In this document: piece by piece, positions 1 to 64,000 of the stretch
Position numbering within the stretch: position 1 is the first letter of the stretch
How the letters are laid out: every line of letters begins with the position of its first letter
IMG/VR virus record: IMGVR_UViG_3300002835_000017
Reading direction: 5' to 3' (one strand)
Origin: a virus
DNA length: 64,000 nucleotides
The notes under the pieces: model-generated
The model's database searches: none
The model's input: only the letters and a program-made list of their open reading frames with translations
Told to the model about the DNA's origin: nothing
Position numbers and translations under genes: made by a program

Positions 1-47
1 TCTCTAATTGTTTGCTTAACAAACTCTTTTAGTTGATGTAGTTTCAT
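1..47 (-). CDS. 5' end of hypothetical protein (MKLHQLKEFVKQTIRE...), runs off window
   Basis: ATG at 47, open frame to the window edge, preceded by the TATTTATA motif at 80-87. Confidence 0.6.
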   Translation of the reverse strand, partial: MKLHQLKEFVKQTIR

Positions 48-95
48 TACTTTTATTTTGTATTACGCCTTCTTTACTGTATAAATATATATATT

Positions 96-1625
96 TTATT
101 TATCCATTGTAGATTTACCGAAAACTCTTTGTATTTGTGATTTACCAGAAGAACCTACCTTTGATTGTAATATTTTAAGTGCTTCCTTTTTCAAATCAAT
201 AGGATGTGAATCGAACCATTCAATAGTACCTTCATTACTTTTTATTGCTCTTCGTCTCTGTCCACCATCATCAATATAATCGGTATAAAAATCATAATGT
301 CTTAATATGAAATCTGCTAATTCTTTTCCATTTTTTGCGGGTGCGTTTTGAATTGCTTCGTTCATAGATTCATATTTAATCATATCTGGATTAAACTTTT
401 CAAAATTCTTTCTTGCCCATTTTACGGCATCTTCATAAGAATTAAATTTAATCCTATCCTGTTTGAACCCTTTTTTCTTATTTAAAAAATCAATATAAAC
501 TTTATCTTCATTTACTGATTCACTAACTACCTTATCGCCCCAAAACGATACTGATGGCATGTTTCCGAATGTTGTATCATATTTAGAATCAATGCCAAAT
601 CTTGATTTTAGGATTTTAACTACCCCACTACCAAATTTTTTATCTGTTAGTTTAAGATAAACTTTATTCTTATTACCACCATCTTTAATTTGCCCACTTA
701 CAAATTTTGAACCTATTGATTTGATAATATCATCTACTACATCTGCAACGAGGTATCCTTTCAAATCAGATTCGTTTACTGATTCTTCTACTCTATTCAT
801 TTTCTCATCCGATACCCAATATGCCGTTGAACCACCGATTGAATTACGGAACATCTTTTCCATTTTTTCAGCGTATTTTTTAGCATCATTATATGAACTA
901 AATACCATTGGCTTACCAGTTGTTTTAAAGGTTTTTGGGTCAAATTCTTTTTCCAAATCTTTACCCTGTCCTCTACCTCTGTTGTAGCTTACATAGTATT
1001 TACCTTCGTTTATAGATTCTTTTAAGGTTCTTTTTTTAAGAATTATTTGTTGAATTTGTGAAAATATAGATTGTATATCTTTATCTAACTGCTTTTCATC
1101 TGCACTCATTGGTGATTCTATATCAACATTAGAGTAAAGTTTTTTCTTTTTAGCAATTAGAACATCTACCTTTTTAATTAAATCGTTTTTTACCTTATCT
1201 AAATCCTTTATGATTTCAGATGGAGTTTCTTCGTTTACTACACTATATCCAGTCAAATCAGCTTGTCTCTTTCCCTTCTTTTCTTCACTATCTTTACCGC
1301 TAAATGCAAATGGAGTATTGTATCCTTCAACACCACCAGTAGTATTCATTTCATCTACTTTTAATTCGGCATCTTTATACATATCACTAACTTTAGCATT
1401 TAATTCATCTGCTAATTTCTTCTTTTGAGTAGTTAGTGTTTTTAATTTTTGTATATGTTCTTTTTCAGCGGGAGTACCTTTGGATTTTTTATATGCTTCC
1501 AAATGCTTTTCCATTGCATCAATTACTTTTGAATAATCAGTTTGAATAGCTTTAACTGAACGTAATTCAGCCAACACCATTTCTTTGATTTTATTAGATA
1601 CTATAGTATTATTTGTAATTGACAT
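96..1625 (-). CDS. Modular putative internal head protein with repeated ES(V/I/M)NE linkers
   Basis: 509 aa; short modules separated by VVNEE, LKESINE, EESVNE, SESVNE, YESMNE; located downstream of portal. Confidence 0.55.
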   Translation of the reverse strand: MSITNNTIVSNKIKEMVLAELRSVKAIQTDYSKVIDAMEKHLEAYKKSKGTPAEKEHIQKLKTLTTQKKKLADELNAKVSDMYKDAELKVDEMNTTGGVEGYNTPFAFSGKDSEEKKGKRQADLTGYSVVNEETPSEIIKDLDKVKNDLIKKVDVLIAKKKKLYSNVDIESPMSADEKQLDKDIQSIFSQIQQIILKKRTLKESINEGKYYVSYNRGRGQGKDLEKEFDPKTFKTTGKPMVFSSYNDAKKYAEKMEKMFRNSIGGSTAYWVSDEKMNRVEESVNESDLKGYLVADVVDDIIKSIGSKFVSGQIKDGGNKNKVYLKLTDKKFGSGVVKILKSRFGIDSKYDTTFGNMPSVSFWGDKVVSESVNEDKVYIDFLNKKKGFKQDRIKFNSYEDAVKWARKNFEKFNPDMIKYESMNEAIQNAPAKNGKELADFILRHYDFYTDYIDDGGQRRRAIKSNEGTIEWFDSHPIDLKKEALKILQSKVGSSGKSQIQRVFGKSTMDK

Positions 1626-1636
1626 TTTAAATTAGT

Positions 1637-1861
1637 TTAAGCTAATACATAAACAGAACCACCATTGGTTACTGCTATACTTTTAACGTAACACGGAAAA
1701 GGTTCTCCTGCAGTTAAATGTGCTAATGAAATAGTTGTTCCACCTTCTAACGTAATTGTTCCAGTCACACCACTTACAGGTAATACACCCCAAACTCTAT
1801 CTATTAATGAAGCCGAACCTGATGTTACTAATTTTGCGTTATATGTTCTATAATTTGACAT
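1637..1861 (-). CDS. Small beta-rich virion protein, possibly head spike base/decoration protein
   Basis: 74 aa, GTITLEGG..AGEPFPCYVKSI pattern reminiscent of small capsid spike-base proteins; head region. Confidence 0.35.
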   Translation of the reverse strand: MSNYRTYNAKLVTSGSASLIDRVWGVLPVSGVTGTITLEGGTTISLAHLTAGEPFPCYVKSIAVTNGGSVYVLA

Positions 1862-1864
1862 TTT

Positions 1865-2740
1865 TTATTTATTTAAACTATTTTTTAATTCTTTTAATAA
1901 TTCATAACTCATCATCATTGCGGATAGATGTTGTTCCTTAATTTTTTTAACCGATTTAATTTTTCTAATATTAGATATGGTTTCCGCTAATTTGATTTTT
2001 GTTACTTTATCTGGTATTTTAGAACCAACTTCCTTTAACCCATTGATTAATTTAATAATTTCGGTTGAAATATATTCATTCAATTTACCAGTGTTATTAA
2101 TATTATTTATATATTCTCTTAATAAAAGTTTTTGTTCTTCTGTAAGATTTTTATATTTGTTATTAAATGATTCTACTAGCATCTTATAAGATATTGCTCT
2201 CAAATCCTCATCCTGTTTTTTATATTCTTCTAAAACTGCATCTTTGATTCTAGCTTCTTTATTTTGAATAGATGAATTTATAATATTTTCAGCAATAGTA
2301 AATCTAGAACTTACAATATCAGTTGGGTCATATTGTTCATTAGTTGATACTACTTCAAATATTTTATAAATAGATGCTAATGTTTTGTAGTTAGAAATTG
2401 GAGATTTAATAAACTCATCTAAACCATAAGTTTCTTTAATTTGTTTAATTAAATTATACTTTTCTTTTATAAGCTTCTTTTCATCCAATTGTTTGCGTGC
2501 ATCTAAAATCGTATCTATAAATTTTTCAGCTTTAACTTCTGAATTATATTTTTCATTTATTAAAAATTGATATAATTTTAATTCTTTAGATAATTCTTTT
2601 TTAGCATTAAAATGTTCTTTCAATATAGTTTCCGCTACTGATTTACTAGAAGACATGATTTCAGATGTAATCTGTCTTACCAATAATTCAAATATAAATC
2701 CAGTATTCTTAAATTTAGAATGTTTAATTTTTTTCATCAA
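1865..2740 (-). CDS. Hypothetical alpha-helical head-region protein
   Basis: 291 aa, immediately downstream of portal, own TATTTATA motif at 2759-2766. Confidence 0.6.
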   Translation of the reverse strand: MMKKIKHSKFKNTGFIFELLVRQITSEIMSSSKSVAETILKEHFNAKKELSKELKLYQFLINEKYNSEVKAEKFIDTILDARKQLDEKKLIKEKYNLIKQIKETYGLDEFIKSPISNYKTLASIYKIFEVVSTNEQYDPTDIVSSRFTIAENIINSSIQNKEARIKDAVLEEYKKQDEDLRAISYKMLVESFNNKYKNLTEEQKLLLREYINNINNTGKLNEYISTEIIKLINGLKEVGSKIPDKVTKIKLAETISNIRKIKSVKKIKEQHLSAMMMSYELLKELKNSLNK

Positions 2741-2784
2741 TTTTTATAATTTGTCAGATATAAATATATTTTTATATTTCTTTA

Positions 2785-4527
2785 TTACCGTTTGGTTAAA
2801 TCTTCTGTCAAAATAGTTTTTTTATTACCATCCATATCTTTAAAAACTTCAAAATATGAACTCTTTCTTGGTTTATACGCAACCGAACCTTCTTTTGCTT
2901 TAAGAGTTTTTATTCCCAATGGGTCTCTACCTTCGGGATGGTCATCATGCCCATATCTAACAGGGTCTTTTGGTCTACCAACTTGTCCATCTAATTCAAG
3001 TTTCAATTTATTTAATTCTTCTTCAACATTAGTTGGACCACCTTCTACTCCTGTTTCCTTTGCAGGGTCTGTTCCTTGTGTTTCAATTGAAGTTAAACGG
3101 AATGTTTGTTTAGTATCTTCTAATACCTGCAACGTCATTTCATCCTGCTCATCTTTTGCCATCTTCATAACAGATTCATACATCCATTCTTTAGAGAACA
3201 TTTTTGTTTGTTGCATTTGTTGAATTAGGGCTACTTTAGAAGTGTATAATTCAACTTGCTCCTGCTCATAAATTCTAGATGGAACGGTTAATTCCAATGT
3301 AAAATCTGTTAAACGGTCATCGTTAATACCCTGTGAGTATAAGTGAACGATTGCAATTTTAGTTAATTCAGAAATTAATACTCTTTGAACTCTTTCAATT
3401 GTTTTAGCAAAACGGATATCCATTGATGCCAATGTTGCTTTACCATTAGTATCTTCTTCATAACCCAAATAAGCTTTTGGAATTTTAAGTGCAGCCATCA
3501 ACTTACCTTTTAAGTAGTTGATATCATCAATCATATTGTATTCTAAACCTTTTAACGTATCAATTGAAGTTCCATTATCACTACCTCGAACTGGCATATA
3601 ATAATCTTCAATAAGATTCATCATATTGTACTTTAAGTTGTACTCGCCTGTTTTTTCATCAACGAATGGAACTTTCTTCGATGCGTTGATAATTTTCTGC
3701 ATGTAGTTATCCACTTCGTTTGGTGGGATATTACCAACATCCACTTTAAAAATTCTCTTTTCAGGAGCTCTCATCACTCTGTGAATTAACATTGCATCTT
3801 CCATCAACATTAATTGTTTCCACACTCTTCTAGCTCCTTCAACCATAGACTTTCCATAAGGTAAGAAGTTTGAATCACCGTTTAAACGGAAGTGAGCAAT
3901 TTCATAATTTTCAAATTCCTTTTTAGTAGTCTGACCTACCGCCATATATGGATTTTGATATGGGGCATATACGAATTTAACTCTTTGTGGATTTTCAGGG
4001 TCAAATCCTTCTACTCTACTCATTTCGTATGATGATAATGGCATTACGTTTATAATTCCCAATTCATCCGCAATTTCTAATTCTAAAAAGAAATCACCGT
4101 ATTTTACCAAGTTTCGTGTCCAAGGCCAAAGGTTAAATTCTACATTAAGAATATCATAAAAAAGATTTTCTAATATTTGTTTAACATTATCATCATCGTG
4201 ATGAATTTTTAAAATATTACCTTGCTCATTTTTAGCAGTACATTCATCTGCATATACATCCAATGCGGATGATAAAATCGGGTCCATATCCATTGAATCG
4301 TAATCTCTGAAAAGGTCAATACGAACTTGCTGATATGCCATTGCAGATTCTACCCCACCTACACCGTAGTTACTCACTTTGAGCTTCATATAACGGTCTA
4401 CAAGGTTAGTTGTCATATTCTGATACTCATCCGTATCGACTATTTTAACTCCCTTTGCCGTTTTTCTAACTATGGTATTAGTTGAAAATAATTTTTGTAA
4501 CCTACCGAATAATGTTTTATCTGCCAT
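2785..4527 (-). CDS. Portal protein (T4 gp20-like)
   Basis: Motifs PYGKSMVE, LMEDAMLIHRVMRAPEKRIFKVDVGNIPP, EDYYMPVRG typical of gp20 family; near terminase. Confidence 0.93.
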   Translation of the reverse strand: MADKTLFGRLQKLFSTNTIVRKTAKGVKIVDTDEYQNMTTNLVDRYMKLKVSNYGVGGVESAMAYQQVRIDLFRDYDSMDMDPILSSALDVYADECTAKNEQGNILKIHHDDDNVKQILENLFYDILNVEFNLWPWTRNLVKYGDFFLELEIADELGIINVMPLSSYEMSRVEGFDPENPQRVKFVYAPYQNPYMAVGQTTKKEFENYEIAHFRLNGDSNFLPYGKSMVEGARRVWKQLMLMEDAMLIHRVMRAPEKRIFKVDVGNIPPNEVDNYMQKIINASKKVPFVDEKTGEYNLKYNMMNLIEDYYMPVRGSDNGTSIDTLKGLEYNMIDDINYLKGKLMAALKIPKAYLGYEEDTNGKATLASMDIRFAKTIERVQRVLISELTKIAIVHLYSQGINDDRLTDFTLELTVPSRIYEQEQVELYTSKVALIQQMQQTKMFSKEWMYESVMKMAKDEQDEMTLQVLEDTKQTFRLTSIETQGTDPAKETGVEGGPTNVEEELNKLKLELDGQVGRPKDPVRYGHDDHPEGRDPLGIKTLKAKEGSVAYKPRKSSYFEVFKDMDGNKKTILTEDLTKR

Positions 4528-4550
4528 TTTAATATTTTATATCTAATTAA

Positions 4551-4582
4551 TAAAGATAAGTAAATTTTTTCAATTTTCCAAA
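4551..4582 (-). promoter_or_regulatory. Bacteroidota-type promoter variant upstream of portal
   Basis: Minus strand TTTG-N20-TATCTTTA, one mismatch to the -7 consensus TAnnTTTG. Confidence 0.5.
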
Positions 4583-4583
4583 T

Positions 4584-5522
4584 TTACCATTTTCTACAAG
4601 ACCAATAGTTTGCTTTATGTCTTGGGCCTGGACTATCACAATTCATTCTTGCTCTAAATGATTTTCTAGCTGCAGGATTTGATTTTCTGATTTTCATTCC
4701 TTTTTGTCCAAAGTTTACCTTAACAACATTACCTTGTGGGTTCTTAACATATACTTTGAATTTCTTAACATCACCTTGCATTGGTTTACCCAATTGTACT
4801 TCTCTACCTTGATATTCTGCTTCTCTCAAACATTGACAACCTTCATTTAAGTTTTTATCATATCCTCGCATAAAAGCAATGAAGTCTTCCATATCCTCAT
4901 CTTCAACATCGTATTCTTCTGGTTCAACGTATCCGTAGTTTACATCATCATCTGAATTGATATCTTCACTTATAGGAACGCAATTAGGAACTTGTCTACC
5001 TCCCTTATCTTTCATACCAACTTGCTTATATCCATCCCAACAAGCCTCATTTAATTCCACACTTTCACTGCAAGTTTTCCAACCACCACCTTTTTCTTTG
5101 TAGTTTTTTGCAGCCCATCCGTTTGCGTATGCTGATGGATAAACATCAAATTTAGATTTTGCTGCTGCTTTAGATGCTGCCCATTTACCTGCATCGGTTG
5201 GGCAATTCTTTTCTAAAAATAGGTTTATTTTTTCTTCTATACTCATAGTTTCATTTTTTGGTTTGGTTGAAACATTTATTGGTTTTTTGCCTTGTCCACT
5301 ACTATCTTTACCACCTCTACCCGCATCATTTTGTGCAGCTCTTTTTCTTCTAGTAGCACTTTCTTTTTCTTTTTTACTCATTCCAGCAGCTTTTGCCGCA
5401 GGAACACATTTTGCATAACCCCTTTTTTCTCCCGAAGTTCCGCATGGCGGATGCTTACCATCGACTTTTTTGCCGATGTTTACCCATTTTTCTTTAAACC
5501 ATTTATCTAAATCTTCGTTCAT
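4584..5522 (-). CDS. Modular basic, Cys-containing phage protein
   Basis: Modules DLDKWFKEKWV..., YPSAYANGW, CWDGYKQVGMK..VPNCVP, AEYQGREV...RKSFRARMNC...ANYWSCRKW separated by xNE/xRE linkers. Confidence 0.65.
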   Translation of the reverse strand: MNEDLDKWFKEKWVNIGKKVDGKHPPCGTSGEKRGYAKCVPAAKAAGMSKKEKESATRRKRAAQNDAGRGGKDSSGQGKKPINVSTKPKNETMSIEEKINLFLEKNCPTDAGKWAASKAAAKSKFDVYPSAYANGWAAKNYKEKGGGWKTCSESVELNEACWDGYKQVGMKDKGGRQVPNCVPISEDINSDDDVNYGYVEPEEYDVEDEDMEDFIAFMRGYDKNLNEGCQCLREAEYQGREVQLGKPMQGDVKKFKVYVKNPQGNVVKVNFGQKGMKIRKSNPAARKSFRARMNCDSPGPRHKANYWSCRKW

Positions 5523-5555
5523 CTATAAGAGTTTCAATATATAAATATAAAAAAA

Positions 5556-7163
5556 TTAACGAAGTAACCAAGTTAAGTTTTCTACCTCACCTCTACCCAC
5601 TTCCATTTCATACGGATTCTTGCCAGACCAGCCTGTGGAATATACTCCATCAAACTGATTTATTTGAGTTGAATTCAACATACTCTTTGTTAAATCAATT
5701 CCTTCTTGTCTCAAACGAAGTGCGGTGTTACGAACCCAAAGTCCGATTGCTAATGCCATTACCAAGTCATCATTGTATCCCTTCATTGCTTCTGCTCTAC
5801 CACCATGCCAAATAAATGTAAACATTTCATCTATCAATCTACCACTACGAATGAGGATATCCTTATCACTCATGTATGTATCCAATGCTGATATGATAAG
5901 AGGACGGGTTTTGGATGTTGTAGAGAATCCAGCAACCATTTGTTTTTCATCTCTATAAAACTTATTACTCATTTGTTTTTCAACATCAATATATTTTAGG
6001 TCATTACTCATATAGAATAAATTACCATACTGTCTATCAATTATTTGTTGAATACATGCCCAACCTACGTTTGAGTTTTCTACGACTAATAGAGCGTTAT
6101 TATATTCCGTTGCCAACGATGTTAAAAAATTACCAAAATGTTTTGTTTCAATCTTACCTCTGTATTCGGCTACTTGCGTACAATCTTCAATATCAATTAT
6201 TTGTGCAGTAGAATAATCGGCCCCATCTCCCCTTGCAACGTCAGCTACAACCATATATTGTTTATTGTAATTTGGATATTCCCAAATCCATAAATTATTA
6301 TCAAACCCTCTTTTTTCAATCGGGTCCATTACATAGGTATCTTTATACCAAGTCAATAATGCAGGGTCAATTATGGTATCACCAGAACCGATGAAGTCAC
6401 AATCACATTCTTGTGCCGAACCTTTAACTCCCAAAATACGGGTTTGTTCATCTCTCCACGCCTGATTTCTTTCAGGGTGAACTGTCCAATGTAGATTGAT
6501 ACAATTAAATCCGTTTGCACCACTCTCACCATCTACCCACATTTTGTGAAACCAGTTACCCACACCATTCGGAGTAGATAATACAATTGCAGCTCCACCC
6601 GTTGATAGAGTAGATTGCGCTGATAACCAAATTTCATCAATATCTCTAATGAATGCAGCCTCATCCACTACCAATAGGGATAGGGCTTCAGAACGTCCTG
6701 CATCAGGTGAGGATGCGATTGCTTTGACCTGTGAACCGTTTTTTAATTTAAGTGATAGTTTGTTATCTTCAGCTGCCGCAGTTCCTCCATCCCTCAACCA
6801 AACGGGAAGTAAATCGTGCATTACCCTAACTTTTTCTACGAGATTTTTAGCTACCGTCACTTTTGTTGCAATAACCAATGCATTATAATCCTGATTGAAT
6901 ATCATTTTCCAAAGAATAAATCCCGCAGAAAGAGTTGATAAACCTAACTGACGAGATTTTAGAATGATATTAAAACGATGGTCTTTAAAATCAGTTAAGC
7001 AATCCTCTTGAAAAGAATAAAGGTGAAAGGGTATTTTCCCTCTCACCGGATGTTGAATAACACAATATTTCTTCATAAAGTAAATGGGGTCTCCCGCGCA
7101 TTTACGATATTCTTCAGAAATTATTTCTTTTAAAGTTTTTTTTGGTTGTCCTTGAACTCCCAT
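5556..7163 (-). CDS. terL: Terminase large subunit (T4 gp17-like)
   Basis: Walker A KSRQLGLST, Walker B LLVVDEAAFI, STPNG motif, nuclease motifs VADVARGDGADYS and NDDLVMA. Confidence 0.95.
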   Translation of the reverse strand: MGVQGQPKKTLKEIISEEYRKCAGDPIYFMKKYCVIQHPVRGKIPFHLYSFQEDCLTDFKDHRFNIILKSRQLGLSTLSAGFILWKMIFNQDYNALVIATKVTVAKNLVEKVRVMHDLLPVWLRDGGTAAAEDNKLSLKLKNGSQVKAIASSPDAGRSEALSLLVVDEAAFIRDIDEIWLSAQSTLSTGGAAIVLSTPNGVGNWFHKMWVDGESGANGFNCINLHWTVHPERNQAWRDEQTRILGVKGSAQECDCDFIGSGDTIIDPALLTWYKDTYVMDPIEKRGFDNNLWIWEYPNYNKQYMVVADVARGDGADYSTAQIIDIEDCTQVAEYRGKIETKHFGNFLTSLATEYNNALLVVENSNVGWACIQQIIDRQYGNLFYMSNDLKYIDVEKQMSNKFYRDEKQMVAGFSTTSKTRPLIISALDTYMSDKDILIRSGRLIDEMFTFIWHGGRAEAMKGYNDDLVMALAIGLWVRNTALRLRQEGIDLTKSMLNSTQINQFDGVYSTGWSGKNPYEMEVGRGEVENLTWLLR

Positions 7164-7164
7164 A

Positions 7165-7815
7165 TTATTTTTTTAATTTAATCTTCCAATATGTTCCAAA
7201 TCCAACATAAGGAGAGAATGCACCATTTATTCCATCGGTAGTTCTATTATTAACACCGATATTTAAGTTGTATATTTTATCTTTTTTTGTTTTAAGAATT
7301 AGACCAGCTCCTACTGCAGATACATAATCTTCTTTGTTGAATCCCCCATTCAAACCAAAATACACCTGATTTTTTGCAGGTTCTTTAACGATTAATTCTT
7401 CTTTGATGATTCTTTCTCTAACTTTAGCATCAAATGTTCTACCTAAAATTCTGTTTTGAGATATAGTATCAGTTACAGATACCGTTCCCAATGAATCAGG
7501 TAATACCAATACATCTTTGTATAATACTTTTGAGTAATAATTTTTAAGTAATGCCGCAGTATCTATATTAGATGGAATAAAAACTTCTTTCTCTACGATT
7601 GTTTCGTGATAAATATCTTCTCCTCTTTTAGTTACAACTTTAGTTTTGATTACATCAACGGTATCAATTGTATGTTTAATAACTTCATATTTTTTACCAT
7701 CTATTGTAATAGTTCTACCACCTGGCATAACTCCACCTGGATTAAACCATTGTAATAACACATAAATAATCAATGCTGCTATAGCAATGTTCTTAAAATT
7801 CAATAATTTTTTCAT
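7165..7815 (-). CDS. Membrane-anchored protein, possible spanin-like lysis protein
   Basis: N-terminal hydrophobic helix IAIAALIIYVLLQWF; C-terminal amphipathic beta strands ending GFGTYWKIKLKK. Confidence 0.4.
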   Translation of the reverse strand: MKKLLNFKNIAIAALIIYVLLQWFNPGGVMPGGRTITIDGKKYEVIKHTIDTVDVIKTKVVTKRGEDIYHETIVEKEVFIPSNIDTAALLKNYYSKVLYKDVLVLPDSLGTVSVTDTISQNRILGRTFDAKVRERIIKEELIVKEPAKNQVYFGLNGGFNKEDYVSAVGAGLILKTKKDKIYNLNIGVNNRTTDGINGAFSPYVGFGTYWKIKLKK

Positions 7816-7820
7816 AATTT

Positions 7821-8489
7821 TTAATTTTTTATAAGCTCTGAATGATTTAATTCTCGTAACTTATCTTCTAATGCTAACTTTCTTTCTAATAATGCTTCTA
7901 TTGCATCGTATGCTCCATCAATATCAGTTTTTAAATCAACTTTTACTTTTTCAATATCAATATCCCATTGCCATTTACTAAATGAACCATCTTCGTTAAG
8001 CATTTCAATTTGTTGAGTTACACTATTAAATGCTTCTTCTAATTGTGATTTAGTATCTCTAACAAAATCTAATTTATTTAATGTTATTCTATAATCTTCA
8101 TAAAACGCCCAACTACCATCTTCTCGTAGTGATTGTTCTATTTTTCTCATACAAGTTACACAATATCCAGTTCTAACAATTAATTTTTTATCTGCATTAC
8201 TATATTGTATTGTTCCACAATTTTCAGAAGAACAAGTTGTTAATTTTTTTAAATATTCTCTGGCATCATCTAATTTGGTGGTATTAATTTTGAAACCTTC
8301 TTTTTGTTCCCATTCATTACCAGCTTCATCTACCCAAATTTCTCCAACTTCTTTTTTTGTTTCATCTGCCTTTTCATAACCAAACACATTTTGATTATCA
8401 TCGGTTCTACCAAATACCGTATCTATAATTAGTTTACGAGATTTGTGTATGTGTTTATTTTTTTCGTCAAAACTTTTTCTTTTTGTCAT
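7821..8489 (-). CDS. Hypothetical protein with putative Zn-binding cysteines
   Basis: 222 aa; CSSENC and CVTC; coiled-coil C-terminus. Confidence 0.6.
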   Translation of the reverse strand: MTKRKSFDEKNKHIHKSRKLIIDTVFGRTDDNQNVFGYEKADETKKEVGEIWVDEAGNEWEQKEGFKINTTKLDDAREYLKKLTTCSSENCGTIQYSNADKKLIVRTGYCVTCMRKIEQSLREDGSWAFYEDYRITLNKLDFVRDTKSQLEEAFNSVTQQIEMLNEDGSFSKWQWDIDIEKVKVDLKTDIDGAYDAIEALLERKLALEDKLRELNHSELIKN

Positions 8490-8534
8490 TTTTCTATATT
8501 GTTATAACCTATTTATTAATAATATATATTAAAT

Positions 8535-11500
8535 TTATTCGTAAAATATACCTAAAATTTGATTTAGTGGTGCAAATGTACCTGTTAATTTATAAGTGTT
8601 ACCTTTATAAACGAATACAATACCTTCGTTTGGAACTATTTTATCTTTACCACCTATAGATGCTAATCTACTTAATTCCATTTTTAATTTAGCTATTTTA
8701 GATACATCACCACTACCTCTTACCTTTTCTGCAGTAGATTCCAATCTGCTTTTCATATCGGCAATTGCTGAATTTGGATTTGCGGTTAGTACTGAACTCA
8801 TAAATGAAAGAACATCAGCACCTACTCCCAAAAATATTTCTTCAAATTGTCTAACATTTTCTTTTTGTTGCTTTGCTACATTTACTTTATCATTTTCAAT
8901 TGCCCATTCTTGAGCTTCTTTATCAGCAATAGTATTTAAACGGAATGATTTATCACCAAATGCCCATCTTCTTACCAATGCTTCTTTTTCTAATTTTTGT
9001 AATTTAACTTTTGATTTATTTACAAAATTTTCCCACCATGCTTGATGATATTCGGAAACACCATCATTATTGGATAACCCAAATTCAGATTGTAATTTTT
9101 GTAATTTACTTAAATATTTATTTTGTTTTGCACTCAAATCTTCATTTTTAGGAAGTTGTGTGACAGGAGGTCCTTGAATTGTATACTTTGATTGAACATC
9201 GGCATTCACCTGCTTAATCATTCCTGCTAATTTAGTTGCAGCTGATTGGTCAGCACCTACCGCACTTCCTTTTTCATCATAACAAGTTGTGTTATGGAAT
9301 ACTAAAAGAGCCTGTCCATACGGAATAACATTTACCGAAGTTGGCCAAATTACTTCCAAATTCATAAAACACTGACCTTCGTTAAATATTTTCTTTCGTT
9401 GTGGTTCTGAAAGAGATTGAACTGCTGCTGATAAATCTTTCATTGCAAAGTTATAAGCATCGGTTAATCCACCTCTGCCACCAAATTTAGATGCAACATC
9501 TTCAATTCCCATTGCGTTTGCTCCTGCATTTGCCAAATGTCCTTTGTTTCTTGCTGCAATTAATCTACCATTTTTCCAACTGATTGCCAATGCCTGTCCA
9601 TCGGTTTTTTCTCTTGTCAATTCCAATTCACCAGTTAATGCACCAGTTATTATGTTTTTTAAATCACCAAAAGTTAAATCCATATCATCAAATGGGTGAG
9701 ACATGTGCCCGTATGCACCACCTTCAGTTAAAAGAGATTCATTTACTAATCCTGTTTTTGAAAAATCACCTTTAATAGTACCACTTTTATTTACTGAATA
9801 AACACGAACACCAGCTTTTTGAATTTCGTCTGCCACTTTTTCTACAACATCAGGAGATACTTTATAAAAACGAAGGAAATTATTACCATCATAACTATAT
9901 CCATTATTTACAATATTATGAAATCCTCTTACAGAAGTAGATGTAGTTTTCATTGCATTTACACCATGCTTTTTCAAAATAGCATTTACCACCTTTTTTA
10001 CAGGATTCATTTCCGCTTCGTTTAACTTAACTCCTGCGTATTCTAATCTATACTCATAGTATTCTTTTTTAATATCATAAGGAACTTTTGAATTCTTTCT
10101 GAATATTTCATCTACCATCTTTCGAGTATCGTTTGATGATAGTTTCCATTTTACTTTATCTTTATCTAATGTAAAAAAAGTATTTAAAGTAAAATCTATT
10201 TTGGTCAACATCGGTTTCAAAATTTCATTTTTAAAAAATGAATAGTATTCTTTTCGTTGTGAACCATCTAAATAATTAAGAGCGAAATCGGAATCATACA
10301 ATTCGTTTTCTAATGATTTTGCAATCATCTCCAAAACATATTTTTTATCGTTGTTACCGAGATATTTTTCTTCACCACTGCCAATTACATATTTGTACTG
10401 ATTACCCACCAAATCTTTTAATTTGAGTTCGTTTAATTTACCAGTATCGGTTTTGAAAAACGGACCTCTTCTTACACTTCTAAAGTCTAAACTCATTTCG
10501 TTTCCAAAAATTTCTGTAGGTGCAAGTATTTTCAATCTAATAGTTCCGTTTTTATTATCTACACCTAAAGTTTCAAATTCAATTTCGGAATACTTTTTAC
10601 CCTTAAATCCTAAATTCTTACCAGTAATAAACTTATGAACTTTACCACCACTAACTGCCTGTGCTTCTTGTAGGTTTGTTTTTTCAGCTAAACCCAACTT
10701 ATCAGTAACATACGTTACTTCTTTATATCCGTAGTTTTGTAATTGTTTAACTACATCGTTTCTATCTGCTTTAGGGTCATTACAAACAATTGCTCCAATC
10801 TTTTTTCTAGCAAATGAACCTGCGTTATCCCATATTTTCATAATTGCTTTGAAGTGCCAATCATTTGAACCAACTTCTTTTAAAGATTTTGCAGGTTCAT
10901 ATCCTCTATCTTCAGTATCTTTTTTATCTATTTGATGTCCTACCTGCTTTGTAGTATCATCAAAATCAACTGTATCCAATTCTGCAGGATATCCCAAATC
11001 AGGAGTGTAATTACCAGTTCTATGATGATGTAGAAAATCTTTTTGAGCACCACTTTTTGCGTGTTTTGAATGAGTTACTACACCTATAGATTCTCCTCTT
11101 GGTATTCTGAATGTTGTTGCCTTTTTACCATTAATCGTTGGCATTCCGTGGTCATCAGTTCCAATATCTTTAACGGTAACTTTTTTGTTCTTAAATTTAC
11201 CCATCAAAACTTCATCACCCTTATCAACATCTAAATTAATGTCTTCTTTAACAAAATCAGTTTCTACATATTCTACATTTGGTAAATTTTTTATAGTATA
11301 CTTTATAGTTCTTTCTTCCGCTTCATCATCTCCAAATATAGCATCTGCTTTTGGAAATTCAGTTTGTGTGTATCCACCATTTTTGTACCAAGCTTCACCT
11401 TTATCGGTATCTAATGCTCTCTTCTTGCCTTTCTTTATAAATGCGCCATCTGGAACATCTGCGGTGTTTGCAGTTTGAACATTACTAACTTCGTTATATA

Positions 11501-14042
11501 TTTGTTTATTTATTCTTCCATACTCTCTCATCAGAATTCCAGCTACGGCATGTGCTTGGTTTTCTATAGGAGAACCATCTGCCCCATCTTTTTCTGCATT
11601 TCTAACTAATCCCAACTCATCTTGCTTTCTATGAACCATTTCATGTGCAAGTGTACGAAGTATATCCGCTGTCAATCTACCCTCTGTTGCTACATATATT
11701 GATTTATCATCTGGATTATACCCACCCAAAGATGTTTTTACTTCAGCAAATTCTCTACCACCAACTAATGTTACATTTGGAGATTCTTTTAACTTCAATC
11801 TTTTAGTTGCAAACTCTACAAAGTTCTGAATAGATTGATGTTTTGATTCAGATAAATCCTCTTTCATCAAATCCGAAGCGTTAGCCATCGATTGGTTTTT
11901 AGTTCCTTCTTTTTTATATCGAGCAATCGTTTGTATCAATTGTTCATCGGATAGTTTATAGTTTTGCATTATTTCTAATGTTTTTTCTATAAACTTTGGC
12001 ACAAACTTTTTCGTATCAAATTCTTCTTCACCCTCTTTATTTTCAAATATTTTAGCTACCCCTAATGCAATACCTCCTAATGAAGCTTGTGCTTGATTAG
12101 CTCCCAATGATTCAAACGCAGAGTGTTTTATTATATCTTTAACTATATACGCCCCCAAATTCCCTCCTCCAAATTTGGTTGCTATTCCTGCACCAGCTCC
12201 TTGTATAACACCACTAATACCCGCTCCTTTAGATGCGGCCGCAATACCTCCTATCAATCCTCCGGTAACTGCGATTGAACCCATAATTATTGCGGTAGTT
12301 TTTACTAAACCTCCAACGGCCTTTTTTTGTCTTTTACTTTCTTTCCAAGACTTTTCCGCTAATTCTCTTTGTTCCGGTGTTAAATCTTCTCTAAATACGG
12401 GTTCTTTTGTTGTTTTTGGCTTTCCTAACCAATTTTTTTCTTGTACCTTATTTCCATCCGCATCCACTACATCATGACCATGTTTATCTTTTTTATAAAC
12501 AGGAACTTCTTTCATTTTAGGTTTGCGATTTCCAAAAGCATTTAACTTACTTGTAGTTGAATCAGGTTCTGTAAAATCATCCCAATGTTTAGTTTTACCC
12601 TCTGAATCCTTAACACCTCCCCATCGTCCAGTGGTTGCCAATGATTTTATAGCACTACCTGTTCCCACCAGCATTTCTTTGTTATGCTGATATGTATGCA
12701 TAATGCCATGCCCAATCTTTGATGCTGCTTTTTTTAGTACACTCATAGCCCCTTTTCTTTCTTCCGATTGTGGGCTATTTACTTTATCAATTGATTCGTT
12801 ATCTTCTTTTGATAATCCTTTTCTAGCATTATTTAAATTTTCTGTTGTTTTCGCGTCTTTCTTTTCTTTATCAGATTTTTCGGCAGACGATTTTAACTCA
12901 CCTCCACTTAATTTTTGAGATGGTGGTGGCGGTGGTGGTGGCGGTGGTGGTTTTGGTACGCCCTGTTTTGGTTTCGTTGCATCCACCTTACCTTGTGCAG
13001 TTGCCCCCTTATTTACAGGTTGCCCTGGTTGTGGCGGTGGAGGTGGTGGAGGTGGAGGTGGTTTTGGTATTCCACCACTTTGTTTTTTCTTAACTGCATC
13101 AGCTTCGGCAGGAGTTAGGGTTCTAATTTTACCATCGTCAGATTTGTGACTCGCAGGTCCTTTAGCATCTTTACCATAGTATCCACCACCCAAATGTTTT
13201 AATCCCATTTTTTCGGCTTCACTTTCTTCGTTAAAATATGTTCTGGTAAATTCTTCGAACATTTCTTCCATTGCAACTCTACCAAGTATTTCTGCAATTG
13301 GGTTATATAACTCATTCGTTGGATGTTCGGTTTCATGCCGTGTAGGATGTGGTTCGGGTCTCATTTCATACGATGGCTTTGTATTATTGCTCTCATCCGT
13401 TGAACCCGTTGGTGCACCATTAATGTATCCTCCTGGAAGATTTAATCCAGTTCCTATACCACCTGGAAAACCATTTTCATTTAATTTACCTGTTATCATA
13501 CCGAATACCTCTTTATCAAATTTTGGATATGCTTTTAAAAATCCCTTTTTCTTTTCATCATCACTCCCTTTACCCAACCAATTACGAACATCTGTTCCAC
13601 TAATTGGATTTGGTTCAGCAGGAACGGCGTATACATATCCAATTTCCTCGTATCCGTATCCAGCTTTTTCTTTATATGGTTTAAAATATTTACCTGCTAA
13701 TCTATCTGCATCCTTTTCTCCAACTGCCGCAACATACGCAGTAGTTTTACCATCAAATTGAGATAATATTTCTTTTGGAGCATACGGATTACGAACTTGA
13801 ACTATCTTATTCGATGGTATTCCAAACATTGTAGTAATTATTTTTACCTTCTCATTAAAATTAAAAGGAGATTTTGGTCCTGATGTATCATTGGAGGTTC
13901 CAATATATACATTTGATTTTCCAAATTTTTGAGCAAGTTTTAAATAAGAAACATAATGCCCCTTATGGAATGGTTGGAAACGGCCGGAGTATACTACTAC
14001 GGTTTTTTTTACTACTGGTTTATCTTTTTCGTTTAAATTCAT
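8535..14042 (-). CDS. 1835-aa multidomain protein: HxGH nucleotidyltransferase (NMNAT-like), poly-Pro, Gly-rich hydrophobic segment, zincin-like HExxH domain, C-terminal KxDG ligase-like domain
   Basis: GRFQPFHKGH and ISGTDVR; two P10 runs; LAHEMVH..E; EKTDGQ, MNLEVI, EGIVF, KLTG. Confidence 0.75.
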   Translation of the reverse strand: MNLNEKDKPVVKKTVVVYSGRFQPFHKGHYVSYLKLAQKFGKSNVYIGTSNDTSGPKSPFNFNEKVKIITTMFGIPSNKIVQVRNPYAPKEILSQFDGKTTAYVAAVGEKDADRLAGKYFKPYKEKAGYGYEEIGYVYAVPAEPNPISGTDVRNWLGKGSDDEKKKGFLKAYPKFDKEVFGMITGKLNENGFPGGIGTGLNLPGGYINGAPTGSTDESNNTKPSYEMRPEPHPTRHETEHPTNELYNPIAEILGRVAMEEMFEEFTRTYFNEESEAEKMGLKHLGGGYYGKDAKGPASHKSDDGKIRTLTPAEADAVKKKQSGGIPKPPPPPPPPPPQPGQPVNKGATAQGKVDATKPKQGVPKPPPPPPPPPPSQKLSGGELKSSAEKSDKEKKDAKTTENLNNARKGLSKEDNESIDKVNSPQSEERKGAMSVLKKAASKIGHGIMHTYQHNKEMLVGTGSAIKSLATTGRWGGVKDSEGKTKHWDDFTEPDSTTSKLNAFGNRKPKMKEVPVYKKDKHGHDVVDADGNKVQEKNWLGKPKTTKEPVFREDLTPEQRELAEKSWKESKRQKKAVGGLVKTTAIIMGSIAVTGGLIGGIAAASKGAGISGVIQGAGAGIATKFGGGNLGAYIVKDIIKHSAFESLGANQAQASLGGIALGVAKIFENKEGEEEFDTKKFVPKFIEKTLEIMQNYKLSDEQLIQTIARYKKEGTKNQSMANASDLMKEDLSESKHQSIQNFVEFATKRLKLKESPNVTLVGGREFAEVKTSLGGYNPDDKSIYVATEGRLTADILRTLAHEMVHRKQDELGLVRNAEKDGADGSPIENQAHAVAGILMREYGRINKQIYNEVSNVQTANTADVPDGAFIKKGKKRALDTDKGEAWYKNGGYTQTEFPKADAIFGDDEAEERTIKYTIKNLPNVEYVETDFVKEDINLDVDKGDEVLMGKFKNKKVTVKDIGTDDHGMPTINGKKATTFRIPRGESIGVVTHSKHAKSGAQKDFLHHHRTGNYTPDLGYPAELDTVDFDDTTKQVGHQIDKKDTEDRGYEPAKSLKEVGSNDWHFKAIMKIWDNAGSFARKKIGAIVCNDPKADRNDVVKQLQNYGYKEVTYVTDKLGLAEKTNLQEAQAVSGGKVHKFITGKNLGFKGKKYSEIEFETLGVDNKNGTIRLKILAPTEIFGNEMSLDFRSVRRGPFFKTDTGKLNELKLKDLVGNQYKYVIGSGEEKYLGNNDKKYVLEMIAKSLENELYDSDFALNYLDGSQRKEYYSFFKNEILKPMLTKIDFTLNTFFTLDKDKVKWKLSSNDTRKMVDEIFRKNSKVPYDIKKEYYEYRLEYAGVKLNEAEMNPVKKVVNAILKKHGVNAMKTTSTSVRGFHNIVNNGYSYDGNNFLRFYKVSPDVVEKVADEIQKAGVRVYSVNKSGTIKGDFSKTGLVNESLLTEGGAYGHMSHPFDDMDLTFGDLKNIITGALTGELELTREKTDGQALAISWKNGRLIAARNKGHLANAGANAMGIEDVASKFGGRGGLTDAYNFAMKDLSAAVQSLSEPQRKKIFNEGQCFMNLEVIWPTSVNVIPYGQALLVFHNTTCYDEKGSAVGADQSAATKLAGMIKQVNADVQSKYTIQGPPVTQLPKNEDLSAKQNKYLSKLQKLQSEFGLSNNDGVSEYHQAWWENFVNKSKVKLQKLEKEALVRRWAFGDKSFRLNTIADKEAQEWAIENDKVNVAKQQKENVRQFEEIFLGVGADVLSFMSSVLTANPNSAIADMKSRLESTAEKVRGSGDVSKIAKLKMELSRLASIGGKDKIVPNEGIVFVYKGNTYKLTGTFAPLNQILGIFYE
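12921..13061 (-). repeat. Two poly-proline (P10) coding tracts
   Basis: (tgg/cgg/agg)10 on plus strand at 12921-12950 and 13032-13061; each tract preceded by G(I/V)PK in the protein. Confidence 0.95.
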
Positions 14043-14056
14043 ACATATAAATATAA

Positions 14057-15496
14057 CTAAATAAGAGTCTTATTAAAATCTAACAAAAAATTTATTACTA
14101 ATTGCATTTCTTTGTTAGATTCTATATTTTTATAAGAGTGTTTCCCATAGTTAAAAAATAGTTTTTGATTATCTATACATATTTCTTTTACATTATTTAA
14201 AAACTCATCCTTTTCCTCTTTTGTTTTGTTTGAAAATTTAGTAATTTCATCTTGAATTAGTCGCAATCTAGCAAAATCATCACATTCCATATCATAACTC
14301 TCATCAATATACGGATGAAATGTTTTAAATCCAAATCTGTTTCTTAAATATTCCAATGATTTAGCAGGTCCTGCTAATATAAATGGTTGGCAATGTCCGA
14401 TTGGTTTCCATATTTTTTCTGAAAGATATCCTGTTGGGAAATTTACAAATACATCATCAGCACCTTTTGATTGAAAAAAAACAGATTCAGTTACAATACT
14501 TACATAAGAATTTAAATAAATATTTTTATCTTCAAATCCAAATCCAGCTATTTTAGTTAAATCATCTATATCTAATACCGAAGATGTTTCTTCAATTAAT
14601 TTACCGAATTCTTCATTTCTATCGTGACGATACATTTCTTCCACTATGTTTTTTGAATAAAATCTTTTATCCCAAGATACTAAATTTTTATCTAAACCTA
14701 ATTTATGCAAATGACTCAATAATAATAATCTATGCAATTTCCAATGCCTGGACAACAATAAAAAATCTTTTTTATCTTTTCCAATACTTTCTTCAAATTC
14801 TGTATGAGTTGCAACGGTGGATACTCCAGATTTAATGGCTCCTACCTGTGGTTCGTTTGAATTCTCACCCCAATAACGAAAATCTGGATTATTTATTATA
14901 TTATTAAATTCTTGAGATTTAGCAACCATATTTAAGGCATAATCGGCTACTTTATATTTTAATCCCAATTTTTTAAGATTCTTTTTTAATTTAAAATCTG
15001 CAAATAAAAAATAAACTTTTTCTTCAGGTATTTCTTTATCACGAATATTTTTAATTAATCTTTCAAAATTTTCTATTTCAATACCTTCACCTCCATCTAT
15101 TGTATAATGTAAAAATAATTTACCATTACCATTTTTTATTTCATCAATTGCTACTTTTGACATGAAATTTAAAGCAAATTCATGTATTGGATGGTTTCCA
15201 AAAAATTGATTTAAATTGCCAAATGGTTCTACAATATAAAACCAATCGTAATTAACACCATTTTTTCTATCTTCTTTTATTTGATAAATTGATTTTTTTA
15301 CAGCATATTTTTCAAAATAATTACTATTATATACCGCCCAATCACAATTCCATCTTTTAGAAAAAAATGCACCTGAATTTGAAAAATCAAAATCAGATGC
15401 ATTATGTATTGTGTTTATGTATTTTGGATTCATACAATTCGGCAATTCACCATTGTATGTTATTATATCATACCCAAAAATTAATTTACTATTCAT
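14057..15496 (-). CDS. Putative glycosyltransferase, GT10-like C-terminal motif family (paralog 1)
   Basis: YVSIVTES..LSEKIWKPI..QPFILAG..GFKTF..IDESYD. Confidence 0.5.
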   Translation of the reverse strand: MNSKLIFGYDIITYNGELPNCMNPKYINTIHNASDFDFSNSGAFFSKRWNCDWAVYNSNYFEKYAVKKSIYQIKEDRKNGVNYDWFYIVEPFGNLNQFFGNHPIHEFALNFMSKVAIDEIKNGNGKLFLHYTIDGGEGIEIENFERLIKNIRDKEIPEEKVYFLFADFKLKKNLKKLGLKYKVADYALNMVAKSQEFNNIINNPDFRYWGENSNEPQVGAIKSGVSTVATHTEFEESIGKDKKDFLLLSRHWKLHRLLLLSHLHKLGLDKNLVSWDKRFYSKNIVEEMYRHDRNEEFGKLIEETSSVLDIDDLTKIAGFGFEDKNIYLNSYVSIVTESVFFQSKGADDVFVNFPTGYLSEKIWKPIGHCQPFILAGPAKSLEYLRNRFGFKTFHPYIDESYDMECDDFARLRLIQDEITKFSNKTKEEKDEFLNNVKEICIDNQKLFFNYGKHSYKNIESNKEMQLVINFLLDFNKTLI

Positions 15497-15519
15497 ATAG
15501 ATGTTTTGTTTTTAATATC

Positions 15520-15645
15520 TTAAAATGATTTGTAAACGAATGGGTCTCTTTTTTTAAGTTCTTCTAATTTTTTTTTAATTTTTTTCTTTGTTTGATATGC
15601 TTGATACCACTTTACAAAGAATGAGATAATAGGTAAATTTTTCAT
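15520..15645 (-). CDS. 41-aa basic peptide (not in ORF track)
   Basis: MKNLPIISFFVKWYQAYQTKKKIKKKLEELKKRDPFVYKSF; fills the gap between neighbouring genes. Confidence 0.7.
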   Translation of the reverse strand: MKNLPIISFFVKWYQAYQTKKKIKKKLEELKKRDPFVYKSF

Positions 15646-15650
15646 ATTAG

Positions 15651-16193
15651 TTAGTTTTCGTAGTATAATGCAGGCCATTCAACAATAATATGAACGCCAC
15701 CTTCATTGTATGCATCTGTATATATCTTATAAATATCATTTGGATTTTTTAATTCCCAAATTTTTGTAAATTGTAATATGGATTTGAATTCTTGTGTATA
15801 ATCGTTTCTATGTTGAATACCTGGGTCTAATGGATTTGTACTACCAACACCAACTCTAATTATGATGTTTGCTTTTTTACCCGTCATATTCTCAAACTTA
15901 TCAGCATGATTTATTAACTGATTTGCAGCCGATACTAAAAAATCCCAACGTGGATAAAATGATATAACGGTTTTTCCTGTGATAGCTAATCCTAAACTCA
16001 TACCCATTTGAGTTTCTTCCATAACAGGTAATTCAATCATTTTTTCTTTTGGAACTTCACCCAGTGTTGTACTCATAGGGTTTCCCGCATAGACAATTTG
16101 TTGCCCAACAAAGATTGTATCTTCTTTTTGAGCAAGAAATGTCATTGCTTTAGTAAGTTCATCTTTATATGGTGATAGTTGTGGTATACTCAT
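15651..16193 (-). CDS. TPP-dependent E1 beta/transketolase pyrimidine-binding subunit (short)
   Basis: ELPVMEETQMGMSLGLAITG, NQLINHADK, IIIRVGVG, PGIQH. Confidence 0.85.
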   Translation of the reverse strand: MSIPQLSPYKDELTKAMTFLAQKEDTIFVGQQIVYAGNPMSTTLGEVPKEKMIELPVMEETQMGMSLGLAITGKTVISFYPRWDFLVSAANQLINHADKFENMTGKKANIIIRVGVGSTNPLDPGIQHRNDYTQEFKSILQFTKIWELKNPNDIYKIYTDAYNEGGVHIIVEWPALYYEN

Positions 16194-16194
16194 A

Positions 16195-17310
16195 TTATAT
16201 GTTTAAATTTAAATGATGAAAATTGTGATTTACAAATTTGTTATTATTTATTTTATTTATTTCTTTTAAAAAATCATCAAACAATTCATGTTCTTCATTA
16301 AATACTTGCAACTCTTTTAAAGTTTCATCTGTATATGTTCCCCAATCTACTATTTGTCTATATTGTATCCATAAATCAAATGTTGAATCTTTAAATATAT
16401 TAGTCATTATCTCATAAAACAAATGCATTTCTTTATAGTTGTGTTTACTAACTACCATAGAGCATATAAATTGGTTTATTGTTTTTTGTTTTGATAAAAA
16501 TTTTAAATTGGTTATTAATCTATCCCAATTACTATTTAATCTAGTCTTATTTTCGTATGTATCTTTTGTTGCAGCGTCAATACTAACTTCTATTGTTTTA
16601 ATGTAAGGACTTGCTTTCATTTGATTCCAAAGCTTTTCATCCAATAAATTACCATTGGTAATTATTTGCAATTGTTCTAACTTTGGATATTTTGTTATAT
16701 CAAAGTTTATCAAATAATCTCTATAAATCTTTGAGTAAAACGGGTCACCACTTCCTGTTACCATTATACATTTTAATCCACTTGCAAAGTTATCTTCAAT
16801 GGATTTTAATAAATGCAACTTTGCTTTATGTTGAGGAGATTGTAAATCATCATTTGGAATTAAATTAACTCTACACGATGGACATTTTAAATTACAACTT
16901 CTATCAAACCCAAATAAAATTTCTTGAGGAGGTAATTTAAAATTAATTACATCTTCTTCGGTATGTATATTATACACTTCTTTAAACTCTTCTATTTCTC
17001 TAAAAAAACAGGGCTTTCTACCTGTATTTATTAACTCATTTAATCTTGGGCATACCGTGTGATTGCAATATGTGTAAGTCCCATCTAAAACTGATTTACG
17101 AATGTTTTTAGCGGGAGTAGATGTCCAATTTCTCATTACATCATCGGTTTCATTTATTGGAAACCAACTTTCATTTCCGTTCTCATCTACTCTGATACTT
17201 TGCGGTGCCCAAGAAGGACAGCATACGAATTGAGATATCGATTGTACATCACTATACATAAACGGCATCTCACAAACGTATTTTTTAAGTATGTCCTCTT
17301 TTTTATCCAT
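16195..17310 (-). CDS. Radical SAM protein with N-terminal Cys-rich (twitch-like) region
   Basis: CNLKCPSC, GSGDPF, ITNG, VSIDA; N-terminal CEMPF..CCP..CNHTVCP. Confidence 0.85.
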   Translation of the reverse strand: MDKKEDILKKYVCEMPFMYSDVQSISQFVCCPSWAPQSIRVDENGNESWFPINETDDVMRNWTSTPAKNIRKSVLDGTYTYCNHTVCPRLNELINTGRKPCFFREIEEFKEVYNIHTEEDVINFKLPPQEILFGFDRSCNLKCPSCRVNLIPNDDLQSPQHKAKLHLLKSIEDNFASGLKCIMVTGSGDPFYSKIYRDYLINFDITKYPKLEQLQIITNGNLLDEKLWNQMKASPYIKTIEVSIDAATKDTYENKTRLNSNWDRLITNLKFLSKQKTINQFICSMVVSKHNYKEMHLFYEIMTNIFKDSTFDLWIQYRQIVDWGTYTDETLKELQVFNEEHELFDDFLKEINKINNNKFVNHNFHHLNLNI

Positions 17311-18302
17311 TAAGGTTTTGAATTTGGGTTATATTGGTGTTTGTTAGCTTTATACCACTCAATAGTTTCTTTAAGAGCTTGTTTCAAATCTCTTTTTGGT
17401 TTCCATCCTAAATCATTAATCTTTTTAGAAGATAGTAATCTAATAGGAATCATTGGTGCTTTGTTATTAACATATTCAATTGGATTAGTGTTGTTATCCA
17501 ATTCTTTAATTGTTGTAAGTGTTTCGTTTACCGTAAATCCTTCACCATAACATACATTAAAGATATCGTATGTATCGTTGTTTTCTGCTACAAAGATAAA
17601 ACCATCTGCCATATCTTCAACGTGTAGTAAATCTCTTACTTCAGTACCATCACCCCAAACTGGGATTGGGTTTAACCCATCTGCAACTTTACGAATGTTT
17701 GCTGGAGTAACGTGACACTTTTCAAAATCAAACTTATCATTAGGTCCAAATGCATTTGAAGGTCTGACAATCAAACACTGCATTGGTTCGTGAATCTGAT
17801 TTGAGAAAAAATCACATAACATTTCACCATATCTCTTCATACCACCAACTGCTTTATAAACAGGCAACATTGGAGTTGCGTGAACATTTATATCTTCAGT
17901 ACAAAATTCAGTACCCATATCTGGATAAGTTGTATTTGATGAAATAAACAAAAACTTACGAACTTTGTTTTTCCAACTCTGTTCCATAAGATTTACATTC
18001 ATCTCCACATTTGGAGTAACGTGTAATAGTGGATTGAATTTAGTATCCAATGCGTTTGATGTGTTCGCTGCACAATGAAAAACTACATCTACATCTTTAC
18101 TGATTAACTCACAAAACTCTGCATTTTGTAAATCTCCTTTGATATGTTCTACTTCGGATGTTCCTTCGAAATCATTTCTCAAATCTCTGCTAAATGATGT
18201 TGACCGAAGGTTTCTGTAACCCTTTTCATGTAATAACCTTAATAAATGTGAACCTATAAATCCACTTGCTCCTGTAACTAAAACTTTGTCTGTTTTTTTC
18301 AT
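17310..18302 (-). CDS. NAD-dependent epimerase/reductase, GDP-L-fucose synthase-like
   Basis: TGASGFIG, VFHCAA, RPSNAFGPND, WGDGTEVRDLLHVED. Confidence 0.85.
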   Translation of the reverse strand: MKKTDKVLVTGASGFIGSHLLRLLHEKGYRNLRSTSFSRDLRNDFEGTSEVEHIKGDLQNAEFCELISKDVDVVFHCAANTSNALDTKFNPLLHVTPNVEMNVNLMEQSWKNKVRKFLFISSNTTYPDMGTEFCTEDINVHATPMLPVYKAVGGMKRYGEMLCDFFSNQIHEPMQCLIVRPSNAFGPNDKFDFEKCHVTPANIRKVADGLNPIPVWGDGTEVRDLLHVEDMADGFIFVAENNDTYDIFNVCYGEGFTVNETLTTIKELDNNTNPIEYVNNKAPMIPIRLLSSKKINDLGWKPKRDLKQALKETIEWYKANKHQYNPNSKP

Positions 18303-18307
18303 TTTGT

Positions 18308-19351
18308 TTAATTAAAAATTTTCCAATTTAATACTACATCGTTTACAAATTTATGAGTTAATATGGATGATGTGTGCCCATACCAACTTTTTTCTAAATA
18401 TTTCTTTTGCTCATCAATACTCATACCGTTCATTTCTCTCCACAAAACTTTTGGTAGATTATCAGTTTCTAATTCTAAATTAAAGTTTCTAATACTCCAT
18501 TCTATTATTCCTCCGTATAAAGATACTAAATTTTCTTCAAAAAACCAAAAATATTTACTAAAATCTATCTTATCTGCATAAGTTTTTACATACGCGTTAT
18601 CAAATTCTAATTCTTTTTGTTCCCAAGTGTTGCAAATATCTCTATTTTGAATTATACATTCATAAACCGACTTATCTGTTGGTGTATGATAATATGGTGG
18701 TGTTCTACCTTCTCTTAAATAATTTTTAGAAAAGTTGTTATTCATATTAAAAAACTTTATTTTTGTAATTCCATTTACTTCTAAAAAGTTAAGCAATAAT
18801 AAAATATATTCAAACCATTCAAAATATCTTTCATCATACGTCATAACTTTATCTAACCATGCAAATGTAACAGGGTCAATATTTATAGGATTATTAGTTG
18901 GATTAAATCCACCAGTTAAATGAAAATATCCATGCTCGTATGGTGTTGTTTTTTCTTTACCATTTATTAGATAATCATTACTATGTACCCAACTGTTGTT
19001 GTGTTTAATATAACTAATTGCAGGGTTTTTATTATTATCATATTTTTCTGGTGAAATAAAAAATGAATTTCTAGTCAAAGTTGTCCATTGTGCAATTACT
19101 GATATATCATTTGGGTCTACCCCTTGTTTTAGTAAATCAGAAACTTTATAAATAATAGAACGAGCAATTGTTTTATTATCATTGGTTATGGTTCCGTAAT
19201 TATGCAATTCATGAGTTTCTTTTAGATTTTCTTGTAACCAATGAGCCCAAGTCCAATTTTCAATTGGGTCTCTTTCCCATCGTTTTTCATCTTCTAAATT
19301 ACATCTATAATTGTTAGTAAAAGAACAGCCAGATACTACTATATGTTTCAT
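18308..19351 (-). CDS. SGNH/GDSL-like protein
   Basis: VSGCSFT block I, QWT, C-terminal His; start moved to MKHIVVSG (ATGA overlap with upstream stop). Confidence 0.55.
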   Translation of the reverse strand: MKHIVVSGCSFTNNYRCNLEDEKRWERDPIENWTWAHWLQENLKETHELHNYGTITNDNKTIARSIIYKVSDLLKQGVDPNDISVIAQWTTLTRNSFFISPEKYDNNKNPAISYIKHNNSWVHSNDYLINGKEKTTPYEHGYFHLTGGFNPTNNPINIDPVTFAWLDKVMTYDERYFEWFEYILLLLNFLEVNGITKIKFFNMNNNFSKNYLREGRTPPYYHTPTDKSVYECIIQNRDICNTWEQKELEFDNAYVKTYADKIDFSKYFWFFEENLVSLYGGIIEWSIRNFNLELETDNLPKVLWREMNGMSIDEQKKYLEKSWYGHTSSILTHKFVNDVVLNWKIFN

Positions 19352-20064
19352 ATATAATTTAATGTTTGTAATTTGTTTGATAAAACATTTGCCCACATTT
19401 CATGTCCTTCTTTATTAGGATGGTCATTTTTAATTGTTTTAGTATACCCGCCAAATGTTTCCTTTAAGAAATTTGGATAATTTAGTATTTCATTATCTGA
19501 AATTATGCAACTATCCCACCCAAAAAAATGCAAATGTTTATAACCATTTAGCTCTAAATACGCATACAATGATTTTATATAATTTTTCGTTTTATTTATT
19601 TGATATTTTGTATTTAAAAAATATCCTATAAATCTCTGCAAATCATTATTGTGTAATTCTAATAATTTTTTTGTGGTTTCATCCGTTTTATTATAATCTG
19701 AATTTTTATTTACTACATGTTTAGAAAATATTCCATAAAAATTTACGTCTTTTAATACTTTATCTGATACTGGAATTAATGCGTTTGGTATTGTAAAATA
19801 CCATTCTCTATTATCGTATGTTGTAGGAAGTTCCATACGGGTATAATGTGTCCATTGAATTATTAATACATCTTCTTTATTAAATCCTTCATTTAAAATA
19901 TAAAAAGCTTTTCTAAAAATATAATCGTTGGATGCCCCACAATTTCCAAAATTATGACAATCTACTTTATGTTTTTCAGAAAGCAATTTTGTATAATTTT
20001 CTATTTGAAAATTTTCTAAACCCTGACCTTCTGTAAAAGAGCATCCAACCGAATATAATTTCAT
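19348..20064 (-). CDS. SGNH/GDSL-like protein
   Basis: GCSFTEG, GASNDYI, IIQWT, DHPNKEGH. Confidence 0.65.
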   Translation of the reverse strand: MKLYSVGCSFTEGQGLENFQIENYTKLLSEKHKVDCHNFGNCGASNDYIFRKAFYILNEGFNKEDVLIIQWTHYTRMELPTTYDNREWYFTIPNALIPVSDKVLKDVNFYGIFSKHVVNKNSDYNKTDETTKKLLELHNNDLQRFIGYFLNTKYQINKTKNYIKSLYAYLELNGYKHLHFFGWDSCIISDNEILNYPNFLKETFGGYTKTIKNDHPNKEGHEMWANVLSNKLQTLNYI

Positions 20065-21062
20065 TACAACCTGCTTTTGTATTCTAAAATTGATTTTGTT
20101 AATCCTTCTTTCAATGTAGTTTGTGGTAGGATTCCGTATTGTTTTTGTTTTTTAGAACCTAAACATCTAATAGGGTCTCCGTTTGTTTTTGTAGAATCCC
20201 ATACTATGTTTTTAGTTTTACCTGTAATTTCGGTATAACATTCAACAATAGTTTCAATTGTATCTTTAATTGATACCGCTTCCGCACATCCAAAGTTAAT
20301 AATATCTCTGACTTCCTTTTTAACTACATCAATCGATGCCTGTGCTACATCATCCCCAAATACAAAATCTCGTTTAGATGAACCATTACCCCAACAAACT
20401 ATATCATCTCCCTCTACATTGAATAGTTTCCAAATGTTAGAAGATATTACAGTTGCATCTTGCGCAAAATTATCGTTTGTTCCATAGATGTTAGAAGGTC
20501 TAATTACAGTCCAATTATCCCAACCATACTGAACTCTTAATGAATCCAATGTAAGTTCTCCCATTCTCTTTGTCCAACCTGGATGCCAATCTAAACGAGA
20601 TGGGGTTGATGCCCAAGTTTCTTCTTGATTCCAAGTATCTTCTTCATTCATTACATCTGCTGGCTTATAAACTCCAACCGATGAAAGATAAACGAACCAA
20701 TCAACCTTTGCATCAAACGATGCTTTAATCATATTGGTATTAAACATCAACATTGGGAATAGATAATCAGCAGGACAAGTTGATGACCTTGCTGGTGAGC
20801 CTTTTACTCCTGCTATATGTAATACAATATTAATATCATCTAACTTAAACAAATCCTCACAATGTGAAAGATATGTTAAATCGGTTTTTACCAATTCCAA
20901 TCTATCTTGATATTGTCCCTTTAAGAAATTTAAATTTTCACTAAATCTTAAATCTACTGCATATACTTTTGCAGCATCTTCTTCTAAACATTTTTTAACT
21001 GCTGGTAATCCTACCAATCCATTTGCTCCCGTAACCAGAACGGTTTTTCCTTTTAATTCCAT
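20064..21062 (-). CDS. NAD-dependent epimerase/reductase, GDP-L-fucose synthase-like
   Basis: TGANGLVG, LSSVGVY, RPSNIYG, WGNGSSKRDFVF. Confidence 0.85.
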   Translation of the reverse strand: MELKGKTVLVTGANGLVGLPAVKKCLEEDAAKVYAVDLRFSENLNFLKGQYQDRLELVKTDLTYLSHCEDLFKLDDINIVLHIAGVKGSPARSSTCPADYLFPMLMFNTNMIKASFDAKVDWFVYLSSVGVYKPADVMNEEDTWNQEETWASTPSRLDWHPGWTKRMGELTLDSLRVQYGWDNWTVIRPSNIYGTNDNFAQDATVISSNIWKLFNVEGDDIVCWGNGSSKRDFVFGDDVAQASIDVVKKEVRDIINFGCAEAVSIKDTIETIVECYTEITGKTKNIVWDSTKTNGDPIRCLGSKKQKQYGILPQTTLKEGLTKSILEYKSRL

Positions 21063-21069
21063 TTTATTT

Positions 21070-22473
21070 TTATTTTGTTGTGTAATCTATTTTTATTTTT
21101 TCAAATATCTCATCAAAACACTCATAGTTTTCAAATGAGTATATATGCTTTTGGTTATATAATAATATATCAATTATTGAATAATACCAATTATGTAATT
21201 CCTCAATTGGTATATTTTTTAATTTAAGTAATTCTTTTTCTAAAAGTAATATTCTTTTTTTAGGGTCTATTTCTGAATCGTAACTCTCATCTATAAATGG
21301 TTCAAATGTTTTAAAGCCCAGCCTCTTTAATTCTGCTAATGTTAGATAATCACCAAACACCAAAAATGGTTGTAGATTTGAAATTGGTTTAAATATTTTT
21401 TCTGAAAGGAAAACATTTGGTCCAAAAAATGTTTCAGTTACTAAATGAAAATATGAATCCGCATACCATTCTTTTTTATTATTTCTAACTCCAAATGCCT
21501 GTTTCTTATCAGATGGAACTTCTTTTGTATCATCTTCATACGGTAATAATGATTCTAATTGTGTTGTATATTTTTCAATATTTTCAAAGGTGTCATCATA
21601 TACATTTGTTACGATACTTTTTAATTTATCTTTTTCTAATTGTTGTATAAATGTAAATAACCCATCTTTTAACAAATCATATTTTAATGCAAAATACCCC
21701 ATCATAGTTCTTTGTGGTTTTTGCATTGTTCTATTTGGGGATAAAAATTTATGTTTTCTAATTTTAGTAGAATCCAAATCTTTTTCTTCAAATAATTCAC
21801 ACAAATACCCCAAATTACCAATCATTGGAAATGAATTTATTTCATCTGCGTATCCTCTTATAAATAAGTGTCCATTGTATATTTTTATTTTACTATCAGA
21901 ATACATTTGATAATATTCAGAAAATTTACTTCCTCCTAAAATTATAATATTGGAACTATCAACTCCTAACTCATTTAATTGAAGTTCAAATTTTCGTATA
22001 TTATTTGAATCATATAACGGGTCGTGTATCATATTTACCAATATCTTCACTTTACCCAATTTAATTAAATCAAATAATTCAGGTTTTATAATATCTTTTA
22101 AAAACCAACTATATTTTGTATCATTTAGTAAAAAATTGTTTTCACAATGTAGTGCAGAAAGTGTATCTTTTATTTCCAATGGATACACATATACAAAATC
22201 ATCATCTTTAATTTGATTAAATGATACTATATTTTTAGGAAAATTTCTAGAAAAATAATTAAACAATTCCGAATGGTCAAATTTAATACTCTTTTCTTCC
22301 GATTGATATTGGAGCACCTGATACCAATCTAGTTTTAAATTATTTTTTAAAATATGTTGAATAAATTCCATAATAACAGGATGCATCCCATTACCAAATG
22401 GTTTTAATTGTCCTTGTTCAATATACCAATCGGTATATATTATTTTAAAATTTGAACCATGTATTGCATTCAT
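21070..22473 (-). CDS. Putative glycosyltransferase, GT10-like motif family (paralog 2)
   Basis: YFHLVTET..LSEKIFKPI..QPFLVFG..GFKTF..IDESYD; likely ATG start at 22473. Confidence 0.5.
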   Translation of the reverse strand: MNAIHGSNFKIIYTDWYIEQGQLKPFGNGMHPVIMEFIQHILKNNLKLDWYQVLQYQSEEKSIKFDHSELFNYFSRNFPKNIVSFNQIKDDDFVYVYPLEIKDTLSALHCENNFLLNDTKYSWFLKDIIKPELFDLIKLGKVKILVNMIHDPLYDSNNIRKFELQLNELGVDSSNIIILGGSKFSEYYQMYSDSKIKIYNGHLFIRGYADEINSFPMIGNLGYLCELFEEKDLDSTKIRKHKFLSPNRTMQKPQRTMMGYFALKYDLLKDGLFTFIQQLEKDKLKSIVTNVYDDTFENIEKYTTQLESLLPYEDDTKEVPSDKKQAFGVRNNKKEWYADSYFHLVTETFFGPNVFLSEKIFKPISNLQPFLVFGDYLTLAELKRLGFKTFEPFIDESYDSEIDPKKRILLLEKELLKLKNIPIEELHNWYYSIIDILLYNQKHIYSFENYECFDEIFEKIKIDYTTK

Positions 22474-22474
22474 A

Positions 22475-23434
22475 TTAATATCTGTATATTTTTTTAACAC
22501 TATTCCCTACATAATTGTTATCGTGAAAGAAACTTTCAAATAACAATTCATTTTTTATATAATCTTTAGTACACATTAAATTAAAAATATTATCTGAACT
22601 TTCTGGTGATATATTGTAATTTATATCGTTATTTATCATATCATTTACAAAATTTTTAATTCCATCTACTATTTTTATTTTATCACTAAAATATTTCTGA
22701 TTGTGTGTATCTGCTTCGTTTACAAACTCATCATTAACAATATCGATATATGTTCCAACTTTATCTGTAAATACTGATTCAAAAAATATAATATTGTTTT
22801 TAAAATTACATTTTTCAAAATCATAAAAACCTTTTGTATTTTTCAAATCTATATTTCCTTTATAAGTCATATATCTACCTTTTAAATCTAAATCAAATGT
22901 TTTTTGTAAATAGTATTGAGTAGTTCCCTGATACCCACTATCAATCATATATACATTTTTACATTCTCCAATCGTATTATTAATATATTTTTTATATGAA
23001 TCTCTTAATAGTTTGGCTTTGCCTAATATATCCGGAATACATAAATTTAAATTTGGTAATCTATTTAAAGTATCAATTTGAATATTAGTTTCTGTAACAT
23101 AATTTAATCCAAATCTATCTTTAATCAATTCAGATAAAGTGCCTTGATATCTATGTAAATTAAATGATTCGTAGATATCATCTTCAGATACAAATGAAGA
23201 TAGTGATGATAATTTTCTTGATGTTTTAAAATAAATTGAATTTGGTAAATTATATTTTATTTTAAAATCTTGATATAATTGATTAAGAAAATATCCTTCT
23301 CGTGAGTTAAATAAAATCAAATCACCATCTTTTATTTCATCTTTCAACCAATTAAAATAGTTAAATAATAATGGTCCAAAAAAGATGTAACCAAGTTCTT
23401 CTAATGATTCTGGATTTTTAACAATATGACCCAT
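22475..23434 (-). CDS. Polysaccharide-locus protein resembling the C-terminal part of HAD-associated proteins
   Basis: LGYIFFGP, FNSREGYFL, IDSGYQGTTQ. Confidence 0.55.
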   Translation of the reverse strand: MGHIVKNPESLEELGYIFFGPLLFNYFNWLKDEIKDGDLILFNSREGYFLNQLYQDFKIKYNLPNSIYFKTSRKLSSLSSFVSEDDIYESFNLHRYQGTLSELIKDRFGLNYVTETNIQIDTLNRLPNLNLCIPDILGKAKLLRDSYKKYINNTIGECKNVYMIDSGYQGTTQYYLQKTFDLDLKGRYMTYKGNIDLKNTKGFYDFEKCNFKNNIIFFESVFTDKVGTYIDIVNDEFVNEADTHNQKYFSDKIKIVDGIKNFVNDMINNDINYNISPESSDNIFNLMCTKDYIKNELLFESFFHDNNYVGNSVKKIYRY

Positions 23435-23865
23435 TATAAGTAAACTTTAAATGAAGGTATGCCAAGTGAAATCCACAAATCAATTATTTCTTGTTTATCA
23501 TCAAACGCACAATACACATCATCTTTGATAAAATCATTGTACATTTTTCGTTTTAACTCTACATCTTTAATATAATGATTTTCTTCACCTCGCATGAACA
23601 ATCCATCATATTTAACTCCATGCATTTCTAACCAATCCTGTGTAGAATTAAGTATCATTCGTGGTCTACTAGTTAGTATATAAATTCCATAATCATTATA
23701 TAGGTGATTTATAATATCAATCATAGGTAAGTTAGGCCTATCTGATATTACATTTTTATAATCATATAAAACATCCCAATCGATACTATTATCAGATTTG
23801 GTTGCAAGTGCATACCTTTTTTTATTTATTGAAAGAGTATTATCTATATCGACTATAACAATCAT
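23434..23865 (-). CDS. HAD-family phosphatase (PseT/PNKP phosphatase-like)
   Basis: DIDNT motif I, LTSR, LFMR, K..K, FDD. Confidence 0.85.
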   Translation of the reverse strand: MIVIVDIDNTLSINKKRYALATKSDNSIDWDVLYDYKNVISDRPNLPMIDIINHLYNDYGIYILTSRPRMILNSTQDWLEMHGVKYDGLFMRGEENHYIKDVELKRKMYNDFIKDDVYCAFDDKQEIIDLWISLGIPSFKVYL

Positions 23866-25064
23866 TTTCGTAAACCTTGTTCTTCATAACTTACAGGTAC
23901 TTTTATTCCTGTATTACACCCATTACAATTATCGCAAAATGTGATATATCCTAAATTTGTATATCCCAAATCGAATTTTATAAAATCTTCTTTTGATATT
24001 GTTTTTAAATCGACATAATCATTTTCATTTAATGGAAATAATTTTGTAAGTACTGCTGATGTATTCAAATGACAATAATAAAACTTACCATCGTTTAAAC
24101 CTCTAAATGGTGCCGTACAACTATCAAAATGTTTAATTAATTCATCCGTTGGTAAATTGTTTTTAATTCTTAAATCACCAAAATCATACCATTCAATTTC
24201 AGTTCTAACATAGTGATTTATATCCCATTCTTTTAAAGTATTAATAACTCTTAATACTTTCTTTTGAATATTTTCTAATTTATCAGTATAATCACTAACA
24301 CTTAAAATAACATCATTATTTTTTAATAACTCTAATGTGCTTTCTTTAGGTGAAATTGTACCATTTGTTGTAATTATAAATTTATCTATTTTATCTATAT
24401 GTTTAGATAAAACATGCTTTATAATATCCTCAATTTGTGGATGTAAAAATGGTTCACCACCAACTAAATGAAACACACTAATATAATCAGTAATATTAAA
24501 AAATAAATCTATATCAGATTTAATTATTTCAATATCTCTGTGATTTGGTGAAACATAATGTGGCATAAACATATTACAATATGAGCATGCTAATGTACAT
24601 TTTTCGGTAACTAAAACATCCGTTTGAAATATATGAACCATATTCTTATACTGTAATGGCCATATAGATGCAATGTGTTTATATGTAGTATAATCTACTT
24701 TGTTTTCTTCCAAATAATTTTTATAGTAATTTTTATAAACATCAGATGTTATAATTACTTTTTCATTTTTATTTAAATCAAAATCATCAATGTGAATTAA
24801 TGGAATACCGCTTCTATCTATTTTAATATTTTTTGATTTTCTAAAAAACTTACTTATTTCATCAATATTATTTAATATAAATTTATCTTTAATATTATGG
24901 TCTACAATATATTTTATTTTTAATCTATCATTCCCCAATAAAAAATCCATAGTTCTAATGAATTGGACACACTCTTTACTTGCACCAAATAGTACATATT
25001 CCTTTTCAGTATCCCATTCAGATATGAAGTTATTAAAATCGTGTAAATTAGGATTGTATAACAT
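23862..25064 (-). CDS. Radical SAM protein with N-terminal Rossmann-like domain
   Basis: CTLACSYC, GGEPFLHP, TTNGT; C-terminal C..YYCH..CDNCNGC; N-terminal VLFGAS. Confidence 0.85.
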   Translation of the reverse strand: MLYNPNLHDFNNFISEWDTEKEYVLFGASKECVQFIRTMDFLLGNDRLKIKYIVDHNIKDKFILNNIDEISKFFRKSKNIKIDRSGIPLIHIDDFDLNKNEKVIITSDVYKNYYKNYLEENKVDYTTYKHIASIWPLQYKNMVHIFQTDVLVTEKCTLACSYCNMFMPHYVSPNHRDIEIIKSDIDLFFNITDYISVFHLVGGEPFLHPQIEDIIKHVLSKHIDKIDKFIITTNGTISPKESTLELLKNNDVILSVSDYTDKLENIQKKVLRVINTLKEWDINHYVRTEIEWYDFGDLRIKNNLPTDELIKHFDSCTAPFRGLNDGKFYYCHLNTSAVLTKLFPLNENDYVDLKTISKEDFIKFDLGYTNLGYITFCDNCNGCNTGIKVPVSYEEQGLRK

Positions 25065-25065
25065 A

Positions 25066-25701
25066 TTAAAATACTACCCATTTACCACTTCCGTAGTGTG
25101 GATATTTTGATTTATATTCATAATGAATTACATCGGATGGAATATCTTTCTTTGTATTCCAAGTTGCTTCCGTTGGAGTGTAGGTTGAAACCGCATTATC
25201 TTCTACTATAAAATATACGGGTAAATCAAAGTTTCTAGCATATTTATGAACTTCATAAAATATACCACTTTCAAAACTCATATCTCCAACAAATACCCAA
25301 ACCTTTTCATCACCACCTTTTTCTTTGATTCCCATCGCTACACCTAACGCAATCGATAAAGTACCTCCAACAATAGCAGATGCATAAAATTTCTCATCTA
25401 TTTTACATAAAGTAATTGATTTACCATTCAATATTTCATTTTTAATCCATTCAGGTGAAATACCATGTAATAGTGCGTGATAGTGAGACCTCCAAGTTGA
25501 AAATACCCAATCATTAGCAGATATTCTTTTAAATATTTCTATGAGTTGTTCTTCATTACCATTTGATAGATGTATAGGTCCTCTGATTTTACCGTTTTCC
25601 CACTCTTCCACTATATCATTTTCAAAGTCAATTAAATCCTGTGGTGTGAGTGTAGTATCTACCTCATTTAAAGTTTTATATTGTTCTAAATTTTGTATCA
25701 T
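25066..25701 (-). CDS. TPP-dependent E1 alpha-like subunit (short)
   Basis: HLSNGNE, STWRSHYH, AIVGG, TPP motif GDMSFESG..EDN. Confidence 0.85.
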   Translation of the reverse strand: MIQNLEQYKTLNEVDTTLTPQDLIDFENDIVEEWENGKIRGPIHLSNGNEEQLIEIFKRISANDWVFSTWRSHYHALLHGISPEWIKNEILNGKSITLCKIDEKFYASAIVGGTLSIALGVAMGIKEKGGDEKVWVFVGDMSFESGIFYEVHKYARNFDLPVYFIVEDNAVSTYTPTEATWNTKKDIPSDVIHYEYKSKYPHYGSGKWVVF

Positions 25702-26237
25702 TATCTATCTCTTTTTTGTAATATTGGATTATTTGTTGGCCATTCCATCTGATATTCGGGGTCGTTCCATTTAACAACACCTTGTTCGTCAGCATCGACA
25801 TAACCGTCTTTATAAAATAAATTATAGTGAAACATACAATCGGTTAATGCATAATGACCATTTGCAAAACCTGGTGGAACTAATACTTGATTTCGCAATC
25901 TTTCTGAAATAATATACGATTCCCAATCTCCATAAGTAGGTGAATCTTTTCTCATATCTAATACAACTAAATAGATATCACCAACTGCTGCTTGAACTAA
26001 TTTCCAAGTCTTATTATCCCAATGCAATCCTCTCAATACTCCTTTATAAGAACGAGAAAATCTTCCATGTACTTCACATTTACTATCGATATAATCGACT
26101 ATTGGGTGTTCAATTGAATGAAATGTTGTCCATATTTCACCTCTATATTCTCTAAATACAGATGGTTGGAATGTTGGAACTTCATAACCAAATTTTTTCG
26201 ATGGAGTAATTTGAAACTCATCCCATTTACTACTCAT
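25701..26237 (-). CDS. rmlC: dTDP-4-dehydrorhamnose 3,5-epimerase family
   Basis: YRGEIW, SYKGVLRGLH, DMRKDSPTYG, VPPGFANG, WND. Confidence 0.85.
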   Translation of the reverse strand: MSSKWDEFQITPSKKFGYEVPTFQPSVFREYRGEIWTTFHSIEHPIVDYIDSKCEVHGRFSRSYKGVLRGLHWDNKTWKLVQAAVGDIYLVVLDMRKDSPTYGDWESYIISERLRNQVLVPPGFANGHYALTDCMFHYNLFYKDGYVDADEQGVVKWNDPEYQMEWPTNNPILQKRDR

Positions 26238-26238
26238 A

Positions 26239-27204
26239 TTATGTATTGTTTGCGTACCCTAATGGAAACCCATTTCTAAACTCTGCTCCCATTTTTGGAA
26301 CAATCATTTGATATGCTTGAATTAATTCTTCAATACCTCTATCCAACCCCCACTCTGGCACCCATCCAGTTTCCTCTAGCTTTGCGTTAGAAACTATGTA
26401 ATCTCTCTTATCGGGGTCTTCGTAATAATCGTTGTATGCTACGGCAAAATCCTTTACGTGGGATTGAATCTTTTCTAATAATTCTTGCTTTGAAAGATTA
26501 GCATTACTCAACCCTACATTAAATACTTGACCTTTATATTTTTCGTAGTTTATAATCATAAATAAAAATGTAAATGCAACATCTTGAATGTGAATAAAAT
26601 TTCTCTTAAAGTTTTTTTCAAATACTACGATATATTTATCTGTAATTGCTTTATAAACAAAATCGTTTACCAATAAATCGGTTCTCATTCTAGGTGATAC
26701 ACCAAATACAGTTGCCAATCGGAAAGTGATTGCCGATGTGGTTGCTCTTAAAAAAGTTTCAGCATCACACTTTGTTTGCCCATACACTGATATAGGTGTT
26801 AGTGGTGAATCTTCCGTACATTCAGTTTGCCCAACCCCAACACCGTAACCACTATTTGTGTTTGGATATAAAATCTTTTTATCCTTTGCAAATTTTACTA
26901 TGTTACAAATTTGGTCAAAATTGATTTCCCTTGCCAGCTTTGGGTCTGCTGCACACGCAGGAAACCCAACAATTGCAGCTAATGGGATTATCACATCGGC
27001 TTCATTACACAATTTTTGTAAAAGAAATTCATTACGAACATCTCCATATATAAATTTGAATTTAGGATTTGAAGTATATTGTAATAATGACGTTTGGTTA
27101 AATAATAGTTTATCCAATACCACTACCTCATAGTTTTGTTCCAATAACATATTAACTAATACAGTACCTAAATAACCTGCACCACCTGTAACTAATATTT
27201 TCAT
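26239..27204 (-). CDS. NAD-dependent epimerase/dehydratase (extended SDR)
   Basis: TGGAGYLG, LAAIVG, YGQTK, RLATVFGVSPRMR. Confidence 0.88.
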   Translation of the reverse strand: MKILVTGGAGYLGTVLVNMLLEQNYEVVVLDKLLFNQTSLLQYTSNPKFKFIYGDVRNEFLLQKLCNEADVIIPLAAIVGFPACAADPKLAREINFDQICNIVKFAKDKKILYPNTNSGYGVGVGQTECTEDSPLTPISVYGQTKCDAETFLRATTSAITFRLATVFGVSPRMRTDLLVNDFVYKAITDKYIVVFEKNFKRNFIHIQDVAFTFLFMIINYEKYKGQVFNVGLSNANLSKQELLEKIQSHVKDFAVAYNDYYEDPDKRDYIVSNAKLEETGWVPEWGLDRGIEELIQAYQMIVPKMGAEFRNGFPLGYANNT

Positions 27205-27208
27205 AATT

Positions 27209-27973
27209 TTAGAAATAAATGTTCTTTTCTATATAAAATTGAGGATAATTTCCACTAAAACTAACATCCCACACTTTATATCTATTGTAATGATTAAAAT
27301 CACATAAAAATGCAAAATTATTTCTATATGGATAATCGTAATTTAATTTTCGTAAATCATTATAAACTATATGTGAATAATCCGTTGCGTAGTTATCGAT
27401 AAAATCTTGAATTTCTTCAATTTTTAATTTTTTGTTTAACACAAATGCCATTTCAAACTCAAAATCTCCAATACATTGATGTTCTTCTGGACCAATCATA
27501 CTCCCACACCCAAACCAATAGAAAGAATGTTCGTATTTCATCTTTTCACCATCTTCAAATGCAATAGTTCCTACTAATTTTCCATTTTTATAACATTTGA
27601 TAGTTCTTTCCAAAAAATGGTCACAAATCATAGCGTACTCATTGAATTCGTTAATTTCTTCTGGTAATAATCCAGTAAAAATTTGTTTTGCGTACATTTC
27701 AGTTCTGCCATCTTCAGTTTTTTTTGAAAACCAATATGTAAATCCAATCGAAATAACTCCCAAATTATCTTTATAAGCAGAAATACCTGAATGCATTCCA
27801 TTTCTGGCAATTGCAAATGATTCTTTATTTGTAATTACGGTATCAGGAAATACTTTAAACTTTACGAATAAAGAAAAATCCTCATCCATATCTTTATCAA
27901 TTCTTCTTGACACCGCATATCTACTTTCCGGCAAAACGAAAAATATACTATCTTTGTTTACTCTTAAACTCAT
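27209..27973 (-). CDS. Stand-alone LamG/concanavalin-like protein
   Basis: DFSLFVKFK, CYKNGKLV, resembling the LamG inserts of neighbouring GT7 genes; start moved to MSLRVNK. Confidence 0.5.
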   Translation of the reverse strand: MSLRVNKDSIFFVLPESRYAVSRRIDKDMDEDFSLFVKFKVFPDTVITNKESFAIARNGMHSGISAYKDNLGVISIGFTYWFSKKTEDGRTEMYAKQIFTGLLPEEINEFNEYAMICDHFLERTIKCYKNGKLVGTIAFEDGEKMKYEHSFYWFGCGSMIGPEEHQCIGDFEFEMAFVLNKKLKIEEIQDFIDNYATDYSHIVYNDLRKLNYDYPYRNNFAFLCDFNHYNRYKVWDVSFSGNYPQFYIEKNIYF

Positions 27974-29385
27974 ATTTTTATTGTTGAACAAAAGTGATAA
28001 AATTCTTCTAATTCAGGGAATGTTTTACAAAAATCAGTTCCTCTACGTTTATCATGATTTGAGAAATATTGATAAAAACTATATCTATTTTTCATTTGTT
28101 GTGTTGCATCCTGCGGAGAAACCATCCAATCATAAATTCTTTTTACTTTTTGAACCTCAACATCAGAATATCCAATATGTTTTGGGTCAAATGATGGTGC
28201 CGCATAATATGTAATTAGTTTGGCTTGGTCCGTAATATGTTTAGCGTAATCAAAAGGAAGTACCTGAACCGTCTGATGTAGCGGGTATCGTAAATATGAT
28301 GAATCTAAAAACACTGCAGAATTCCAATATCTATCGGTAGATGCGTATACATCTTTTAATGTGTAAATATTATGAATTAATTGTTCATAATTAAAAACAC
28401 TTAACGCATTGTATGTAGACATGAATGTTATAATAGTTCTTGGACATTGTGTAAGAATTTTATTTACGTTATCCCAAAATTTATTGAATTCTAATCCAGT
28501 ACGAATGTATTCTGCTTGCTCACCCCACGTATCCGTAGATGTAAATATTACAATTTCTTTTACCCTACCTTCATCCTCTATTTTTTTTATTTTTTCAATT
28601 AGTTTATCTATTAATTTATCAGGAACTCCTAAATTTGAATTAATTGCTAATTTTAATTCAGTATTTGGGTTTGGATGATTTAGAATGTAATCTAATACAC
28701 CCCAAGTATCCTTTGACATTAACGGTTCACCACCAGTAATTCTAAAAGTGTGTAAATCTTTGTATAAATCAGGCCACCATTTCCAAAATGCTTCAACATA
28801 AGGATTATATTCTTTGTTTGGGATGGGTAATTTATCTTCATTTTTCATCCAATCAACTGAATTGAAATTGTCTAATGTTGGATACGCTCCAAATTCTTCA
28901 ATTTCTTCCATCCATTTTGAACTGTATGCAGGACCACAATAGGAACATTTAAAATTACACGCATTTGAGAATGCAACTTCTACATACTTTGGATTAAAAT
29001 CTTCTCTCCAATCAGATTGGATGATATCATTTATAAATGGATAAGACCAACTTTCACCTGATTTAAAAACTCTATCCGAAAAACGGTCTGAATTATCTTC
29101 CACTTTCCAACAATAATCACATTCGGTTGGTCTTGCTCCTTGTAACATTTCTTTTCTACGAAGTTTTTTGTATCTCGTATTGTGAAGTGCAGATGGATTT
29201 CGTGCAATTTCCGTTTCTGAAATTTTATGTGTTTGAGGGTGGTGACATGAGTGGTTATGCCCACTTTGTAATTGCAATGTTACCTGCGTCCATTTAGCGG
29301 CACACATACCTGGACCAACTGCATCTAACTCATCTTTAACTCTTAAATATATCGGATTTTCCGAATAACTTTTATCTTCTGCCAT
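27970..29385 (-). CDS. Radical SAM protein with N-terminal twitch-like domain
   Basis: CAAKW..SCHH..CDYCW then CNFKCSYC, TGGEPLM, NSNL. Confidence 0.88.
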   Translation of the reverse strand: MAEDKSYSENPIYLRVKDELDAVGPGMCAAKWTQVTLQLQSGHNHSCHHPQTHKISETEIARNPSALHNTRYKKLRRKEMLQGARPTECDYCWKVEDNSDRFSDRVFKSGESWSYPFINDIIQSDWREDFNPKYVEVAFSNACNFKCSYCGPAYSSKWMEEIEEFGAYPTLDNFNSVDWMKNEDKLPIPNKEYNPYVEAFWKWWPDLYKDLHTFRITGGEPLMSKDTWGVLDYILNHPNPNTELKLAINSNLGVPDKLIDKLIEKIKKIEDEGRVKEIVIFTSTDTWGEQAEYIRTGLEFNKFWDNVNKILTQCPRTIITFMSTYNALSVFNYEQLIHNIYTLKDVYASTDRYWNSAVFLDSSYLRYPLHQTVQVLPFDYAKHITDQAKLITYYAAPSFDPKHIGYSDVEVQKVKRIYDWMVSPQDATQQMKNRYSFYQYFSNHDKRRGTDFCKTFPELEEFYHFCSTIKI

Positions 29386-29389
29386 ATTT

Positions 29390-30856
29390 TTATTTTAAAC
29401 AATGAACATTTATTAATTTATGTTTATCGGAAATGATTTTAGTGCTAATATGTTTATACTTCATATTATTTATACCATCTTTTTTATAATCAATCTTACC
29501 CTGTTGCATTTCTAATACATATCTTCTTTCATTTCTAGCCGTTGTTTCTCCTTTAGCCCATTTATCAACACCTCCAACTTTAATTAACCCCTCGGTTTCA
29601 TGTGGTAGACAGAAAAATTTACCATCTCTTCTATGCGGTAATATTACATGAGGTATTTGTATTTCTCTTTCCTCAATACTAACATTATACATTACACCAT
29701 CATTTACTTCAGCCTGGTCTATTACAAATTTACCATCAGTTATTTCATCAAAATTATAATGTAATATTAAACCATCCGTTGAATATTCTTTATGTAATTT
29801 TGAAACATCTTCACTTGATAATGCTCTATTCCATAATTTAATATCGGCAATTTCACCTTTAAAAAAGGCGTGTGGTTCAAATGGTTCTACGGTAGATGTG
29901 TGTCCTATGTAAAATGGCTCTGTACCATATCTTTTTAAATTATAGTTGTATTCAACTGGAGATTGTGTGCCAGTTCCGTTTCTAGCATCACTTTCATTTC
30001 CATTCAAATAAAAATGCATTTTCTTTTCTAAATCATCAACTACCATTGTTACCCAAGTCCACTCACCTTCATAACGCTTGAACCATTGATATATGTGTTC
30101 TCTGTGTGAGTTCCACATCATACCAGTATATGCTCTACTGTTATTAAAGGATAATCCCCAATCATAACCTGGTTTTCTGAATATAGGATATTCAACAAAT
30201 TTTCTTTCAGTATCACCAATTAACCAAATAGGAACTTTTTCTATTTGTTGTTCTGCTTTTACTAATACTGAAATCGTATGTGAATTAGATATTGCCATTC
30301 TAGTTTGTTCTGTGGATGGTATTTTAATATAAGATTGCTTACCATCAAATAGTGCCACATTTTTTACTTTAGCAAAATCAATAGTTTGTTTATCCACATA
30401 TCCTTCCATAACACATCTCCAAAAAAGGTCATCATCTTCCATACCCCAATCCCAATAGTCATTTGAATAACCATTAGTTGCTAAAACTTGTTCTTTTGTA
30501 AAAACAACCGCACCACCAAAGTATTCCTGATATTTTAATTGATAATCAGATTGTGAAATACGAACTGCAATGTGTTGTGGATTTTCTTCTGGATATGAAT
30601 AATCACAACTATCATCTTCAGGCACCATATCAATATCATGCCAAACAATATAATCACATCCATCATCAATTGCGTGCTTTGCAGCAATATTTTTCATCAA
30701 TCCTCTGTTGAATAAATATTCATCACATTGATGTGCAATATAAATGGTATGGTCAATTCCTTTCTTTGTTAAGAAATTAGTAACCCAAGGAACAAATTTA
30801 TTCATGTGTTCCTCTCTGTTTCTATATGGTACGCAAACACCTAACTTATGTCCCAT
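29390..30856 (-). CDS. GT7 (beta-1,4-galactosyltransferase-like) with inserted LamG domain
   Basis: VPYRNR, FNRG, HDIDM, YFGG, NGYSNDYWDWGMEDDD; LamG FYLNG..FKGEIADIKLWNRAL. Confidence 0.85.
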   Translation of the reverse strand: MGHKLGVCVPYRNREEHMNKFVPWVTNFLTKKGIDHTIYIAHQCDEYLFNRGLMKNIAAKHAIDDGCDYIVWHDIDMVPEDDSCDYSYPEENPQHIAVRISQSDYQLKYQEYFGGAVVFTKEQVLATNGYSNDYWDWGMEDDDLFWRCVMEGYVDKQTIDFAKVKNVALFDGKQSYIKIPSTEQTRMAISNSHTISVLVKAEQQIEKVPIWLIGDTERKFVEYPIFRKPGYDWGLSFNNSRAYTGMMWNSHREHIYQWFKRYEGEWTWVTMVVDDLEKKMHFYLNGNESDARNGTGTQSPVEYNYNLKRYGTEPFYIGHTSTVEPFEPHAFFKGEIADIKLWNRALSSEDVSKLHKEYSTDGLILHYNFDEITDGKFVIDQAEVNDGVMYNVSIEEREIQIPHVILPHRRDGKFFCLPHETEGLIKVGGVDKWAKGETTARNERRYVLEMQQGKIDYKKDGINNMKYKHISTKIISDKHKLINVHCLK

Positions 30857-30857
30857 T

Positions 30858-32288
30858 CTACAATAATACCGATAGATGATGATAGTTATTCATTGTTACA
30901 TCATTTAATACTTGATATAAACAACTATTTAAACCATCTTTATCTGTGTTATATAATTTAGTTTTAACTTGATTTAAAAATCTTAATTGGTTTATACGAG
31001 TTTCTCTGTGAACCCAGTTTTTCTCATTCCAACTATTTGTTTTATGAGATAATAATTTAAATAAAGATTTTCTTCTATATGGAACTGCCATTTCTCTACC
31101 CAATGATTCATGTGATTTTATGAAATGGCAATTGTGTATTTCTCCGTTATTATTATTAAATGATAAATCTAATAAAGTATCTTCTTTATAGAATTTAAAA
31201 TCATAATATAATTGTAAATGTTGTGCGGATTTATAACCTCTAAAATTTTCTAATAAAGAATTTTCTAAAACATTGTCAGATAATATTTCAATTTCTTTAT
31301 CTTTTAATTTACAATCATATATTGCAAATTCGGAAATCATTCCATAAAAAAAGTTTTGATTAGAATCTCTTTCTGGTGAACCAACTCCTAAATAAAAATA
31401 TTCTTCATTTGAATAATCTTTAGGTGCATGTTTTACTTTTTCAGTATTAACTAACGTACCATCTTTATAAAAAGAAATTTGGTTTTTTTCATAATCAAAA
31501 GTTAAACAGATTTGAGTAAAATGATTAGTTAATATTTCTGAATTAATAGAAGTGCAGTTATCAGTATTATCCCAAAAATCTATTTTATATCTTCTAAATG
31601 AATTATAACTTATATTTGTATCATAACCAGGTATAGAAAATACAGTATACTCATCATAATCATTATTTGGGTTAGATGTTATTTCATCTGGCTTAAATGT
31701 TATTAATATTGTAGTATCCTTTTCAAAATCTAATAATTCTTTTTTTGGTATTTTTATATAAGAATCGTTTCCACTAAATGATAATCCGTATAATTTTTTG
31801 GTTTCATTTTTACCAATTATTTTAGAATCTAATGGAATTTTTTTCTGATTTACTCTAAATAAAAGGTCGTCATCTTCAAATCCCCATCCCCAATATAAAT
31901 TGGAATACCCGTTTATTCGTTCAAATGTATCGGAACTAAACATAGTTACACCACCAAAATAGTCATCAAATGATAAGTTTTTAGATTTATCATATTCTAA
32001 TTCAAAATTAGTTGCAAGATGCATAGGTAATTCAGAATAAGAATAATCAACCTCAATTGGTAACATATCCACATCATGAAATACAACATAACCACATCCT
32101 AATTCTTTTGCTTTAATATATCCAATATTTAATAACTTTCCTCTATTAAACGGTTTATCATCAGTTTGTTCAACTACAATAATTTCGTGTTTAATTTTTT
32201 TGGATTTTAAATATGAAGATGTTATTTCACCGAATCGGGTGAGATGTGATTCTCTATCTCTATATGGTACAATTATTCCTAATTTCAT
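30858..32288 (-). CDS. GT7 with inserted LamG domain
   Basis: VPYRDR, FNRGKLLNIG, HDVDM, NGYSNLYWGWGFEDDD; FYKDG..GMISEFAIY; DGLNS. Confidence 0.85.
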   Translation of the reverse strand: MKLGIIVPYRDRESHLTRFGEITSSYLKSKKIKHEIIVVEQTDDKPFNRGKLLNIGYIKAKELGCGYVVFHDVDMLPIEVDYSYSELPMHLATNFELEYDKSKNLSFDDYFGGVTMFSSDTFERINGYSNLYWGWGFEDDDLLFRVNQKKIPLDSKIIGKNETKKLYGLSFSGNDSYIKIPKKELLDFEKDTTILITFKPDEITSNPNNDYDEYTVFSIPGYDTNISYNSFRRYKIDFWDNTDNCTSINSEILTNHFTQICLTFDYEKNQISFYKDGTLVNTEKVKHAPKDYSNEEYFYLGVGSPERDSNQNFFYGMISEFAIYDCKLKDKEIEILSDNVLENSLLENFRGYKSAQHLQLYYDFKFYKEDTLLDLSFNNNNGEIHNCHFIKSHESLGREMAVPYRRKSLFKLLSHKTNSWNEKNWVHRETRINQLRFLNQVKTKLYNTDKDGLNSCLYQVLNDVTMNNYHHLSVLL

Positions 32289-32293
32289 TTAGA

Positions 32294-32635
32294 TTATACT
32301 TTTTCGATATCTTTTTTAGGTCTTGCTCTACGAGGTGGTGGTAATTCTGCCCCTTCTTCGGTTTGGGCAGGTTCTGTTGGAACATTTCCAGCAAAAGGTT
32401 TTTCTGAATTTGATGATGCACCATTTTCTTTTGCAATATTATAGAATTCATACAGATAATACGCAACTCTATCACTCCACTCTGATTTGTTAATTTCTTC
32501 AAACCAAATAGTAAGTGCATCTAATGAGTTTGCAATTTTTTCTAATGCTTTTACTTTTCTAGTTTCTAACACAACTGATTCTAAATTTTCGTTTGTAGAA
32601 GGTGTTGTATCAGACTGTAACTTAATTTTTGCCAT
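32294..32635 (-). CDS. Hypothetical protein
   Basis: 113 aa ORF tightly packed in the operon. Confidence 0.6.
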   Translation of the reverse strand: MAKIKLQSDTTPSTNENLESVVLETRKVKALEKIANSLDALTIWFEEINKSEWSDRVAYYLYEFYNIAKENGASSNSEKPFAGNVPTEPAQTEEGAELPPPRRARPKKDIEKV

Positions 32636-32642
32636 TTTATTT

Positions 32643-34100
32643 TTATATTTTAATTTGATGCTTATAAACTCCTGTTTTAATTTCTTCGGTTGATATTAAA
32701 TCGTATGATAATGTATTCAAACCAAATTTATCAGTATCTAATATATCAGTTGCAATTTCATAAAAGAAAATATTTTCATTTTCTTCAAATATTTCATTTT
32801 TTTCTGTCCAATTATAGTTCTCTAATTTAGTAAATTTTTTTGAATTTTCCAAGATTTGAAACCGTCCATTTGATTGTTCTGGCATATCAAATTCATAAGA
32901 TAAATTCAATTCTTCGGAATATGTTTCCTGATGTATTCCAGTTGATACTATTCTTGGATTTGAAAATGTTTTAGAATCATCTACATAAAAATCTCCAAAT
33001 TTTTTATCAAATGGTACATTTATAACCGCTTCAAAATTTGTAGTTATTGTATTGTTTGTTGTTTTGTATCCGTCTGTATATAATTTTATTATTTCAGAAT
33101 CTGCTAACGCGTAATCAAATAATAATAAGTTGGATATTTTGCCACTAAATGAATTTTTAAATGCTAAACTACCAATCCATAAATCTTTTCCTTTAAAATC
33201 CATTAAATGTTTTGGTAATTTATCTAATGTTTGCACAATTTTACCATCAACATATAAACTGGCTTTTTTCTTATCCATATCAACCTTTAATGATAGGTTT
33301 ATCCATTGATTGGCATGAGATTTATGTGGATACCACATTTGATGTAAATTATTATCATCACTCCACAATTGAACTACAATTGCTTCATTTTTCATAATAA
33401 AAATTCCCATATCATATCCTTGTTTTCCAATAATACACCCATTATTTGATTGGTTGTTATTGATAAAAACATTCATTGATATTGTAAATGAATCTTCAAA
33501 AATATAATCGGTTGTTTTATTTGCTCTTACAAATACACAATTATTTTCATTTGATTCAAACGGATATATTGTTTTTTTAATGTATTTATTTACCTCTTTT
33601 ACATCTGTTAAAACATGCGGTTTATATATATTTTTAGTAAAAAATCTTTTTGCAGATAATAATTTGTGTTTTTTTAATCTATACAAAAAATCTATCCAAT
33701 GAAAAGAACCTCCCCAATAATCATTACTAAATCCGTTTGCTTCGAAGAAATTTTCTTTTGTAATTTTAAAAGCACCACCTACCCAATGTGGATATGGTTT
33801 TAAATTTGGACAAAGGTGAGTTGGATAGTATTCAAAATCGTAATTGCACGATTCCTGTTTAGGTAAAATATCTATATCATGGAATACATAATAATCTGAA
33901 CGATTTTGTGTTATGGATGCACCAATATTGCATAACTTTCCATAATTGAAATAAACATCTGCATCAATTTGTTCTATGAAATGAATTTCGTAATCCGTTT
34001 TATCTTTTAAAAAGTATTCCATGTGACCCACAAAGGTATATAGGTCTTGTAAACGATTGGAGTACGGTACTATAATTGATAACTTTTTATTGTTCATCAT
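32643..34100 (-). CDS. Degenerate GT7 with inserted LamG domain
   Basis: IVPY, FNYGKLCNIG, HDIDI, NGFSNDYWGG but lacks EDDD; LYVDG..FSGKISNLLLF. Confidence 0.7.
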   Translation of the reverse strand: MMNNKKLSIIVPYSNRLQDLYTFVGHMEYFLKDKTDYEIHFIEQIDADVYFNYGKLCNIGASITQNRSDYYVFHDIDILPKQESCNYDFEYYPTHLCPNLKPYPHWVGGAFKITKENFFEANGFSNDYWGGSFHWIDFLYRLKKHKLLSAKRFFTKNIYKPHVLTDVKEVNKYIKKTIYPFESNENNCVFVRANKTTDYIFEDSFTISMNVFINNNQSNNGCIIGKQGYDMGIFIMKNEAIVVQLWSDDNNLHQMWYPHKSHANQWINLSLKVDMDKKKASLYVDGKIVQTLDKLPKHLMDFKGKDLWIGSLAFKNSFSGKISNLLLFDYALADSEIIKLYTDGYKTTNNTITTNFEAVINVPFDKKFGDFYVDDSKTFSNPRIVSTGIHQETYSEELNLSYEFDMPEQSNGRFQILENSKKFTKLENYNWTEKNEIFEENENIFFYEIATDILDTDKFGLNTLSYDLISTEEIKTGVYKHQIKI

Positions 34101-34114
34101 TTTAATAACCTATT

Positions 34115-34966
34115 TTATATAGATATAATTTTTTTAAATAATTTATCCCAATTTTTATAATTTTCATAGTTCGCAGTTGGGCAATATTCAAACATATATG
34201 TTACATCATCATCAATTGGCATTTGAAAGTTTTCTCTCCGAAGTGCTTGGTACATTTTTAAATATTCATCTGAAAATGCATAATCTTTTCTAATATCTGC
34301 TACTGATTTAATTCTATCTATACAAGTAGAATCCCATTTAAAATGATGAACCTGAACATTATACTCATCAACGGGTGCAATTAATGGGTGATTCCATCCC
34401 ATCCATTTCCAAGTTGTTTGTCCATCAATTTTAGCATAATGTTGTCCTGATGTTAATTCAATATTTCCTTTTACTATACAAATTTTGTTTGGACATGCTC
34501 CACTCATTGGGTATCTGAAAAATCCAGCATACGGAAATTGCTCAAATATATTATCAGTTTGATTTATTTTACTAAATTCACCATCTTCCCCAATTCTATC
34601 TATAAATCCACCTCTTACTAATTCCCACCCGTTATTATTACAATCCGCTATTATTTCTGATAATGGTTTTGAATATAAATGAAACTCATCATCATCCGAT
34701 ATTACCCACCAATCATTAGGATATTTTGATTTTTCTTCGTTGTATAATTTGGTAACTAATTCCCAATTATATTTTTCTCCAATTGCTCTTCTTACTATTT
34801 TCGCATTTGAAAATTGTGAAACAATATCGGATACATCATTGTATGTACTAACACCTTCCCATTCATATACAACCACCCACATCTCATCTACTAAATCGGC
34901 ATAATGCTTTAGCATGTGATATAAAGTGTTTGTTCTACTACCTGTTACTGTAACTAATCTAATCAT
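34115..34966 (-). CDS. GT2-like (GT-A) glycosyltransferase
   Basis: WWVISDDDEF, GGFIDR, GQH, VHHFKW. Confidence 0.75.
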   Translation of the reverse strand: MIRLVTVTGSRTNTLYHMLKHYADLVDEMWVVVYEWEGVSTYNDVSDIVSQFSNAKIVRRAIGEKYNWELVTKLYNEEKSKYPNDWWVISDDDEFHLYSKPLSEIIADCNNNGWELVRGGFIDRIGEDGEFSKINQTDNIFEQFPYAGFFRYPMSGACPNKICIVKGNIELTSGQHYAKIDGQTTWKWMGWNHPLIAPVDEYNVQVHHFKWDSTCIDRIKSVADIRKDYAFSDEYLKMYQALRRENFQMPIDDDVTYMFEYCPTANYENYKNWDKLFKKIISI

Positions 34967-35721
34967 TTTCTTTTAACTAATGTTAATCCAGTTGATGCTG
35001 GTTTATTTTTTTGAATACCAAAATTAAAAAGGTCAAATACTTCCCAATTTGGATTATCCTTTAATTCTTTTGCAAATACAATTGGTCCGTGCCAATCATC
35101 AAAATCACCTCTATCTTTTACTTCGTTTGTAACGATGTAACTATCTGCATAGTTAGGGTCGGTATCGTGGATTGAAATGATTCCATTTGGAGAAAGTAAT
35201 TGTGAGTATAACTCAAAATCTTCTTTAACATTTTCATAACTATGCCCTGCATCAATATGCAAATAATCTATCTGAATATCATTGAGAACAAAATAATTAT
35301 GAAATGCTTCTTCTGTTGTTTTATTAATAATTCGTGGATGAAATGTTCTTCTAAAAAAAGATTCTTCTCTGAACCAATTTACATTACCCCCAATACCATT
35401 CATCGCATCAACTACATAAGTAACTCCAATATCTCCCCAATTTAAATCAGGATTTCCTTCAAATATTTTCTGATTATATAAATCATATCTAGCCTGTGTC
35501 ATTAATCTTGGAATAAATCCACCACCACTTCCCAAACATACACAAGTTTTTGCTCTCATATACTGGATGATGGAATACACAATTAATCCATCACCTAAAT
35601 GTAAATCAGTTGCACCATGAGACCATCTATAAGGAACTGGAGAATCTTCTTGTTCCTGATACTCATTGAATTCGATATTATTTGTTATAGTATTTTTTAT
35701 GTATTGTAAATCTTGTAGCAT
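34963..35721 (-). CDS. Class I SAM-dependent methyltransferase (Methyltransf_24-like)
   Basis: CLGSGGG, IDYLHIDAGHSYE, GIISIHDT. Confidence 0.85.
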   Translation of the reverse strand: MLQDLQYIKNTITNNIEFNEYQEQEDSPVPYRWSHGATDLHLGDGLIVYSIIQYMRAKTCVCLGSGGGFIPRLMTQARYDLYNQKIFEGNPDLNWGDIGVTYVVDAMNGIGGNVNWFREESFFRRTFHPRIINKTTEEAFHNYFVLNDIQIDYLHIDAGHSYENVKEDFELYSQLLSPNGIISIHDTDPNYADSYIVTNEVKDRGDFDDWHGPIVFAKELKDNPNWEVFDLFNFGIQKNKPASTGLTLVKRK

Positions 35722-35748
35722 TAGATTAGTTGATAAAGTAAAGTGATT

Positions 35749-35780
35749 ACAATATACTAAAAAAAATTCACATTTACAAA
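35749..35780 (-). promoter_or_regulatory. Possible Bacteroidota-type promoter variant
   Basis: Minus strand TTTG-N20-TATATTGT in the intergenic gap upstream of the methyltransferase. Confidence 0.4.
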
Positions 35781-35783
35781 ACT

Positions 35784-36671
35784 TTATTCAGTTATTTTAG
35801 TATAATATTTTTCAACTTCATCTTTAATTTTTGGCCATAGAAAATTTGTAAAGAAATCGATTGATTGTTCTTTTGATGGATGATTTTTACCACCCAACAT
35901 TGGTTCGTTTTTGTTGACAAAGTATTCTAGCATACCACCACCAAATCCATTTACCCTAACATCATCTGTAAATATAAATTTACTAAAATCAATTTTTTCT
36001 AATAGTTCTGATATTATATTTGCTTCGAACCATGAATCGTCAAATGGTTCTAATTTATCAAACAAACTTTCTGTTTTTAGTATAGAATAATTTCCTGCGT
36101 CTGAATCTGTTTTTTTTTGAAGAATCTGTAACTTGTTTACTGCAACATCCATTTGAAATAAATTACCTATACAAAACATTTTATATGGTATATTTTTTTC
36201 TTTAAAATACTGTTGAGTATGATATATACTTTCTAATGTTTGCAATATAGCACCATGTATTGAATAATATTTTTCAAAGAATTCTTTTCCATATCCTGAT
36301 ATATCAGTTCCGTTTAACATATAGTTTATTTTACCAATTCTTTCAGGATGCATATTCATTCTTGGAAAGTTTTTTGCTCTATCCTCATCTACAAATACAG
36401 GATAATCCCATCTATCGATTGTAGACCATTGAACTATTGCATAATCCACTTTCCAATGTGGTTTTAGTGCGTTATTATACTGTAATGAATTTAAAAACTT
36501 AAATACTTTTCTCCTCATTATGTCATTTCCAGAACCACCACAACCTGCATTATATACATCAAATGGTTCCGCTGATTTTTTATTATCAAATAAAGAATAT
36601 CCTTCCGTTTCAAACCCAATAGGCCAGTTTTCATCTCCAGCAGAAAACGAGCATCCGTTTATTAATATCAT
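35784..36671 (-). CDS. SGNH/GDSL-like protein
   Basis: NGCSFS, GSGND, VQWS, NHPS. Confidence 0.6.
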   Translation of the reverse strand: MILINGCSFSAGDENWPIGFETEGYSLFDNKKSAEPFDVYNAGCGGSGNDIMRRKVFKFLNSLQYNNALKPHWKVDYAIVQWSTIDRWDYPVFVDEDRAKNFPRMNMHPERIGKINYMLNGTDISGYGKEFFEKYYSIHGAILQTLESIYHTQQYFKEKNIPYKMFCIGNLFQMDVAVNKLQILQKKTDSDAGNYSILKTESLFDKLEPFDDSWFEANIISELLEKIDFSKFIFTDDVRVNGFGGGMLEYFVNKNEPMLGGKNHPSKEQSIDFFTNFLWPKIKDEVEKYYTKITE

Positions 36672-37990
36672 AATAATTTATTTATATTATTCATTATATT
36701 GCAATAATGTGTTATCAATTTTTGTTTATTTTCTTTTAATATAGGTGTTTTTTGAATAAATGTATTTTTAGCATCGTTTATATTTTTATTTTTTAAAAAA
36801 TCTACTATCATATCAATTTGTTCTAATTCATTTTTTGTTTGAATTCCTTGTAAACCAAAATCATCTAAAAACAAATCTATACCAATTCTTTTATATTCAC
36901 TATATACTTTATTGGAACCAAATATCAATGGAAGTTTTTCCGATAATATTGGTTTTATAGATTTTTCTGTAAAAAATCCATATTTTAAATTAAAAATACA
37001 ATGTGTTTCACCAACTACTTCAAAATATGATAAATCGTATTCTTTTTCTCTAAAATAATAAAGTAAATGGTCAAACTCAAATGGAGCATTCAAAGGTGTA
37101 ATATTTATTTCATTTCTTATAGATTGTAATTTATTAAAATTTTCTTTTGTAAAATATTTTATATGATTATCGGTATGCGTGTTAGTATGGTCTGTATATA
37201 TGTATCCTTCTCTAACTGCTTGTAAATATTCTATTAAAAATTTTTCATTTATACAATTTAAACCTGTTTTTAATATATCCGATTCTTTTGCTTTTAATAA
37301 AAACTGAACTCTATGAAATCTTGGTTTTAATGCCTGACTACTATACACATATAGTTTTTCAGTATTATGTGATATATTTAGATTTTTAAATATATTATAA
37401 AAATTATCATTATATGCTAATTTACCAGTAGTATGATTTGGAAATAAAAAATTTGTAAATTGTCCTTCGGCCATCAAATGAAACATACAATAGAATGAAT
37501 CGTAGTGAAAGTTTTTATCTCCATCAAACAATTCATAATCTGTCATTTTAATATGATTAAATTTAAAATCATATCTAAAATATTGTTCATCTTTTTCGTA
37601 CTCAACTGCTTCTAAAAATGCAAAATTAAATAAAACTTTTGCATTACGTTCAACATACAGCTGTTCCAATTTATTAAATTCAATTGGATTTTTTTTCATT
37701 AATGGTAAATAAAATTCACTCCATATTTTTCTATCAATAACAATTATTAAATTATCAATTGGGTTTGAATACATTAAATCAAAAGTTGTTATACCATCAA
37801 ATGATTTTAATTTATTTAATACATTATATGGGTTTTGTATATAGTGATGTATTTTAATTTTTTCACCAGCATTATCTATAACAATTTCATGATGTTTTTC
37901 TATTTTTATTGGGGTTACGGAAATCAAATTTGCTTCTGGAAACAAATTCTGTAACTCATTATATGTTGCTAATATATTTAATGACCTCAT
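36668..37990 (-). CDS. Putative glycosyltransferase, GT10-like motif family (paralog 3)
   Basis: KPRFHR, YFEVVGET..FTEKSIKPI. Confidence 0.45.
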   Translation of the reverse strand: MRSLNILATYNELQNLFPEANLISVTPIKIEKHHEIVIDNAGEKIKIHHYIQNPYNVLNKLKSFDGITTFDLMYSNPIDNLIIVIDRKIWSEFYLPLMKKNPIEFNKLEQLYVERNAKVLFNFAFLEAVEYEKDEQYFRYDFKFNHIKMTDYELFDGDKNFHYDSFYCMFHLMAEGQFTNFLFPNHTTGKLAYNDNFYNIFKNLNISHNTEKLYVYSSQALKPRFHRVQFLLKAKESDILKTGLNCINEKFLIEYLQAVREGYIYTDHTNTHTDNHIKYFTKENFNKLQSIRNEINITPLNAPFEFDHLLYYFREKEYDLSYFEVVGETHCIFNLKYGFFTEKSIKPILSEKLPLIFGSNKVYSEYKRIGIDLFLDDFGLQGIQTKNELEQIDMIVDFLKNKNINDAKNTFIQKTPILKENKQKLITHYCNIMNNINKLL

Positions 37991-38942
37991 TTATCCAATT
38001 TTGTTTGTTTGTATAGAAATATAATCTTGTTGATAGTTTATGAAATTCAGCATTAACTATATCCATATCATTTTCTAAAATTTCTAAATATTTTTGATGA
38101 AATTCTCCTTTACTACTTGCTCTATATTTGTAATCAATATGTGGCATCCAATCGGTATGTATAATTGGAATTTTACCATTATCAATTGCATCAAAAATTG
38201 CGTATCCAAACGGTTCTTTAGTATAACATCCGTGAAATATTTGAAAATTACTTTCAAAAAACTTTTGATGGAACCGATAATCAAATTCTATAAATCTATG
38301 GTATTCGGAATTTATTTTAGAACCTTCCAACATTCGTTTGTAATCATATTTGTTTGAAAATATAATTGATGGAATGTAATCTAAATAATGTGCGTTTTTT
38401 CGGGTTTCACATCTAGCAGCATACCCAATTTTGTTAGATATAACTCCTGTAAATGGTTTTTTATTTTTCCATTCGTAATAATTTGTGATTGTAATAGTAT
38501 TTGGATACATTTTATGTATAGTATCAGATTCATATCCAATCCAAACTATATTATCAGAGTTATCTAATATTTCTTTTTGCCATTCCCAATCAATACGAGT
38601 CATTAGATTTTCGTACTCATCGTTTAATCCCAACATATCAGGAATAAATGCATGAACAAAGGTTGTGTGGGTTTTGTGAAGATATTTTTTGATTATAAGA
38701 TTTGGTTTGTATGAGTGGTGGAGAAAAATTATTTTATCACACTCATCTAATATCTTATCTATTTCCTCATCGTTTTGGAAAGTGTAAATTGCACCTTCTT
38801 CTGGTAACAAAGGTCTACCATCAACTACAATTTTGTAATCGTCTTTTACTAATGGTAATATATTTTCGAAAAAGTTATTACACCATAAATCAGCTCCGCC
38901 AATAACATTTTTTCCATAACCTGTTGTGATAAATACTATCAT
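37959..38942 (-). CDS. GT-B (GT4-like) glycosyltransferase
   Basis: GGADLW, RKN, EPFGYAIFDAIDNGKIPI. Confidence 0.75.
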   Translation of the reverse strand: MIVFITTGYGKNVIGGADLWCNNFFENILPLVKDDYKIVVDGRPLLPEEGAIYTFQNDEEIDKILDECDKIIFLHHSYKPNLIIKKYLHKTHTTFVHAFIPDMLGLNDEYENLMTRIDWEWQKEILDNSDNIVWIGYESDTIHKMYPNTITITNYYEWKNKKPFTGVISNKIGYAARCETRKNAHYLDYIPSIIFSNKYDYKRMLEGSKINSEYHRFIEFDYRFHQKFFESNFQIFHGCYTKEPFGYAIFDAIDNGKIPIIHTDWMPHIDYKYRASSKGEFHQKYLEILENDMDIVNAEFHKLSTRLYFYTNKQNWINEVIKYISNI

Positions 38943-39001
38943 ATAGAACCACTAATCAATAACTTATTTATTTTAAACTTATAGATGCCTACCTTATATG
39001 A

Positions 39002-39184
39002 TTATTCGGCAGATTCTACAGGAATTAAAATGTATTTTTGCGTATCACCACACTCATTTGGCTCATCGGTATAAATTTCTTGATTTGTACCAAGCCATTC
39101 CATTGCTTGTTCAATAGTTAATGATTCACATCCTTCAACTGCTGTATCTGTGCCAGATATTACTATTTTCCAAATTTGTTCCAT
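39002..39184 (-). CDS. Small acidic hypothetical protein
   Basis: 60 aa with TATTTATA motif upstream (39204-39211). Confidence 0.6.
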   Translation of the reverse strand: MEQIWKIVISGTDTAVEGCESLTIEQAMEWLGTNQEIYTDEPNECGDTQKYILIPVESAE

Positions 39185-39233
39185 AATTGTGAGGTTTATT
39201 TACTATAAATATAATATTTTTAACAAAACAGTA

Positions 39234-40331
39234 TTAGTTTAATAGTTTTTGAAATATGGTTTCCATTTCTGAATAATCATTTAAGTATTCCATCAGTTTA
39301 TATCTATTTTGTATAGATTTTTCTAAAGATTTATTATATTGTTCTTCTATTTCATTATCAGATGTATTATATAACCATTCTGAAAATAAATTTATACTTT
39401 TTTCCACATCTTCAAATGTATTTATATTTTCTATAAAATCAAAATTTAATAAATAAAATCCCATATTTTTAAGTTCATTTAATGTATCAGAACAAGCTAC
39501 CAATAATATAGGTTTACCAAAAAACAATCCTTTAAATGTTTTCTCCGTAATAAATCTTTCACTATTATTTCTATAATCTAATGTTTCAAATATTAAATTG
39601 TAATTACAATAAAGATAATCGTTTATTGCTTCAAAGTGTTTATATTTGGGATACAATAAATCGTATGCATCATTAGCAGAATCCTTTGGATTTAACATTT
39701 TTTGAATTAAAGGATTTGAATTTAATAATTCAGTTCTCCAACTTCCAGTTTTATATGCTCTTACATAAGAAAATAATTTTGATTTAGATGTATCATATTT
39801 GGGTAATGGCATATTATTTATTAACTCTTCCAAGTAATAATATCCTATATAGTATTTAAAATACCTAAATGGAAATAGTAAATCAAAATAAAAATTAGGT
39901 TCTTTTTCTAATAAAGGTCTTTTGGAACCTGAAAGTATTAAATCATATTCAATTTCTTGTATTTTTTTCACAAACTCCATCTCAAACACCTCACCATAAT
40001 GCCATATAAATACCTTTTTTATATTGGGGCAATCTATGTTTAATTGAAATATTTTATCATCAATCAATTTACTTTCTAAATTTTCTACAAATATCACACA
40101 TCTGTTAAAACTTTTAAAAAATTGATTTGATTCTTTTAAAAAATCAGTCATGCGATTGTAAAAATATATTTTACTATTTAATCCTCTATGATAATATATT
40201 TGTTTATCGGAATTGTCAAACTCTTTTGCATCAAATTCAGATAAATATTCTAAATTTTCTTTACCAAACATACCAAGCATTATTGGTATTTGATTTGAGT
40301 AATGTATAAATACTATTAGATTTTCCTTCAT
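39234..40331 (-). CDS. Putative glycosyltransferase, GT10-like motif family (paralog 4)
   Basis: YNLIFET..FITEKTFKGL..KPILL. Confidence 0.5.
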   Translation of the reverse strand: MKENLIVFIHYSNQIPIMLGMFGKENLEYLSEFDAKEFDNSDKQIYYHRGLNSKIYFYNRMTDFLKESNQFFKSFNRCVIFVENLESKLIDDKIFQLNIDCPNIKKVFIWHYGEVFEMEFVKKIQEIEYDLILSGSKRPLLEKEPNFYFDLLFPFRYFKYYIGYYYLEELINNMPLPKYDTSKSKLFSYVRAYKTGSWRTELLNSNPLIQKMLNPKDSANDAYDLLYPKYKHFEAINDYLYCNYNLIFETLDYRNNSERFITEKTFKGLFFGKPILLVACSDTLNELKNMGFYLLNFDFIENINTFEDVEKSINLFSEWLYNTSDNEIEEQYNKSLEKSIQNRYKLMEYLNDYSEMETIFQKLLN

Positions 40332-41059
40332 TATATTCCTCCGCCTCCTCCCGAATCCGCTTCAATAAAATGTACAAATATCGCTTGTACATTATTAATA
40401 TCGTTCCAAGGTATAGTTATTGTTAAATCAGAAACAGTTCCACCATCGGAAAAATAAGTATTAAAACTATTAACCGGGGTTCCATCTGGTCCGTTTCCAT
40501 TGATACTACAATTTTCTATTGTTGGAGATACACCACATTGGTCGGATATTCCTCTATATCTTCCACTAGATTTACTATTAACTACAATTTCAAAACCACT
40601 TGAATAATTATTTAGGTAATCCCAATAGATATCAAACCTACCACATCCTCCCAATCCAGTATTACCAAGAACCCCTGCTAACGAACGAGGATTGAATGAA
40701 CCACAATTGGAAACATAAATTGATGTGTAATTGTTATGAATTTTACTTCTTGGGATTTTTATTTCACCATAAGTATAAGCAAGACTGTCTACCATAAAAG
40801 CCTGAATTCCACCTGCTAATCCAATATTGGTTTCAAAATCAAAAAATAAAGAATCACCAAATCCACTTACATTTTGTGTTTGGTCATTTGAACCACCCAA
40901 AGTTAAATCAGGAATATATTGATTTTCTGCTATATTAGGCCAACGAATTTCAATTGGAAAAAACGCGTAAGGAGTTGATGAGCCAGCTAAAACGGCACCA
41001 GTGCCTGATAAGTGATTACCCAATGCTATTTTTGAAGTTGGTATTGTTATAATTGACAT
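40331..41059 (-). CDS. Putative tail-fibre-associated protein
   Basis: G/S/N-rich, directly after the tail fibre gene. Confidence 0.45.
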   Translation of the reverse strand: MSIITIPTSKIALGNHLSGTGAVLAGSSTPYAFFPIEIRWPNIAENQYIPDLTLGGSNDQTQNVSGFGDSLFFDFETNIGLAGGIQAFMVDSLAYTYGEIKIPRSKIHNNYTSIYVSNCGSFNPRSLAGVLGNTGLGGCGRFDIYWDYLNNYSSGFEIVVNSKSSGRYRGISDQCGVSPTIENCSINGNGPDGTPVNSFNTYFSDGGTVSDLTITIPWNDINNVQAIFVHFIEADSGGGGGI

Positions 41060-41060
41060 A

Positions 41061-44000
41061 CTACTTATTTAATAACTTTTTAATTGATGTTATTTCATTT
41101 TTTAATTCAGTAATTTCACCATTTTGTTCTTTTATTCCTTCAATCAATAAGGCAATTATCTTTTCGTAATCAACTCCTAAATATCCATCACCCTTTTCCT
41201 TTACAACTTCTGGTAATACTTCTTGAATTTCTTGTGCTAAAACTCCTACTTCTTGAACATTTTTTGGTTTGTTAGAAATACCGTTCCAATTAAATGTATA
41301 TCCTCCAATTTTTTTAATTTTATCCATTGGATTTGAAATAGGAATAATATTTTCTTTTAATCTCTTATCGGAACTAGCTAATGCGTAAACATCACCAGTT
41401 GCTCTTATATCACCATTTATAGTTAGAACACCACTAGATACTGAAAATTCACCAACTGATAAATTTGTTATTGAACCATTGGTTGCACTTAAAGTAGAAA
41501 ATGTACTTAATCCAGAAAAGTTTGATGAACCCTTTACGGTTAAAAAATTAGTGGCAGATAAACTTGTATCAACTTTAAATTGATTTGAACCATATAGTGA
41601 TTGTAATCCTGCTTGGCAAATTTCAACACTTCTAGGTGCACTACCAACTACGGCATTTACCCCACTAAAATTTGGAGTTTTTAAAGTAATACTTTCACCA
41701 CCAACTAAATAATTTACTCCAATTTGATGTTTTATTCTAACATTATATGTTCCACCTGAAGGTATTACTATAGAACCACCTCCAGTAGATGTTATACCTC
41801 GTTCATAATTAGGAGCATTATAAAATACATAACCCGATGCAATAAGTGCTTCGCCCACTCCCACAACTTCTAAACTTACCCAATGGTAAGTTTGAACATA
41901 AGTTGCAGTAGATATTTGCATCCAATATGAAGTACCTGCCGAATTGGAAATCATTGATGCTATCTCCGCATCTGTTATTGAAACCTCTGTTCCAGCTGCA
42001 ACAACACCCGTTGATACATTGTTTGAATAGAATGTAGTACTTGCTTCAGACTGTAAGTTTTGTCCAAAAATTGCACCATTTCTTACTACTGAATCTGTAC
42101 CACTAAAATCAGATAAAGCGGATGTAGAACTTCCTATTCTAAATGAAGTATCATCCGTCATAATTACTGCATTTCTAGAACCATCTTTTATAAAGAATCC
42201 TAAATCATTTGAGTTAATTTCTATTGTACCAGTACTCGTTTTACTTATTTTATCGGTAGAAATTGACCAACCTCCAATTGTAGCACCTAACGCGGATAAT
42301 TCACTTACTGTTATTTTATCTGCCGTTACAGAACCAGCTGCAATCTTACCCGCAGTTATGGCATTTGTAGCAATTTTATCTGCAACTATTGCGTTCGCTG
42401 CTATTTTATCGGCAATTATTGCATTCGCTGCTATTTTACCAGAAGTAACTGCATCTGTTGCAATATTTCCCGCTTGTACTGCATTAGCAGCTAATTCTGT
42501 ATTTGTTACGGTACTTAATGTTGCCAAACCACCCAATCCTGTAACTTGTCCAGTTGATACGGTGTTTTGAGTTGCCAAAGTCCCCAATCCTGTAACTTGT
42601 CCAGTTGATACGGTGTTTTGAGTTGCAAGGCCTCCTAATCCTGTAACTTGTCCAGTTGATACGGTGTTTTGAGTTGCAAGGCCTCCCAATCCACTCACCG
42701 TTCCAACTGGAACACTACTACCAACAGCTATGTTACCAACTATATTTAGAGTAGTTCCATCCCATGTTAATGAATTTGATGCAGATTTTAAAGATAACCT
42801 TCCAGTTGTTCCATTACTACCTATAAATGCACCAATTTGGTCATATCCTTTCGTTGCTTGTCCAATTGAAATAAACGGAGATGTTGTGCCACCTGCAATT
42901 GTAATATTAGCATTACCTGATGAATTTGTTCCAACATTTATTGTGTTTTGTACAAATGATTCTTTAGATATAAACATTTCAGCAGCTACAAAAAATGAAT
43001 CTGTTCCGAGTGATTGCCAAAATGTGGTTTGAGTATCCGGTTGTTTATTTAAATTTGCAGATGCATTTGTTTTTGTAGCATAATAAGTTCCACTATACAA
43101 CACCACATCTTTACGTGTTGGGTCTTGACTAACACTATTGTAAGTTGTAGTAGAATTCCAAGGACCTCTAAACACTACACCTGGCCCGTCTCCCCCAGTC
43201 GCTCCGGGTGCACCATCTGCTCCGTTCGTTCCATTGGTTCCGTTCGTTCCATTGGTTCCATTAGCCCCTGCTGCTCCAGTAGGAACTTTTGTTGCTCTAA
43301 CAATTATCGTTTGAGTTTGTCCAGTCGTACCTTCACTATCAGTATGTGTTACTGTTAATGTTACCGATGCTTCTGCTGCATTCATTACCGCAGATGTCAT
43401 TGTTAATGTTGCACTACTAACAGTTGGTGGAGTTGAGAATCCTGAAGTAGATGCAATGGTCATAGAAGTAAATCTACTAGTTGTTCCTTCTAATGCACTT
43501 ATAGTTACATTTGATAAAGTTCCAGTTTGCGTTCCTGCTGCATTAGCCAATACAGATTGCGCTTGAGGTGAAGCAGAAATTAATACCAATGGAACTGCTT
43601 TTTTAACTTTTGATAAACTTAATGTATCGGTTACAGTTCTACTTGTTCCTTCAGAATCAGTTACAATTGCACTTATATTTACAGTTGTGGAATTTATTCC
43701 ATCCGCTAAAGTTTGATTACTCAAAGTTACTACTCCAGTTGTATTATTTACTGTTAAACTCCCACCAGTATCTACTCTAGTTGCAGTTAATGTTGCTGGT
43801 AAAGTGATAGTAGAACCATTGTAAGTTTCTTTTACAACTATCGTTGAATCTAAAAATGAATCAATTTGTGCACCTGTTGATTTAGCAGTTACACTTTGGT
43901 CTTTTGGTGTTGATGATATAGCTAAAACAGGTGCTGCTTTTTTATTTTTAGTATAAGTTACGTTTTTTATAATAGAAGTTGTATCACCTGCTCCATCCTT

Positions 44001-46322
44001 ATAACTAATTGTTATATCCAATGAACCCGAATCTTGAGTAAGATTTGTAATACTGTATGAGTTTGTTGTTGGATTACTATTATTTCCACCATTTGGAGTA
44101 CATCCAATTCCACTTAAATTTGTTATAGCAAACGTATTATTTGCTCTAATACTATCATTATCATCATCAAATGAAATACTCTCATTACCCACTTTAACAG
44201 TCACCGAACCACTTGTCAATATGAATGAACCACTTGCTATAAATCCATTTGAAAGTGATGGAAGTGATGCGTTATCATTTGTGAGAGTTGCGGATAATCC
44301 ATCTAATATTTTTACAGGAGTTATTTTTATTGCATCAGAAAATTGATTACCAAATTGGTCTGAACCTGAAATGAAGTATGTAGTCTCTCCCGTTCCAAAG
44401 GAATAATCAGTTCCAGCTATTGTATAGGTATCTACGCCGTTTGTTGAGTTAGTAGATACCAATGTCAATGGTGGTTTACCACTTCCTGAATTTACAGTTA
44501 ATGGAGTTGTTGCCGATGCTAAATTCTTACGTTTAGCTTCGATTGTTATTGTTTGACCCGATGGGTTTATTGATAAATCTGTTGCTTTATAAATAAATTG
44601 ATTTGTATTAGATGTTACAAAAACACCAGGTGCATTATCACCATCTTCAAATCTGTATACAGTTTCAAATTGTTCTAATCCTTCACACGATGCAGTATAT
44701 GTAATTGAACCAACTAATACAGATGCTACACTACCAGTAAAATTTGCAATAGTTAATGTTGCACCCGCATCACTTACATTTGTTAATGTTCCAGGATAAG
44801 TTCCTGCATAGGATGCGGGTACTATATAATTACCGCCAATATCAAATGCAGATGATGCGTATGTAACTGAACCTGTTAAATTTGATTTTGAAACTTTAAA
44901 TCCTAATTGTTGAAATGCAGGATTACCAAATGAACCAGTAGAAAATCTAAATGCAGTTCTATCTGAATCAAATGTTAACAATTTAGTGGCTACTCCACTT
45001 GTCCCACCCGTAAAATTTGCACTCTGTGTTACTGCAACTGGAACAAAATTGTTATTTACATCATAAAATTCAAATTTAAAATTATAAGTTTCATTACCAA
45101 TGACTGTGGGCATTGTAGTAATAAAGGAGATTTCATCAGGTGAAAATGCCGTATCTTCGGAAAGTCTTAAACTTATATTTCCAACATGCCATTCACCTTG
45201 CGATTGTGAAAAATATAAAGAACCACTTTGAAAATCGGAATCTAATTTAAATGGAATAACCGTATCTGATAGATTTTTTGTGGGGGTTATTCCATTTAAT
45301 GTACCAATTAAAACATCACCACCATCCGAGCCACTTATGTATATTCCTAAATTACTTGCGGTAGATGATGAGTAAAACGCATCTAAATTTAACTCATACG
45401 TGTTTGATGCTTTTATGTCCAACGATTGTGAGTAAGTTAATAATCCACTTCCGTTTAATTTTAATCCACTTTCAACTCTACTAGATGTTAATTGGGCAGT
45501 TAATGAACCAGTATTCCAAAATAAAGGTAATACTTCCGATGTAAATGTTCCAGTATTTCCTATAACACTTCCTGTTAATTGGGTAGTTGTTAATAATTCT
45601 TTTGATTCTACTAATATATCTTGTATTAAATTAAAATCAGAAATATCTCCTTCAGAAGTTCTGAATACTTTTACTCGTTTTACATCACCTGCAAATGTTT
45701 CTAATTGTGAAAGTTTAATTTCTGCAAAAGATTGATTTATACCAGAATCAACCTTTGAACCACTTTCTATTCTGTATATTGGGGATAGTATTTCTGTAAT
45801 AGTAGCAGTTGGTCTACGATAAAAACGAATTTTAGTAGTATTTGCCAATGTAGGATTTACATTAACACTTCTCTGCCACTTTACATTGTAAGTACCTTGC
45901 CAATCAATTGGTATTGGTGTTAATAAACCATTACCATCATAGTATGAGCTTAATTCACCTAATATTGTAATTGTACACGGACCATACGCAGTTGTATCTG
46001 GATAAACATATACCGCTACAACTTTTGATACCCCTTCATAGTATTCACTAATAAACGATTCTCCGTTTATAGATGACGATACTATACCTTCACCAGGTTC
46101 ATGATATATAGTATTTCCTGCAGCATCTTTAATTTCAATTTTAACTAAAGTATCGGCTACTAATTCCTTTGAACCTGCTATTAAAAATGCGTTCTTACCA
46201 CCAGTAAATGCATCTGGTATTTCTGTTACATTGAAGTAGGTACTATTTGGAGCAGTATCTACTACAAATGTATTATACTTATCTAAATTTTCAGCAAAAA
46301 GCGTTTTCTTTATTACGGCCAT
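41061..46322 (-). CDS. Long tail fibre with collagen segment, repeats and C-terminal peptidase S74 intramolecular chaperone
   Basis: Gly-X-Y run; IAANAIxADK repeats; SDKRLKENI..GVLAQEIQEVLPEVV..VDYEKIIALLIEGIKE plus coiled coil. Confidence 0.88.
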   Translation of the reverse strand: MAVIKKTLFAENLDKYNTFVVDTAPNSTYFNVTEIPDAFTGGKNAFLIAGSKELVADTLVKIEIKDAAGNTIYHEPGEGIVSSSINGESFISEYYEGVSKVVAVYVYPDTTAYGPCTITILGELSSYYDGNGLLTPIPIDWQGTYNVKWQRSVNVNPTLANTTKIRFYRRPTATITEILSPIYRIESGSKVDSGINQSFAEIKLSQLETFAGDVKRVKVFRTSEGDISDFNLIQDILVESKELLTTTQLTGSVIGNTGTFTSEVLPLFWNTGSLTAQLTSSRVESGLKLNGSGLLTYSQSLDIKASNTYELNLDAFYSSSTASNLGIYISGSDGGDVLIGTLNGITPTKNLSDTVIPFKLDSDFQSGSLYFSQSQGEWHVGNISLRLSEDTAFSPDEISFITTMPTVIGNETYNFKFEFYDVNNNFVPVAVTQSANFTGGTSGVATKLLTFDSDRTAFRFSTGSFGNPAFQQLGFKVSKSNLTGSVTYASSAFDIGGNYIVPASYAGTYPGTLTNVSDAGATLTIANFTGSVASVLVGSITYTASCEGLEQFETVYRFEDGDNAPGVFVTSNTNQFIYKATDLSINPSGQTITIEAKRKNLASATTPLTVNSGSGKPPLTLVSTNSTNGVDTYTIAGTDYSFGTGETTYFISGSDQFGNQFSDAIKITPVKILDGLSATLTNDNASLPSLSNGFIASGSFILTSGSVTVKVGNESISFDDDNDSIRANNTFAITNLSGIGCTPNGGNNSNPTTNSYSITNLTQDSGSLDITISYKDGAGDTTSIIKNVTYTKNKKAAPVLAISSTPKDQSVTAKSTGAQIDSFLDSTIVVKETYNGSTITLPATLTATRVDTGGSLTVNNTTGVVTLSNQTLADGINSTTVNISAIVTDSEGTSRTVTDTLSLSKVKKAVPLVLISASPQAQSVLANAAGTQTGTLSNVTISALEGTTSRFTSMTIASTSGFSTPPTVSSATLTMTSAVMNAAEASVTLTVTHTDSEGTTGQTQTIIVRATKVPTGAAGANGTNGTNGTNGTNGADGAPGATGGDGPGVVFRGPWNSTTTYNSVSQDPTRKDVVLYSGTYYATKTNASANLNKQPDTQTTFWQSLGTDSFFVAAEMFISKESFVQNTINVGTNSSGNANITIAGGTTSPFISIGQATKGYDQIGAFIGSNGTTGRLSLKSASNSLTWDGTTLNIVGNIAVGSSVPVGTVSGLGGLATQNTVSTGQVTGLGGLATQNTVSTGQVTGLGTLATQNTVSTGQVTGLGGLATLSTVTNTELAANAVQAGNIATDAVTSGKIAANAIIADKIAANAIVADKIATNAITAGKIAAGSVTADKITVSELSALGATIGGWSISTDKISKTSTGTIEINSNDLGFFIKDGSRNAVIMTDDTSFRIGSSTSALSDFSGTDSVVRNGAIFGQNLQSEASTTFYSNNVSTGVVAAGTEVSITDAEIASMISNSAGTSYWMQISTATYVQTYHWVSLEVVGVGEALIASGYVFYNAPNYERGITSTGGGSIVIPSGGTYNVRIKHQIGVNYLVGGESITLKTPNFSGVNAVVGSAPRSVEICQAGLQSLYGSNQFKVDTSLSATNFLTVKGSSNFSGLSTFSTLSATNGSITNLSVGEFSVSSGVLTINGDIRATGDVYALASSDKRLKENIIPISNPMDKIKKIGGYTFNWNGISNKPKNVQEVGVLAQEIQEVLPEVVKEKGDGYLGVDYEKIIALLIEGIKEQNGEITELKNEITSIKKLLNK
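42520..42692 (-). repeat. 51-bp tandem repeat (GLGGLATQNTVSTGQVT, 3 copies plus partial)
   Basis: Near-identical DNA copies of aatcctgtaacttgtccagttgatacggtgttttgagttgc. Confidence 0.95.
43180..43278 (-). repeat. Collagen-like Gly-X-Y tract with (GTN)4
   Basis: GAAGANGTNGTNGTNGTNGADGAPGATGGDGPG. Confidence 0.9.
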
Positions 46323-46338
46323 TATAAAATATCTTTAC

Positions 46339-46376
46339 TATAAATATTCTTAAAAAATAAATCTAACATATTTATA
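46339..46376. promoter_or_regulatory. Back-to-back TATTTATA motifs (divergent promoters)
   Basis: TATTTATA on minus at 46339-46346 before the tail fibre, and on plus at 46369-46376 before the RHH gene. Confidence 0.7.
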
Positions 46377-46383
46377 TAAAGAA

Positions 46384-46426
46384 AACTAATAAATACTTTA
46401 TTAAACTAAAGATAACTAAAGAGTTA
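46384..46426 (+). promoter_or_regulatory. Putative operator: phased AACTAA repeats plus palindrome
   Basis: AACTAA at 46384, 46404, 46414; TAACT-aaag-AGTTA at 46413-46426. Confidence 0.5.
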
Positions 46427-46599
46427 TGAAATACGCGATGTTACAAATAAAAAAAGAAACCCACGAACTTCTCAAAAATTATTGTGAAGAACATGGGTTT
46501 AAAATGGGAAGTTTAGTAGAAAACTTAATTAAAAAACATATTGGAGTTCCTAAAATTCAAAACGGTGTGTTAAAAGCAGATAAAATTAAATCTTTCTAA
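46426..46599 (+). CDS. Ribbon-helix-helix DNA-binding protein (57 aa, not in ORF track)
   Basis: MKYAMLQIKKETHELLKNYCEEHGFKMGSLVENLIKKH: beta strand, helix, G turn, helix; own promoter motif. Confidence 0.75.
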   Translation: MKYAMLQIKKETHELLKNYCEEHGFKMGSLVENLIKKHIGVPKIQNGVLKADKIKSF

Positions 46600-47309
46600 T
46601 CTTCATGTGAGTAGAATGATACTATATTATATTTAATATCATTCTGTACTTTTTCAACTTCATGAAATAAATTTTTATCAGAATCCAATACTACAAAATT
46701 AGGAAAAATTGGATTTACTTTAATATCATTTCCATTTAAATCATGTAATATCAAATGTCCACCATTTGATTCACTCCATTCGTTATTTAAAAAATATAAA
46801 AATACACATATTCTGTTATGAGGTTTTCCATCATCATGTAATTTTATCTCACATCCATTATCGTAAAATTGTAATTTTGTATTTCCAGTAAATTTATTAA
46901 ATAATTTTTCAGGATAATATTTTCTTACAAAGTTTTTTTGAAAATCTCTTAATACTTCATTGTTTATTCTATTAGTTATTTCAGAATCCATAGAAGTACC
47001 AAATACCCAAGTTGGATAGAATCCACATTCTTCAATTTTTTTCAATTGATATTGGTGTGCTTTATTATAAACATAATCGGCAGTATCTAAATCGTTATCT
47101 CTTGCTAAATAATTATCATAAACCAATTCTTCCATATAAGATTGGTCATTATATTTAAACCAATAATCATATCTAGAATATCTTACAAAATTTGTATTAT
47201 CTATATAATTTTTTATTTGTTTAAAACCATCTAAATCAATTAGTTCGGAATAATCTTCCAACTTACCGTAAATGTATCCACTATTTCTGTAATTTTCTAT
47301 ACTTTCCAT
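46596..47309 (-). CDS. 2OG-Fe(II) oxygenase, prolyl-hydroxylase-like
   Basis: HDD, FLYFLNNEW...GGHL, FHEV. Confidence 0.85.
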   Translation of the reverse strand: MESIENYRNSGYIYGKLEDYSELIDLDGFKQIKNYIDNTNFVRYSRYDYWFKYNDQSYMEELVYDNYLARDNDLDTADYVYNKAHQYQLKKIEECGFYPTWVFGTSMDSEITNRINNEVLRDFQKNFVRKYYPEKLFNKFTGNTKLQFYDNGCEIKLHDDGKPHNRICVFLYFLNNEWSESNGGHLILHDLNGNDIKVNPIFPNFVVLDSDKNLFHEVEKVQNDIKYNIVSFYSHED

Positions 47310-50300
47310 TAAAAATTAATTTTACTATATCCATTTTCTTTTTTAATTTCTATTAATCCATCTACTATATCTCTCATTTGTTCTAAATGTGAAATTATCC
47401 ATATAAAATCAAATTGAGTTTTAAGATACTGCATCATCATAAATAGGGATGATAAGTTATCCGAATCCAATGTACCAAATCCTTCATCTATTACTAAAAA
47501 GTTTGGACGAGGTAAGTTACATACATTAATGAGTGCTACTCTAATTGCTAATCCACTAACAAATTTTTCCATACCACTACACATTTCTAGTCCCCACTCC
47601 TGGTCATCATATACAATTTTAGCATTAATTGATTTACCATCCATCTCCATCGTAACTCCAAAATCAACTACTTGTGCTAAAATATTATTTACTTCGTTTT
47701 CTATTACTGGCAATGCCTTTGAAATTAATTCATAAGGTATTCCATCTCTCTTCACTGCATCCAAATAATAGGTGTACAGGCGGTTCTTTTCTTCCAATAC
47801 CTTAACATCATTCATCTTCTGTTTTATGTCCTCTATAAACGAAGATATGGATGAAATAGAACCATTTAAATTTGTTATATCTTTATTTAATTTATTAATT
47901 TCAATTCCAATATTATTTTTTGTTTTATTTAGTTCAGAAATTACACTTTCTATTTGTTTATTTTTAGAAATTGTATCTTCATTTTCATAATACTTATTTA
48001 TATTTTCATTAATAGTATTTAATTGGTTTTCTAATAATTGTTCTTTAGTTTTTAAAGCATCTAATTCAACTTCTGTTTTTTCTAAAACAATTTTACTTTT
48101 AGAATATGTGTTTTTTAATTCATTATACTCACTATATTGTGTATCTACACCATCTAATGTATTTAATTTAAATTGAATAGAATTAACAATATTTTTGGAG
48201 GTATTTAATTTGTTTTTTAAAATTACCAACTCATCTTTTGCGTTAATTGCATCTTTTACAAAAACATTATCACAACAAAATTCACAATTAGGGTCATATT
48301 TATGTTCTTCTAAATGTAAAATCTTTTCATTCAATGTTTCTTCTATATATTTTAGTTTTTGATAAGAATTTTCCGCTTCTAAAACTTCATTTTTAATACT
48401 AATATACTTTGAGTAGACAGTTTCGATATCAACATCAACTTCTTCTACTTTAAAAGTTTTATTGTTTACCAAAGAATGTGAAACTTCGGTTAGAATTGTA
48501 CTACATTCTATAATTTTATTTTCTTTCGTATTGTATTCTTTATATAAATTTTCTATTTGAGTTTTTAAATTCGTTTTACTTAATTCTAACTTTGGCAAAT
48601 CTAAATTGGAATCTATAGGAGTTAATTCTCTGCTTAATCCAACAATTTTATCATTCAAATCAGTTACTTCTATATTTTTATTGTTTAGTAATGTTTCTAA
48701 TGATTTTAATTGTGATTTTTTTTCAATTAATTCCTTACCTTTTTCGGCAAGTTCGGTTGTAAAATCCGTTTTCTTAAAGTTTTTAATCAATACTGAAACT
48801 TCTCTAATATCTTCGGTTGCAGTATCATACAATTTATCAAAAATAGTTAACCCCATAAATTGAGCAAGAAGGTCTTTCCTTTCCGATTGTGATTTATCAA
48901 TGAATAGAGCGTTATTACCTTGCAGTGATAGTGCAGTTAGTACAAAATCTTCATATTTTCCAACATATTGTTCAATAATTTGGTTTGTATCTCTTCTTTC
49001 GGTTCCATTTAATGAGGTTTTAGTATCACCATCTTGTCTCCAAAATTGAACATCTACTTTTACATTTTTACCTTTGTTAATTGTTTTAGCAGTTCTCTGA
49101 ATACCATAATCTACACCATCTATTTGAAAATATAATGTACAATCAAATTCTGTTTTACGATTATTTAAAATATTAGATGCTTTATATGCTCTACTGCTTT
49201 TATCATATAAACAAAATGATACCGCATCAAATAAAGAAGATTTACCTGCCGCGTTTGGAGCAAATAATCCAACTAATCCGTTTAATTTTGTAAAATCAAT
49301 TTTATTCTTTTCACCATAACTAAACATATTTGAAAATTCAAAACGAATTGGTTTCCATTGTATATTACGTTGGATATCATCTTGAACTATTCTACTATTT
49401 ATATCTCTATTAATCAGTTCTAGCCCTTTCAAATCTTCAGGAACTACAAATGGCATCATTCTTTCAATATACTCATTTATAAGTGAGTTTTGATAATTGA
49501 TATCCGAAATATCTTCAAAGTCTAATTTATTTAATCTATCACCTGTTTTAGATTTAGAAAGAGAATCGGTTCTGATAATTGTGAAATCCTCAATACCATA
49601 CCTCATCTTAATTTCAGCCATTACTTTTTTAGTATCGGCAGAATCGGTATTAGATAAACGAACTCTTAAACGAGGTTTTTTTGGCATATCCGTTACAATA
49701 GGAACTTTACCATTATCAACATCCATAGTATAATATCCATAATCATTTTGAATATCAACTTCTTCGTATTTCATACTATCTAAATCCCAAACAAGGAATC
49801 CGTGCTTATCCAGCGTTTCACCGAAGTTTTGTTGAATCAATGAACCCGCATAAACTATCTTACATCCACTTGGTGAAATCATAGTTTGTCTTTTATGAAT
49901 ATCACCTAATAGAGCTAAATCGTATCCATCAAACATTTCGGTTGTGAAATGACGAGATGAAACTGTGTATCCAATATCCGTTTGAGAGTTATCCACTGGC
50001 CCGTGAAATAGAGCAATCTTTTTATTAGAAGATAATGTATTTCCTTTTGGCCAATTTTCTTTTCTATCAAAAATACTAAATACTCCAAAATCTACCCCAC
50101 CAATTCCATACACTTGAGTATCTTTGAGATATGTGAAGTTTGGTAAATTTAGAGCCTCTACAATTGGTGTAAGTACATCCAATCTATCAGAATTATTCAT
50201 ATTACAATCGTGATTACCTGTAATAAGAATTGTTTCACAATGTTTAGAACATTCGGTAAATAACCAACTTATTTCTCTAACCAATTCAGGAGATAATTCC

Positions 50301-50467
50301 AATTTAGCATGAGCAATATCTCCTGCTAAATAAATGATTGAATCTTCCGTACCTCTTTTACGAATCTCCTCAAACATTTTTTCAAACACTTGCCGATACT
50401 CATTGTGTCTTTTCACATTACGGATGTGTATATCTGCAATATGATAAATCTTTTTTAATCTACTCAT
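47309..50467 (-). CDS. Fused Mre11/SbcD nuclease and Rad50/SbcC ATPase (gp47-gp46-like)
   Basis: DIH, GD, GNHD, GDIH; Walker A PNAAGKS; Zn hook CEFC; signature SGME; Walker B IDEGFG; H-loop ISH. Confidence 0.92.
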   Translation of the reverse strand: MSRLKKIYHIADIHIRNVKRHNEYRQVFEKMFEEIRKRGTEDSIIYLAGDIAHAKLELSPELVREISWLFTECSKHCETILITGNHDCNMNNSDRLDVLTPIVEALNLPNFTYLKDTQVYGIGGVDFGVFSIFDRKENWPKGNTLSSNKKIALFHGPVDNSQTDIGYTVSSRHFTTEMFDGYDLALLGDIHKRQTMISPSGCKIVYAGSLIQQNFGETLDKHGFLVWDLDSMKYEEVDIQNDYGYYTMDVDNGKVPIVTDMPKKPRLRVRLSNTDSADTKKVMAEIKMRYGIEDFTIIRTDSLSKSKTGDRLNKLDFEDISDINYQNSLINEYIERMMPFVVPEDLKGLELINRDINSRIVQDDIQRNIQWKPIRFEFSNMFSYGEKNKIDFTKLNGLVGLFAPNAAGKSSLFDAVSFCLYDKSSRAYKASNILNNRKTEFDCTLYFQIDGVDYGIQRTAKTINKGKNVKVDVQFWRQDGDTKTSLNGTERRDTNQIIEQYVGKYEDFVLTALSLQGNNALFIDKSQSERKDLLAQFMGLTIFDKLYDTATEDIREVSVLIKNFKKTDFTTELAEKGKELIEKKSQLKSLETLLNNKNIEVTDLNDKIVGLSRELTPIDSNLDLPKLELSKTNLKTQIENLYKEYNTKENKIIECSTILTEVSHSLVNNKTFKVEEVDVDIETVYSKYISIKNEVLEAENSYQKLKYIEETLNEKILHLEEHKYDPNCEFCCDNVFVKDAINAKDELVILKNKLNTSKNIVNSIQFKLNTLDGVDTQYSEYNELKNTYSKSKIVLEKTEVELDALKTKEQLLENQLNTINENINKYYENEDTISKNKQIESVISELNKTKNNIGIEINKLNKDITNLNGSISSISSFIEDIKQKMNDVKVLEEKNRLYTYYLDAVKRDGIPYELISKALPVIENEVNNILAQVVDFGVTMEMDGKSINAKIVYDDQEWGLEMCSGMEKFVSGLAIRVALINVCNLPRPNFLVIDEGFGTLDSDNLSSLFMMMQYLKTQFDFIWIISHLEQMRDIVDGLIEIKKENGYSKINF

Positions 50468-51405
50468 AAACTATTTATTTTATTTAATAGTAATTCTTCC
50501 GAAGTAAATTCTTTAGTTTTATTTAGTTCTTCGTAGAATTTTTCATACCCCATATCTGCGGCATCTTTATCTTTCAAATACATCATTTTAACTTGAATCC
50601 CATTTTTTCTAAAGTATTCTGCAGCTTTTAATGCGTCAGTCATTGCATCGTTATCTAATGATATAATAATGTTGCTTACTCCACTCATAAAGATTTTTTC
50701 AACCAATTGTTTTGATGGAAACTTACCTAAAAGTGGAATTGCATTTCTTTTAATTGTAATTGCATCAAATACACCTTCACATAATATAATTGGCTCATCC
50801 CAATTTATCTGTGATTCTAAACAAATTATATTTTTACTGATTGGTGGGTTTTTATATTTCATCTTCTCATCTGTATAATAAGAACGAGAAACAAAATAGT
50901 TTAGTGAACCTTCTAAACTATAAGATGGTATAATTATTCTTCTACTATACAATCCATCTTTACAATAACCAATATTGTATTTAACAATTTCCTTCATACC
51001 AATTCCTCTTTGAGAAAGATAGAACATAGCATGTTTATATTCTGGATTGAATCCTTTTGGTTCTTCTGCTAATGAAATAAATTCTTTTGGAAGTTGTATA
51101 AATACTCGAGTTTCTGCATCTTCTTGTTGTGGTGTCCAATTACTATCTCCGTATATTTCTCTAATTATTGATATGGTTTTTCTATCCACATCCAATTTAC
51201 GAAGTAATGATGTTAATTTTTTACCACCACTATTACAAGTCCAACAATGCCACTTTTGAGTTTCAGTATTTACTTGTAATTTGGGTTTATGGTGGTTACA
51301 AAAAGGGCAATAAAAGGCCAATTCATTACCTTTCAAATAATTATATGTACCCAACACATTCGATAGTGTGGTTGTAACGAGATTTTTATCAGTTTGATTC
51401 AACAC
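50464..51405 (-). CDS. DNA primase
   Basis: Zn finger CPFC..HCWTC; TOPRIM CEGVFD and LDND. Confidence 0.9.
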   Translation of the reverse strand: MLNQTDKNLVTTTLSNVLGTYNYLKGNELAFYCPFCNHHKPKLQVNTETQKWHCWTCNSGGKKLTSLLRKLDVDRKTISIIREIYGDSNWTPQQEDAETRVFIQLPKEFISLAEEPKGFNPEYKHAMFYLSQRGIGMKEIVKYNIGYCKDGLYSRRIIIPSYSLEGSLNYFVSRSYYTDEKMKYKNPPISKNIICLESQINWDEPIILCEGVFDAITIKRNAIPLLGKFPSKQLVEKIFMSGVSNIIISLDNDAMTDALKAAEYFRKNGIQVKMMYLKDKDAADMGYEKFYEELNKTKEFTSEELLLNKINSL

Positions 51406-51409
51406 AAAT

Positions 51410-51440
51410 CAAAGATAGTATAAATATTTTATATTTCCAA
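51410..51440 (-). promoter_or_regulatory. Bacteroidota housekeeping-type promoter overlapping a TATTTATA motif
   Basis: Minus strand TTG-N20-TATCTTTG (consensus TAnnTTTG); TATTTATA at 51419-51426 lies in the spacer. Confidence 0.65.
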
Positions 51441-51445
51441 GTCTT

Positions 51446-51850
51446 TTAAAACCAATCTTCTGGAATGATTTTATCCGCGTATTTGTACCCATTTTTTACA
51501 CACCAATCTGCGTATGTAGTTTTAGAGTTTTTTGTGATTTTGTTATTTGAGTTGGAAAATACGAATCTTATATCCAAATTTGGATTTTGAGCCTTAACTA
51601 ATAGATGTTTTTTCCTATCAGCTGCAACAAATCTACCTTTAGTTTCTACAAAAATGCCATTAGGTAATTTGAAATCAGGATTATAAGTGTGGTTTGAAGC
51701 GGGTACGATGTAAGGAATCTTTTCAGATTCATATTTAACATCGATACCCTTTTCTTTAATTTGACTTGAAATAGTTTCTTCAAGACCAGATTTAAATCCG
51801 TGTTTTCTACCAACCCAACTTTTAGATTTTTTTATAACTTTTTTAGCCAT
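51446..51850 (-). CDS. T7 endonuclease I-like Holliday junction resolvase
   Basis: FKSGLEE, YNPDFKLPNGIFVETKGRF..DRKKHL..LDIRFVF..TYADWC. Confidence 0.92.
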   Translation of the reverse strand: MAKKVIKKSKSWVGRKHGFKSGLEETISSQIKEKGIDVKYESEKIPYIVPASNHTYNPDFKLPNGIFVETKGRFVAADRKKHLLVKAQNPNLDIRFVFSNSNNKITKNSKTTYADWCVKNGYKYADKIIPEDWF

Positions 51851-51856
51851 TAAAAA

Positions 51857-52066
51857 TTATCGTTTTACTGAATCCGAATACTTTGCAAAGGTTTTTTCAC
51901 CACCTCTACCTGTTTTGAATTTTGCAGCAGTTAAAACTTGCTCATCTGCTTTTTGCAAATCATTTGTAGAATATGGAGTGTTTGCAGCCTTTCCAGCTTC
52001 AAATGAAATTTTATCAACACCTAGTGCCGATTGTTGGGTTTTGTATAATTCTTCTAATGTTGCCAT
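51857..52066 (-). CDS. Hypothetical protein
   Basis: 69 aa with TATTTATA motif at 52084-52091. Confidence 0.65.
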   Translation of the reverse strand: MATLEELYKTQQSALGVDKISFEAGKAANTPYSTNDLQKADEQVLTAAKFKTGRGGEKTFAKYSDSVKR

Positions 52067-52096
52067 TTGTTTTGTATTTTAAGTATAAATATAAGA

Positions 52097-53263
52097 TTAT
52101 GTGTCAAATCGTATAATAAAGTTTACAGGAATATCTCTTTCCGATTTAATTGGTTGAGGAAGTTTAGCTACCGCAACTAAATCACAATTATCATCGTATA
52201 AACCAATTGTTGTGATGAATGGTGTTAAGAAAGAACCAGTTGAATCGATAGAACTACTTAAATCATAATGTTCAAATCCTGCAAAGTGAGTAGAAGAACT
52301 TACAGATGATGTATAACGATAATCCAAAGTATTTCCATTTTCTAATATAGATTTTTTACGAATGTACTTAACAGGTTGTTTAGAGTATACTCTATGTGTA
52401 TTTCCAGAAGAATCTACAAATGATGTATATTCACCACCTTCCGTTACAACGGCGGATGGGTTTTGTGAAACATTAAATTCATCTTCATTAACAATCAATA
52501 GATATTCGTGCTCATAAATTGTTTTGGTGGATTTGAATGATAAGTCCCAATTAGATATCAATACATCATTGAGTGCTCGGGTGATTACAATCAACCCTTG
52601 GGTATAGAATATATTACCAATTGAATTTGTTCCTGCTGCGCCTGATAAAAATGGTATATTTTCTACTATCATTACACCACTTTCAATATTAAAACTAACA
52701 ATATTCATATCATAACTTATACCGTTATATGTTAGATTAAATATACTGTCTTCTATATCAAACCCCATAAATTGAAAAGAAGCAGTATACGCAGCAGATG
52801 CTAAATCTGTAAATATAATTTCATTATCTTGAATATCTATAGATACTACAGTAATAGTATCTCCCGCAGAATCTATTAAATTTCCAAAGGTATCATCTAT
52901 ATATGTTTTACCATTATCTAATAAATTGATTGAACCTTTTTTGATTCCTTCTCCAACATATATTTGTGGAATAGATATTACTTTTGCGGAACCACTTAAA
53001 AATCTATCTCTACCCGAATTAGAGATTTCGTATGTATTATTTTTGGAGCCAAATCTTAAAAATGGGTTATCTTCATTTCCATTATAAAATTGTGCTCTTA
53101 ATTGACCGTATATAGAATTTTGTGGATATAATCCAGATAATGTAGATGAATTTTCATTAGCTTCTAATAAATCTATTTCATTAGAACCACTAGAAAAGTT
53201 CCATTCTTTGTAGGCTTTGAAAGGCCTAATACTAATATCGGATTTGGGTATTCTTTTTAACAT
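52097..53263 (-). CDS. Baseplate/tail structural protein
   Basis: C-terminal PFITTIGLYDDNCDLVAVAKLPQPI; start moved to MLKRIPK because the longer call overlaps a terminator and promoter. Confidence 0.65.
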   Translation of the reverse strand: MLKRIPKSDISIRPFKAYKEWNFSSGSNEIDLLEANENSSTLSGLYPQNSIYGQLRAQFYNGNEDNPFLRFGSKNNTYEISNSGRDRFLSGSAKVISIPQIYVGEGIKKGSINLLDNGKTYIDDTFGNLIDSAGDTITVVSIDIQDNEIIFTDLASAAYTASFQFMGFDIEDSIFNLTYNGISYDMNIVSFNIESGVMIVENIPFLSGAAGTNSIGNIFYTQGLIVITRALNDVLISNWDLSFKSTKTIYEHEYLLIVNEDEFNVSQNPSAVVTEGGEYTSFVDSSGNTHRVYSKQPVKYIRKKSILENGNTLDYRYTSSVSSSTHFAGFEHYDLSSSIDSTGSFLTPFITTIGLYDDNCDLVAVAKLPQPIKSERDIPVNFIIRFDT

Positions 53264-53282
53264 ATCATATATAAATATAAAG

Positions 53283-53315
53283 AAATAAAAAACCCCCACC
53301 ATTTCTGACGGGGGT
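53283..53315 (-). terminator. Rho-independent terminator
   Basis: Minus strand ACCCCCGTCA-GAAA-TGGTGGGGGT followed by TTTTTATTT. Confidence 0.85.
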
Positions 53316-53347
53316 GTCCTTCGGTAGCATCCGTAAGGAATATGTTA

Positions 53348-54583
53348 TTAGAAATCAAGTTTTACTTTTATAGCTACTTCTTTATCAAATGATTTAGCAA
53401 TTGGTTTAGAAGTTTTAGCTACCGCTAATAATTCGTTTGCGTCATTGTACAAACCAACAGTTGTAATATACACATGCGGGTCTCTTTCGAACAACGGTTG
53501 TACAAATGCACCTACTGAACCAGTTACGAATGTTGGGTTGTTAGAGAAGTTAAATTCTCTATTGTTTGCTCTTACAAAGTAATGCGATGTAGAAACATTT
53601 TCAGTTCTACGAGCTTGGAAATCACCACCTCTTTTTAGTGCATCGTACAATTTCAATGAACCAGATACCGAACCTGATTGATGATATTTTAATGTAGTTG
53701 AACCAGCAGCTGCTGATAATTCACCACCAACTGATGCTGAAAGTGCAGTTGGGTTTAATAAGATAATACCCATATCAGGATAGAATAAACCATATCCTTG
53801 TTGTGTGTAAGTATCTGATACTTGTGCTACTGATGCAGTTAAGGATGTTCCAATATTCAATGCACCACTAACCATATTATAAACTCTACCAGCAGTTGTT
53901 ACATTTTCGCCAGTTCCACCTGAATCATCAATTAATGAAATATATCCAGCTGAACCTGATAGTGCGATTTGTATATTTCCTGGATCTAATTTTTCTTTAT
54001 ATCTAGCTCTATTAATGTTAAGTACATAGAATGATGATAAATCATGTCCTCCTGCGGTTGACCCAGTGTAAACACTAAAATATGCATCAGCTGCATCCAA
54101 TAATACATTTTTAAATTGATTATAAACTGCAGTAGTTTGCAAATTGGAATCATCATCTTGAGATAATGTAGGTGCTCCGTTTCCGTTTACATCTCCATAC
54201 GCGATGGAAAATTGAACCTCTGCAGAAGTTGATGAGGTTGCAACATTATATACATCCAAATAATACTTACCACTTACAGAGTTCAACTGTGTAGATGATG
54301 TGAAAAAATTAGTCAATGAACCTTCATCACCACTCCATATTCCAGAAGTTACAATTTCTGTTCTGTTTGTTACTTTATCAATTGCTCCAAATTTCTTATA
54401 TATACCATTTGTAATAGTGGTTATATCCGAACTAATTTGCTCACCCTGTCCTAAAAATTGGTTTACAATACTAACTAATTCATTTGTATCGATAGGAGTA
54501 CCTGCTACATTTGATTGTCCTGCCAAGTATTGAGCTATATTACTTGCTAAAAGGGCTCCTCTATTGTCTCTAATTAATGCCAT
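53348..54583 (-). CDS. Baseplate/tail structural protein (paralog of 52097 gene)
   Basis: GLFYPDMGIILL, EFNFSNNPTF, YITTVGLYNDANELLAVAK. Confidence 0.65.
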   Translation of the reverse strand: MALIRDNRGALLASNIAQYLAGQSNVAGTPIDTNELVSIVNQFLGQGEQISSDITTITNGIYKKFGAIDKVTNRTEIVTSGIWSGDEGSLTNFFTSSTQLNSVSGKYYLDVYNVATSSTSAEVQFSIAYGDVNGNGAPTLSQDDDSNLQTTAVYNQFKNVLLDAADAYFSVYTGSTAGGHDLSSFYVLNINRARYKEKLDPGNIQIALSGSAGYISLIDDSGGTGENVTTAGRVYNMVSGALNIGTSLTASVAQVSDTYTQQGYGLFYPDMGIILLNPTALSASVGGELSAAAGSTTLKYHQSGSVSGSLKLYDALKRGGDFQARRTENVSTSHYFVRANNREFNFSNNPTFVTGSVGAFVQPLFERDPHVYITTVGLYNDANELLAVAKTSKPIAKSFDKEVAIKVKLDF

Positions 54584-54591
54584 AGTTTATT

Positions 54592-55215
54592 TTATTGAAC
54601 GTAAGTTATCGTTACAGGTATTGTTTGTGAACCACCAGTTTCGTTACCATAAACCGTAATTGTAGTTTTGATAGTTGAAGTTAAAGATGGGTTTGGAATA
54701 AATTTAAATGTTAATCCTTTAGCAATTGCTGCGGTTGCAGATATATCATCACCAATAAAAATAGGCACTGAACCTACATCAGATGTTACTCCTTCTCCTA
54801 CAATATCACCTGCGTTTTTGTTTGATAATACAATTGTGTATCCCAAACTTCTATTTCCAGCTGGAGATGTTGTTGGTGATAATGAAACTTCACCACTTCT
54901 TTGATTAACTGAAATGGTTGGTATACCAAATTCTACAACAGGAATACGAGTTGTATTTTTAGGTAGTGTTACCAATTTATATTTCATTACTTGCGTTTCA
55001 TCAGGATTGGCTTCCAATACTGGCATATTCTTAATTGCCGCATCATAATATGCAGAACCAAGTGGATGTGCCGGTTCGTAAAGTGTGTAATCAATCTCAT
55101 CATCTGCTAACGCAAATTGAGTAATGTTTAATCCTTGTCCTGATGCTAATTTTTCTCTACCTTTTTTAGTAAGAATTGCATCAACAGTTAATTCACTATT
55201 ACTTAAATATCCCAT
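54592..55215 (-). CDS. Baseplate/tail-collar-like structural protein
   Basis: ILTKKGREKLA..ITQFALAD N-terminus; TATTTATA at 55238-55245. Confidence 0.6.
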   Translation of the reverse strand: MGYLSNSELTVDAILTKKGREKLASGQGLNITQFALADDEIDYTLYEPAHPLGSAYYDAAIKNMPVLEANPDETQVMKYKLVTLPKNTTRIPVVEFGIPTISVNQRSGEVSLSPTTSPAGNRSLGYTIVLSNKNAGDIVGEGVTSDVGSVPIFIGDDISATAAIAKGLTFKFIPNPSLTSTIKTTITVYGNETGGSQTIPVTITYVQ

Positions 55216-55264
55216 AATATTTTTATTATTCTTTGTTTATAAATATAATAATTTTTAAATTTCG

Positions 55265-58200
55265 TTATTCTACTTCCAAAATAGGTTCGGAAGAATCTCT
55301 ACCAGTTTTATTTACTTTTAATGTATTCGGATTAGATATAAATGTTTCAATCGGAGAACTACCATCTAGTGTAGTTGCCGCAGTATTTTTAGAACCCTTA
55401 AAGAAACTATTTTGTAATCCCCTAGTTAAATCGGAAGTAAATTTATTATGCGTTGGTAAATATCCATTTACATTTGTTACTTCTATTACATTGCCCCCAA
55501 CTGTTGGACTATTTGGTGCACCGAATGGTTGAATATTTAATCGTGTTTCAGTATAAGTTTGAATATCCGAAACATATCCACCACGTGGGTCTCCCAATCC
55601 GTTTGCAGATGCGGTAATTGCAAATTTTTGTATAATTCTTTCTTTTTCTTCCGTAACTAATTGTACTTTAATTCGTTCTTTAACAACTCTATTATCTTTA
55701 TTAAAATAAGTTCTAATCGCGGAACCGTTTTGTGCGTATATACCAAACCCAATTGTTTCAAATTCAGTTTGTCCTATAACTTGATTGGAATTTATAATAT
55801 CAATTTCAGTTACAATTGTAGGGGTTCCTAAATCTGCATCTATAGTTATTTCTTTTTGATAATAATCCGAATTAAAAACAAAATTAGAATTCATATCAAT
55901 AGTAGAATCCTGTTGATAATTTTCAGCCAATAAATTATTTACCGATGCAGTTGAAATCAATGCTTCATACTGATTGTTTTCTACCGTTAAATTTTCTGAT
56001 AAATTGGCATCTATTAATGTTTCTTTTTGAATATTTTCAAATGAAATAACACTAGTATCAGATAATTTTATTTCAGTTTCTTTCTGATAATCATCTGCAG
56101 TAGGTTTTTTGTGAACAACTTTACTTCTTTCTAAAAAGTGTGGTTCTATTAATAAACCAGTAGTTGCTTTAACCCTCGCAGGCAACATCTTTTTTAAATC
56201 TTCAAACATAGATTTCTCATATAGTTTGATTAGATTTATGTAAGCATATATATCTCTATTATCAAATCTTTGGAAATAATAATTTCTTAAATTATCCAAT
56301 GATTTATAATTTGGTTTATAATCATCCGATGGGTCACCAATGTAGTTATCAATATTTAACCCACCAAAAGTTTTAGCAATATCCATATTCAACTCTTTTG
56401 TAGGAGAGAAGAATAAACCAACTCTGTTAGAATCAGTTGGAGATTGGTCAAATGCTTTTTTAGTTGCTCTACTTTTTGAAGATAAATCTACACCAACACT
56501 TCCAGATATTTTTTGATTAGTTAAAGTATATTGGTCTTCGAATCTAACTTTATTAGTTGAAAATCTACTCGCTCCACCATCTGGATAATCCATTACAATT
56601 GTTCTATCGATTACTTCAAATTGAAATGGATATTCACTTATAGATGGGAAATTAAATGCCGATGCTGATAATAATGGTGTAGTGTTTACCGAATACAATG
56701 AAGCAGTAGTTCCATTTTCATAATCATTTCTAGTCAATCCATTTTCAAAATAAATGTTAGTATCAACATTTATTAACGAAGATGTTTGTGCTAAATTTTT
56801 AGGATATTCAAAATCTAAACGGAAATATAAATCATCGGTTGAAGATGAAACACTATTTCCATTAATCATTTCAGGAAATGAAACGTGTTCATAAAATCTT
56901 TCAGTATCCAATACTTCAGACCATAAACGGAATTCATCCACACTACCAATATAGTTTCCACCCAATCTAATTGTAGAACCATTATTCCAATTTGTATAAT
57001 TAGAAGATGATATTGATTCTTGGAATATAGTTCTTTCTTTATCGGCTTGTCTTACATCCAATTTTAATCCAGCAGAACCACTACTTACAGATATACCAAA
57101 AAATTTACCATTAAATATTGGTAATGTTGAGGTTTCTATTGATAGTGACCCACTATAATTAAATTTAACTTTACCATAATCACTATTTGTAGAACCACTT
57201 AAATTTACATTCCAGCCACTACCACTTATTAAAGTATATTGGGATGATTCTAATGGTTTTACAAATAATTCAATCGTATTTGGTTTAAGACTAGAAGTAT
57301 TATTTGTTTGTTTCCACTCCATCTGTATTGATGAAGTTAATGCCATGTTAAGACCCGTAGTAATATTATCTATTACCAACTTACTTTTAGATGTATCGTT
57401 TATTTCAGGACCTCCAAATTCTAAAATTGAAAGATTAGATGATGGAATACCATAACATGCCATCAATGCGTGAATACCTCTCCTAGTACCTTTATGTTTT
57501 AGTAGATATGGTAAGTTATTTACAATTCTTCTCCAAACTTCGTTAGTTCTTTGTTTGGCCGGATTTGATTCTTTATCATTACCTTCTTTATCCTTGCCAA
57601 ATACATAACTCCACAAATCGGCATCAGCTGCTAAATTTTTAGCATCCCAACTAAATGATTTTAATGTATCAAAAAGTAATTTGTCAGAAATGCCATCTTT
57701 TGCTTTATATCCTAAACCTCTACTTTTTTCAATTGATTTTGTATGGAAATAGATATTATCAAAATGATGTCCAATCATTGAGAAGAATAATAATAAACTT
57801 TCGTTTTCATCATTATTAACAATGAATTGAGGTATATTGTTTAATACATAATTTGAATTATTGGCATCATATATATTTGCAAGTTCTTCTATATTATTGT
57901 ACCAATTTTTAACTTCGTTAGATGTACTCAATCTTCGATTAGCACCATTGTAGGGCCAACTTAAAGAAGATGATGTGTATAAGAATTTTTCAAATCCATC
58001 AAATCCGTTTATTAATTGATTTTTCTTTAATTGTTGTCTTTCTGCTTCTTGTATAGATGGTAACGAACCACTATGTGCCTGTGATGCGTTAGCTGCTGAT
58101 AGAGCAGTTTCATATAATTCAATTAGTTGTATTTTATATACAAAGTTATCAATACGTTCATTTGCAGAACTGAAATGAACAAAATTCTCCCATAAATAAG

Positions 58201-60241
58201 TAGAACCAGACGAGTATTCGATATTTAATTCATCCGTAGTTATTAACGATGAACTTAAATATAGTGATACTAACTCATTAGAAGATGTGGAACCACTTAA
58301 TATTATATTATCTAATGATTCGTAATTAGTAGATTGTCCTTTTACAAAGTCTACATCAATTGTAAAATTTGGTCCTTTTATTGGTGGACAACTTACATCA
58401 TTATTTTCTGTTAATACAACCGTTTCAATTAAAGGATTACTCATTAATTTTGTAATCCAGAATGTTGAATTATTCTGTATATTAGCAGGTAATGGTGAAT
58501 ATAGTTTTAATATAATTGAATTAACAACATCATTTGGAGCAACAAATGTATTACCTAAATTATCTGTAGACTTTTTAGATAATGTAAAATCATCAGTTTC
58601 CCAAGATGAAATTATAATTTGCTCATCGTTTCCAAAATTAGCAAGGTGTGTTAGATACTTACTTTCTTTTGAAGGTTCATCGATTTTTAATTTTTCAGAA
58701 AAAGCATTAAATAAAGCGTTAGTAATTATATCTTCATTTAATGAAAGTGTTGGTAGTGTTAATTTTGTCAACACTTCGTATTCATTACCAATTAACTCCT
58801 CTGCTCCACTTCGATTATATGGTTTTAGTATTAATGTTATATTAGTACTACCAACCCAGTTAGGATAATTTTCTCTTAATTTTTTAAGATTAATTTTTAT
58901 AGAACCGTTTGGTGGTTGATTACTTAATAATCCAATTTTACTACCATCTTTTTGTTTTAACCAAACATCAACTGATGAAACTGCAAAAGAGGAATATGAA
59001 ACTTCATAATCAATATTATAATCAGAAAACGATGGTACATCGATTGATTCTGCATATATGACTTCCGTAATAGCAGGGAAATCATTTATAGCAGTAAATG
59101 TTAAAATCACCTCAACTCTAGTTCCTGTTCCAAATTTTTTACTGGTTGGAACAAAAAATATTTTTTTAGAACCGTAAACCTCATTAAAATCTTTTTGAAA
59201 GAATATAGTTACTTCTTTGTCACTAGCTGGAATTTCTAAAACTTTATCAGCCGAAAGATATACTAAAACGGAATCTGCGAATTCAGTATTAAATGGAATT
59301 ACTATACTTTTTTCTGTATCCGAATCTTTTACATTAACATTATATTGTATTTGATTTAATACTACTGTAGGTGATTCGGATTTAATTTCTCTTTCAGCTT
59401 CAATTACAACACCTAAACCTGAATTTAATAATGATGCTGGTACTCTAAATGCATAATTTTGTTTTGTTAACCTATCGTAGTTAACAGAATCTGAACCAAA
59501 TTGTTGAGCAATTCCAGAATATATGTTTTTGATAAAAATACCATCTGGTACATTACCTTTAATTTCAAAGTTAACAAACCCCCCATCTAAAATATTTTTG
59601 GGTATTGTAGAAATTCTGTTATCATATAATTGCAATTCTCCATCTACAACTATATTATCTTCAAATACAATTTGATATTTTAAACTTAAAGTAGTTAATT
59701 CCTTTATATTAGAATTAAACAAAACTTCATAACCAACCATTGGATTATCAACGGTTACCACGTCTGCAGGTGGTGTTGGAAGTGTTTGAGTTCGTTGTAA
59801 TACCTCTGTTTTAAATCTTAAAGTTATTGTTCCGAAATTGAAGTTTTGGGTTTGTTGTTCTTCCCATACATCATCTATTAATGAATATTCTGTAACACCG
59901 ATTCCCTCAACTATTTCATTCGCAAATTGTAGTTGTTTAGTATTAATTATAAATTTTGATAATACTTTTCCATTATCTAAATTTGCAGTATAAGTTTTAG
60001 GACCATTAAATTGTAAAGATGAATTATATACAATATCAACGGATTTACCATATCCAGCAGATACACCTTCTTCAAAAAATTCTAAATCATTAGTTTCACT
60101 TACTAAATAAATTTTTAACGAAGATGGTGGGTTAGTTGGTCTATACGTGGGGGCATTGTAAGGACCAGTTTGACCTGTATTCCTAGTACTTCCGTTATTA
60201 TTAAAATCCGGATAAGCGTAAAGGCTTTCTTGTTCTGCCAT
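55265..60241 (-). CDS. Large baseplate protein with LamG-like domain
   Basis: 1658 aa; NLPYLLKHKGTRRGI wedge-like motif; GSVDEFRLW LamG motif; TATTTATA at 60259-60266. Confidence 0.65.
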   Translation of the reverse strand: MAEQESLYAYPDFNNNGSTRNTGQTGPYNAPTYRPTNPPSSLKIYLVSETNDLEFFEEGVSAGYGKSVDIVYNSSLQFNGPKTYTANLDNGKVLSKFIINTKQLQFANEIVEGIGVTEYSLIDDVWEEQQTQNFNFGTITLRFKTEVLQRTQTLPTPPADVVTVDNPMVGYEVLFNSNIKELTTLSLKYQIVFEDNIVVDGELQLYDNRISTIPKNILDGGFVNFEIKGNVPDGIFIKNIYSGIAQQFGSDSVNYDRLTKQNYAFRVPASLLNSGLGVVIEAEREIKSESPTVVLNQIQYNVNVKDSDTEKSIVIPFNTEFADSVLVYLSADKVLEIPASDKEVTIFFQKDFNEVYGSKKIFFVPTSKKFGTGTRVEVILTFTAINDFPAITEVIYAESIDVPSFSDYNIDYEVSYSSFAVSSVDVWLKQKDGSKIGLLSNQPPNGSIKINLKKLRENYPNWVGSTNITLILKPYNRSGAEELIGNEYEVLTKLTLPTLSLNEDIITNALFNAFSEKLKIDEPSKESKYLTHLANFGNDEQIIISSWETDDFTLSKKSTDNLGNTFVAPNDVVNSIILKLYSPLPANIQNNSTFWITKLMSNPLIETVVLTENNDVSCPPIKGPNFTIDVDFVKGQSTNYESLDNIILSGSTSSNELVSLYLSSSLITTDELNIEYSSGSTYLWENFVHFSSANERIDNFVYKIQLIELYETALSAANASQAHSGSLPSIQEAERQQLKKNQLINGFDGFEKFLYTSSSLSWPYNGANRRLSTSNEVKNWYNNIEELANIYDANNSNYVLNNIPQFIVNNDENESLLLFFSMIGHHFDNIYFHTKSIEKSRGLGYKAKDGISDKLLFDTLKSFSWDAKNLAADADLWSYVFGKDKEGNDKESNPAKQRTNEVWRRIVNNLPYLLKHKGTRRGIHALMACYGIPSSNLSILEFGGPEINDTSKSKLVIDNITTGLNMALTSSIQMEWKQTNNTSSLKPNTIELFVKPLESSQYTLISGSGWNVNLSGSTNSDYGKVKFNYSGSLSIETSTLPIFNGKFFGISVSSGSAGLKLDVRQADKERTIFQESISSSNYTNWNNGSTIRLGGNYIGSVDEFRLWSEVLDTERFYEHVSFPEMINGNSVSSSTDDLYFRLDFEYPKNLAQTSSLINVDTNIYFENGLTRNDYENGTTASLYSVNTTPLLSASAFNFPSISEYPFQFEVIDRTIVMDYPDGGASRFSTNKVRFEDQYTLTNQKISGSVGVDLSSKSRATKKAFDQSPTDSNRVGLFFSPTKELNMDIAKTFGGLNIDNYIGDPSDDYKPNYKSLDNLRNYYFQRFDNRDIYAYINLIKLYEKSMFEDLKKMLPARVKATTGLLIEPHFLERSKVVHKKPTADDYQKETEIKLSDTSVISFENIQKETLIDANLSENLTVENNQYEALISTASVNNLLAENYQQDSTIDMNSNFVFNSDYYQKEITIDADLGTPTIVTEIDIINSNQVIGQTEFETIGFGIYAQNGSAIRTYFNKDNRVVKERIKVQLVTEEKERIIQKFAITASANGLGDPRGGYVSDIQTYTETRLNIQPFGAPNSPTVGGNVIEVTNVNGYLPTHNKFTSDLTRGLQNSFFKGSKNTAATTLDGSSPIETFISNPNTLKVNKTGRDSSEPILEVE

Positions 60242-60279
60242 TATTTGTTTTTATTTTATATAAATACTTTAATATTATT

Positions 60280-61581
60280 TTATTTGATTGCACCTCTTGG
60301 TCTCGGTGTAGGAGAAATTCCAGGATTAAATTGTCCAGTTTGTCCTCTAGTATCTTCAACTAAACCTGTTTCAGATGGTATAGTTTGTTCACCAGTTCCT
60401 CCTCCTGTTGAAGTTGGAGTAGTATCCGTTGGTGGATTATATTCTGGTACTGTTACAGGAGCCTTCTCTTCTACTACAGGTATTTTTGGAGGAGGTTGTA
60501 ATGCAGGTGGTTGTGGTGGTATAACTTCAACTGGAGTAGGTGGAGTTACATTTGGAATACCTTCAAATGATACTGCCACTAATTCTGGAGAATACACATT
60601 TCTTACAATTTCTACTTTAGTATCGTACGCTTGAACTAAATTTTCAATCTGTTTTTTAACTTCCTCTACCCCAAATTCAACAGGTAACTTTTCATATTTT
60701 ACAACTCTTCTATTTAATGTTTTTATATTAAATGTTATAGAATTATTTAAAATGTTTTTTATTTCATTTAATAAATAATTAAAATCATATTGGTCACAAT
60801 CATCAAATCTTTTTTCAGATGGAGACCCGAATGTGGATTGAGCAATATCATAGTTTTTATTGTTTAACCAATATACAACACTATCTCTAAAATCTGTAAA
60901 TATTTTAGTCTTAAATGCATTAAAATTACTTAATCCAAAATCTTTTTTAAGAACTGATTGAAAATCATTTCCAAATTTTGCTACCAATGCATCATCTATA
61001 GATTGTAAAGATGTTCTTTCAAACGCATCCAACCCATCTAATATATTTTTTTTATAATATTTAAAATCTCTATTTAGATTGTTTAAGTTTAAAAATTGTT
61101 TAGTATTAGTTGCGTTTATTTCAGAACTATTGGTTTTTAATGGTATAATACGAACCTCTTCTCTTGATGGAGATATTTCATGTATCCAAACTCTTTCTAA
61201 TTCATTTTCACTACCAACTCTACTACGAACGAAATTAATATTAACTTTAAGAATACCGTTTGTAAACCCTAAATCATTTAATAATTTTTCAATATTAATA
61301 GCAAGTTCTTTTTTCCCCAATGTATTAGTAAGTGAATACATATATGAACCTATGCTATTTTTTTTTATGTATGCAACATTTTTTCCTGATTTTTGGGGTA
61401 AAAGTATATTATTAATATCGTATACAGATACTTCCATCACATCATACTTACACTCACCAAATTCGGTTTCTTGTTTTTCGTTTTTTGTAACAATAAACAA
61501 ATCTTCTGCAAGGAGAAACTGCCCTTCATTGGTTGAATTTGAATTTATGCTATCAAAATTTGTATATTTTCTAATACTCAT
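60280..61581 (-). CDS. Hypothetical structural protein with Pro-rich tail
   Basis: 433 aa; EISPSREEVRI; P/T-rich C-terminus. Confidence 0.55.
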   Translation of the reverse strand: MSIRKYTNFDSINSNSTNEGQFLLAEDLFIVTKNEKQETEFGECKYDVMEVSVYDINNILLPQKSGKNVAYIKKNSIGSYMYSLTNTLGKKELAINIEKLLNDLGFTNGILKVNINFVRSRVGSENELERVWIHEISPSREEVRIIPLKTNSSEINATNTKQFLNLNNLNRDFKYYKKNILDGLDAFERTSLQSIDDALVAKFGNDFQSVLKKDFGLSNFNAFKTKIFTDFRDSVVYWLNNKNYDIAQSTFGSPSEKRFDDCDQYDFNYLLNEIKNILNNSITFNIKTLNRRVVKYEKLPVEFGVEEVKKQIENLVQAYDTKVEIVRNVYSPELVAVSFEGIPNVTPPTPVEVIPPQPPALQPPPKIPVVEEKAPVTVPEYNPPTDTTPTSTGGGTGEQTIPSETGLVEDTRGQTGQFNPGISPTPRPRGAIK

Positions 61582-61592
61582 AGTTTAATATA

Positions 61593-62744
61593 TTAATATG
61601 AACCTGGATTTGCTTTTACAATATTACATGGATATTCTTTAAATTCAGTTGTACCATCTTTTTTAGTTGCAATAACTTTTATAGTTCCTTTATATTCCGT
61701 TGTATTACCCCATCCCCATGGCCATTTTTCTTCTGATTCAGCCCTTTTTGGTACTGCGTTTGCATTTATTTTAAAGTCAATAGTTTCATTTCCACCACCA
61801 GCTAAATCAAAATTATTCTTCGGCACGGTTACCCAATTCCAATTATTGGCTAATTTAAGTTGAAATGTTATATTTACAGGTTGAGTATCGTTGTTTGTTA
61901 TAGCCAACTGACCACCTGCCTCCCATTTGGTTGAGTTATAATCCTTCGCATTAATTTTACCAGCCAATCCTTTTGTTATATCGGTTCTAGTTGTTGCACC
62001 TGACCACTTAATGATTGTGGTTTTAACTAAAATATCACCACCACTTGCTAACGCAGTATTAGATGCCGATTGTTGAATAGCCTGTTGTTGTTGAACTGCG
62101 CCTAATTGAGATTGTAAACCTTCTATAATTGAATTTAATGAATCAATCTGTTTAATCAATGCTTCAATTTGTGCTTTAAATCCTGCGTTTTGAGATTGTA
62201 AAGATGCTCTTAAAATAGATTCATCTACTGATTTTTGCACTGCAGATTGTATCTGTGTTGCAAATTGCTCAATCACTTTTGATAACGCATCCAGTTGATT
62301 AGCCAATACATCATTGGTTTGCTCTATTGATAATCGTTTATTAGTTTCAGATAGTACTTTAGATGTTAACGTATTGATTTCAGAATTTAAAACTTCAATA
62401 TCTGTTGTTAATTTTTCGACTTGTTTTCTTAAATCTCTATTAGCAACAACCTCATCATCATATAGTGGTTTAGGTACTAAATTAAGGTTTACTTCAGGAA
62501 TATTTGGCTTTAATTCCTTAACTTCAGTATCAATTGCTTTTAAAAGTTCAACATTATCTAGTTTGGATATAACTAAAGGTTTAAACACTAAAGATGATGC
62601 TACATTATCTTCATTAACTACGGTTACACCATATTCATTTTTAGAAACTGCGGCAGAACCTGATACTTTTAGAATATTTTCTAAATCAGTATTTCTTTTT
62701 TCTTCCAATTTTAATGCAATTGCTTCTAATGATGTTAATGCCAT
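61593..62744 (-). CDS. Coiled-coil protein with C-terminal Ig-like domain
   Basis: Heptad-rich central region followed by beta-rich C-terminus. Confidence 0.55.
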   Translation of the reverse strand: MALTSLEAIALKLEEKRNTDLENILKVSGSAAVSKNEYGVTVVNEDNVASSLVFKPLVISKLDNVELLKAIDTEVKELKPNIPEVNLNLVPKPLYDDEVVANRDLRKQVEKLTTDIEVLNSEINTLTSKVLSETNKRLSIEQTNDVLANQLDALSKVIEQFATQIQSAVQKSVDESILRASLQSQNAGFKAQIEALIKQIDSLNSIIEGLQSQLGAVQQQQAIQQSASNTALASGGDILVKTTIIKWSGATTRTDITKGLAGKINAKDYNSTKWEAGGQLAITNNDTQPVNITFQLKLANNWNWVTVPKNNFDLAGGGNETIDFKINANAVPKRAESEEKWPWGWGNTTEYKGTIKVIATKKDGTTEFKEYPCNIVKANPGSY

Positions 62745-62746
62745 TA

Positions 62747-63808
62747 TTATACTATTTGAAATGTTAATTTATCATCAATTATAGTAGATATTTCACCATC
62801 AATTATTTTTAATTTTAATCTATATGTTCTATACAATGGTAGTGTATTTAAATCTAAAATAAAATAATTGGATGTATTATCACATGAAATTTTAGTATAT
62901 TCTCCAAATGGATATATAACATCATCTGTTACATAATCTTCCAATTGATAATATGATGTTGTAGGTAAATATTTTGATTGGTCATATTCAAATGTTGTTG
63001 AAAATGACTTTAAAGGAAACATATCTCTACCTTTAATTCTAATTTTTATCTTACTATCTTTACTATATTCCGTTTTTAAATTGGTAATAATTACTTTATA
63101 ATCATCTTGAGCAGAACCAGTAACTGGTAATAAACTGCCTGTTACAAATGATACATCATTCCAAACTACTTCTAATTTTGGCTCATATATAGTAGTAGTT
63201 TCTTTAGAAAAGAATTTCAATACACCATAATCTAATGCATTTTCTTCGTTTTCTAATCCATGATGTACAATAAATCCATTATTTGGTATAGAACCACTTA
63301 ACCAGCTATTAACTATACCTGTCACATTAATTCTGATATCAGCATCTTCATAGTTATAAGATTGAGATGCTTGAGATGCAGTATACCACGTTCCCCCTTC
63401 CGCGTTTGCAGAACCAGTTGTTCCTGGCGTAAATACCGCAGTTCCTGCAGTAACATTATCTTGCCAAGTATCAACACCATTTCGGTATTTCCAACTTACA
63501 CCATCCGATGTAATATTATCAAATTTAGTACCCGTTCCCATTGTCCAACTTTGCGAAACTGCGTTCGCGTGTATTGTATATTCTAAAGGAATTTCTTCTG
63601 CTTGAGAAGATTTTAGATTTAAATAAACAATAGAACCACTTGGGATTCCCATATTAGCTACATCAAATTTTATTAAGGTTCTAGCTATATCTTTAGCGGA
63701 ACCATAATATAATTTACCAACCTCTAATATCTCATCTCTACCTGCATTTTGGTCTGGTTGTTGTAAGTAGATACTGGCATCGAACGATGATGTGAATAAT
63801 TTATGCAT
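62747..63808 (-). CDS. Structural protein with DNRLRE/CBM96-like domain
   Basis: DASIY, RTLIKFD, VSQSW..G, NNGFIV, FFSKE..PKLEV. Confidence 0.6.
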   Translation of the reverse strand: MHKLFTSSFDASIYLQQPDQNAGRDEILEVGKLYYGSAKDIARTLIKFDVANMGIPSGSIVYLNLKSSQAEEIPLEYTIHANAVSQSWTMGTGTKFDNITSDGVSWKYRNGVDTWQDNVTAGTAVFTPGTTGSANAEGGTWYTASQASQSYNYEDADIRINVTGIVNSWLSGSIPNNGFIVHHGLENEENALDYGVLKFFSKETTTIYEPKLEVVWNDVSFVTGSLLPVTGSAQDDYKVIITNLKTEYSKDSKIKIRIKGRDMFPLKSFSTTFEYDQSKYLPTTSYYQLEDYVTDDVIYPFGEYTKISCDNTSNYFILDLNTLPLYRTYRLKLKIIDGEISTIIDDKLTFQIV

Positions 63809-63809
63809 A

Positions 63810-64000
63810 TTATAAAGCTCTTCCTTTTATATCTTTGTTAGGGTATTTTACTTCGAAAATGCAAGGGTCTAAAGATGGATATACTATCTTACCTCGAGTT
63901 GCTTCATCGATGTTGTATTTATTTGGTGAATAATTTCCATCTCCACCACATAAATTTGATATCTTTACGGATGGTACACTCATTACTCCTTCCACGTTTG
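63810..64000 (-). CDS. C-terminus of putative baseplate wedge protein (partial)
   Basis: VEGVMSV..IVYPSLDPCIFEVKYPNKDIKGR; frame open to the window edge. Confidence 0.55.
   Translation of the reverse strand, partial: NVEGVMSVPSVKISNLCGGDGNYSPNKYNIDEATRGKIVYPSLDPCIFEVKYPNKDIKGRAL

Follow-up and report, generated by a model that had tools for sequence, protein, structure and literature searches.

A modular phage polyprotein punctuated by prohead-protease-type sites: a probable capsid cargo of an uncultured T4-like phage

The stretch of DNA analysed here (the window; 64,000 nucleotides of the IMG/VR virus record IMGVR_UViG_3300002835_000017) carries on its minus strand a stop-free reading frame of 1835 amino acids, hereafter P0001 (Table 1). 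The phage encodes a T4-type portal and TerL nearby, in agreement with the first-pass annotation, which had placed P0001 in the head-gene region and read it as a chain of modules joined at ten short motifs. All ten are present in the translation: KLNE starts at residues 186, 1202 and 1339, YFNEE at 269, LSES at 730, IYNE at 848, FVKE at 930, SLKE at 1053, NLQE at 1123, and the double motif at 1432 (LVNE) and 1437 (LLTE). Motifs of catalytic type start at residues 26 (HKGH), 800 (HEMVH) and 1479 (KTDG). The elements of a proposed poly-Pro/membrane module are likewise found, as two runs of ten prolines (residues 328-337 and 365-374) and a hydrophobic glycine-zipper segment at residues 585-603 (KD19 = 1.9).

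Table 1. Features of the P0001 locus, in window coordinates; a slash marks a candidate cut.
Feature	Residues	Position	Strand	Remarks
TATTTATA in gene orientation		14046..14053	-	4 nt before the P0001 ATG
P0001, whole polyprotein gene	1-1835	8535..14042	-	1835 aa
N-terminal peptide MNLNE	1-5	14028..14042	-	candidate short propeptide; homologues keep M-N-[LI]-x-E
HxGH nucleotidyltransferase	6-189	13476..14027	-	end GKLNE189; Pfam, PHROG, Foldseek
M1	190-272	13227..13475	-	Gly-rich, one helix, low model confidence; end YFNE272
Large module	273-728	11859..13226	-	two Pro10 runs, glycine-zipper 585-603; end LMKE728
Minimal zincin metallopeptidase-like module	729-851	11490..11858	-	end IYNE851
M6	852-933	11244..11489	-	conserved, predicted disordered; end FVKE933, Glu invariant
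M7	934-1056	10875..11243	-	end SLKE1056
M8	1057-1126	10665..10874	-	confident small helical domain (pLDDT 82-90); end NLQE1126
M9	1127-1205	10428..10664	-	beta-rich; end KLNE1205
M10	1206-1342	10017..10427	-	mostly helical; end KLNE1342
M11	1343-1435	9723..10016	-	with double site LVNE1435/SLLTE1440/
C-terminal KxDG domain	1441-1835	8538..9722	-	putative ligase-like reading, from motifs
ORF312, second small polyprotein		4584..5522	-	between TerL and portal gene; hydrophobic-x-E punctuation
ORF509, third polyprotein		96..1625	-	between portal and prohead protease; E/SVNE/ and E/SINE/ linkers

The upstream motif to which the annotation had pointed, TATTTATA, is in place, and the same 8-mer precedes seven further structural genes of the window, at 14-33 nt from their starts. 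As a T4-type late promoter of P0001 itself it was rejected: its distance from the ATG is too short for a -10 box, and in the sense orientation the motif is not TATAAATA. A candidate role for ATATTTATA is that it may mark late transcripts.

The N-terminal domain had been called an HxGH nucleotidyltransferase, an assignment borne out by Pfam (PF01467, 24.3 bits; cut-off 21), by a match to phrog_395 and by an NMNAT/PPAT-like fold (Foldseek probability 1.00 to NadM, archaeal NMNAT and PPAT). Its motifs HKGH and ISGT occupy residues 26-29 and 147-150, and pLDDT drops under 50 at residue 190, where the domain stops. The HExxH zincin holds as well, since HEMVH (residues 800-804) and the downstream Glu of PIENQAH are invariant and the module matches zincin folds: YbeY (Z 9.9), SPRTN (8.8), Wss1 (8.4) and selecase (8.0), with Foldseek probabilities of 0.96-0.99.

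For the C-terminal domain, described as a KxDG ligase-like domain, the motifs stand, whereas a ligase match by sequence, profile or fold was not obtained. EK(T/L)DG is invariant in 12 sequences with identity down to 35%, and EKTDG, AARNK, NLE and EGIVF..YKLTG are invariant even at 35-38% identity; NLE and EGIVF..YKLTG are candidates for the ligase motifs III, IV and V. Neither Pfam nor the PDB sequence and PDB profile searches returned a ligase or capping match, and no matching fold came from Foldseek or a wide VIA-align search. Weak PDB-profile rows were rejected as chance matches to viral fusion proteins. The model of the domain core is poor (pLDDT <50 for residues 1478-1532), and we regard it as putatively ligase-like. 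DUF6267 (PF19782) came up as a language-model lead only, being carried by 24% of members in the nearest clusters; it was rejected for P0001, as its HMM matched nothing in the genome up to E = 10, and nothing in the protein up to E = 1.

What is the relation between the two ends of the chain and the material that separates them? A 639-aa homologue from the Microcystis phage Mel-JY01 aligns to P0001 residues 12-188 and 1415-1833, and to nothing between. The frame of P0001 is thus a conserved two-domain enzyme, an NMNAT-like nucleotidyltransferase with a KxDG domain, and about 1,225 aa of modules lie between these two; in this phage lineage the linker of the frame is filled with some ten interchangeable modules. 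The description of the modules as unrelated does not fit the two ends, which are an ancestral enzyme pair contiguous in Mel-JY01. One caveat concerns single sites: an IIAE/GG sequence occurs even in this insert-free protein.

Within the insert, the modules M1-M11 belong to no Pfam or PHROG family, PHROGs naming only the nucleotidyltransferase, and none of the insert modules was found in any cultured phage. After YFNE272, homologues carry either of two alternative modules. Residues 273-728, with a helical and beta region at 390-582, appear to form a single large module, with no conserved site in its interior. The site before the zincin had been given as LSES; L-S-E732 does exist, as a second and less conserved site, whereas the main conserved one is LMKE728/D. 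The core of M7 (residues 934-986) is a small beta-barrel with weak Tudor/KOW-like matches, followed by a His-rich, predicted disordered stretch (987-1056). Because M6 and this second half of M7 are predicted to be disordered, they may be spacers rather than effectors.

We surveyed 393 relatives in IMG/VR and 2,940 metagenomic representatives. The 45 full-length homologues span 936 to 1933 aa, with modules gained, lost and reordered, and 40 proteins show 28 different arrangements of about 30 piece families. Several homologues place M6 behind M7 or M8, and a 98%-identical strain (L087) lacks exactly M11, between E1342 and S1436. Comparison of homologues for gain or loss at the linkers, as the first-pass annotation had proposed, thus found gain, loss and reordering exactly there. 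P0001 can be described as a nucleotidyltransferase, a zincin and a KxDG domain together with at least six other independently mobile modules. An intein or self-splicing origin of the insert was rejected, given the lack of Cys/Ser/Thr...His-Asn boundaries and the independent mobility of the modules. A distant homologue, LR756508, carries a ParB-like DGHHRW module.

The module boundaries defined by this homology coincide with nine of the ten sites quoted in the annotation, and a conserved hydrophobic-x-Glu, often doubled, stands at all 12 module boundaries of P0001. In both the IMG/VR relatives and the metagenomic representatives, a module starts directly behind a conserved hydrophobic-x-Glu whatever neighbour precedes it, and the pattern repeats in 150 representatives clustered at 50% identity (from 2,940 matches). 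Across distinct upstream contexts, P1 is Glu in 48/48 cases for M7, 26/26 for M8, 15/15 for M11 and 51/54 for M12; P3 is mostly L, V or I, and P2 is free. BLAST breakpoints fall beside hydrophobic-x-E in 38-43% of cases against about 15% expected (2.5-2.8-fold), with control motifs at or below expectation. Since each module bears its own terminal hydrophobic-x-E, part of this conservation could be ordinary domain conservation.

Predicted domain boundaries, compared with the x-x-E sites, coincide with them. Linkers with pLDDT <50 in the AlphaFold models hold 10 of the 12 junction sites, compared with 11 of the 34 other hydrophobic-x-E sites (Fisher p = 0.003), so the junctions lie largely between, and not inside, folded domains; the AF2 models of P0001 are modest throughout, with a mean pLDDT of 55-57.

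Could P0001 nevertheless be an uncleaved multidomain protein that works as one piece, in the cytoplasm or the virion, and whose linkers are structural joints or recombination homologies? For such a protein speaks the raw number of sites, which is at chance level: [LI]xE occurs 14 times, against 15.6 +/- 3.7 in shuffled sequences. Nor do the repeated motifs exceed chance, as some 4-mer is present three times in 36% of shuffles (KLNE, three copies) and some 6-mer twice in 11% (TGKLNE, two copies). After correction we discarded both [LI]xE enrichment and the KLNE and TGKLNE repeats as evidence; the signal at the junctions is one of site position and conservation, far beyond chance, and not of raw number. 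Recurring linkers such as ESVNE could also be recombination joints. What is kept at the junctions, however, is only the P1 Glu and the hydrophobic P3, with P2 and the flanks varying, and this is the pattern of a protease site and not of DNA homology. The freely permuted module order further argues against domains that cooperate in a fixed arrangement, and 10-residue leaders ending in the same motif are found on module boundaries. We hold an uncleaved P0001 to be quite unlikely.

Which enzyme would cut behind these glutamates? The annotation had presupposed a prohead protease of the T4 gp21 type, and this premise is sound: the same phage encodes an S77 prohead protease (PF03420, 107.7 bits, E = 3.9e-32; match at C1:92451-92927, within C1:92421-93011), about 1 kb past the edge of the window, and a gp23-like capsid protein (E = 1e-32) whose VMLE50/ and LLDE59/ align with the T4 maturation site. 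The S77 protease is also encoded in four of four long relatives.

In T4, the capsid-targeting sequence (CTS), MKTYQEFIAE (PMC8442874), has 10 residues, of which residues 8 and 10 (P3 and P1) govern processing (PMC9026906), and Alt loses seven residues (PMC9026906). An Asp at P1 abolishes processing in T4 while leaving targeting intact (PMC9026906). On the same module boundaries as in P0001, related proteins carry CTS-like leaders: MIRLKNILNE/, MIKLKDILNE/, MKRFIQYIDE/ and MKTFKQYLNE/. Such 10-residue leaders were found on relatives of modules M9-M11; at the end of M10, homologues elsewhere begin with MIKLKNILNE or MIRLKNILNE directly at the boundary. MIKLKDLLKE/ heads three-module polyproteins, the Mel-JY01 orthologue has the leader MGKLINILLSE/, and the head-core ORFs beside the protease of this phage begin MIKLKSILIE/ and MIRLKNLLKE/. 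Small leader-bearing polyproteins at two other loci (L088 and L089) have no head genes within the fetched flanks. The N-terminal peptide of P0001 itself, conserved in homologues, has only five residues, compared with about 7-19 in capsid-targeting propeptides, and is too short to serve as a T4-type CTS, in which residues 4 and 7 are required.

The two smaller polyproteins of the head region, ORF509 and ORF312, have no zincin and share linkers and module pool with P0001. A module found within P0001-family proteins encoded at other loci shares 92-94% identity with residues 128-207 of ORF509. Modules are thus exchanged between phages and among three head-region polyprotein genes, with the cut sites retained.

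The main rival explanation assigns the cutting to the zincin embedded in the chain. The hydrophobic-x-Glu motif would then reflect the specificity of the HExxH module, which might cleave its own chain or other chains, ORF509 and ORF312 included, at a time either preceding packaging or following injection. This kind of release was proposed by Iyer et al. 2017 for MPTase-containing polyvalent proteins, whose hub domain is the MPTase; DdrB of phage P1 undergoes processing prior to packaging (PMC5512222). The zincin fold of the P0001 module, its intact HExxH and the invariant downstream Glu speak for this reading, and the zincin is the most constant and most widespread insert module, seen in 45 related polyproteins among those examined. 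Yet the junction motif is the established specificity of T4 gp21, it also ends the CTS-like leaders, including those of the head-core ORFs next to the protease gene, and many junction-bearing proteins have no zincin. To our knowledge, no minimal zincin cuts after Glu with a hydrophobic P3. We consider release by the zincin unlikely.

Even if P0001 enters the prohead and is cleaved there by the prohead protease, its pieces might not be effectors: they could fill the core or scaffold, condense the DNA as internal proteins, or be peptides expelled from the head, on the model of T4 gp22, gp67 and gp68. The head-core ORFs beside the protease bear the same type of leader, M1, M6 and part of M7 are predicted to be disordered, and most T4 core fragments leave the head (PMC9026906). 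The apparently intact enzyme motifs (HKGH, ISGT, the zincin HExxH and the invariant KxDG) speak against filler, and the hypervariable module content is typical of conflict proteins and not of scaffolds. We judge this possibility very unlikely.

We favour the reading, with a probability of about 0.65, that P0001 is a capsid-cargo polyprotein, taken into the prohead, cleaved there by the prohead protease and carried into the host with the DNA. The interpretation given in the first-pass annotation is supported by both of the computational checks that it named; its packaging, cleavage, injection and effector role are what we infer from sequence and predicted structure. P0001 would be built into the prohead core late in infection, where the protease would cut behind each junction Glu to yield some 10-12 separate proteins inside the head. 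At the next infection they would leave the head along with the DNA and become active in the new host immediately, in the manner of T4 Alt and the internal proteins IPI-III. A membrane-active segment, the minimal zincin and several small domains, of 50-140 aa each, would be among the load carried in the insert, and exchange of modules between phages would make it a fast-evolving payload.

How does this arrangement compare with known systems? With T4 IPI, IPII, IPIII and Alt, prohead-core cargo processed by gp21 (PMC9026906, PMC3012670), P0001 shares the T4-type head module with an S77 protease, the hydrophobic-x-Glu cut signal, a place among late or head genes, relatives and head-core ORFs with leaders of 10-11 residues ending in the cut signal, and a content that is hypervariable between related phages. 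In T4, every cargo protein has a gene and a CTS to itself and is cut once, at the N-terminus, with a further C-terminal cut in Alt, whereas P0001, a polypeptide of 205 kDa, would hold about ten cargo units in one chain, with internal cut sites and a leader of only five residues; no module is homologous to IPI-III or Alt.

The polyvalent proteins (Iyer, Burroughs, Anand, de Souza, Aravind 2017; PMC5512222) likewise join many unrelated domains in one phage protein. Common to both are a zincin-like MPTase as the commonest domain, a gene next to virion genes, predicted delivery with the DNA and predicted proteolytic domain release. That study envisaged release by the embedded peptidase and defined no cut sites (PMC5512222), whereas P0001 has an explicit, conserved boundary motif that fits the prohead protease of the same phage, and related proteins have CTS-like leaders. 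The NMNAT-like plus KxDG frame as a whole and the modules M6-M11 have no Pfam or PHROG match.

In phiKZ, 201phi2-1 and SPN3US, many head-internal proteins, among them inner-body and ejection proteins, are also cut after Glu, at a short motif, by a gp21-related protease (PMC9026906, PMC10052503), and the propeptides of these giant phages carry redundant multiple sites, resembling the doubled sites of P0001. In SPN3US, all mapped cuts remove N-terminal propeptides, except for self-cleavage of the protease (PMC10052503); a string of retained, shuffled modules is unreported in the papers that we searched. Our literature search, which left most subscription journals outside its scope, found no description of a polyprotein cut by a prohead protease.

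Does the arrangement extend beyond this one phage? We consider it an even bet that, in a very abundant group of uncultured aquatic T4-like phages, the prohead protease serves as a general tool for unpacking polyproteins of shuffled modules, each bounded by hydrophobic-x-Glu, along with stand-alone cargo bearing the CTS-like MI(K/R)LKxILxE leader, and that both are injected; capsids would then come pre-loaded with small proteins, mostly unknown, in thousands of combinations. The classic example of proteins that enter the host with phage DNA is that of the T4 internal proteins, yet each of these is cargo from a single gene, and work on them is confined to a few coliphages. If our reading is true, a phage lineage common in the environment strings many cargo units on one protease-cleavable chain and reshuffles them like cassettes. 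The leader, the cut motif and the module boundaries would provide sequence rules for predicting injected proteins in metagenomes, and compact domains with defined ends, candidates for anti-defence or takeover functions, would be ready for expression in their hundreds. The concept of polyvalent proteins would be tied to a concrete processing enzyme, in a form testable in vitro, and the CTS-like leader could carry T4-style protein-packaging technology over to other phages. These phages would then hold a large unexplored reservoir of host-takeover and anti-defence proteins acting in the first minute of infection, with boundaries that can be read from sequence.

Are the modules of P0001 separated by sites for the prohead protease of the phage itself? 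The polyprotein is encoded by a single open frame of 1835 codons on a viral IMG/VR contig (C1) of 145 kb and ~30% G+C that is ~77% complete (CheckV); nearly every gene of the window lies on one strand. Along transcription, the P0001 gene and two small ORFs precede the genes for a large terminase and, beyond ORF312, a portal (PF07230, 244 bits), both of T4 type; ORF291, a 74-aa ORF and ORF509 follow. The series goes on just past the window edge with ORF200, ORF149, a prohead protease of the S77 (T4 gp21) type (E = 3.9e-32), some small ORFs that look core-like, ORF450, which is acidic and scaffold-like, and the major capsid protein, of gp23 type (E = 1e-32 against T4 gp23). With genes for terminase, portal, S77 protease and gp23-type capsid protein all nearby, the phage is T4-like in head assembly, and the P0001 gene lies in the head-gene region, as the first-pass annotation had proposed. 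Directly upstream of it are a transketolase-like fragment, a radical-SAM enzyme and an NAD-dependent sugar epimerase/dehydratase. Elsewhere in the window, one ORF of 1052 aa matches an SbcD-like nuclease over residues 5-337 and an SbcC-like ATPase over 324-1051, so that the counterparts of T4 gp47 and gp46 are apparently fused in it.

Coordinates of the features discussed; in the sequences a slash marks the proposed cut position.
Feature	Location	Strand
P0001 gene	window 8535-14042	minus
ORF509, polyprotein-like	window 96-1625	minus
ORF312, polyprotein-like	window 4584-5522	minus
(A)TATTTATA copies (P0001: 14046-14053)	window 80-87, 2759-2766, 5540-5547, 14046-14053, 46339-46346, 51419-51426, 55238-55245, 60259-60266	
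Transketolase-like, radical-SAM and epimerase/dehydratase genes	window 15651-18302	minus
SbcD/SbcC-like ORF	window 47309-50467	minus
S77 prohead protease gene	C1:92421-93011, just past the window start	
ORFs flanking the protease gene (starts MIKLKSILIE/ and MIRLKNLLKE/)	C1:91970-92419, 93279-93914	
Mel-JY01 orthologue	L001:8908-10827	
LR756508 homologue	L002:5569-8316	
1742-aa orthologue without module M11	L087:109-5334	
Small polyprotein, 370 aa (leader MIKLKDIINE/)	L088:1835-2944	
Small polyprotein, 256 aa (leader MIKLKDLLKE/)	L089:5777-6544	

The TATTTATA motif ascribed to the P0001 gene is present in gene orientation, 4 nt ahead of the ATG. Of the 19 copies that the window has in this orientation, 8 stand no more than 45 nt upstream of a start codon (P about 1e-7), and (A)TATTTATA precedes eight structural-gene starts by 4-33 nt, namely those of ORF200, ORF291, ORF312, P0001, a 1753-aa tail fibre and three more. 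Its probable role is that of a regulatory box for structural genes, the late or structural promoter box in this phage group, and it differs from the TATAAATA of T4. A role as -10 box for the P0001 start was rejected, because the motif is too near the ATG.

Microcystis phage Mel-JY01, the nearest cultured relative, encodes at the same place upstream of the terminase a 639-aa "cytidylyltransferase like protein" that aligns with P0001 residues 12-188 and 1415-1833 and with nothing between. By this alignment, P0001 is a conserved two-domain protein with ~1,225 residues inserted in the inter-domain linker. The N-terminal domain scores above the Pfam cut-off for PF01467, contains HKGH and ISGT, and its model matches NMN/NaMN adenylyltransferases and PPAT (probability 1.00). 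In the C-terminal domain (module M12), EKxDG, AARNK, NLE and EG[IVL]VF..YKLTG are invariant down to 35% identity, motifs that fit the covalent nucleotidyltransferase set; since none of the sequence, profile and fold searches confirmed a ligase identity, we call it KxDG/ligase-like by motif only. The insert-free Mel-JY01 orthologue starts with MGKLINILLSE/, resembling a capsid-targeting sequence (CTS), and IIAE/GG precedes its KxDG domain. A distant 915-aa homologue in LR756508, a 484-kb uncultured phage, carries an additional N-terminal module, which has a ParB-like DGHHRW motif and is linked to the nucleotidyltransferase by LLDE/SIKYME/, and a different insert of ~170 aa ahead of the KxDG domain.

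The junction tetrapeptides quoted in the first-pass annotation are all in place in P0001, as are HKGH, HEMVH, KTDG, a hydrophobic stretch with a glycine zipper, and two Pro10 runs. Site counts are uninformative: [LI]xE occurs 14 times, against 15.6 +/- 3.7 in shuffles (no enrichment), and repeated k-mers are common in shuffles (a triple 4-mer in 36%, a double 6-mer in 11%). The case therefore depends on the position and conservation of the sites.

An IMG/VR scan with the C-terminal domain as query retrieved 393 relatives. Among the best 80 of these loci, this domain is 73-96% identical to the query, and 45 full-length proteins range from 936 to 1933 aa. Alignments to P0001 break recurrently at ~868, 933, 984, 1052, 1126-1133, 1200-1210, 1340 and 1433-1438, and in ~10 lineages module 852-933 follows module 934-986, the reverse of the order in P0001. 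Rough clustering of 40 proteins gave ~30 piece families in 28 distinct orders, with the pieces of P0001 in only 8 families. Locus L087, from a strain with TerL and portal 99% identical to those of this phage, encodes a 1742-aa orthologue that lacks exactly residues 1343-1435, module M11, leaving KLNE/SLLTE/GG; it is a clean natural module deletion at the putative cut sites. Residues 728-1445, used as a phmmer query on 1.84 billion representatives, produced 2,940 hits (1,019 at E <= 1e-10) to proteins 96-1909 aa long, and the matched segments begin and end at query positions 124, ~478, ~615 and 708, which correspond to E851, E1205, E1342 and E1435. The expectation that homologues gain and lose modules at the xxE linkers is borne out.

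The first residue of each module was projected onto every homologue and the upstream context read, contexts being dereplicated by the five far-upstream residues. Whichever module precedes, the next starts directly after x-x-Glu: Glu occupies P1 in 48/48 contexts for M7, 26/26 for M8, 39/43 for M9, 15/15 for M11 and 51/54 for M12. At P3, L, V or I predominate, and P2 is unconstrained (N, L, K, T, S and others). The site preceding the zincin reads LMKE728/D, and doubled sites such as FIKE/GLLLE/GG and E/SVNE/ are frequent. In an unbiased test on every internal BLAST breakpoint of 73 homologues, hydrophobic-x-E stood within a few residues of 38% of the starts and 43% of the ends, against ~15% expected; as the sequences are related, these percentages are descriptive and not probabilities. 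Control motifs (hydrophobic-x-D/N/Q/S/T/G/A) do not exceed expectation, and the histogram of end offsets has its peak at zero. Constraint at P1 and P3 alone is the pattern of a protease site and not of recombination homology.

Two AlphaFold2 runs with homologue alignments, of modest overall quality but with an informative confidence profile, covered residues 1-935 (mean pLDDT 57) and 728-1835 (mean pLDDT 55). Confident folds comprise the nucleotidyltransferase (to 189), 390-582, the zincin (730-849), M8 (1057-1119), parts of M9-M11 and the C-terminal half of M12; pLDDT is below 50 at 190-274, 713-729, 850-935, 975-1055, 1120-1132, 1188-1233, 1333-1345 and 1431-1448. Homology-defined junctions lie in low-confidence linkers in 10/12 cases, as opposed to 11/34 other hydrophobic-x-E sites (Fisher p = 0.003), the two exceptions being E1056, one residue from a linker edge, and site 5 at the N-terminus. 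The junctions are thus located mainly between predicted folded domains, and not inside them, the outcome by which the first-pass annotation would have been refuted. That P0001 is not cleaved at all is improbable; the unremarkable site counts agree with it, and the P1/P3 constraint speaks against it.

Could the embedded zincin do the cutting, following the model of Iyer et al.? Its HExxH and a Glu ~23 residues downstream are invariant, and the module resembles minimal zincins (YbeY, Z 9.9; SPRTN, 8.8; Wss1, 8.4; selecase, 8.0) as well as IrrE/PprI (Foldseek). ORF509 and ORF312 contain the same linkers (E/SVNE/, E/SINE/, LNE/), and a zincin is absent from both. Both have modules in common with P0001-family proteins from other phages, residues 128-207 of ORF509 being 92-94% identical to a module within L037, L017, P0003 and P0007, and likewise with leader-bearing representatives; ORF312 has PHROG matches in three separate parts. 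We consider cutting by the zincin unlikely, if the strongest of the alternatives, and favour the S77 protease, which is present in 4/4 long related contigs.

T4 gp21 cuts after Glu, and itself has LIE-9; in the 10-residue CTS of the internal protein IPIII, positions 4 and 7 serve targeting and positions 8 and 10 control processing; an Asp in place 10 prevents cutting and leaves targeting intact (PMC9026906). Alt is shortened by 7 residues at the N-terminus and trimmed at the C-terminus too (PMC9026906). The T4 CTS reads MKTYQEFIAE (PMC8442874) and is the only part shared by the hypervariable set of internal proteins (PMC3012670). The protease of our phage starts MNKGLLIE/, recalling LIE-9, and its capsid protein has VMLE50/ and LLDE59/ at the alignment start of mature T4 gp23. 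Among the representatives, leaders end exactly at the module boundary used within P0001: MIRLKNILNE/LKLNDL, MIKLKNILNE/ and MIKLTKILNE/ for M10, MIKLKDILNE/ATMPPV for M11, MELRRESVNE/ for M9 and MKTFKQYLNE/S for the zincin; a further one starts MKRFIQYIDE/AQAVSG. In the small IMG/VR polyproteins of L088 and L089, the leader is followed by modules separated by E/SVNE/ and E/SVTE/. No head genes were detected within their fetched flanks, so such polyprotein genes are not confined to head modules. Jointly, capsid sites, leaders and protease presence link the junction motif with targeting to the prohead and processing there.

P0001 is modular in architecture, and its junction motif is conserved and placed in linkers; the phage has the protease to match, and related proteins bear CTS-like leaders that end on these boundaries. 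We propose that it would be incorporated into the prohead core and cut by the S77 protease, and that the pieces would be retained in the head, ejected and act in the host. Targeting is the weakest step, because the conserved 4-6-residue M-N-[LI]-x-E peptide that starts P0001 and its close homologues is, to our knowledge, shorter than any CTS.

The system would work like the T4 IP/Alt cargo, and P0001 counts by definition as a phage-type polyvalent protein (PMC5512222). In SPN3US, every mapped prohead-protease cut, self-cleavage excepted, removes an N-terminal propeptide (PMC10052503). Our literature search found no description of a retained, shuffled cargo-module chain bounded by prohead-protease sites, of the associated leader in this phage group, or of the NMNAT-like plus KxDG frame. 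Cleavage into pieces with a structural or filler role is the least probable alternative; the linkers would be cut in either case, and the nucleotidyltransferase, zincin and KxDG motifs, which suggest intact enzymes, speak against it. If delivered at injection, the NMNAT-like enzyme could, speculatively, bear on NAD-depleting defences, and the glycine-zipper segment might confer membrane activity.

What the first reader, a model, noticed from the sequence alone, without database searches (positions are those of the whole stretch)
14057..63808. Candidate phage-encoded virion O-glycosylation system with a [S/T]-G-S acceptor motif
Seen: the tripeptide [S/T]GS recurs in structural proteins. By-eye counts are about 13 in the first ~770 aa of the tail fibre, 8 in the 1658-aa baseplate protein, 5 in the 411-aa, 5 in the 353-aa, 3 in the 52097 protein and 1 in the 74-aa protein, plus many TAS/SAS/SSS. 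I saw none in terminase, portal, primase or the 1052-aa Mre11-Rad50. A ~26 kb glycosylation island is co-oriented directly downstream of the tail fibre gene. Known: Ser-Gly is the proteoglycan attachment motif in animals, and GT7 includes the linker enzyme beta4GalT7. Inference: the phage builds its own glycan on a defined sequon on virion surface proteins, for shielding, stability or adhesion.
Basis: partly seen in the sequence, partly recalled or inferred. Interest (0 to 1): 0.85.

Follow-up and report, generated by a model that had tools for sequence, protein, structure and literature searches.

The report
Ser-Gly-Ser motif on phage virion surface
A water phage's exposed tail and capsid proteins are packed with the tripeptide Ser/Thr-Gly/Ala-Ser far beyond chance. 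The same excess occurs in cultured relatives that lack every gene of this phage's sugar-building island, so the motif is real but has not been shown to be that island's attachment site.

Summary
SGS is the most over-represented recurring tripeptide. Genome-wide, exposed virion proteins carry 148 [ST]GS against 32 expected; interior virion proteins, island enzymes and all other proteins sit at about 1x.

The motif is [ST]-[G>A>S]-S with a strict Ser in third place. SGT, TGT, NGS and AGS are flat. Selection acts on the protein, not the DNA.

The link to the 27-kb island is not supported. Flavobacterium phage immuto and Microcystis phage Mel-JY01 show the same excess (4-7x), yet neither has a homologue of any island enzyme, even by profile search. 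T4 and P-SSM2 show no excess.

The island is real. Its conserved core (methyltransferase, GT2/92-like enzyme, three GT7-LamG enzymes, twitch radical-SAM enzyme) follows a fibre gene in about 80 viral contigs. GT7 enzymes are known only to extend sugars, and I found no protein-initiating transferase.

My best reading (0.45) is a lineage-wide structural punctuation motif of exposed virion modules, with an independent glycan module. A modification sequon remains open (about 0.3) and is testable on the cultured relatives.

The scan noted the same motif before, in this genome and in other genomes.

The parts
62747..63808 (-). 353-aa baseplate-periphery protein with a CBM96-like N-terminal domain and a C-terminal beta domain; 5 [ST]GS
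   Evidence: 5 against 0.42 expected. It follows the gp6-like wedge gene and has orthologues in immuto and Mel-JY01. AlphaFold2 pLDDT 93.2. Foldseek best matches are chondroitin-sulfate- and alginate-binding CBMs, 8WAB and 7VBO. Motifs lie at a loop-to-strand edge, in a short edge strand, at a helix C-cap and in the interdomain linker.
61593..62744 (-). 383-aa coiled-coil-like protein; 1 motif
60280..61581 (-). 433-aa conserved protein of the baseplate module that almost never carries the motif
   Evidence: 0 in the window copy. Only 2 alignment columns carry the motif across 21 orthologues.
55265..60241 (-). 1658-aa large baseplate protein (in the VrlC position); 8 motifs
   Evidence: 8 against 1.64 expected. 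41 alignment columns carry the motif in 30 orthologues. Orthologues exist in immuto and Mel-JY01.
54592..55215 (-). 207-aa conserved structural-module protein with no motif in any orthologue
   Evidence: 0 columns in 42 orthologues, although it has S 8%, T 12% and G 9%.
53348..54583 (-). 411-aa virion protein of a very abundant family; 5 motifs
   Evidence: 5 against 0.72 expected. At least 7828 clusters of homologues. 16 alignment columns carry the motif; counts per orthologue range 3-8.
52097..53302 (-). 401-aa paralogue of the 411-aa protein; 3 motifs
46596..47309 (-). 2OG-Fe(II) oxygenase (prolyl-hydroxylase-type Pfam family) directly upstream of the tail fibre gene
   Evidence: PF13640, E 8e-11. 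The fibre carries an 11-triplet collagen-like stretch at residues 1016-1048.
41061..46322 (-). 1753-aa tail fibre; 13 motifs, all in residues 187-765; collagen-like GXY run; C-terminal S74 intramolecular chaperone
   Evidence: 13 against 5.09 expected. Peptidase_S74, E 2e-16. PDB 6F45 matches the C-terminus.
37959..38942 (-). 327-aa protein with a weak GT4-like (GT-B) signal; semi-conserved island member
   Evidence: PF13439, E 0.0037, below the cut-off. Homologue present in 49 of 80 GT7-LamG loci.
34963..35721 (-). SAM methyltransferase; first gene of the conserved core module, preceded by a -35/-10-like promoter
   Evidence: Methyltransf_24, E 8e-12. Present in 75 of 80 loci. Upstream sequence shown.
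34115..34966 (-). 283-aa GT2/GT92-like glycosyltransferase (core)
   Evidence: Present in 78 of 80 loci. Atlas neighbours are named GT2-like, and 56% of one neighbouring cluster carries Glyco_transf_92. This is a lead, not a test.
29390..34100 (-). Three GT7 (beta-1,4-galactosyltransferase-type) paralogues, each with a LamG/ConA-like domain, plus a 113-aa ORF (32294-32635)
   Evidence: Glyco_transf_7N/7C and Laminin_G_3 score above cut-offs. Beta4GalT1 E 5.6e-32 and beta4GalT7 E 8e-31. Present in 76-80 of 80 loci and in 11 of 11 long relatives.
27970..29385 (-). Twitch-domain radical SAM enzyme (core)
   Evidence: NF033640, 348.6 bits against a cut-off of 170. Present in 75 of 80 loci.
14057..27991 (-). 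Variable sugar-tailoring cassette: RmlC-like epimerase, three SDR NDP-sugar epimerase/dehydratase/reductases, split PDH-E1-like TPP enzyme, two more radical SAM enzymes, a HAD phosphatase and unknowns
   Evidence: These genes are present in only 1-40 of 80 loci. No multi-TM protein is present.

Best explanation
Two separate things are present.

(1) The motif. [ST]-[G>A>S]-S is a protein-level motif under selection in the outward-facing virion proteins: fibres, baseplate periphery, sheath and capsid surface. It is a trait of a whole lineage of aquatic T4-like phages (this clade, Microcystis phage Mel-JY01, Flavobacterium immuto phages; weaker in RM378 and HTVC008M). It sits where regular structure ends: strand-to-loop edges, a helix C-cap, domain linkers, and every 14 or 21 residues between fibre-shaft repeats. 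I read it as a structural 'punctuation' element: two hydroxyl side chains flanking a tiny residue, which caps or hinges the segments of extracellular fibrous and beta-sandwich modules. I do not read it as the acceptor site of this island. This step is inferred.

(2) The island. It is an independent glycan-building module. Its conserved seven-gene core is a methyltransferase, a GT2/92-like enzyme, three GT7-LamG enzymes, a 113-aa protein and a twitch radical-SAM enzyme. A swappable deoxy- or branched-sugar cassette accompanies it. The conserved core and its fixed place after a fibre gene point to a phage-made acceptor, probably a fibre, rather than variable host O-antigen. The attachment site and the initiating enzyme are unknown. 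This step is also inferred.
For: Motif independent of the island:
- Immuto structural proteins: SGS 50 against 11.4 and TGS 40 against 11.1.
- Mel-JY01: 45 against 6.5.
- Neither has GT7 or any island homologue by profile HMM at E<=0.01.
- P-SSM2, which has GT2- and GT1-family genes, shows no excess: 16 against 12.8 in its fibre region and 115 against 87.8 overall.

Structural placement:
- Hydrophobic residues are enriched at -1, -2 and +1 relative to the motif.
- In the pLDDT-93 model the five sites are a loop-to-strand edge, an edge strand, a helix C-cap and a domain linker.
- The two most conserved sites across 81 diverged homologues are the linker (67 of 81) and the helix cap (40 of 81).
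- In fibres the motif recurs at fixed places in tandem repeats.

Island:
- GT7 homology to beta4GalT1 and T7 is about 1e-31; all characterised GT7 enzymes extend glycans (established knowledge).
- The core is conserved in 75-80 of 80 loci, with a large motif-rich fibre ORF upstream in most.
- No multi-TM (Wzx/Wzy/Gtr-like) protein is present.
Against: A purely structural role explains the following poorly:
- The strict Ser in third place (S:T about 8:1, although T is as common), in both coil and strand contexts.
- Fold independence.
- Absence from the homologous T4 baseplate, sheath and capsid proteins: 4 against 9.7.
- Absence from this phage's own cytoplasmic proteins, about 1.0x.
- Rapid site turnover with maintained density: 64 alignment columns in 81 sequences, and only 1-2 of 3-8 sites shared between the window phage and immuto.
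- At conserved columns the hydroxyls are kept rather than the Gly (SQS, TSS, TAS), and a genuine Gly turn (xGN) does not favour the motif.

These are the features expected of a site read by a trans-acting enzyme.
Confidence: 0.45

Rival explanations
1. [ST]-[GA]-S is the acceptor sequon of a lineage-wide covalent modification of exposed virion proteins, most plausibly O-glycosylation of the third-position Ser. An unidentified initiating enzyme adds the first sugar. Lineage-specific glycosyltransferase islands (here the GT7-LamG core) extend it into different glycans.
For: - Sequence specificity typical of an enzyme: [ST]-x-S is enriched only for x = G, A or S, and [ST]-x-T is flat.
- Restriction to exterior virion proteins.
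- Fold and context independence.
- Site turnover with conserved density, and whole proteins that never carry the motif.
- Hydroxyls conserved more than the Gly.
- Every motif-rich lineage carries a multi-GT cluster.
- Fibre-to-GT7-LamG synteny in most of 80 loci.
- GT7 enzymes as extenders fit a 'conserved primer, variable glycan' model.
Against: - No enzyme is shared by the motif-rich lineages: BLAST and profile searches of all island proteins against immuto and Mel-JY01 are negative.
- The lineage-specific conserved genes are structural or regulatory, with no enzyme domain.
- No known polypeptide O-glycosyltransferase family was detected in the island.
- Hydrophobic flanks are unlike most O-glycosylation regions.
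- P-SSM2 has glycosyltransferase genes but no motif excess.
- There is no biochemical evidence.
Confidence: 0.3
2. The narrow version proposed by the first reader: this island's own enzymes attach and build a proteoglycan-like glycan directly on [ST]GS.
For: The island adjoins the fibre gene. GT7 homology includes beta4GalT7. A Ser-Gly pair is present.
Against: - The motif is equally strong where no island gene exists.
- No GT14 xylosyltransferase is present.
- There are no acidic flanks, and the Ser lies after the Gly rather than before it.
- GT7 enzymes need a sugar acceptor.
Confidence: 0.1
3. The island remodels the host envelope (O-chain or capsule) during infection to block superinfection, which is the published reading for similar islands in pelagimyophages. 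On this view the motif is unrelated.
For: PMC7029224 describes fibre, glycosyltransferase and radical-SAM 'host recognition clusters' in T4-like pelagimyophages and favours host O-chain modification. The core module has its own -35/-10-like promoter.
Against: - No flippase, polymerase, ligase, Gtr-type or polyprenyl-phosphate transferase is present, and the island has no multi-TM protein.
- The four-GT core is conserved across phages only 42-93% identical. That fits a conserved phage-made acceptor better than hypervariable host glycans.
Confidence: 0.2

Closest known systems
Mycobacteriophage virion O-glycosylation (Freeman et al. 2023, Cell Host Microbe; recalled from my own knowledge, and alluded to in PMC11256854, listed)
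   Same: Phage-encoded glycosyltransferases sit beside structural genes, and the proposed targets are virion surface proteins modified in the cytoplasm.
   Different: There, glycosylation was shown biochemically on Ser/Thr-rich C-terminal extensions of capsid and tail-tube proteins, in actinophages. Here nothing has been measured, the candidate site is a dispersed tripeptide, and the enzymes (GT7-LamG) are unrelated.
Host recognition cluster of pelagimyophages and cyanomyophages (Zaragoza-Solas et al. 2020, PMC7029224)
   Same: A large variable island inside the structural region of aquatic T4-like phages mixes tail fibres, glycosyltransferases and radical-SAM cassettes.
   Different: The published reading is host O-chain modification, with GT8 as the dominant family. 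Neither the GT7-LamG core nor any peptide motif is described there.
Animal GT7 beta-1,4-galactosyltransferases 1 and 7 and the proteoglycan Ser-Gly linker
   Same: The catalytic domain is clearly homologous (E about 1e-31), with DxD and WGxEDDD-type motifs aligned. A Ser next to Gly is involved.
   Different: A LamG domain is fused into the phage enzymes. No xylosyltransferase is present. The linker sequon is acidic-x-Ser-Gly, whereas here it is [ST]-[GA]-Ser with hydrophobic flanks. GT7 enzymes never act on the peptide itself.
Bacterial autotransporter heptosyltransferases (AAH/TibC on AIDA-I/TibA; own knowledge)
   Same: Cytoplasmic O-glycosylation of many Ser residues in a repetitive beta-rich adhesin, with a strand-short loop-strand structural motif as the recognition site. 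This is the best mechanistic analogue if the motif is modified.
   Different: The enzyme family is different and has no homologue here. The repeat consensus is different. Membership was not tested beyond the Pfam and NCBIfam scans.
Punctuation motifs of T-even fibre adhesins (His boxes of gp37, glycine-rich motifs of gp38; own knowledge)
   Same: Short conserved motifs delimit variable segments of phage fibres and have a structural role.
   Different: Those motifs are limited to one adhesin family and are thought to aid recombination. Here the motif is fold-independent, and its codon usage is explained by genome-wide codon-pair bias, so no DNA-level signal is present.

Membership tests
CAZy GT7 / Pfam Glyco_transf_7N+7C | Sequence membership above curated thresholds, with aligned DxD and C-terminal acidic motifs | tested here: met
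   All three paralogues score above the Pfam cut-offs: 51-68 bits against 27 for 7N, and 23.3-65.8 bits against 23 for 7C (the third paralogue is marginal at 23.3). Beta4GalT1 E 5.6e-32, with HDIDMVP and WGMEDDD aligned.
CAZy GT7 / Pfam Glyco_transf_7N+7C | Transfer to a sugar acceptor (GlcNAc, Xyl) from a UDP-sugar | not testable with these tools
   This needs an enzyme assay. The LamG fusion is a departure from all solved GT7 structures.
Phage-encoded virion protein O-glycosylation system | A polypeptide-initiating glycosyltransferase | tested here: not met
   Pfam, NCBIfam, PHROGs and Atlas scans of the island proteins found only sugar-extending-type GT-A enzymes and one weak GT4-like hit. 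Unknown proteins remain, so absence is not proven.
Phage-encoded virion protein O-glycosylation system | Co-occurrence of the acceptor motif with the enzymes across relatives | tested here: not met
   The motif excess is equal or greater in immuto and Mel-JY01, which lack all island genes. Within the near clade the test is uninformative, because 11 of 11 relatives have GT7-LamG.
Phage-encoded virion protein O-glycosylation system | Glycan detected on virion proteins | not testable with these tools
   This requires virion glycoproteomics or staining.
Proteoglycan-type Xyl-Ser linkage | GT14 xylosyltransferase and an acidic Ser-Gly sequon | tested here: not met
   No GT14 or Branch domain is found in any window protein. 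Flanks are enriched in V, I, L and F, not D or E.
Host O-antigen/LPS modification island | Membrane components (Wzx, Wzy, WaaL, GtrABC or a polyprenyl-phosphate transferase) | tested here: not met
   A hydropathy scan finds no multi-TM protein between window 14057 and 41059, and there are no such Pfam hits. Soluble glycosyltransferases could still use host carriers.
NF033640 twitch-domain radical SAM | Score above the NCBIfam cut-off | tested here: met
   348.6 bits against 170 for window 27970-29385.
CBM96-like / DNRLRE-type carbohydrate-binding module (353-aa protein, N-terminal domain) | Fold match to solved CBMs | tested here: inconclusive
   Foldseek E 2.7e-07, TM (target) 0.71 to 8WAB and 0.63 to 7VBO, at 13-16% identity. 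There is no sequence-family hit, and binding was not tested.

The most novel reading that the evidence does not exclude
[ST]-[GA]-S is the sequon of an undescribed virion-surface O-modification shared by a very abundant lineage of aquatic T4-like phages. A still-unrecognised initiating enzyme acts first, and lineage-specific glycosyltransferase islands (GT7-LamG core here) build diverse glycans on it. This would be a phage 'glycan coat' analogous to those of giant viruses and enveloped viruses.
Probability: 0.25. Interest if true: 0.85.

Novelty: new variant of a known kind. Interest (0 to 1): 0.6.

Why it matters
The motif signal is unusually clean. It shows 5-7x excess and strict third-position Ser. 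It is seen only on outward-facing virion proteins and across at least 150 diverged family representatives. Two full-text searches found no description of it.

If it marks a modification, this very abundant group of freshwater and marine phages would carry a defined virion-surface sequon. The 411-aa protein family alone has at least 7828 sequence clusters. That would bear on host recognition, stability and particle behaviour in water.

If it is structural, it is a compact design rule for segmenting phage fibres and receptor-binding modules.

Either way, the result separates the motif from the GT7-LamG island. It also shows that the question can be settled on phages already in culture (Flavobacterium phage immuto, Microcystis phage Mel-JY01).

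Tried and rejected
- **DNA-level motif** (recombination or methylation site). The AGT-GGT-TCN bias at motif sites equals the genome-wide codon-pair bias: GGT before Ser 81-82% everywhere, and AGT before Gly 48-57%. Rejected.
- **'The Gly is the conserved part, so it is just a Gly turn.'** This looked true in the 411-aa family but failed on more data. All three positions are retained about equally, and conserved columns keep the hydroxyls instead. Withdrawn.
- **Local S/T/G richness as an artefact of whole-protein shuffling.** Rejected, because SGT, TGT, SSG, SGG and GGS are flat or depleted.
- **AlphaFold2 of the 411-aa protein** with a shallow alignment failed (pLDDT 37) and was not used.
- **PHROGs** gave nothing for the window's structural proteins.
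- **PDB sequence searches** of fibres matched only the S74 chaperone, plus a weak reovirus sigma-1 coiled-coil hit.
- **Promoter timing.** A TATTTATA-type upstream motif precedes both structural and replication genes, so expression timing of the island could not be inferred.
- **Search for a lineage-conserved modifying enzyme.** Genes shared with immuto and Mel-JY01 but absent from T4 and P-SSM2 are structural, or a sigma-like factor; none has an enzyme domain.
- **LamG domain of the glycosyltransferases related to a virion LamG protein.** The profile hits immuto structural proteins (E 7e-07), but pairwise BLAST to this phage's 228-aa homologue is not significant. Left as a lead.
- **Literature searches** for an SGS motif in phage fibres or glycan staining of such virions found nothing relevant.
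- **Mis-specified calls.** Searches were mis-specified and returned errors.

Full report
**What the window is.** The window is the minus strand of bases 27418-91417 of a 145-kb IMG/VR virus record, estimated 77% complete. All major genes lie on the window's minus strand. The portal (T4 gp20 family) and large terminase identify a T4-like myovirus. Its nearest cultured relatives are Microcystis phage Mel-JY01 (portal 50% identical) and the Flavobacterium 'immuto' phages (47%). The clade is extremely abundant: the 411-aa structural protein has at least 7828 homologous clusters and at least 586 loci in IMG/VR.

**Checking the observation.**
- The by-eye counts are exact.
- Per-protein shuffles give 13 against 5.1 (tail fibre), 8 against 1.6, 5 against 0.7, 5 against 0.4 and 3 against 0.6.
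- Pooled, the nine window structural proteins carry 35 against 10.1 expected; the largest of 300 shuffles was 20.
- Ranking all tripeptides shows SGS as the most over-represented recurring tripeptide, 24 against 5.1, so the result does not depend on the motif having been chosen after the fact.
- The zeros in terminase, portal, primase and Mre11-Rad50 are simply the expectation (0.13-0.37 each).

**The signal beyond the window.** A fibre block at genome 101853-116227 carries 103 motifs against 20 expected. They sit at fixed places in tandem shaft repeats, for example '...TEIGVV-SGS-LIASAS...', '...NGVI-SGS-SQ...' and a 21-residue unit '...LIETS-TGS-LNTF...'. By class:

| Class | Observed | Expected |
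|---|---|---|
| Exterior virion proteins | 148 | 32.3 |
| Interior virion proteins (portal, cargo polyprotein, scaffold, tube, tape measure, hub) | 8 | 5.9 |
| Island enzymes | 4 | 2.6 |
| All other proteins | 11 | 10.2 |

**What the motif is.**
- In this phage's structural proteins SGS is 87 against 16 and TGS 51 against 14. SGT (13 against 14), TGT, NGS, AGS, SGA and SGN are at expectation, and SGG is depleted. SAS and TAS are about 2.3x.
- A full matrix was computed on 150 representatives (no two above 50% identical) of the 353-aa protein family. [ST]-x-S is enriched only for x = G (6.6x), A (4.0x) and S (2.1x), plus Q from one conserved column. [ST]-x-T is flat. The phage's non-virion proteins are flat throughout.
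- Flanks are hydrophobic at -1, -2 and +1.
- The codon bias at the motif (AGT-GGT-TCN) equals a genome-wide codon-pair bias, so selection acts on the protein.

**Where the motif sits.** AlphaFold2 with an 81-sequence alignment folds the 353-aa protein at pLDDT 93. Its N-terminal domain resembles chondroitin-sulfate- and alginate-binding modules, which fits a receptor-binding baseplate protein. Its five motifs lie:
- at a loop-to-strand edge;
- in a short edge strand;
- at a helix C-cap;
- twice in the interdomain linker.

Across the family 64 alignment columns carry the motif in at least one of 81 sequences. The linker site (67 of 81) and the helix cap (40 of 81) are conserved; most others are rare. 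At conserved columns the alternatives are SQS, SES, TSS and TAS, so the hydroxyls are kept rather than the Gly. A classical Gly turn (xGN) does not favour the motif.

Sites turn over. The window phage and immuto share only 1-2 of 3-8 sites per orthologue. Close orthologues differ in number, 3-8 in the 411-aa family. The 207-aa and 433-aa neighbours almost never carry the motif.

**The island.** Window 14057-41059 encodes:
- three GT7 plus LamG paralogues, homologous to beta4GalT1 and T7 at about 1e-31;
- a GT2/92-like protein;
- a methyltransferase and a twitch radical-SAM enzyme;
- a weak GT4-like protein;
- a sugar-tailoring set: an RmlC-like epimerase, three SDR enzymes, a split PDH-E1-like TPP enzyme, two more radical SAM enzymes and a phosphatase.

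No island protein has multiple membrane helices. In 80 IMG/VR loci found with one GT7-LamG paralogue, the order methyltransferase, GT2/92-like, GT7-LamG, 113-aa, GT7-LamG, GT7-LamG, radical SAM is present in 67-80 loci. The sugar cassette is present in 1-40 loci. A large motif-rich fibre ORF lies upstream in most loci. All 11 long relatives carrying the 411-aa orthologue have GT7-LamG. The core is therefore a lineage trait and not a stray cassette.

**Testing the link between motif and island.**
- GT7-LamG has no match in 50,697 deposited phage genomes. PF13733 is absent from Mel-JY01, immuto, RM378, HTVC008M and P-SSM2.
- Immuto nevertheless shows the same excess: tail spike 26 against 5.9, a 373-aa protein 12 against 1.3, sheath 7 against 1.3; SGS 50 against 11.4 overall.
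- Mel-JY01 is stronger still, 45 against 6.5, with SGT and TGT again flat.
- RM378 is intermediate (53 against 19.9 proteome-wide) and HTVC008M is weak (37 against 18.7).
- P-SSM2 shows no excess (16 against 12.8 in the fibre region; 115 against 87.8 overall). T4 shows none (fibres 6 against 3.5; late region 4 against 9.7; whole proteome 20 against 29).
- Profile HMMs built for every island protein find no homologue in immuto or Mel-JY01. The two exceptions are a HAD phosphatase hit in Mel-JY01 and a LamG-domain match to immuto structural proteins.
- Both relatives carry unrelated glycosyltransferase clusters, and so does motif-poor P-SSM2.

The motif follows phage lineage, not this island or GT7.

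**Interpretation.** The evidence separates the finding into two features.

The motif is real, selected and lineage-wide. Two mechanisms remain for it.

*Structural 'punctuation' reading.* This is supported by the hydrophobic flanks, the placement at the ends of secondary-structure elements and in linkers, the periodic position in fibre repeats, and the lack of any shared enzyme.

*Modification-sequon reading.* This is supported by the strict Ser in third place, context independence, restriction to exposed virion proteins, absence from T4 homologues of the same folds, and site turnover with conserved density.

I could not find a lineage-conserved enzyme. Genes shared with immuto and Mel-JY01 but absent from T4 and P-SSM2 are structural, or a sigma-like factor. 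I therefore place the structural reading first (0.45) and a sequon of some modification second (about 0.3).

For the island, the conserved four-GT core beside a fibre gene and the lack of envelope-pathway components favour a phage-made acceptor over host O-antigen. The published reading for similar islands is host modification (PMC7029224), and nothing here measures either.

**Comparison with known systems.** Phage virion glycosylation is established for mycobacteriophages (own knowledge). Fibre-plus-glycosyltransferase islands are described for pelagimyophages. GT7 membership of the catalytic domains is met. Membership in a protein O-glycosylation system is not, because there is no initiator and the co-occurrence test fails. 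The proteoglycan analogy is also not met. Two full-text searches found no description of an SGS-type motif in phage fibres.

**Earlier notes of this scan.** The same motif was noted in this genome and in other genomes, and the GT7-LamG design in another phage. I treated those as leads only.

**Verdict.** The open question can be answered by proteomics on phages that are already in culture.

Noticed in passing
outside the window: G000:C1:101853-116227 (locus L005): Block of nine fibre-like genes with 103 [ST]GS against 20 expected. The motif recurs every 14 or 21 residues in tandem shaft repeats. Residues 491-568 of the 1003-aa protein weakly match the reovirus sigma-1 coiled coil (E 0.027).
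   Followed up: partly
window 46596-47309 and 41061-46322: A prolyl-hydroxylase-type 2OG-Fe(II) oxygenase lies directly upstream of a tail fibre that carries an 11-triplet collagen-like run (residues 1016-1048). This is a possible hydroxylation target, as in giant-virus collagens.
   Followed up: no
intergenic regions across the genome, e.g. window 60259-60266, 55238-55245, 46339-46346, 39204-39211, 5540-5547, 2759-2766: A TATTTATA-type motif (coding strand) lies about 20-35 nt upstream of many structural and some replication genes. A lineage-specific 229-aa protein (G000:C1:19498-20187) resembles phage sigma factors. The conserved glycosyltransferase core instead has a TTTGTAAA-N17-TATATTGTAAT promoter-like site before window 35721.
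   Followed up: partly
outside the window: G000:C1:20192-21892: A 566-aa NodU/CmcH-type O-carbamoyltransferase (both Pfam domains, E about 1e-60) lies inside the baseplate gene module. It is not shared with immuto or Mel-JY01. It could carbamoylate a sugar hydroxyl.
   Followed up: no
window 29390-34100 versus immuto gp050/gp051 and G000:C1:103653-104339: A profile of the GT7-LamG paralogues matches two immuto 'structural proteins' (E 7e-07), whose homologue in this phage sits in the fibre block. Pairwise BLAST is not significant. This may hint that the LamG insert derives from, or docks like, a virion LamG protein.
   Followed up: partly
whole genome: Strong codon-pair bias: Gly before Ser is GGT in 81-82% of cases (against 46% otherwise), and Ser before Gly is AGT in about 50-57% (against 20% otherwise).
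   Followed up: yes
L204 (P-SSM2 18953-20746): One 597-aa protein of Prochlorococcus phage P-SSM2 has 15 [ST]GS against 3.8 expected, although the rest of that phage shows no excess.
   Followed up: no
window 40331-41059: A 242-aa Gly/Ser-rich protein (13.6% G) directly after the tail fibre gene has no [ST]GS at all and ends in GGGGGI. Its function is unknown.
   Followed up: no
outside the window: G000:C1:17148-18047: A UvdE-type UV damage endonuclease (Pfam E 2e-64) is encoded upstream of the baseplate module.
   Followed up: no
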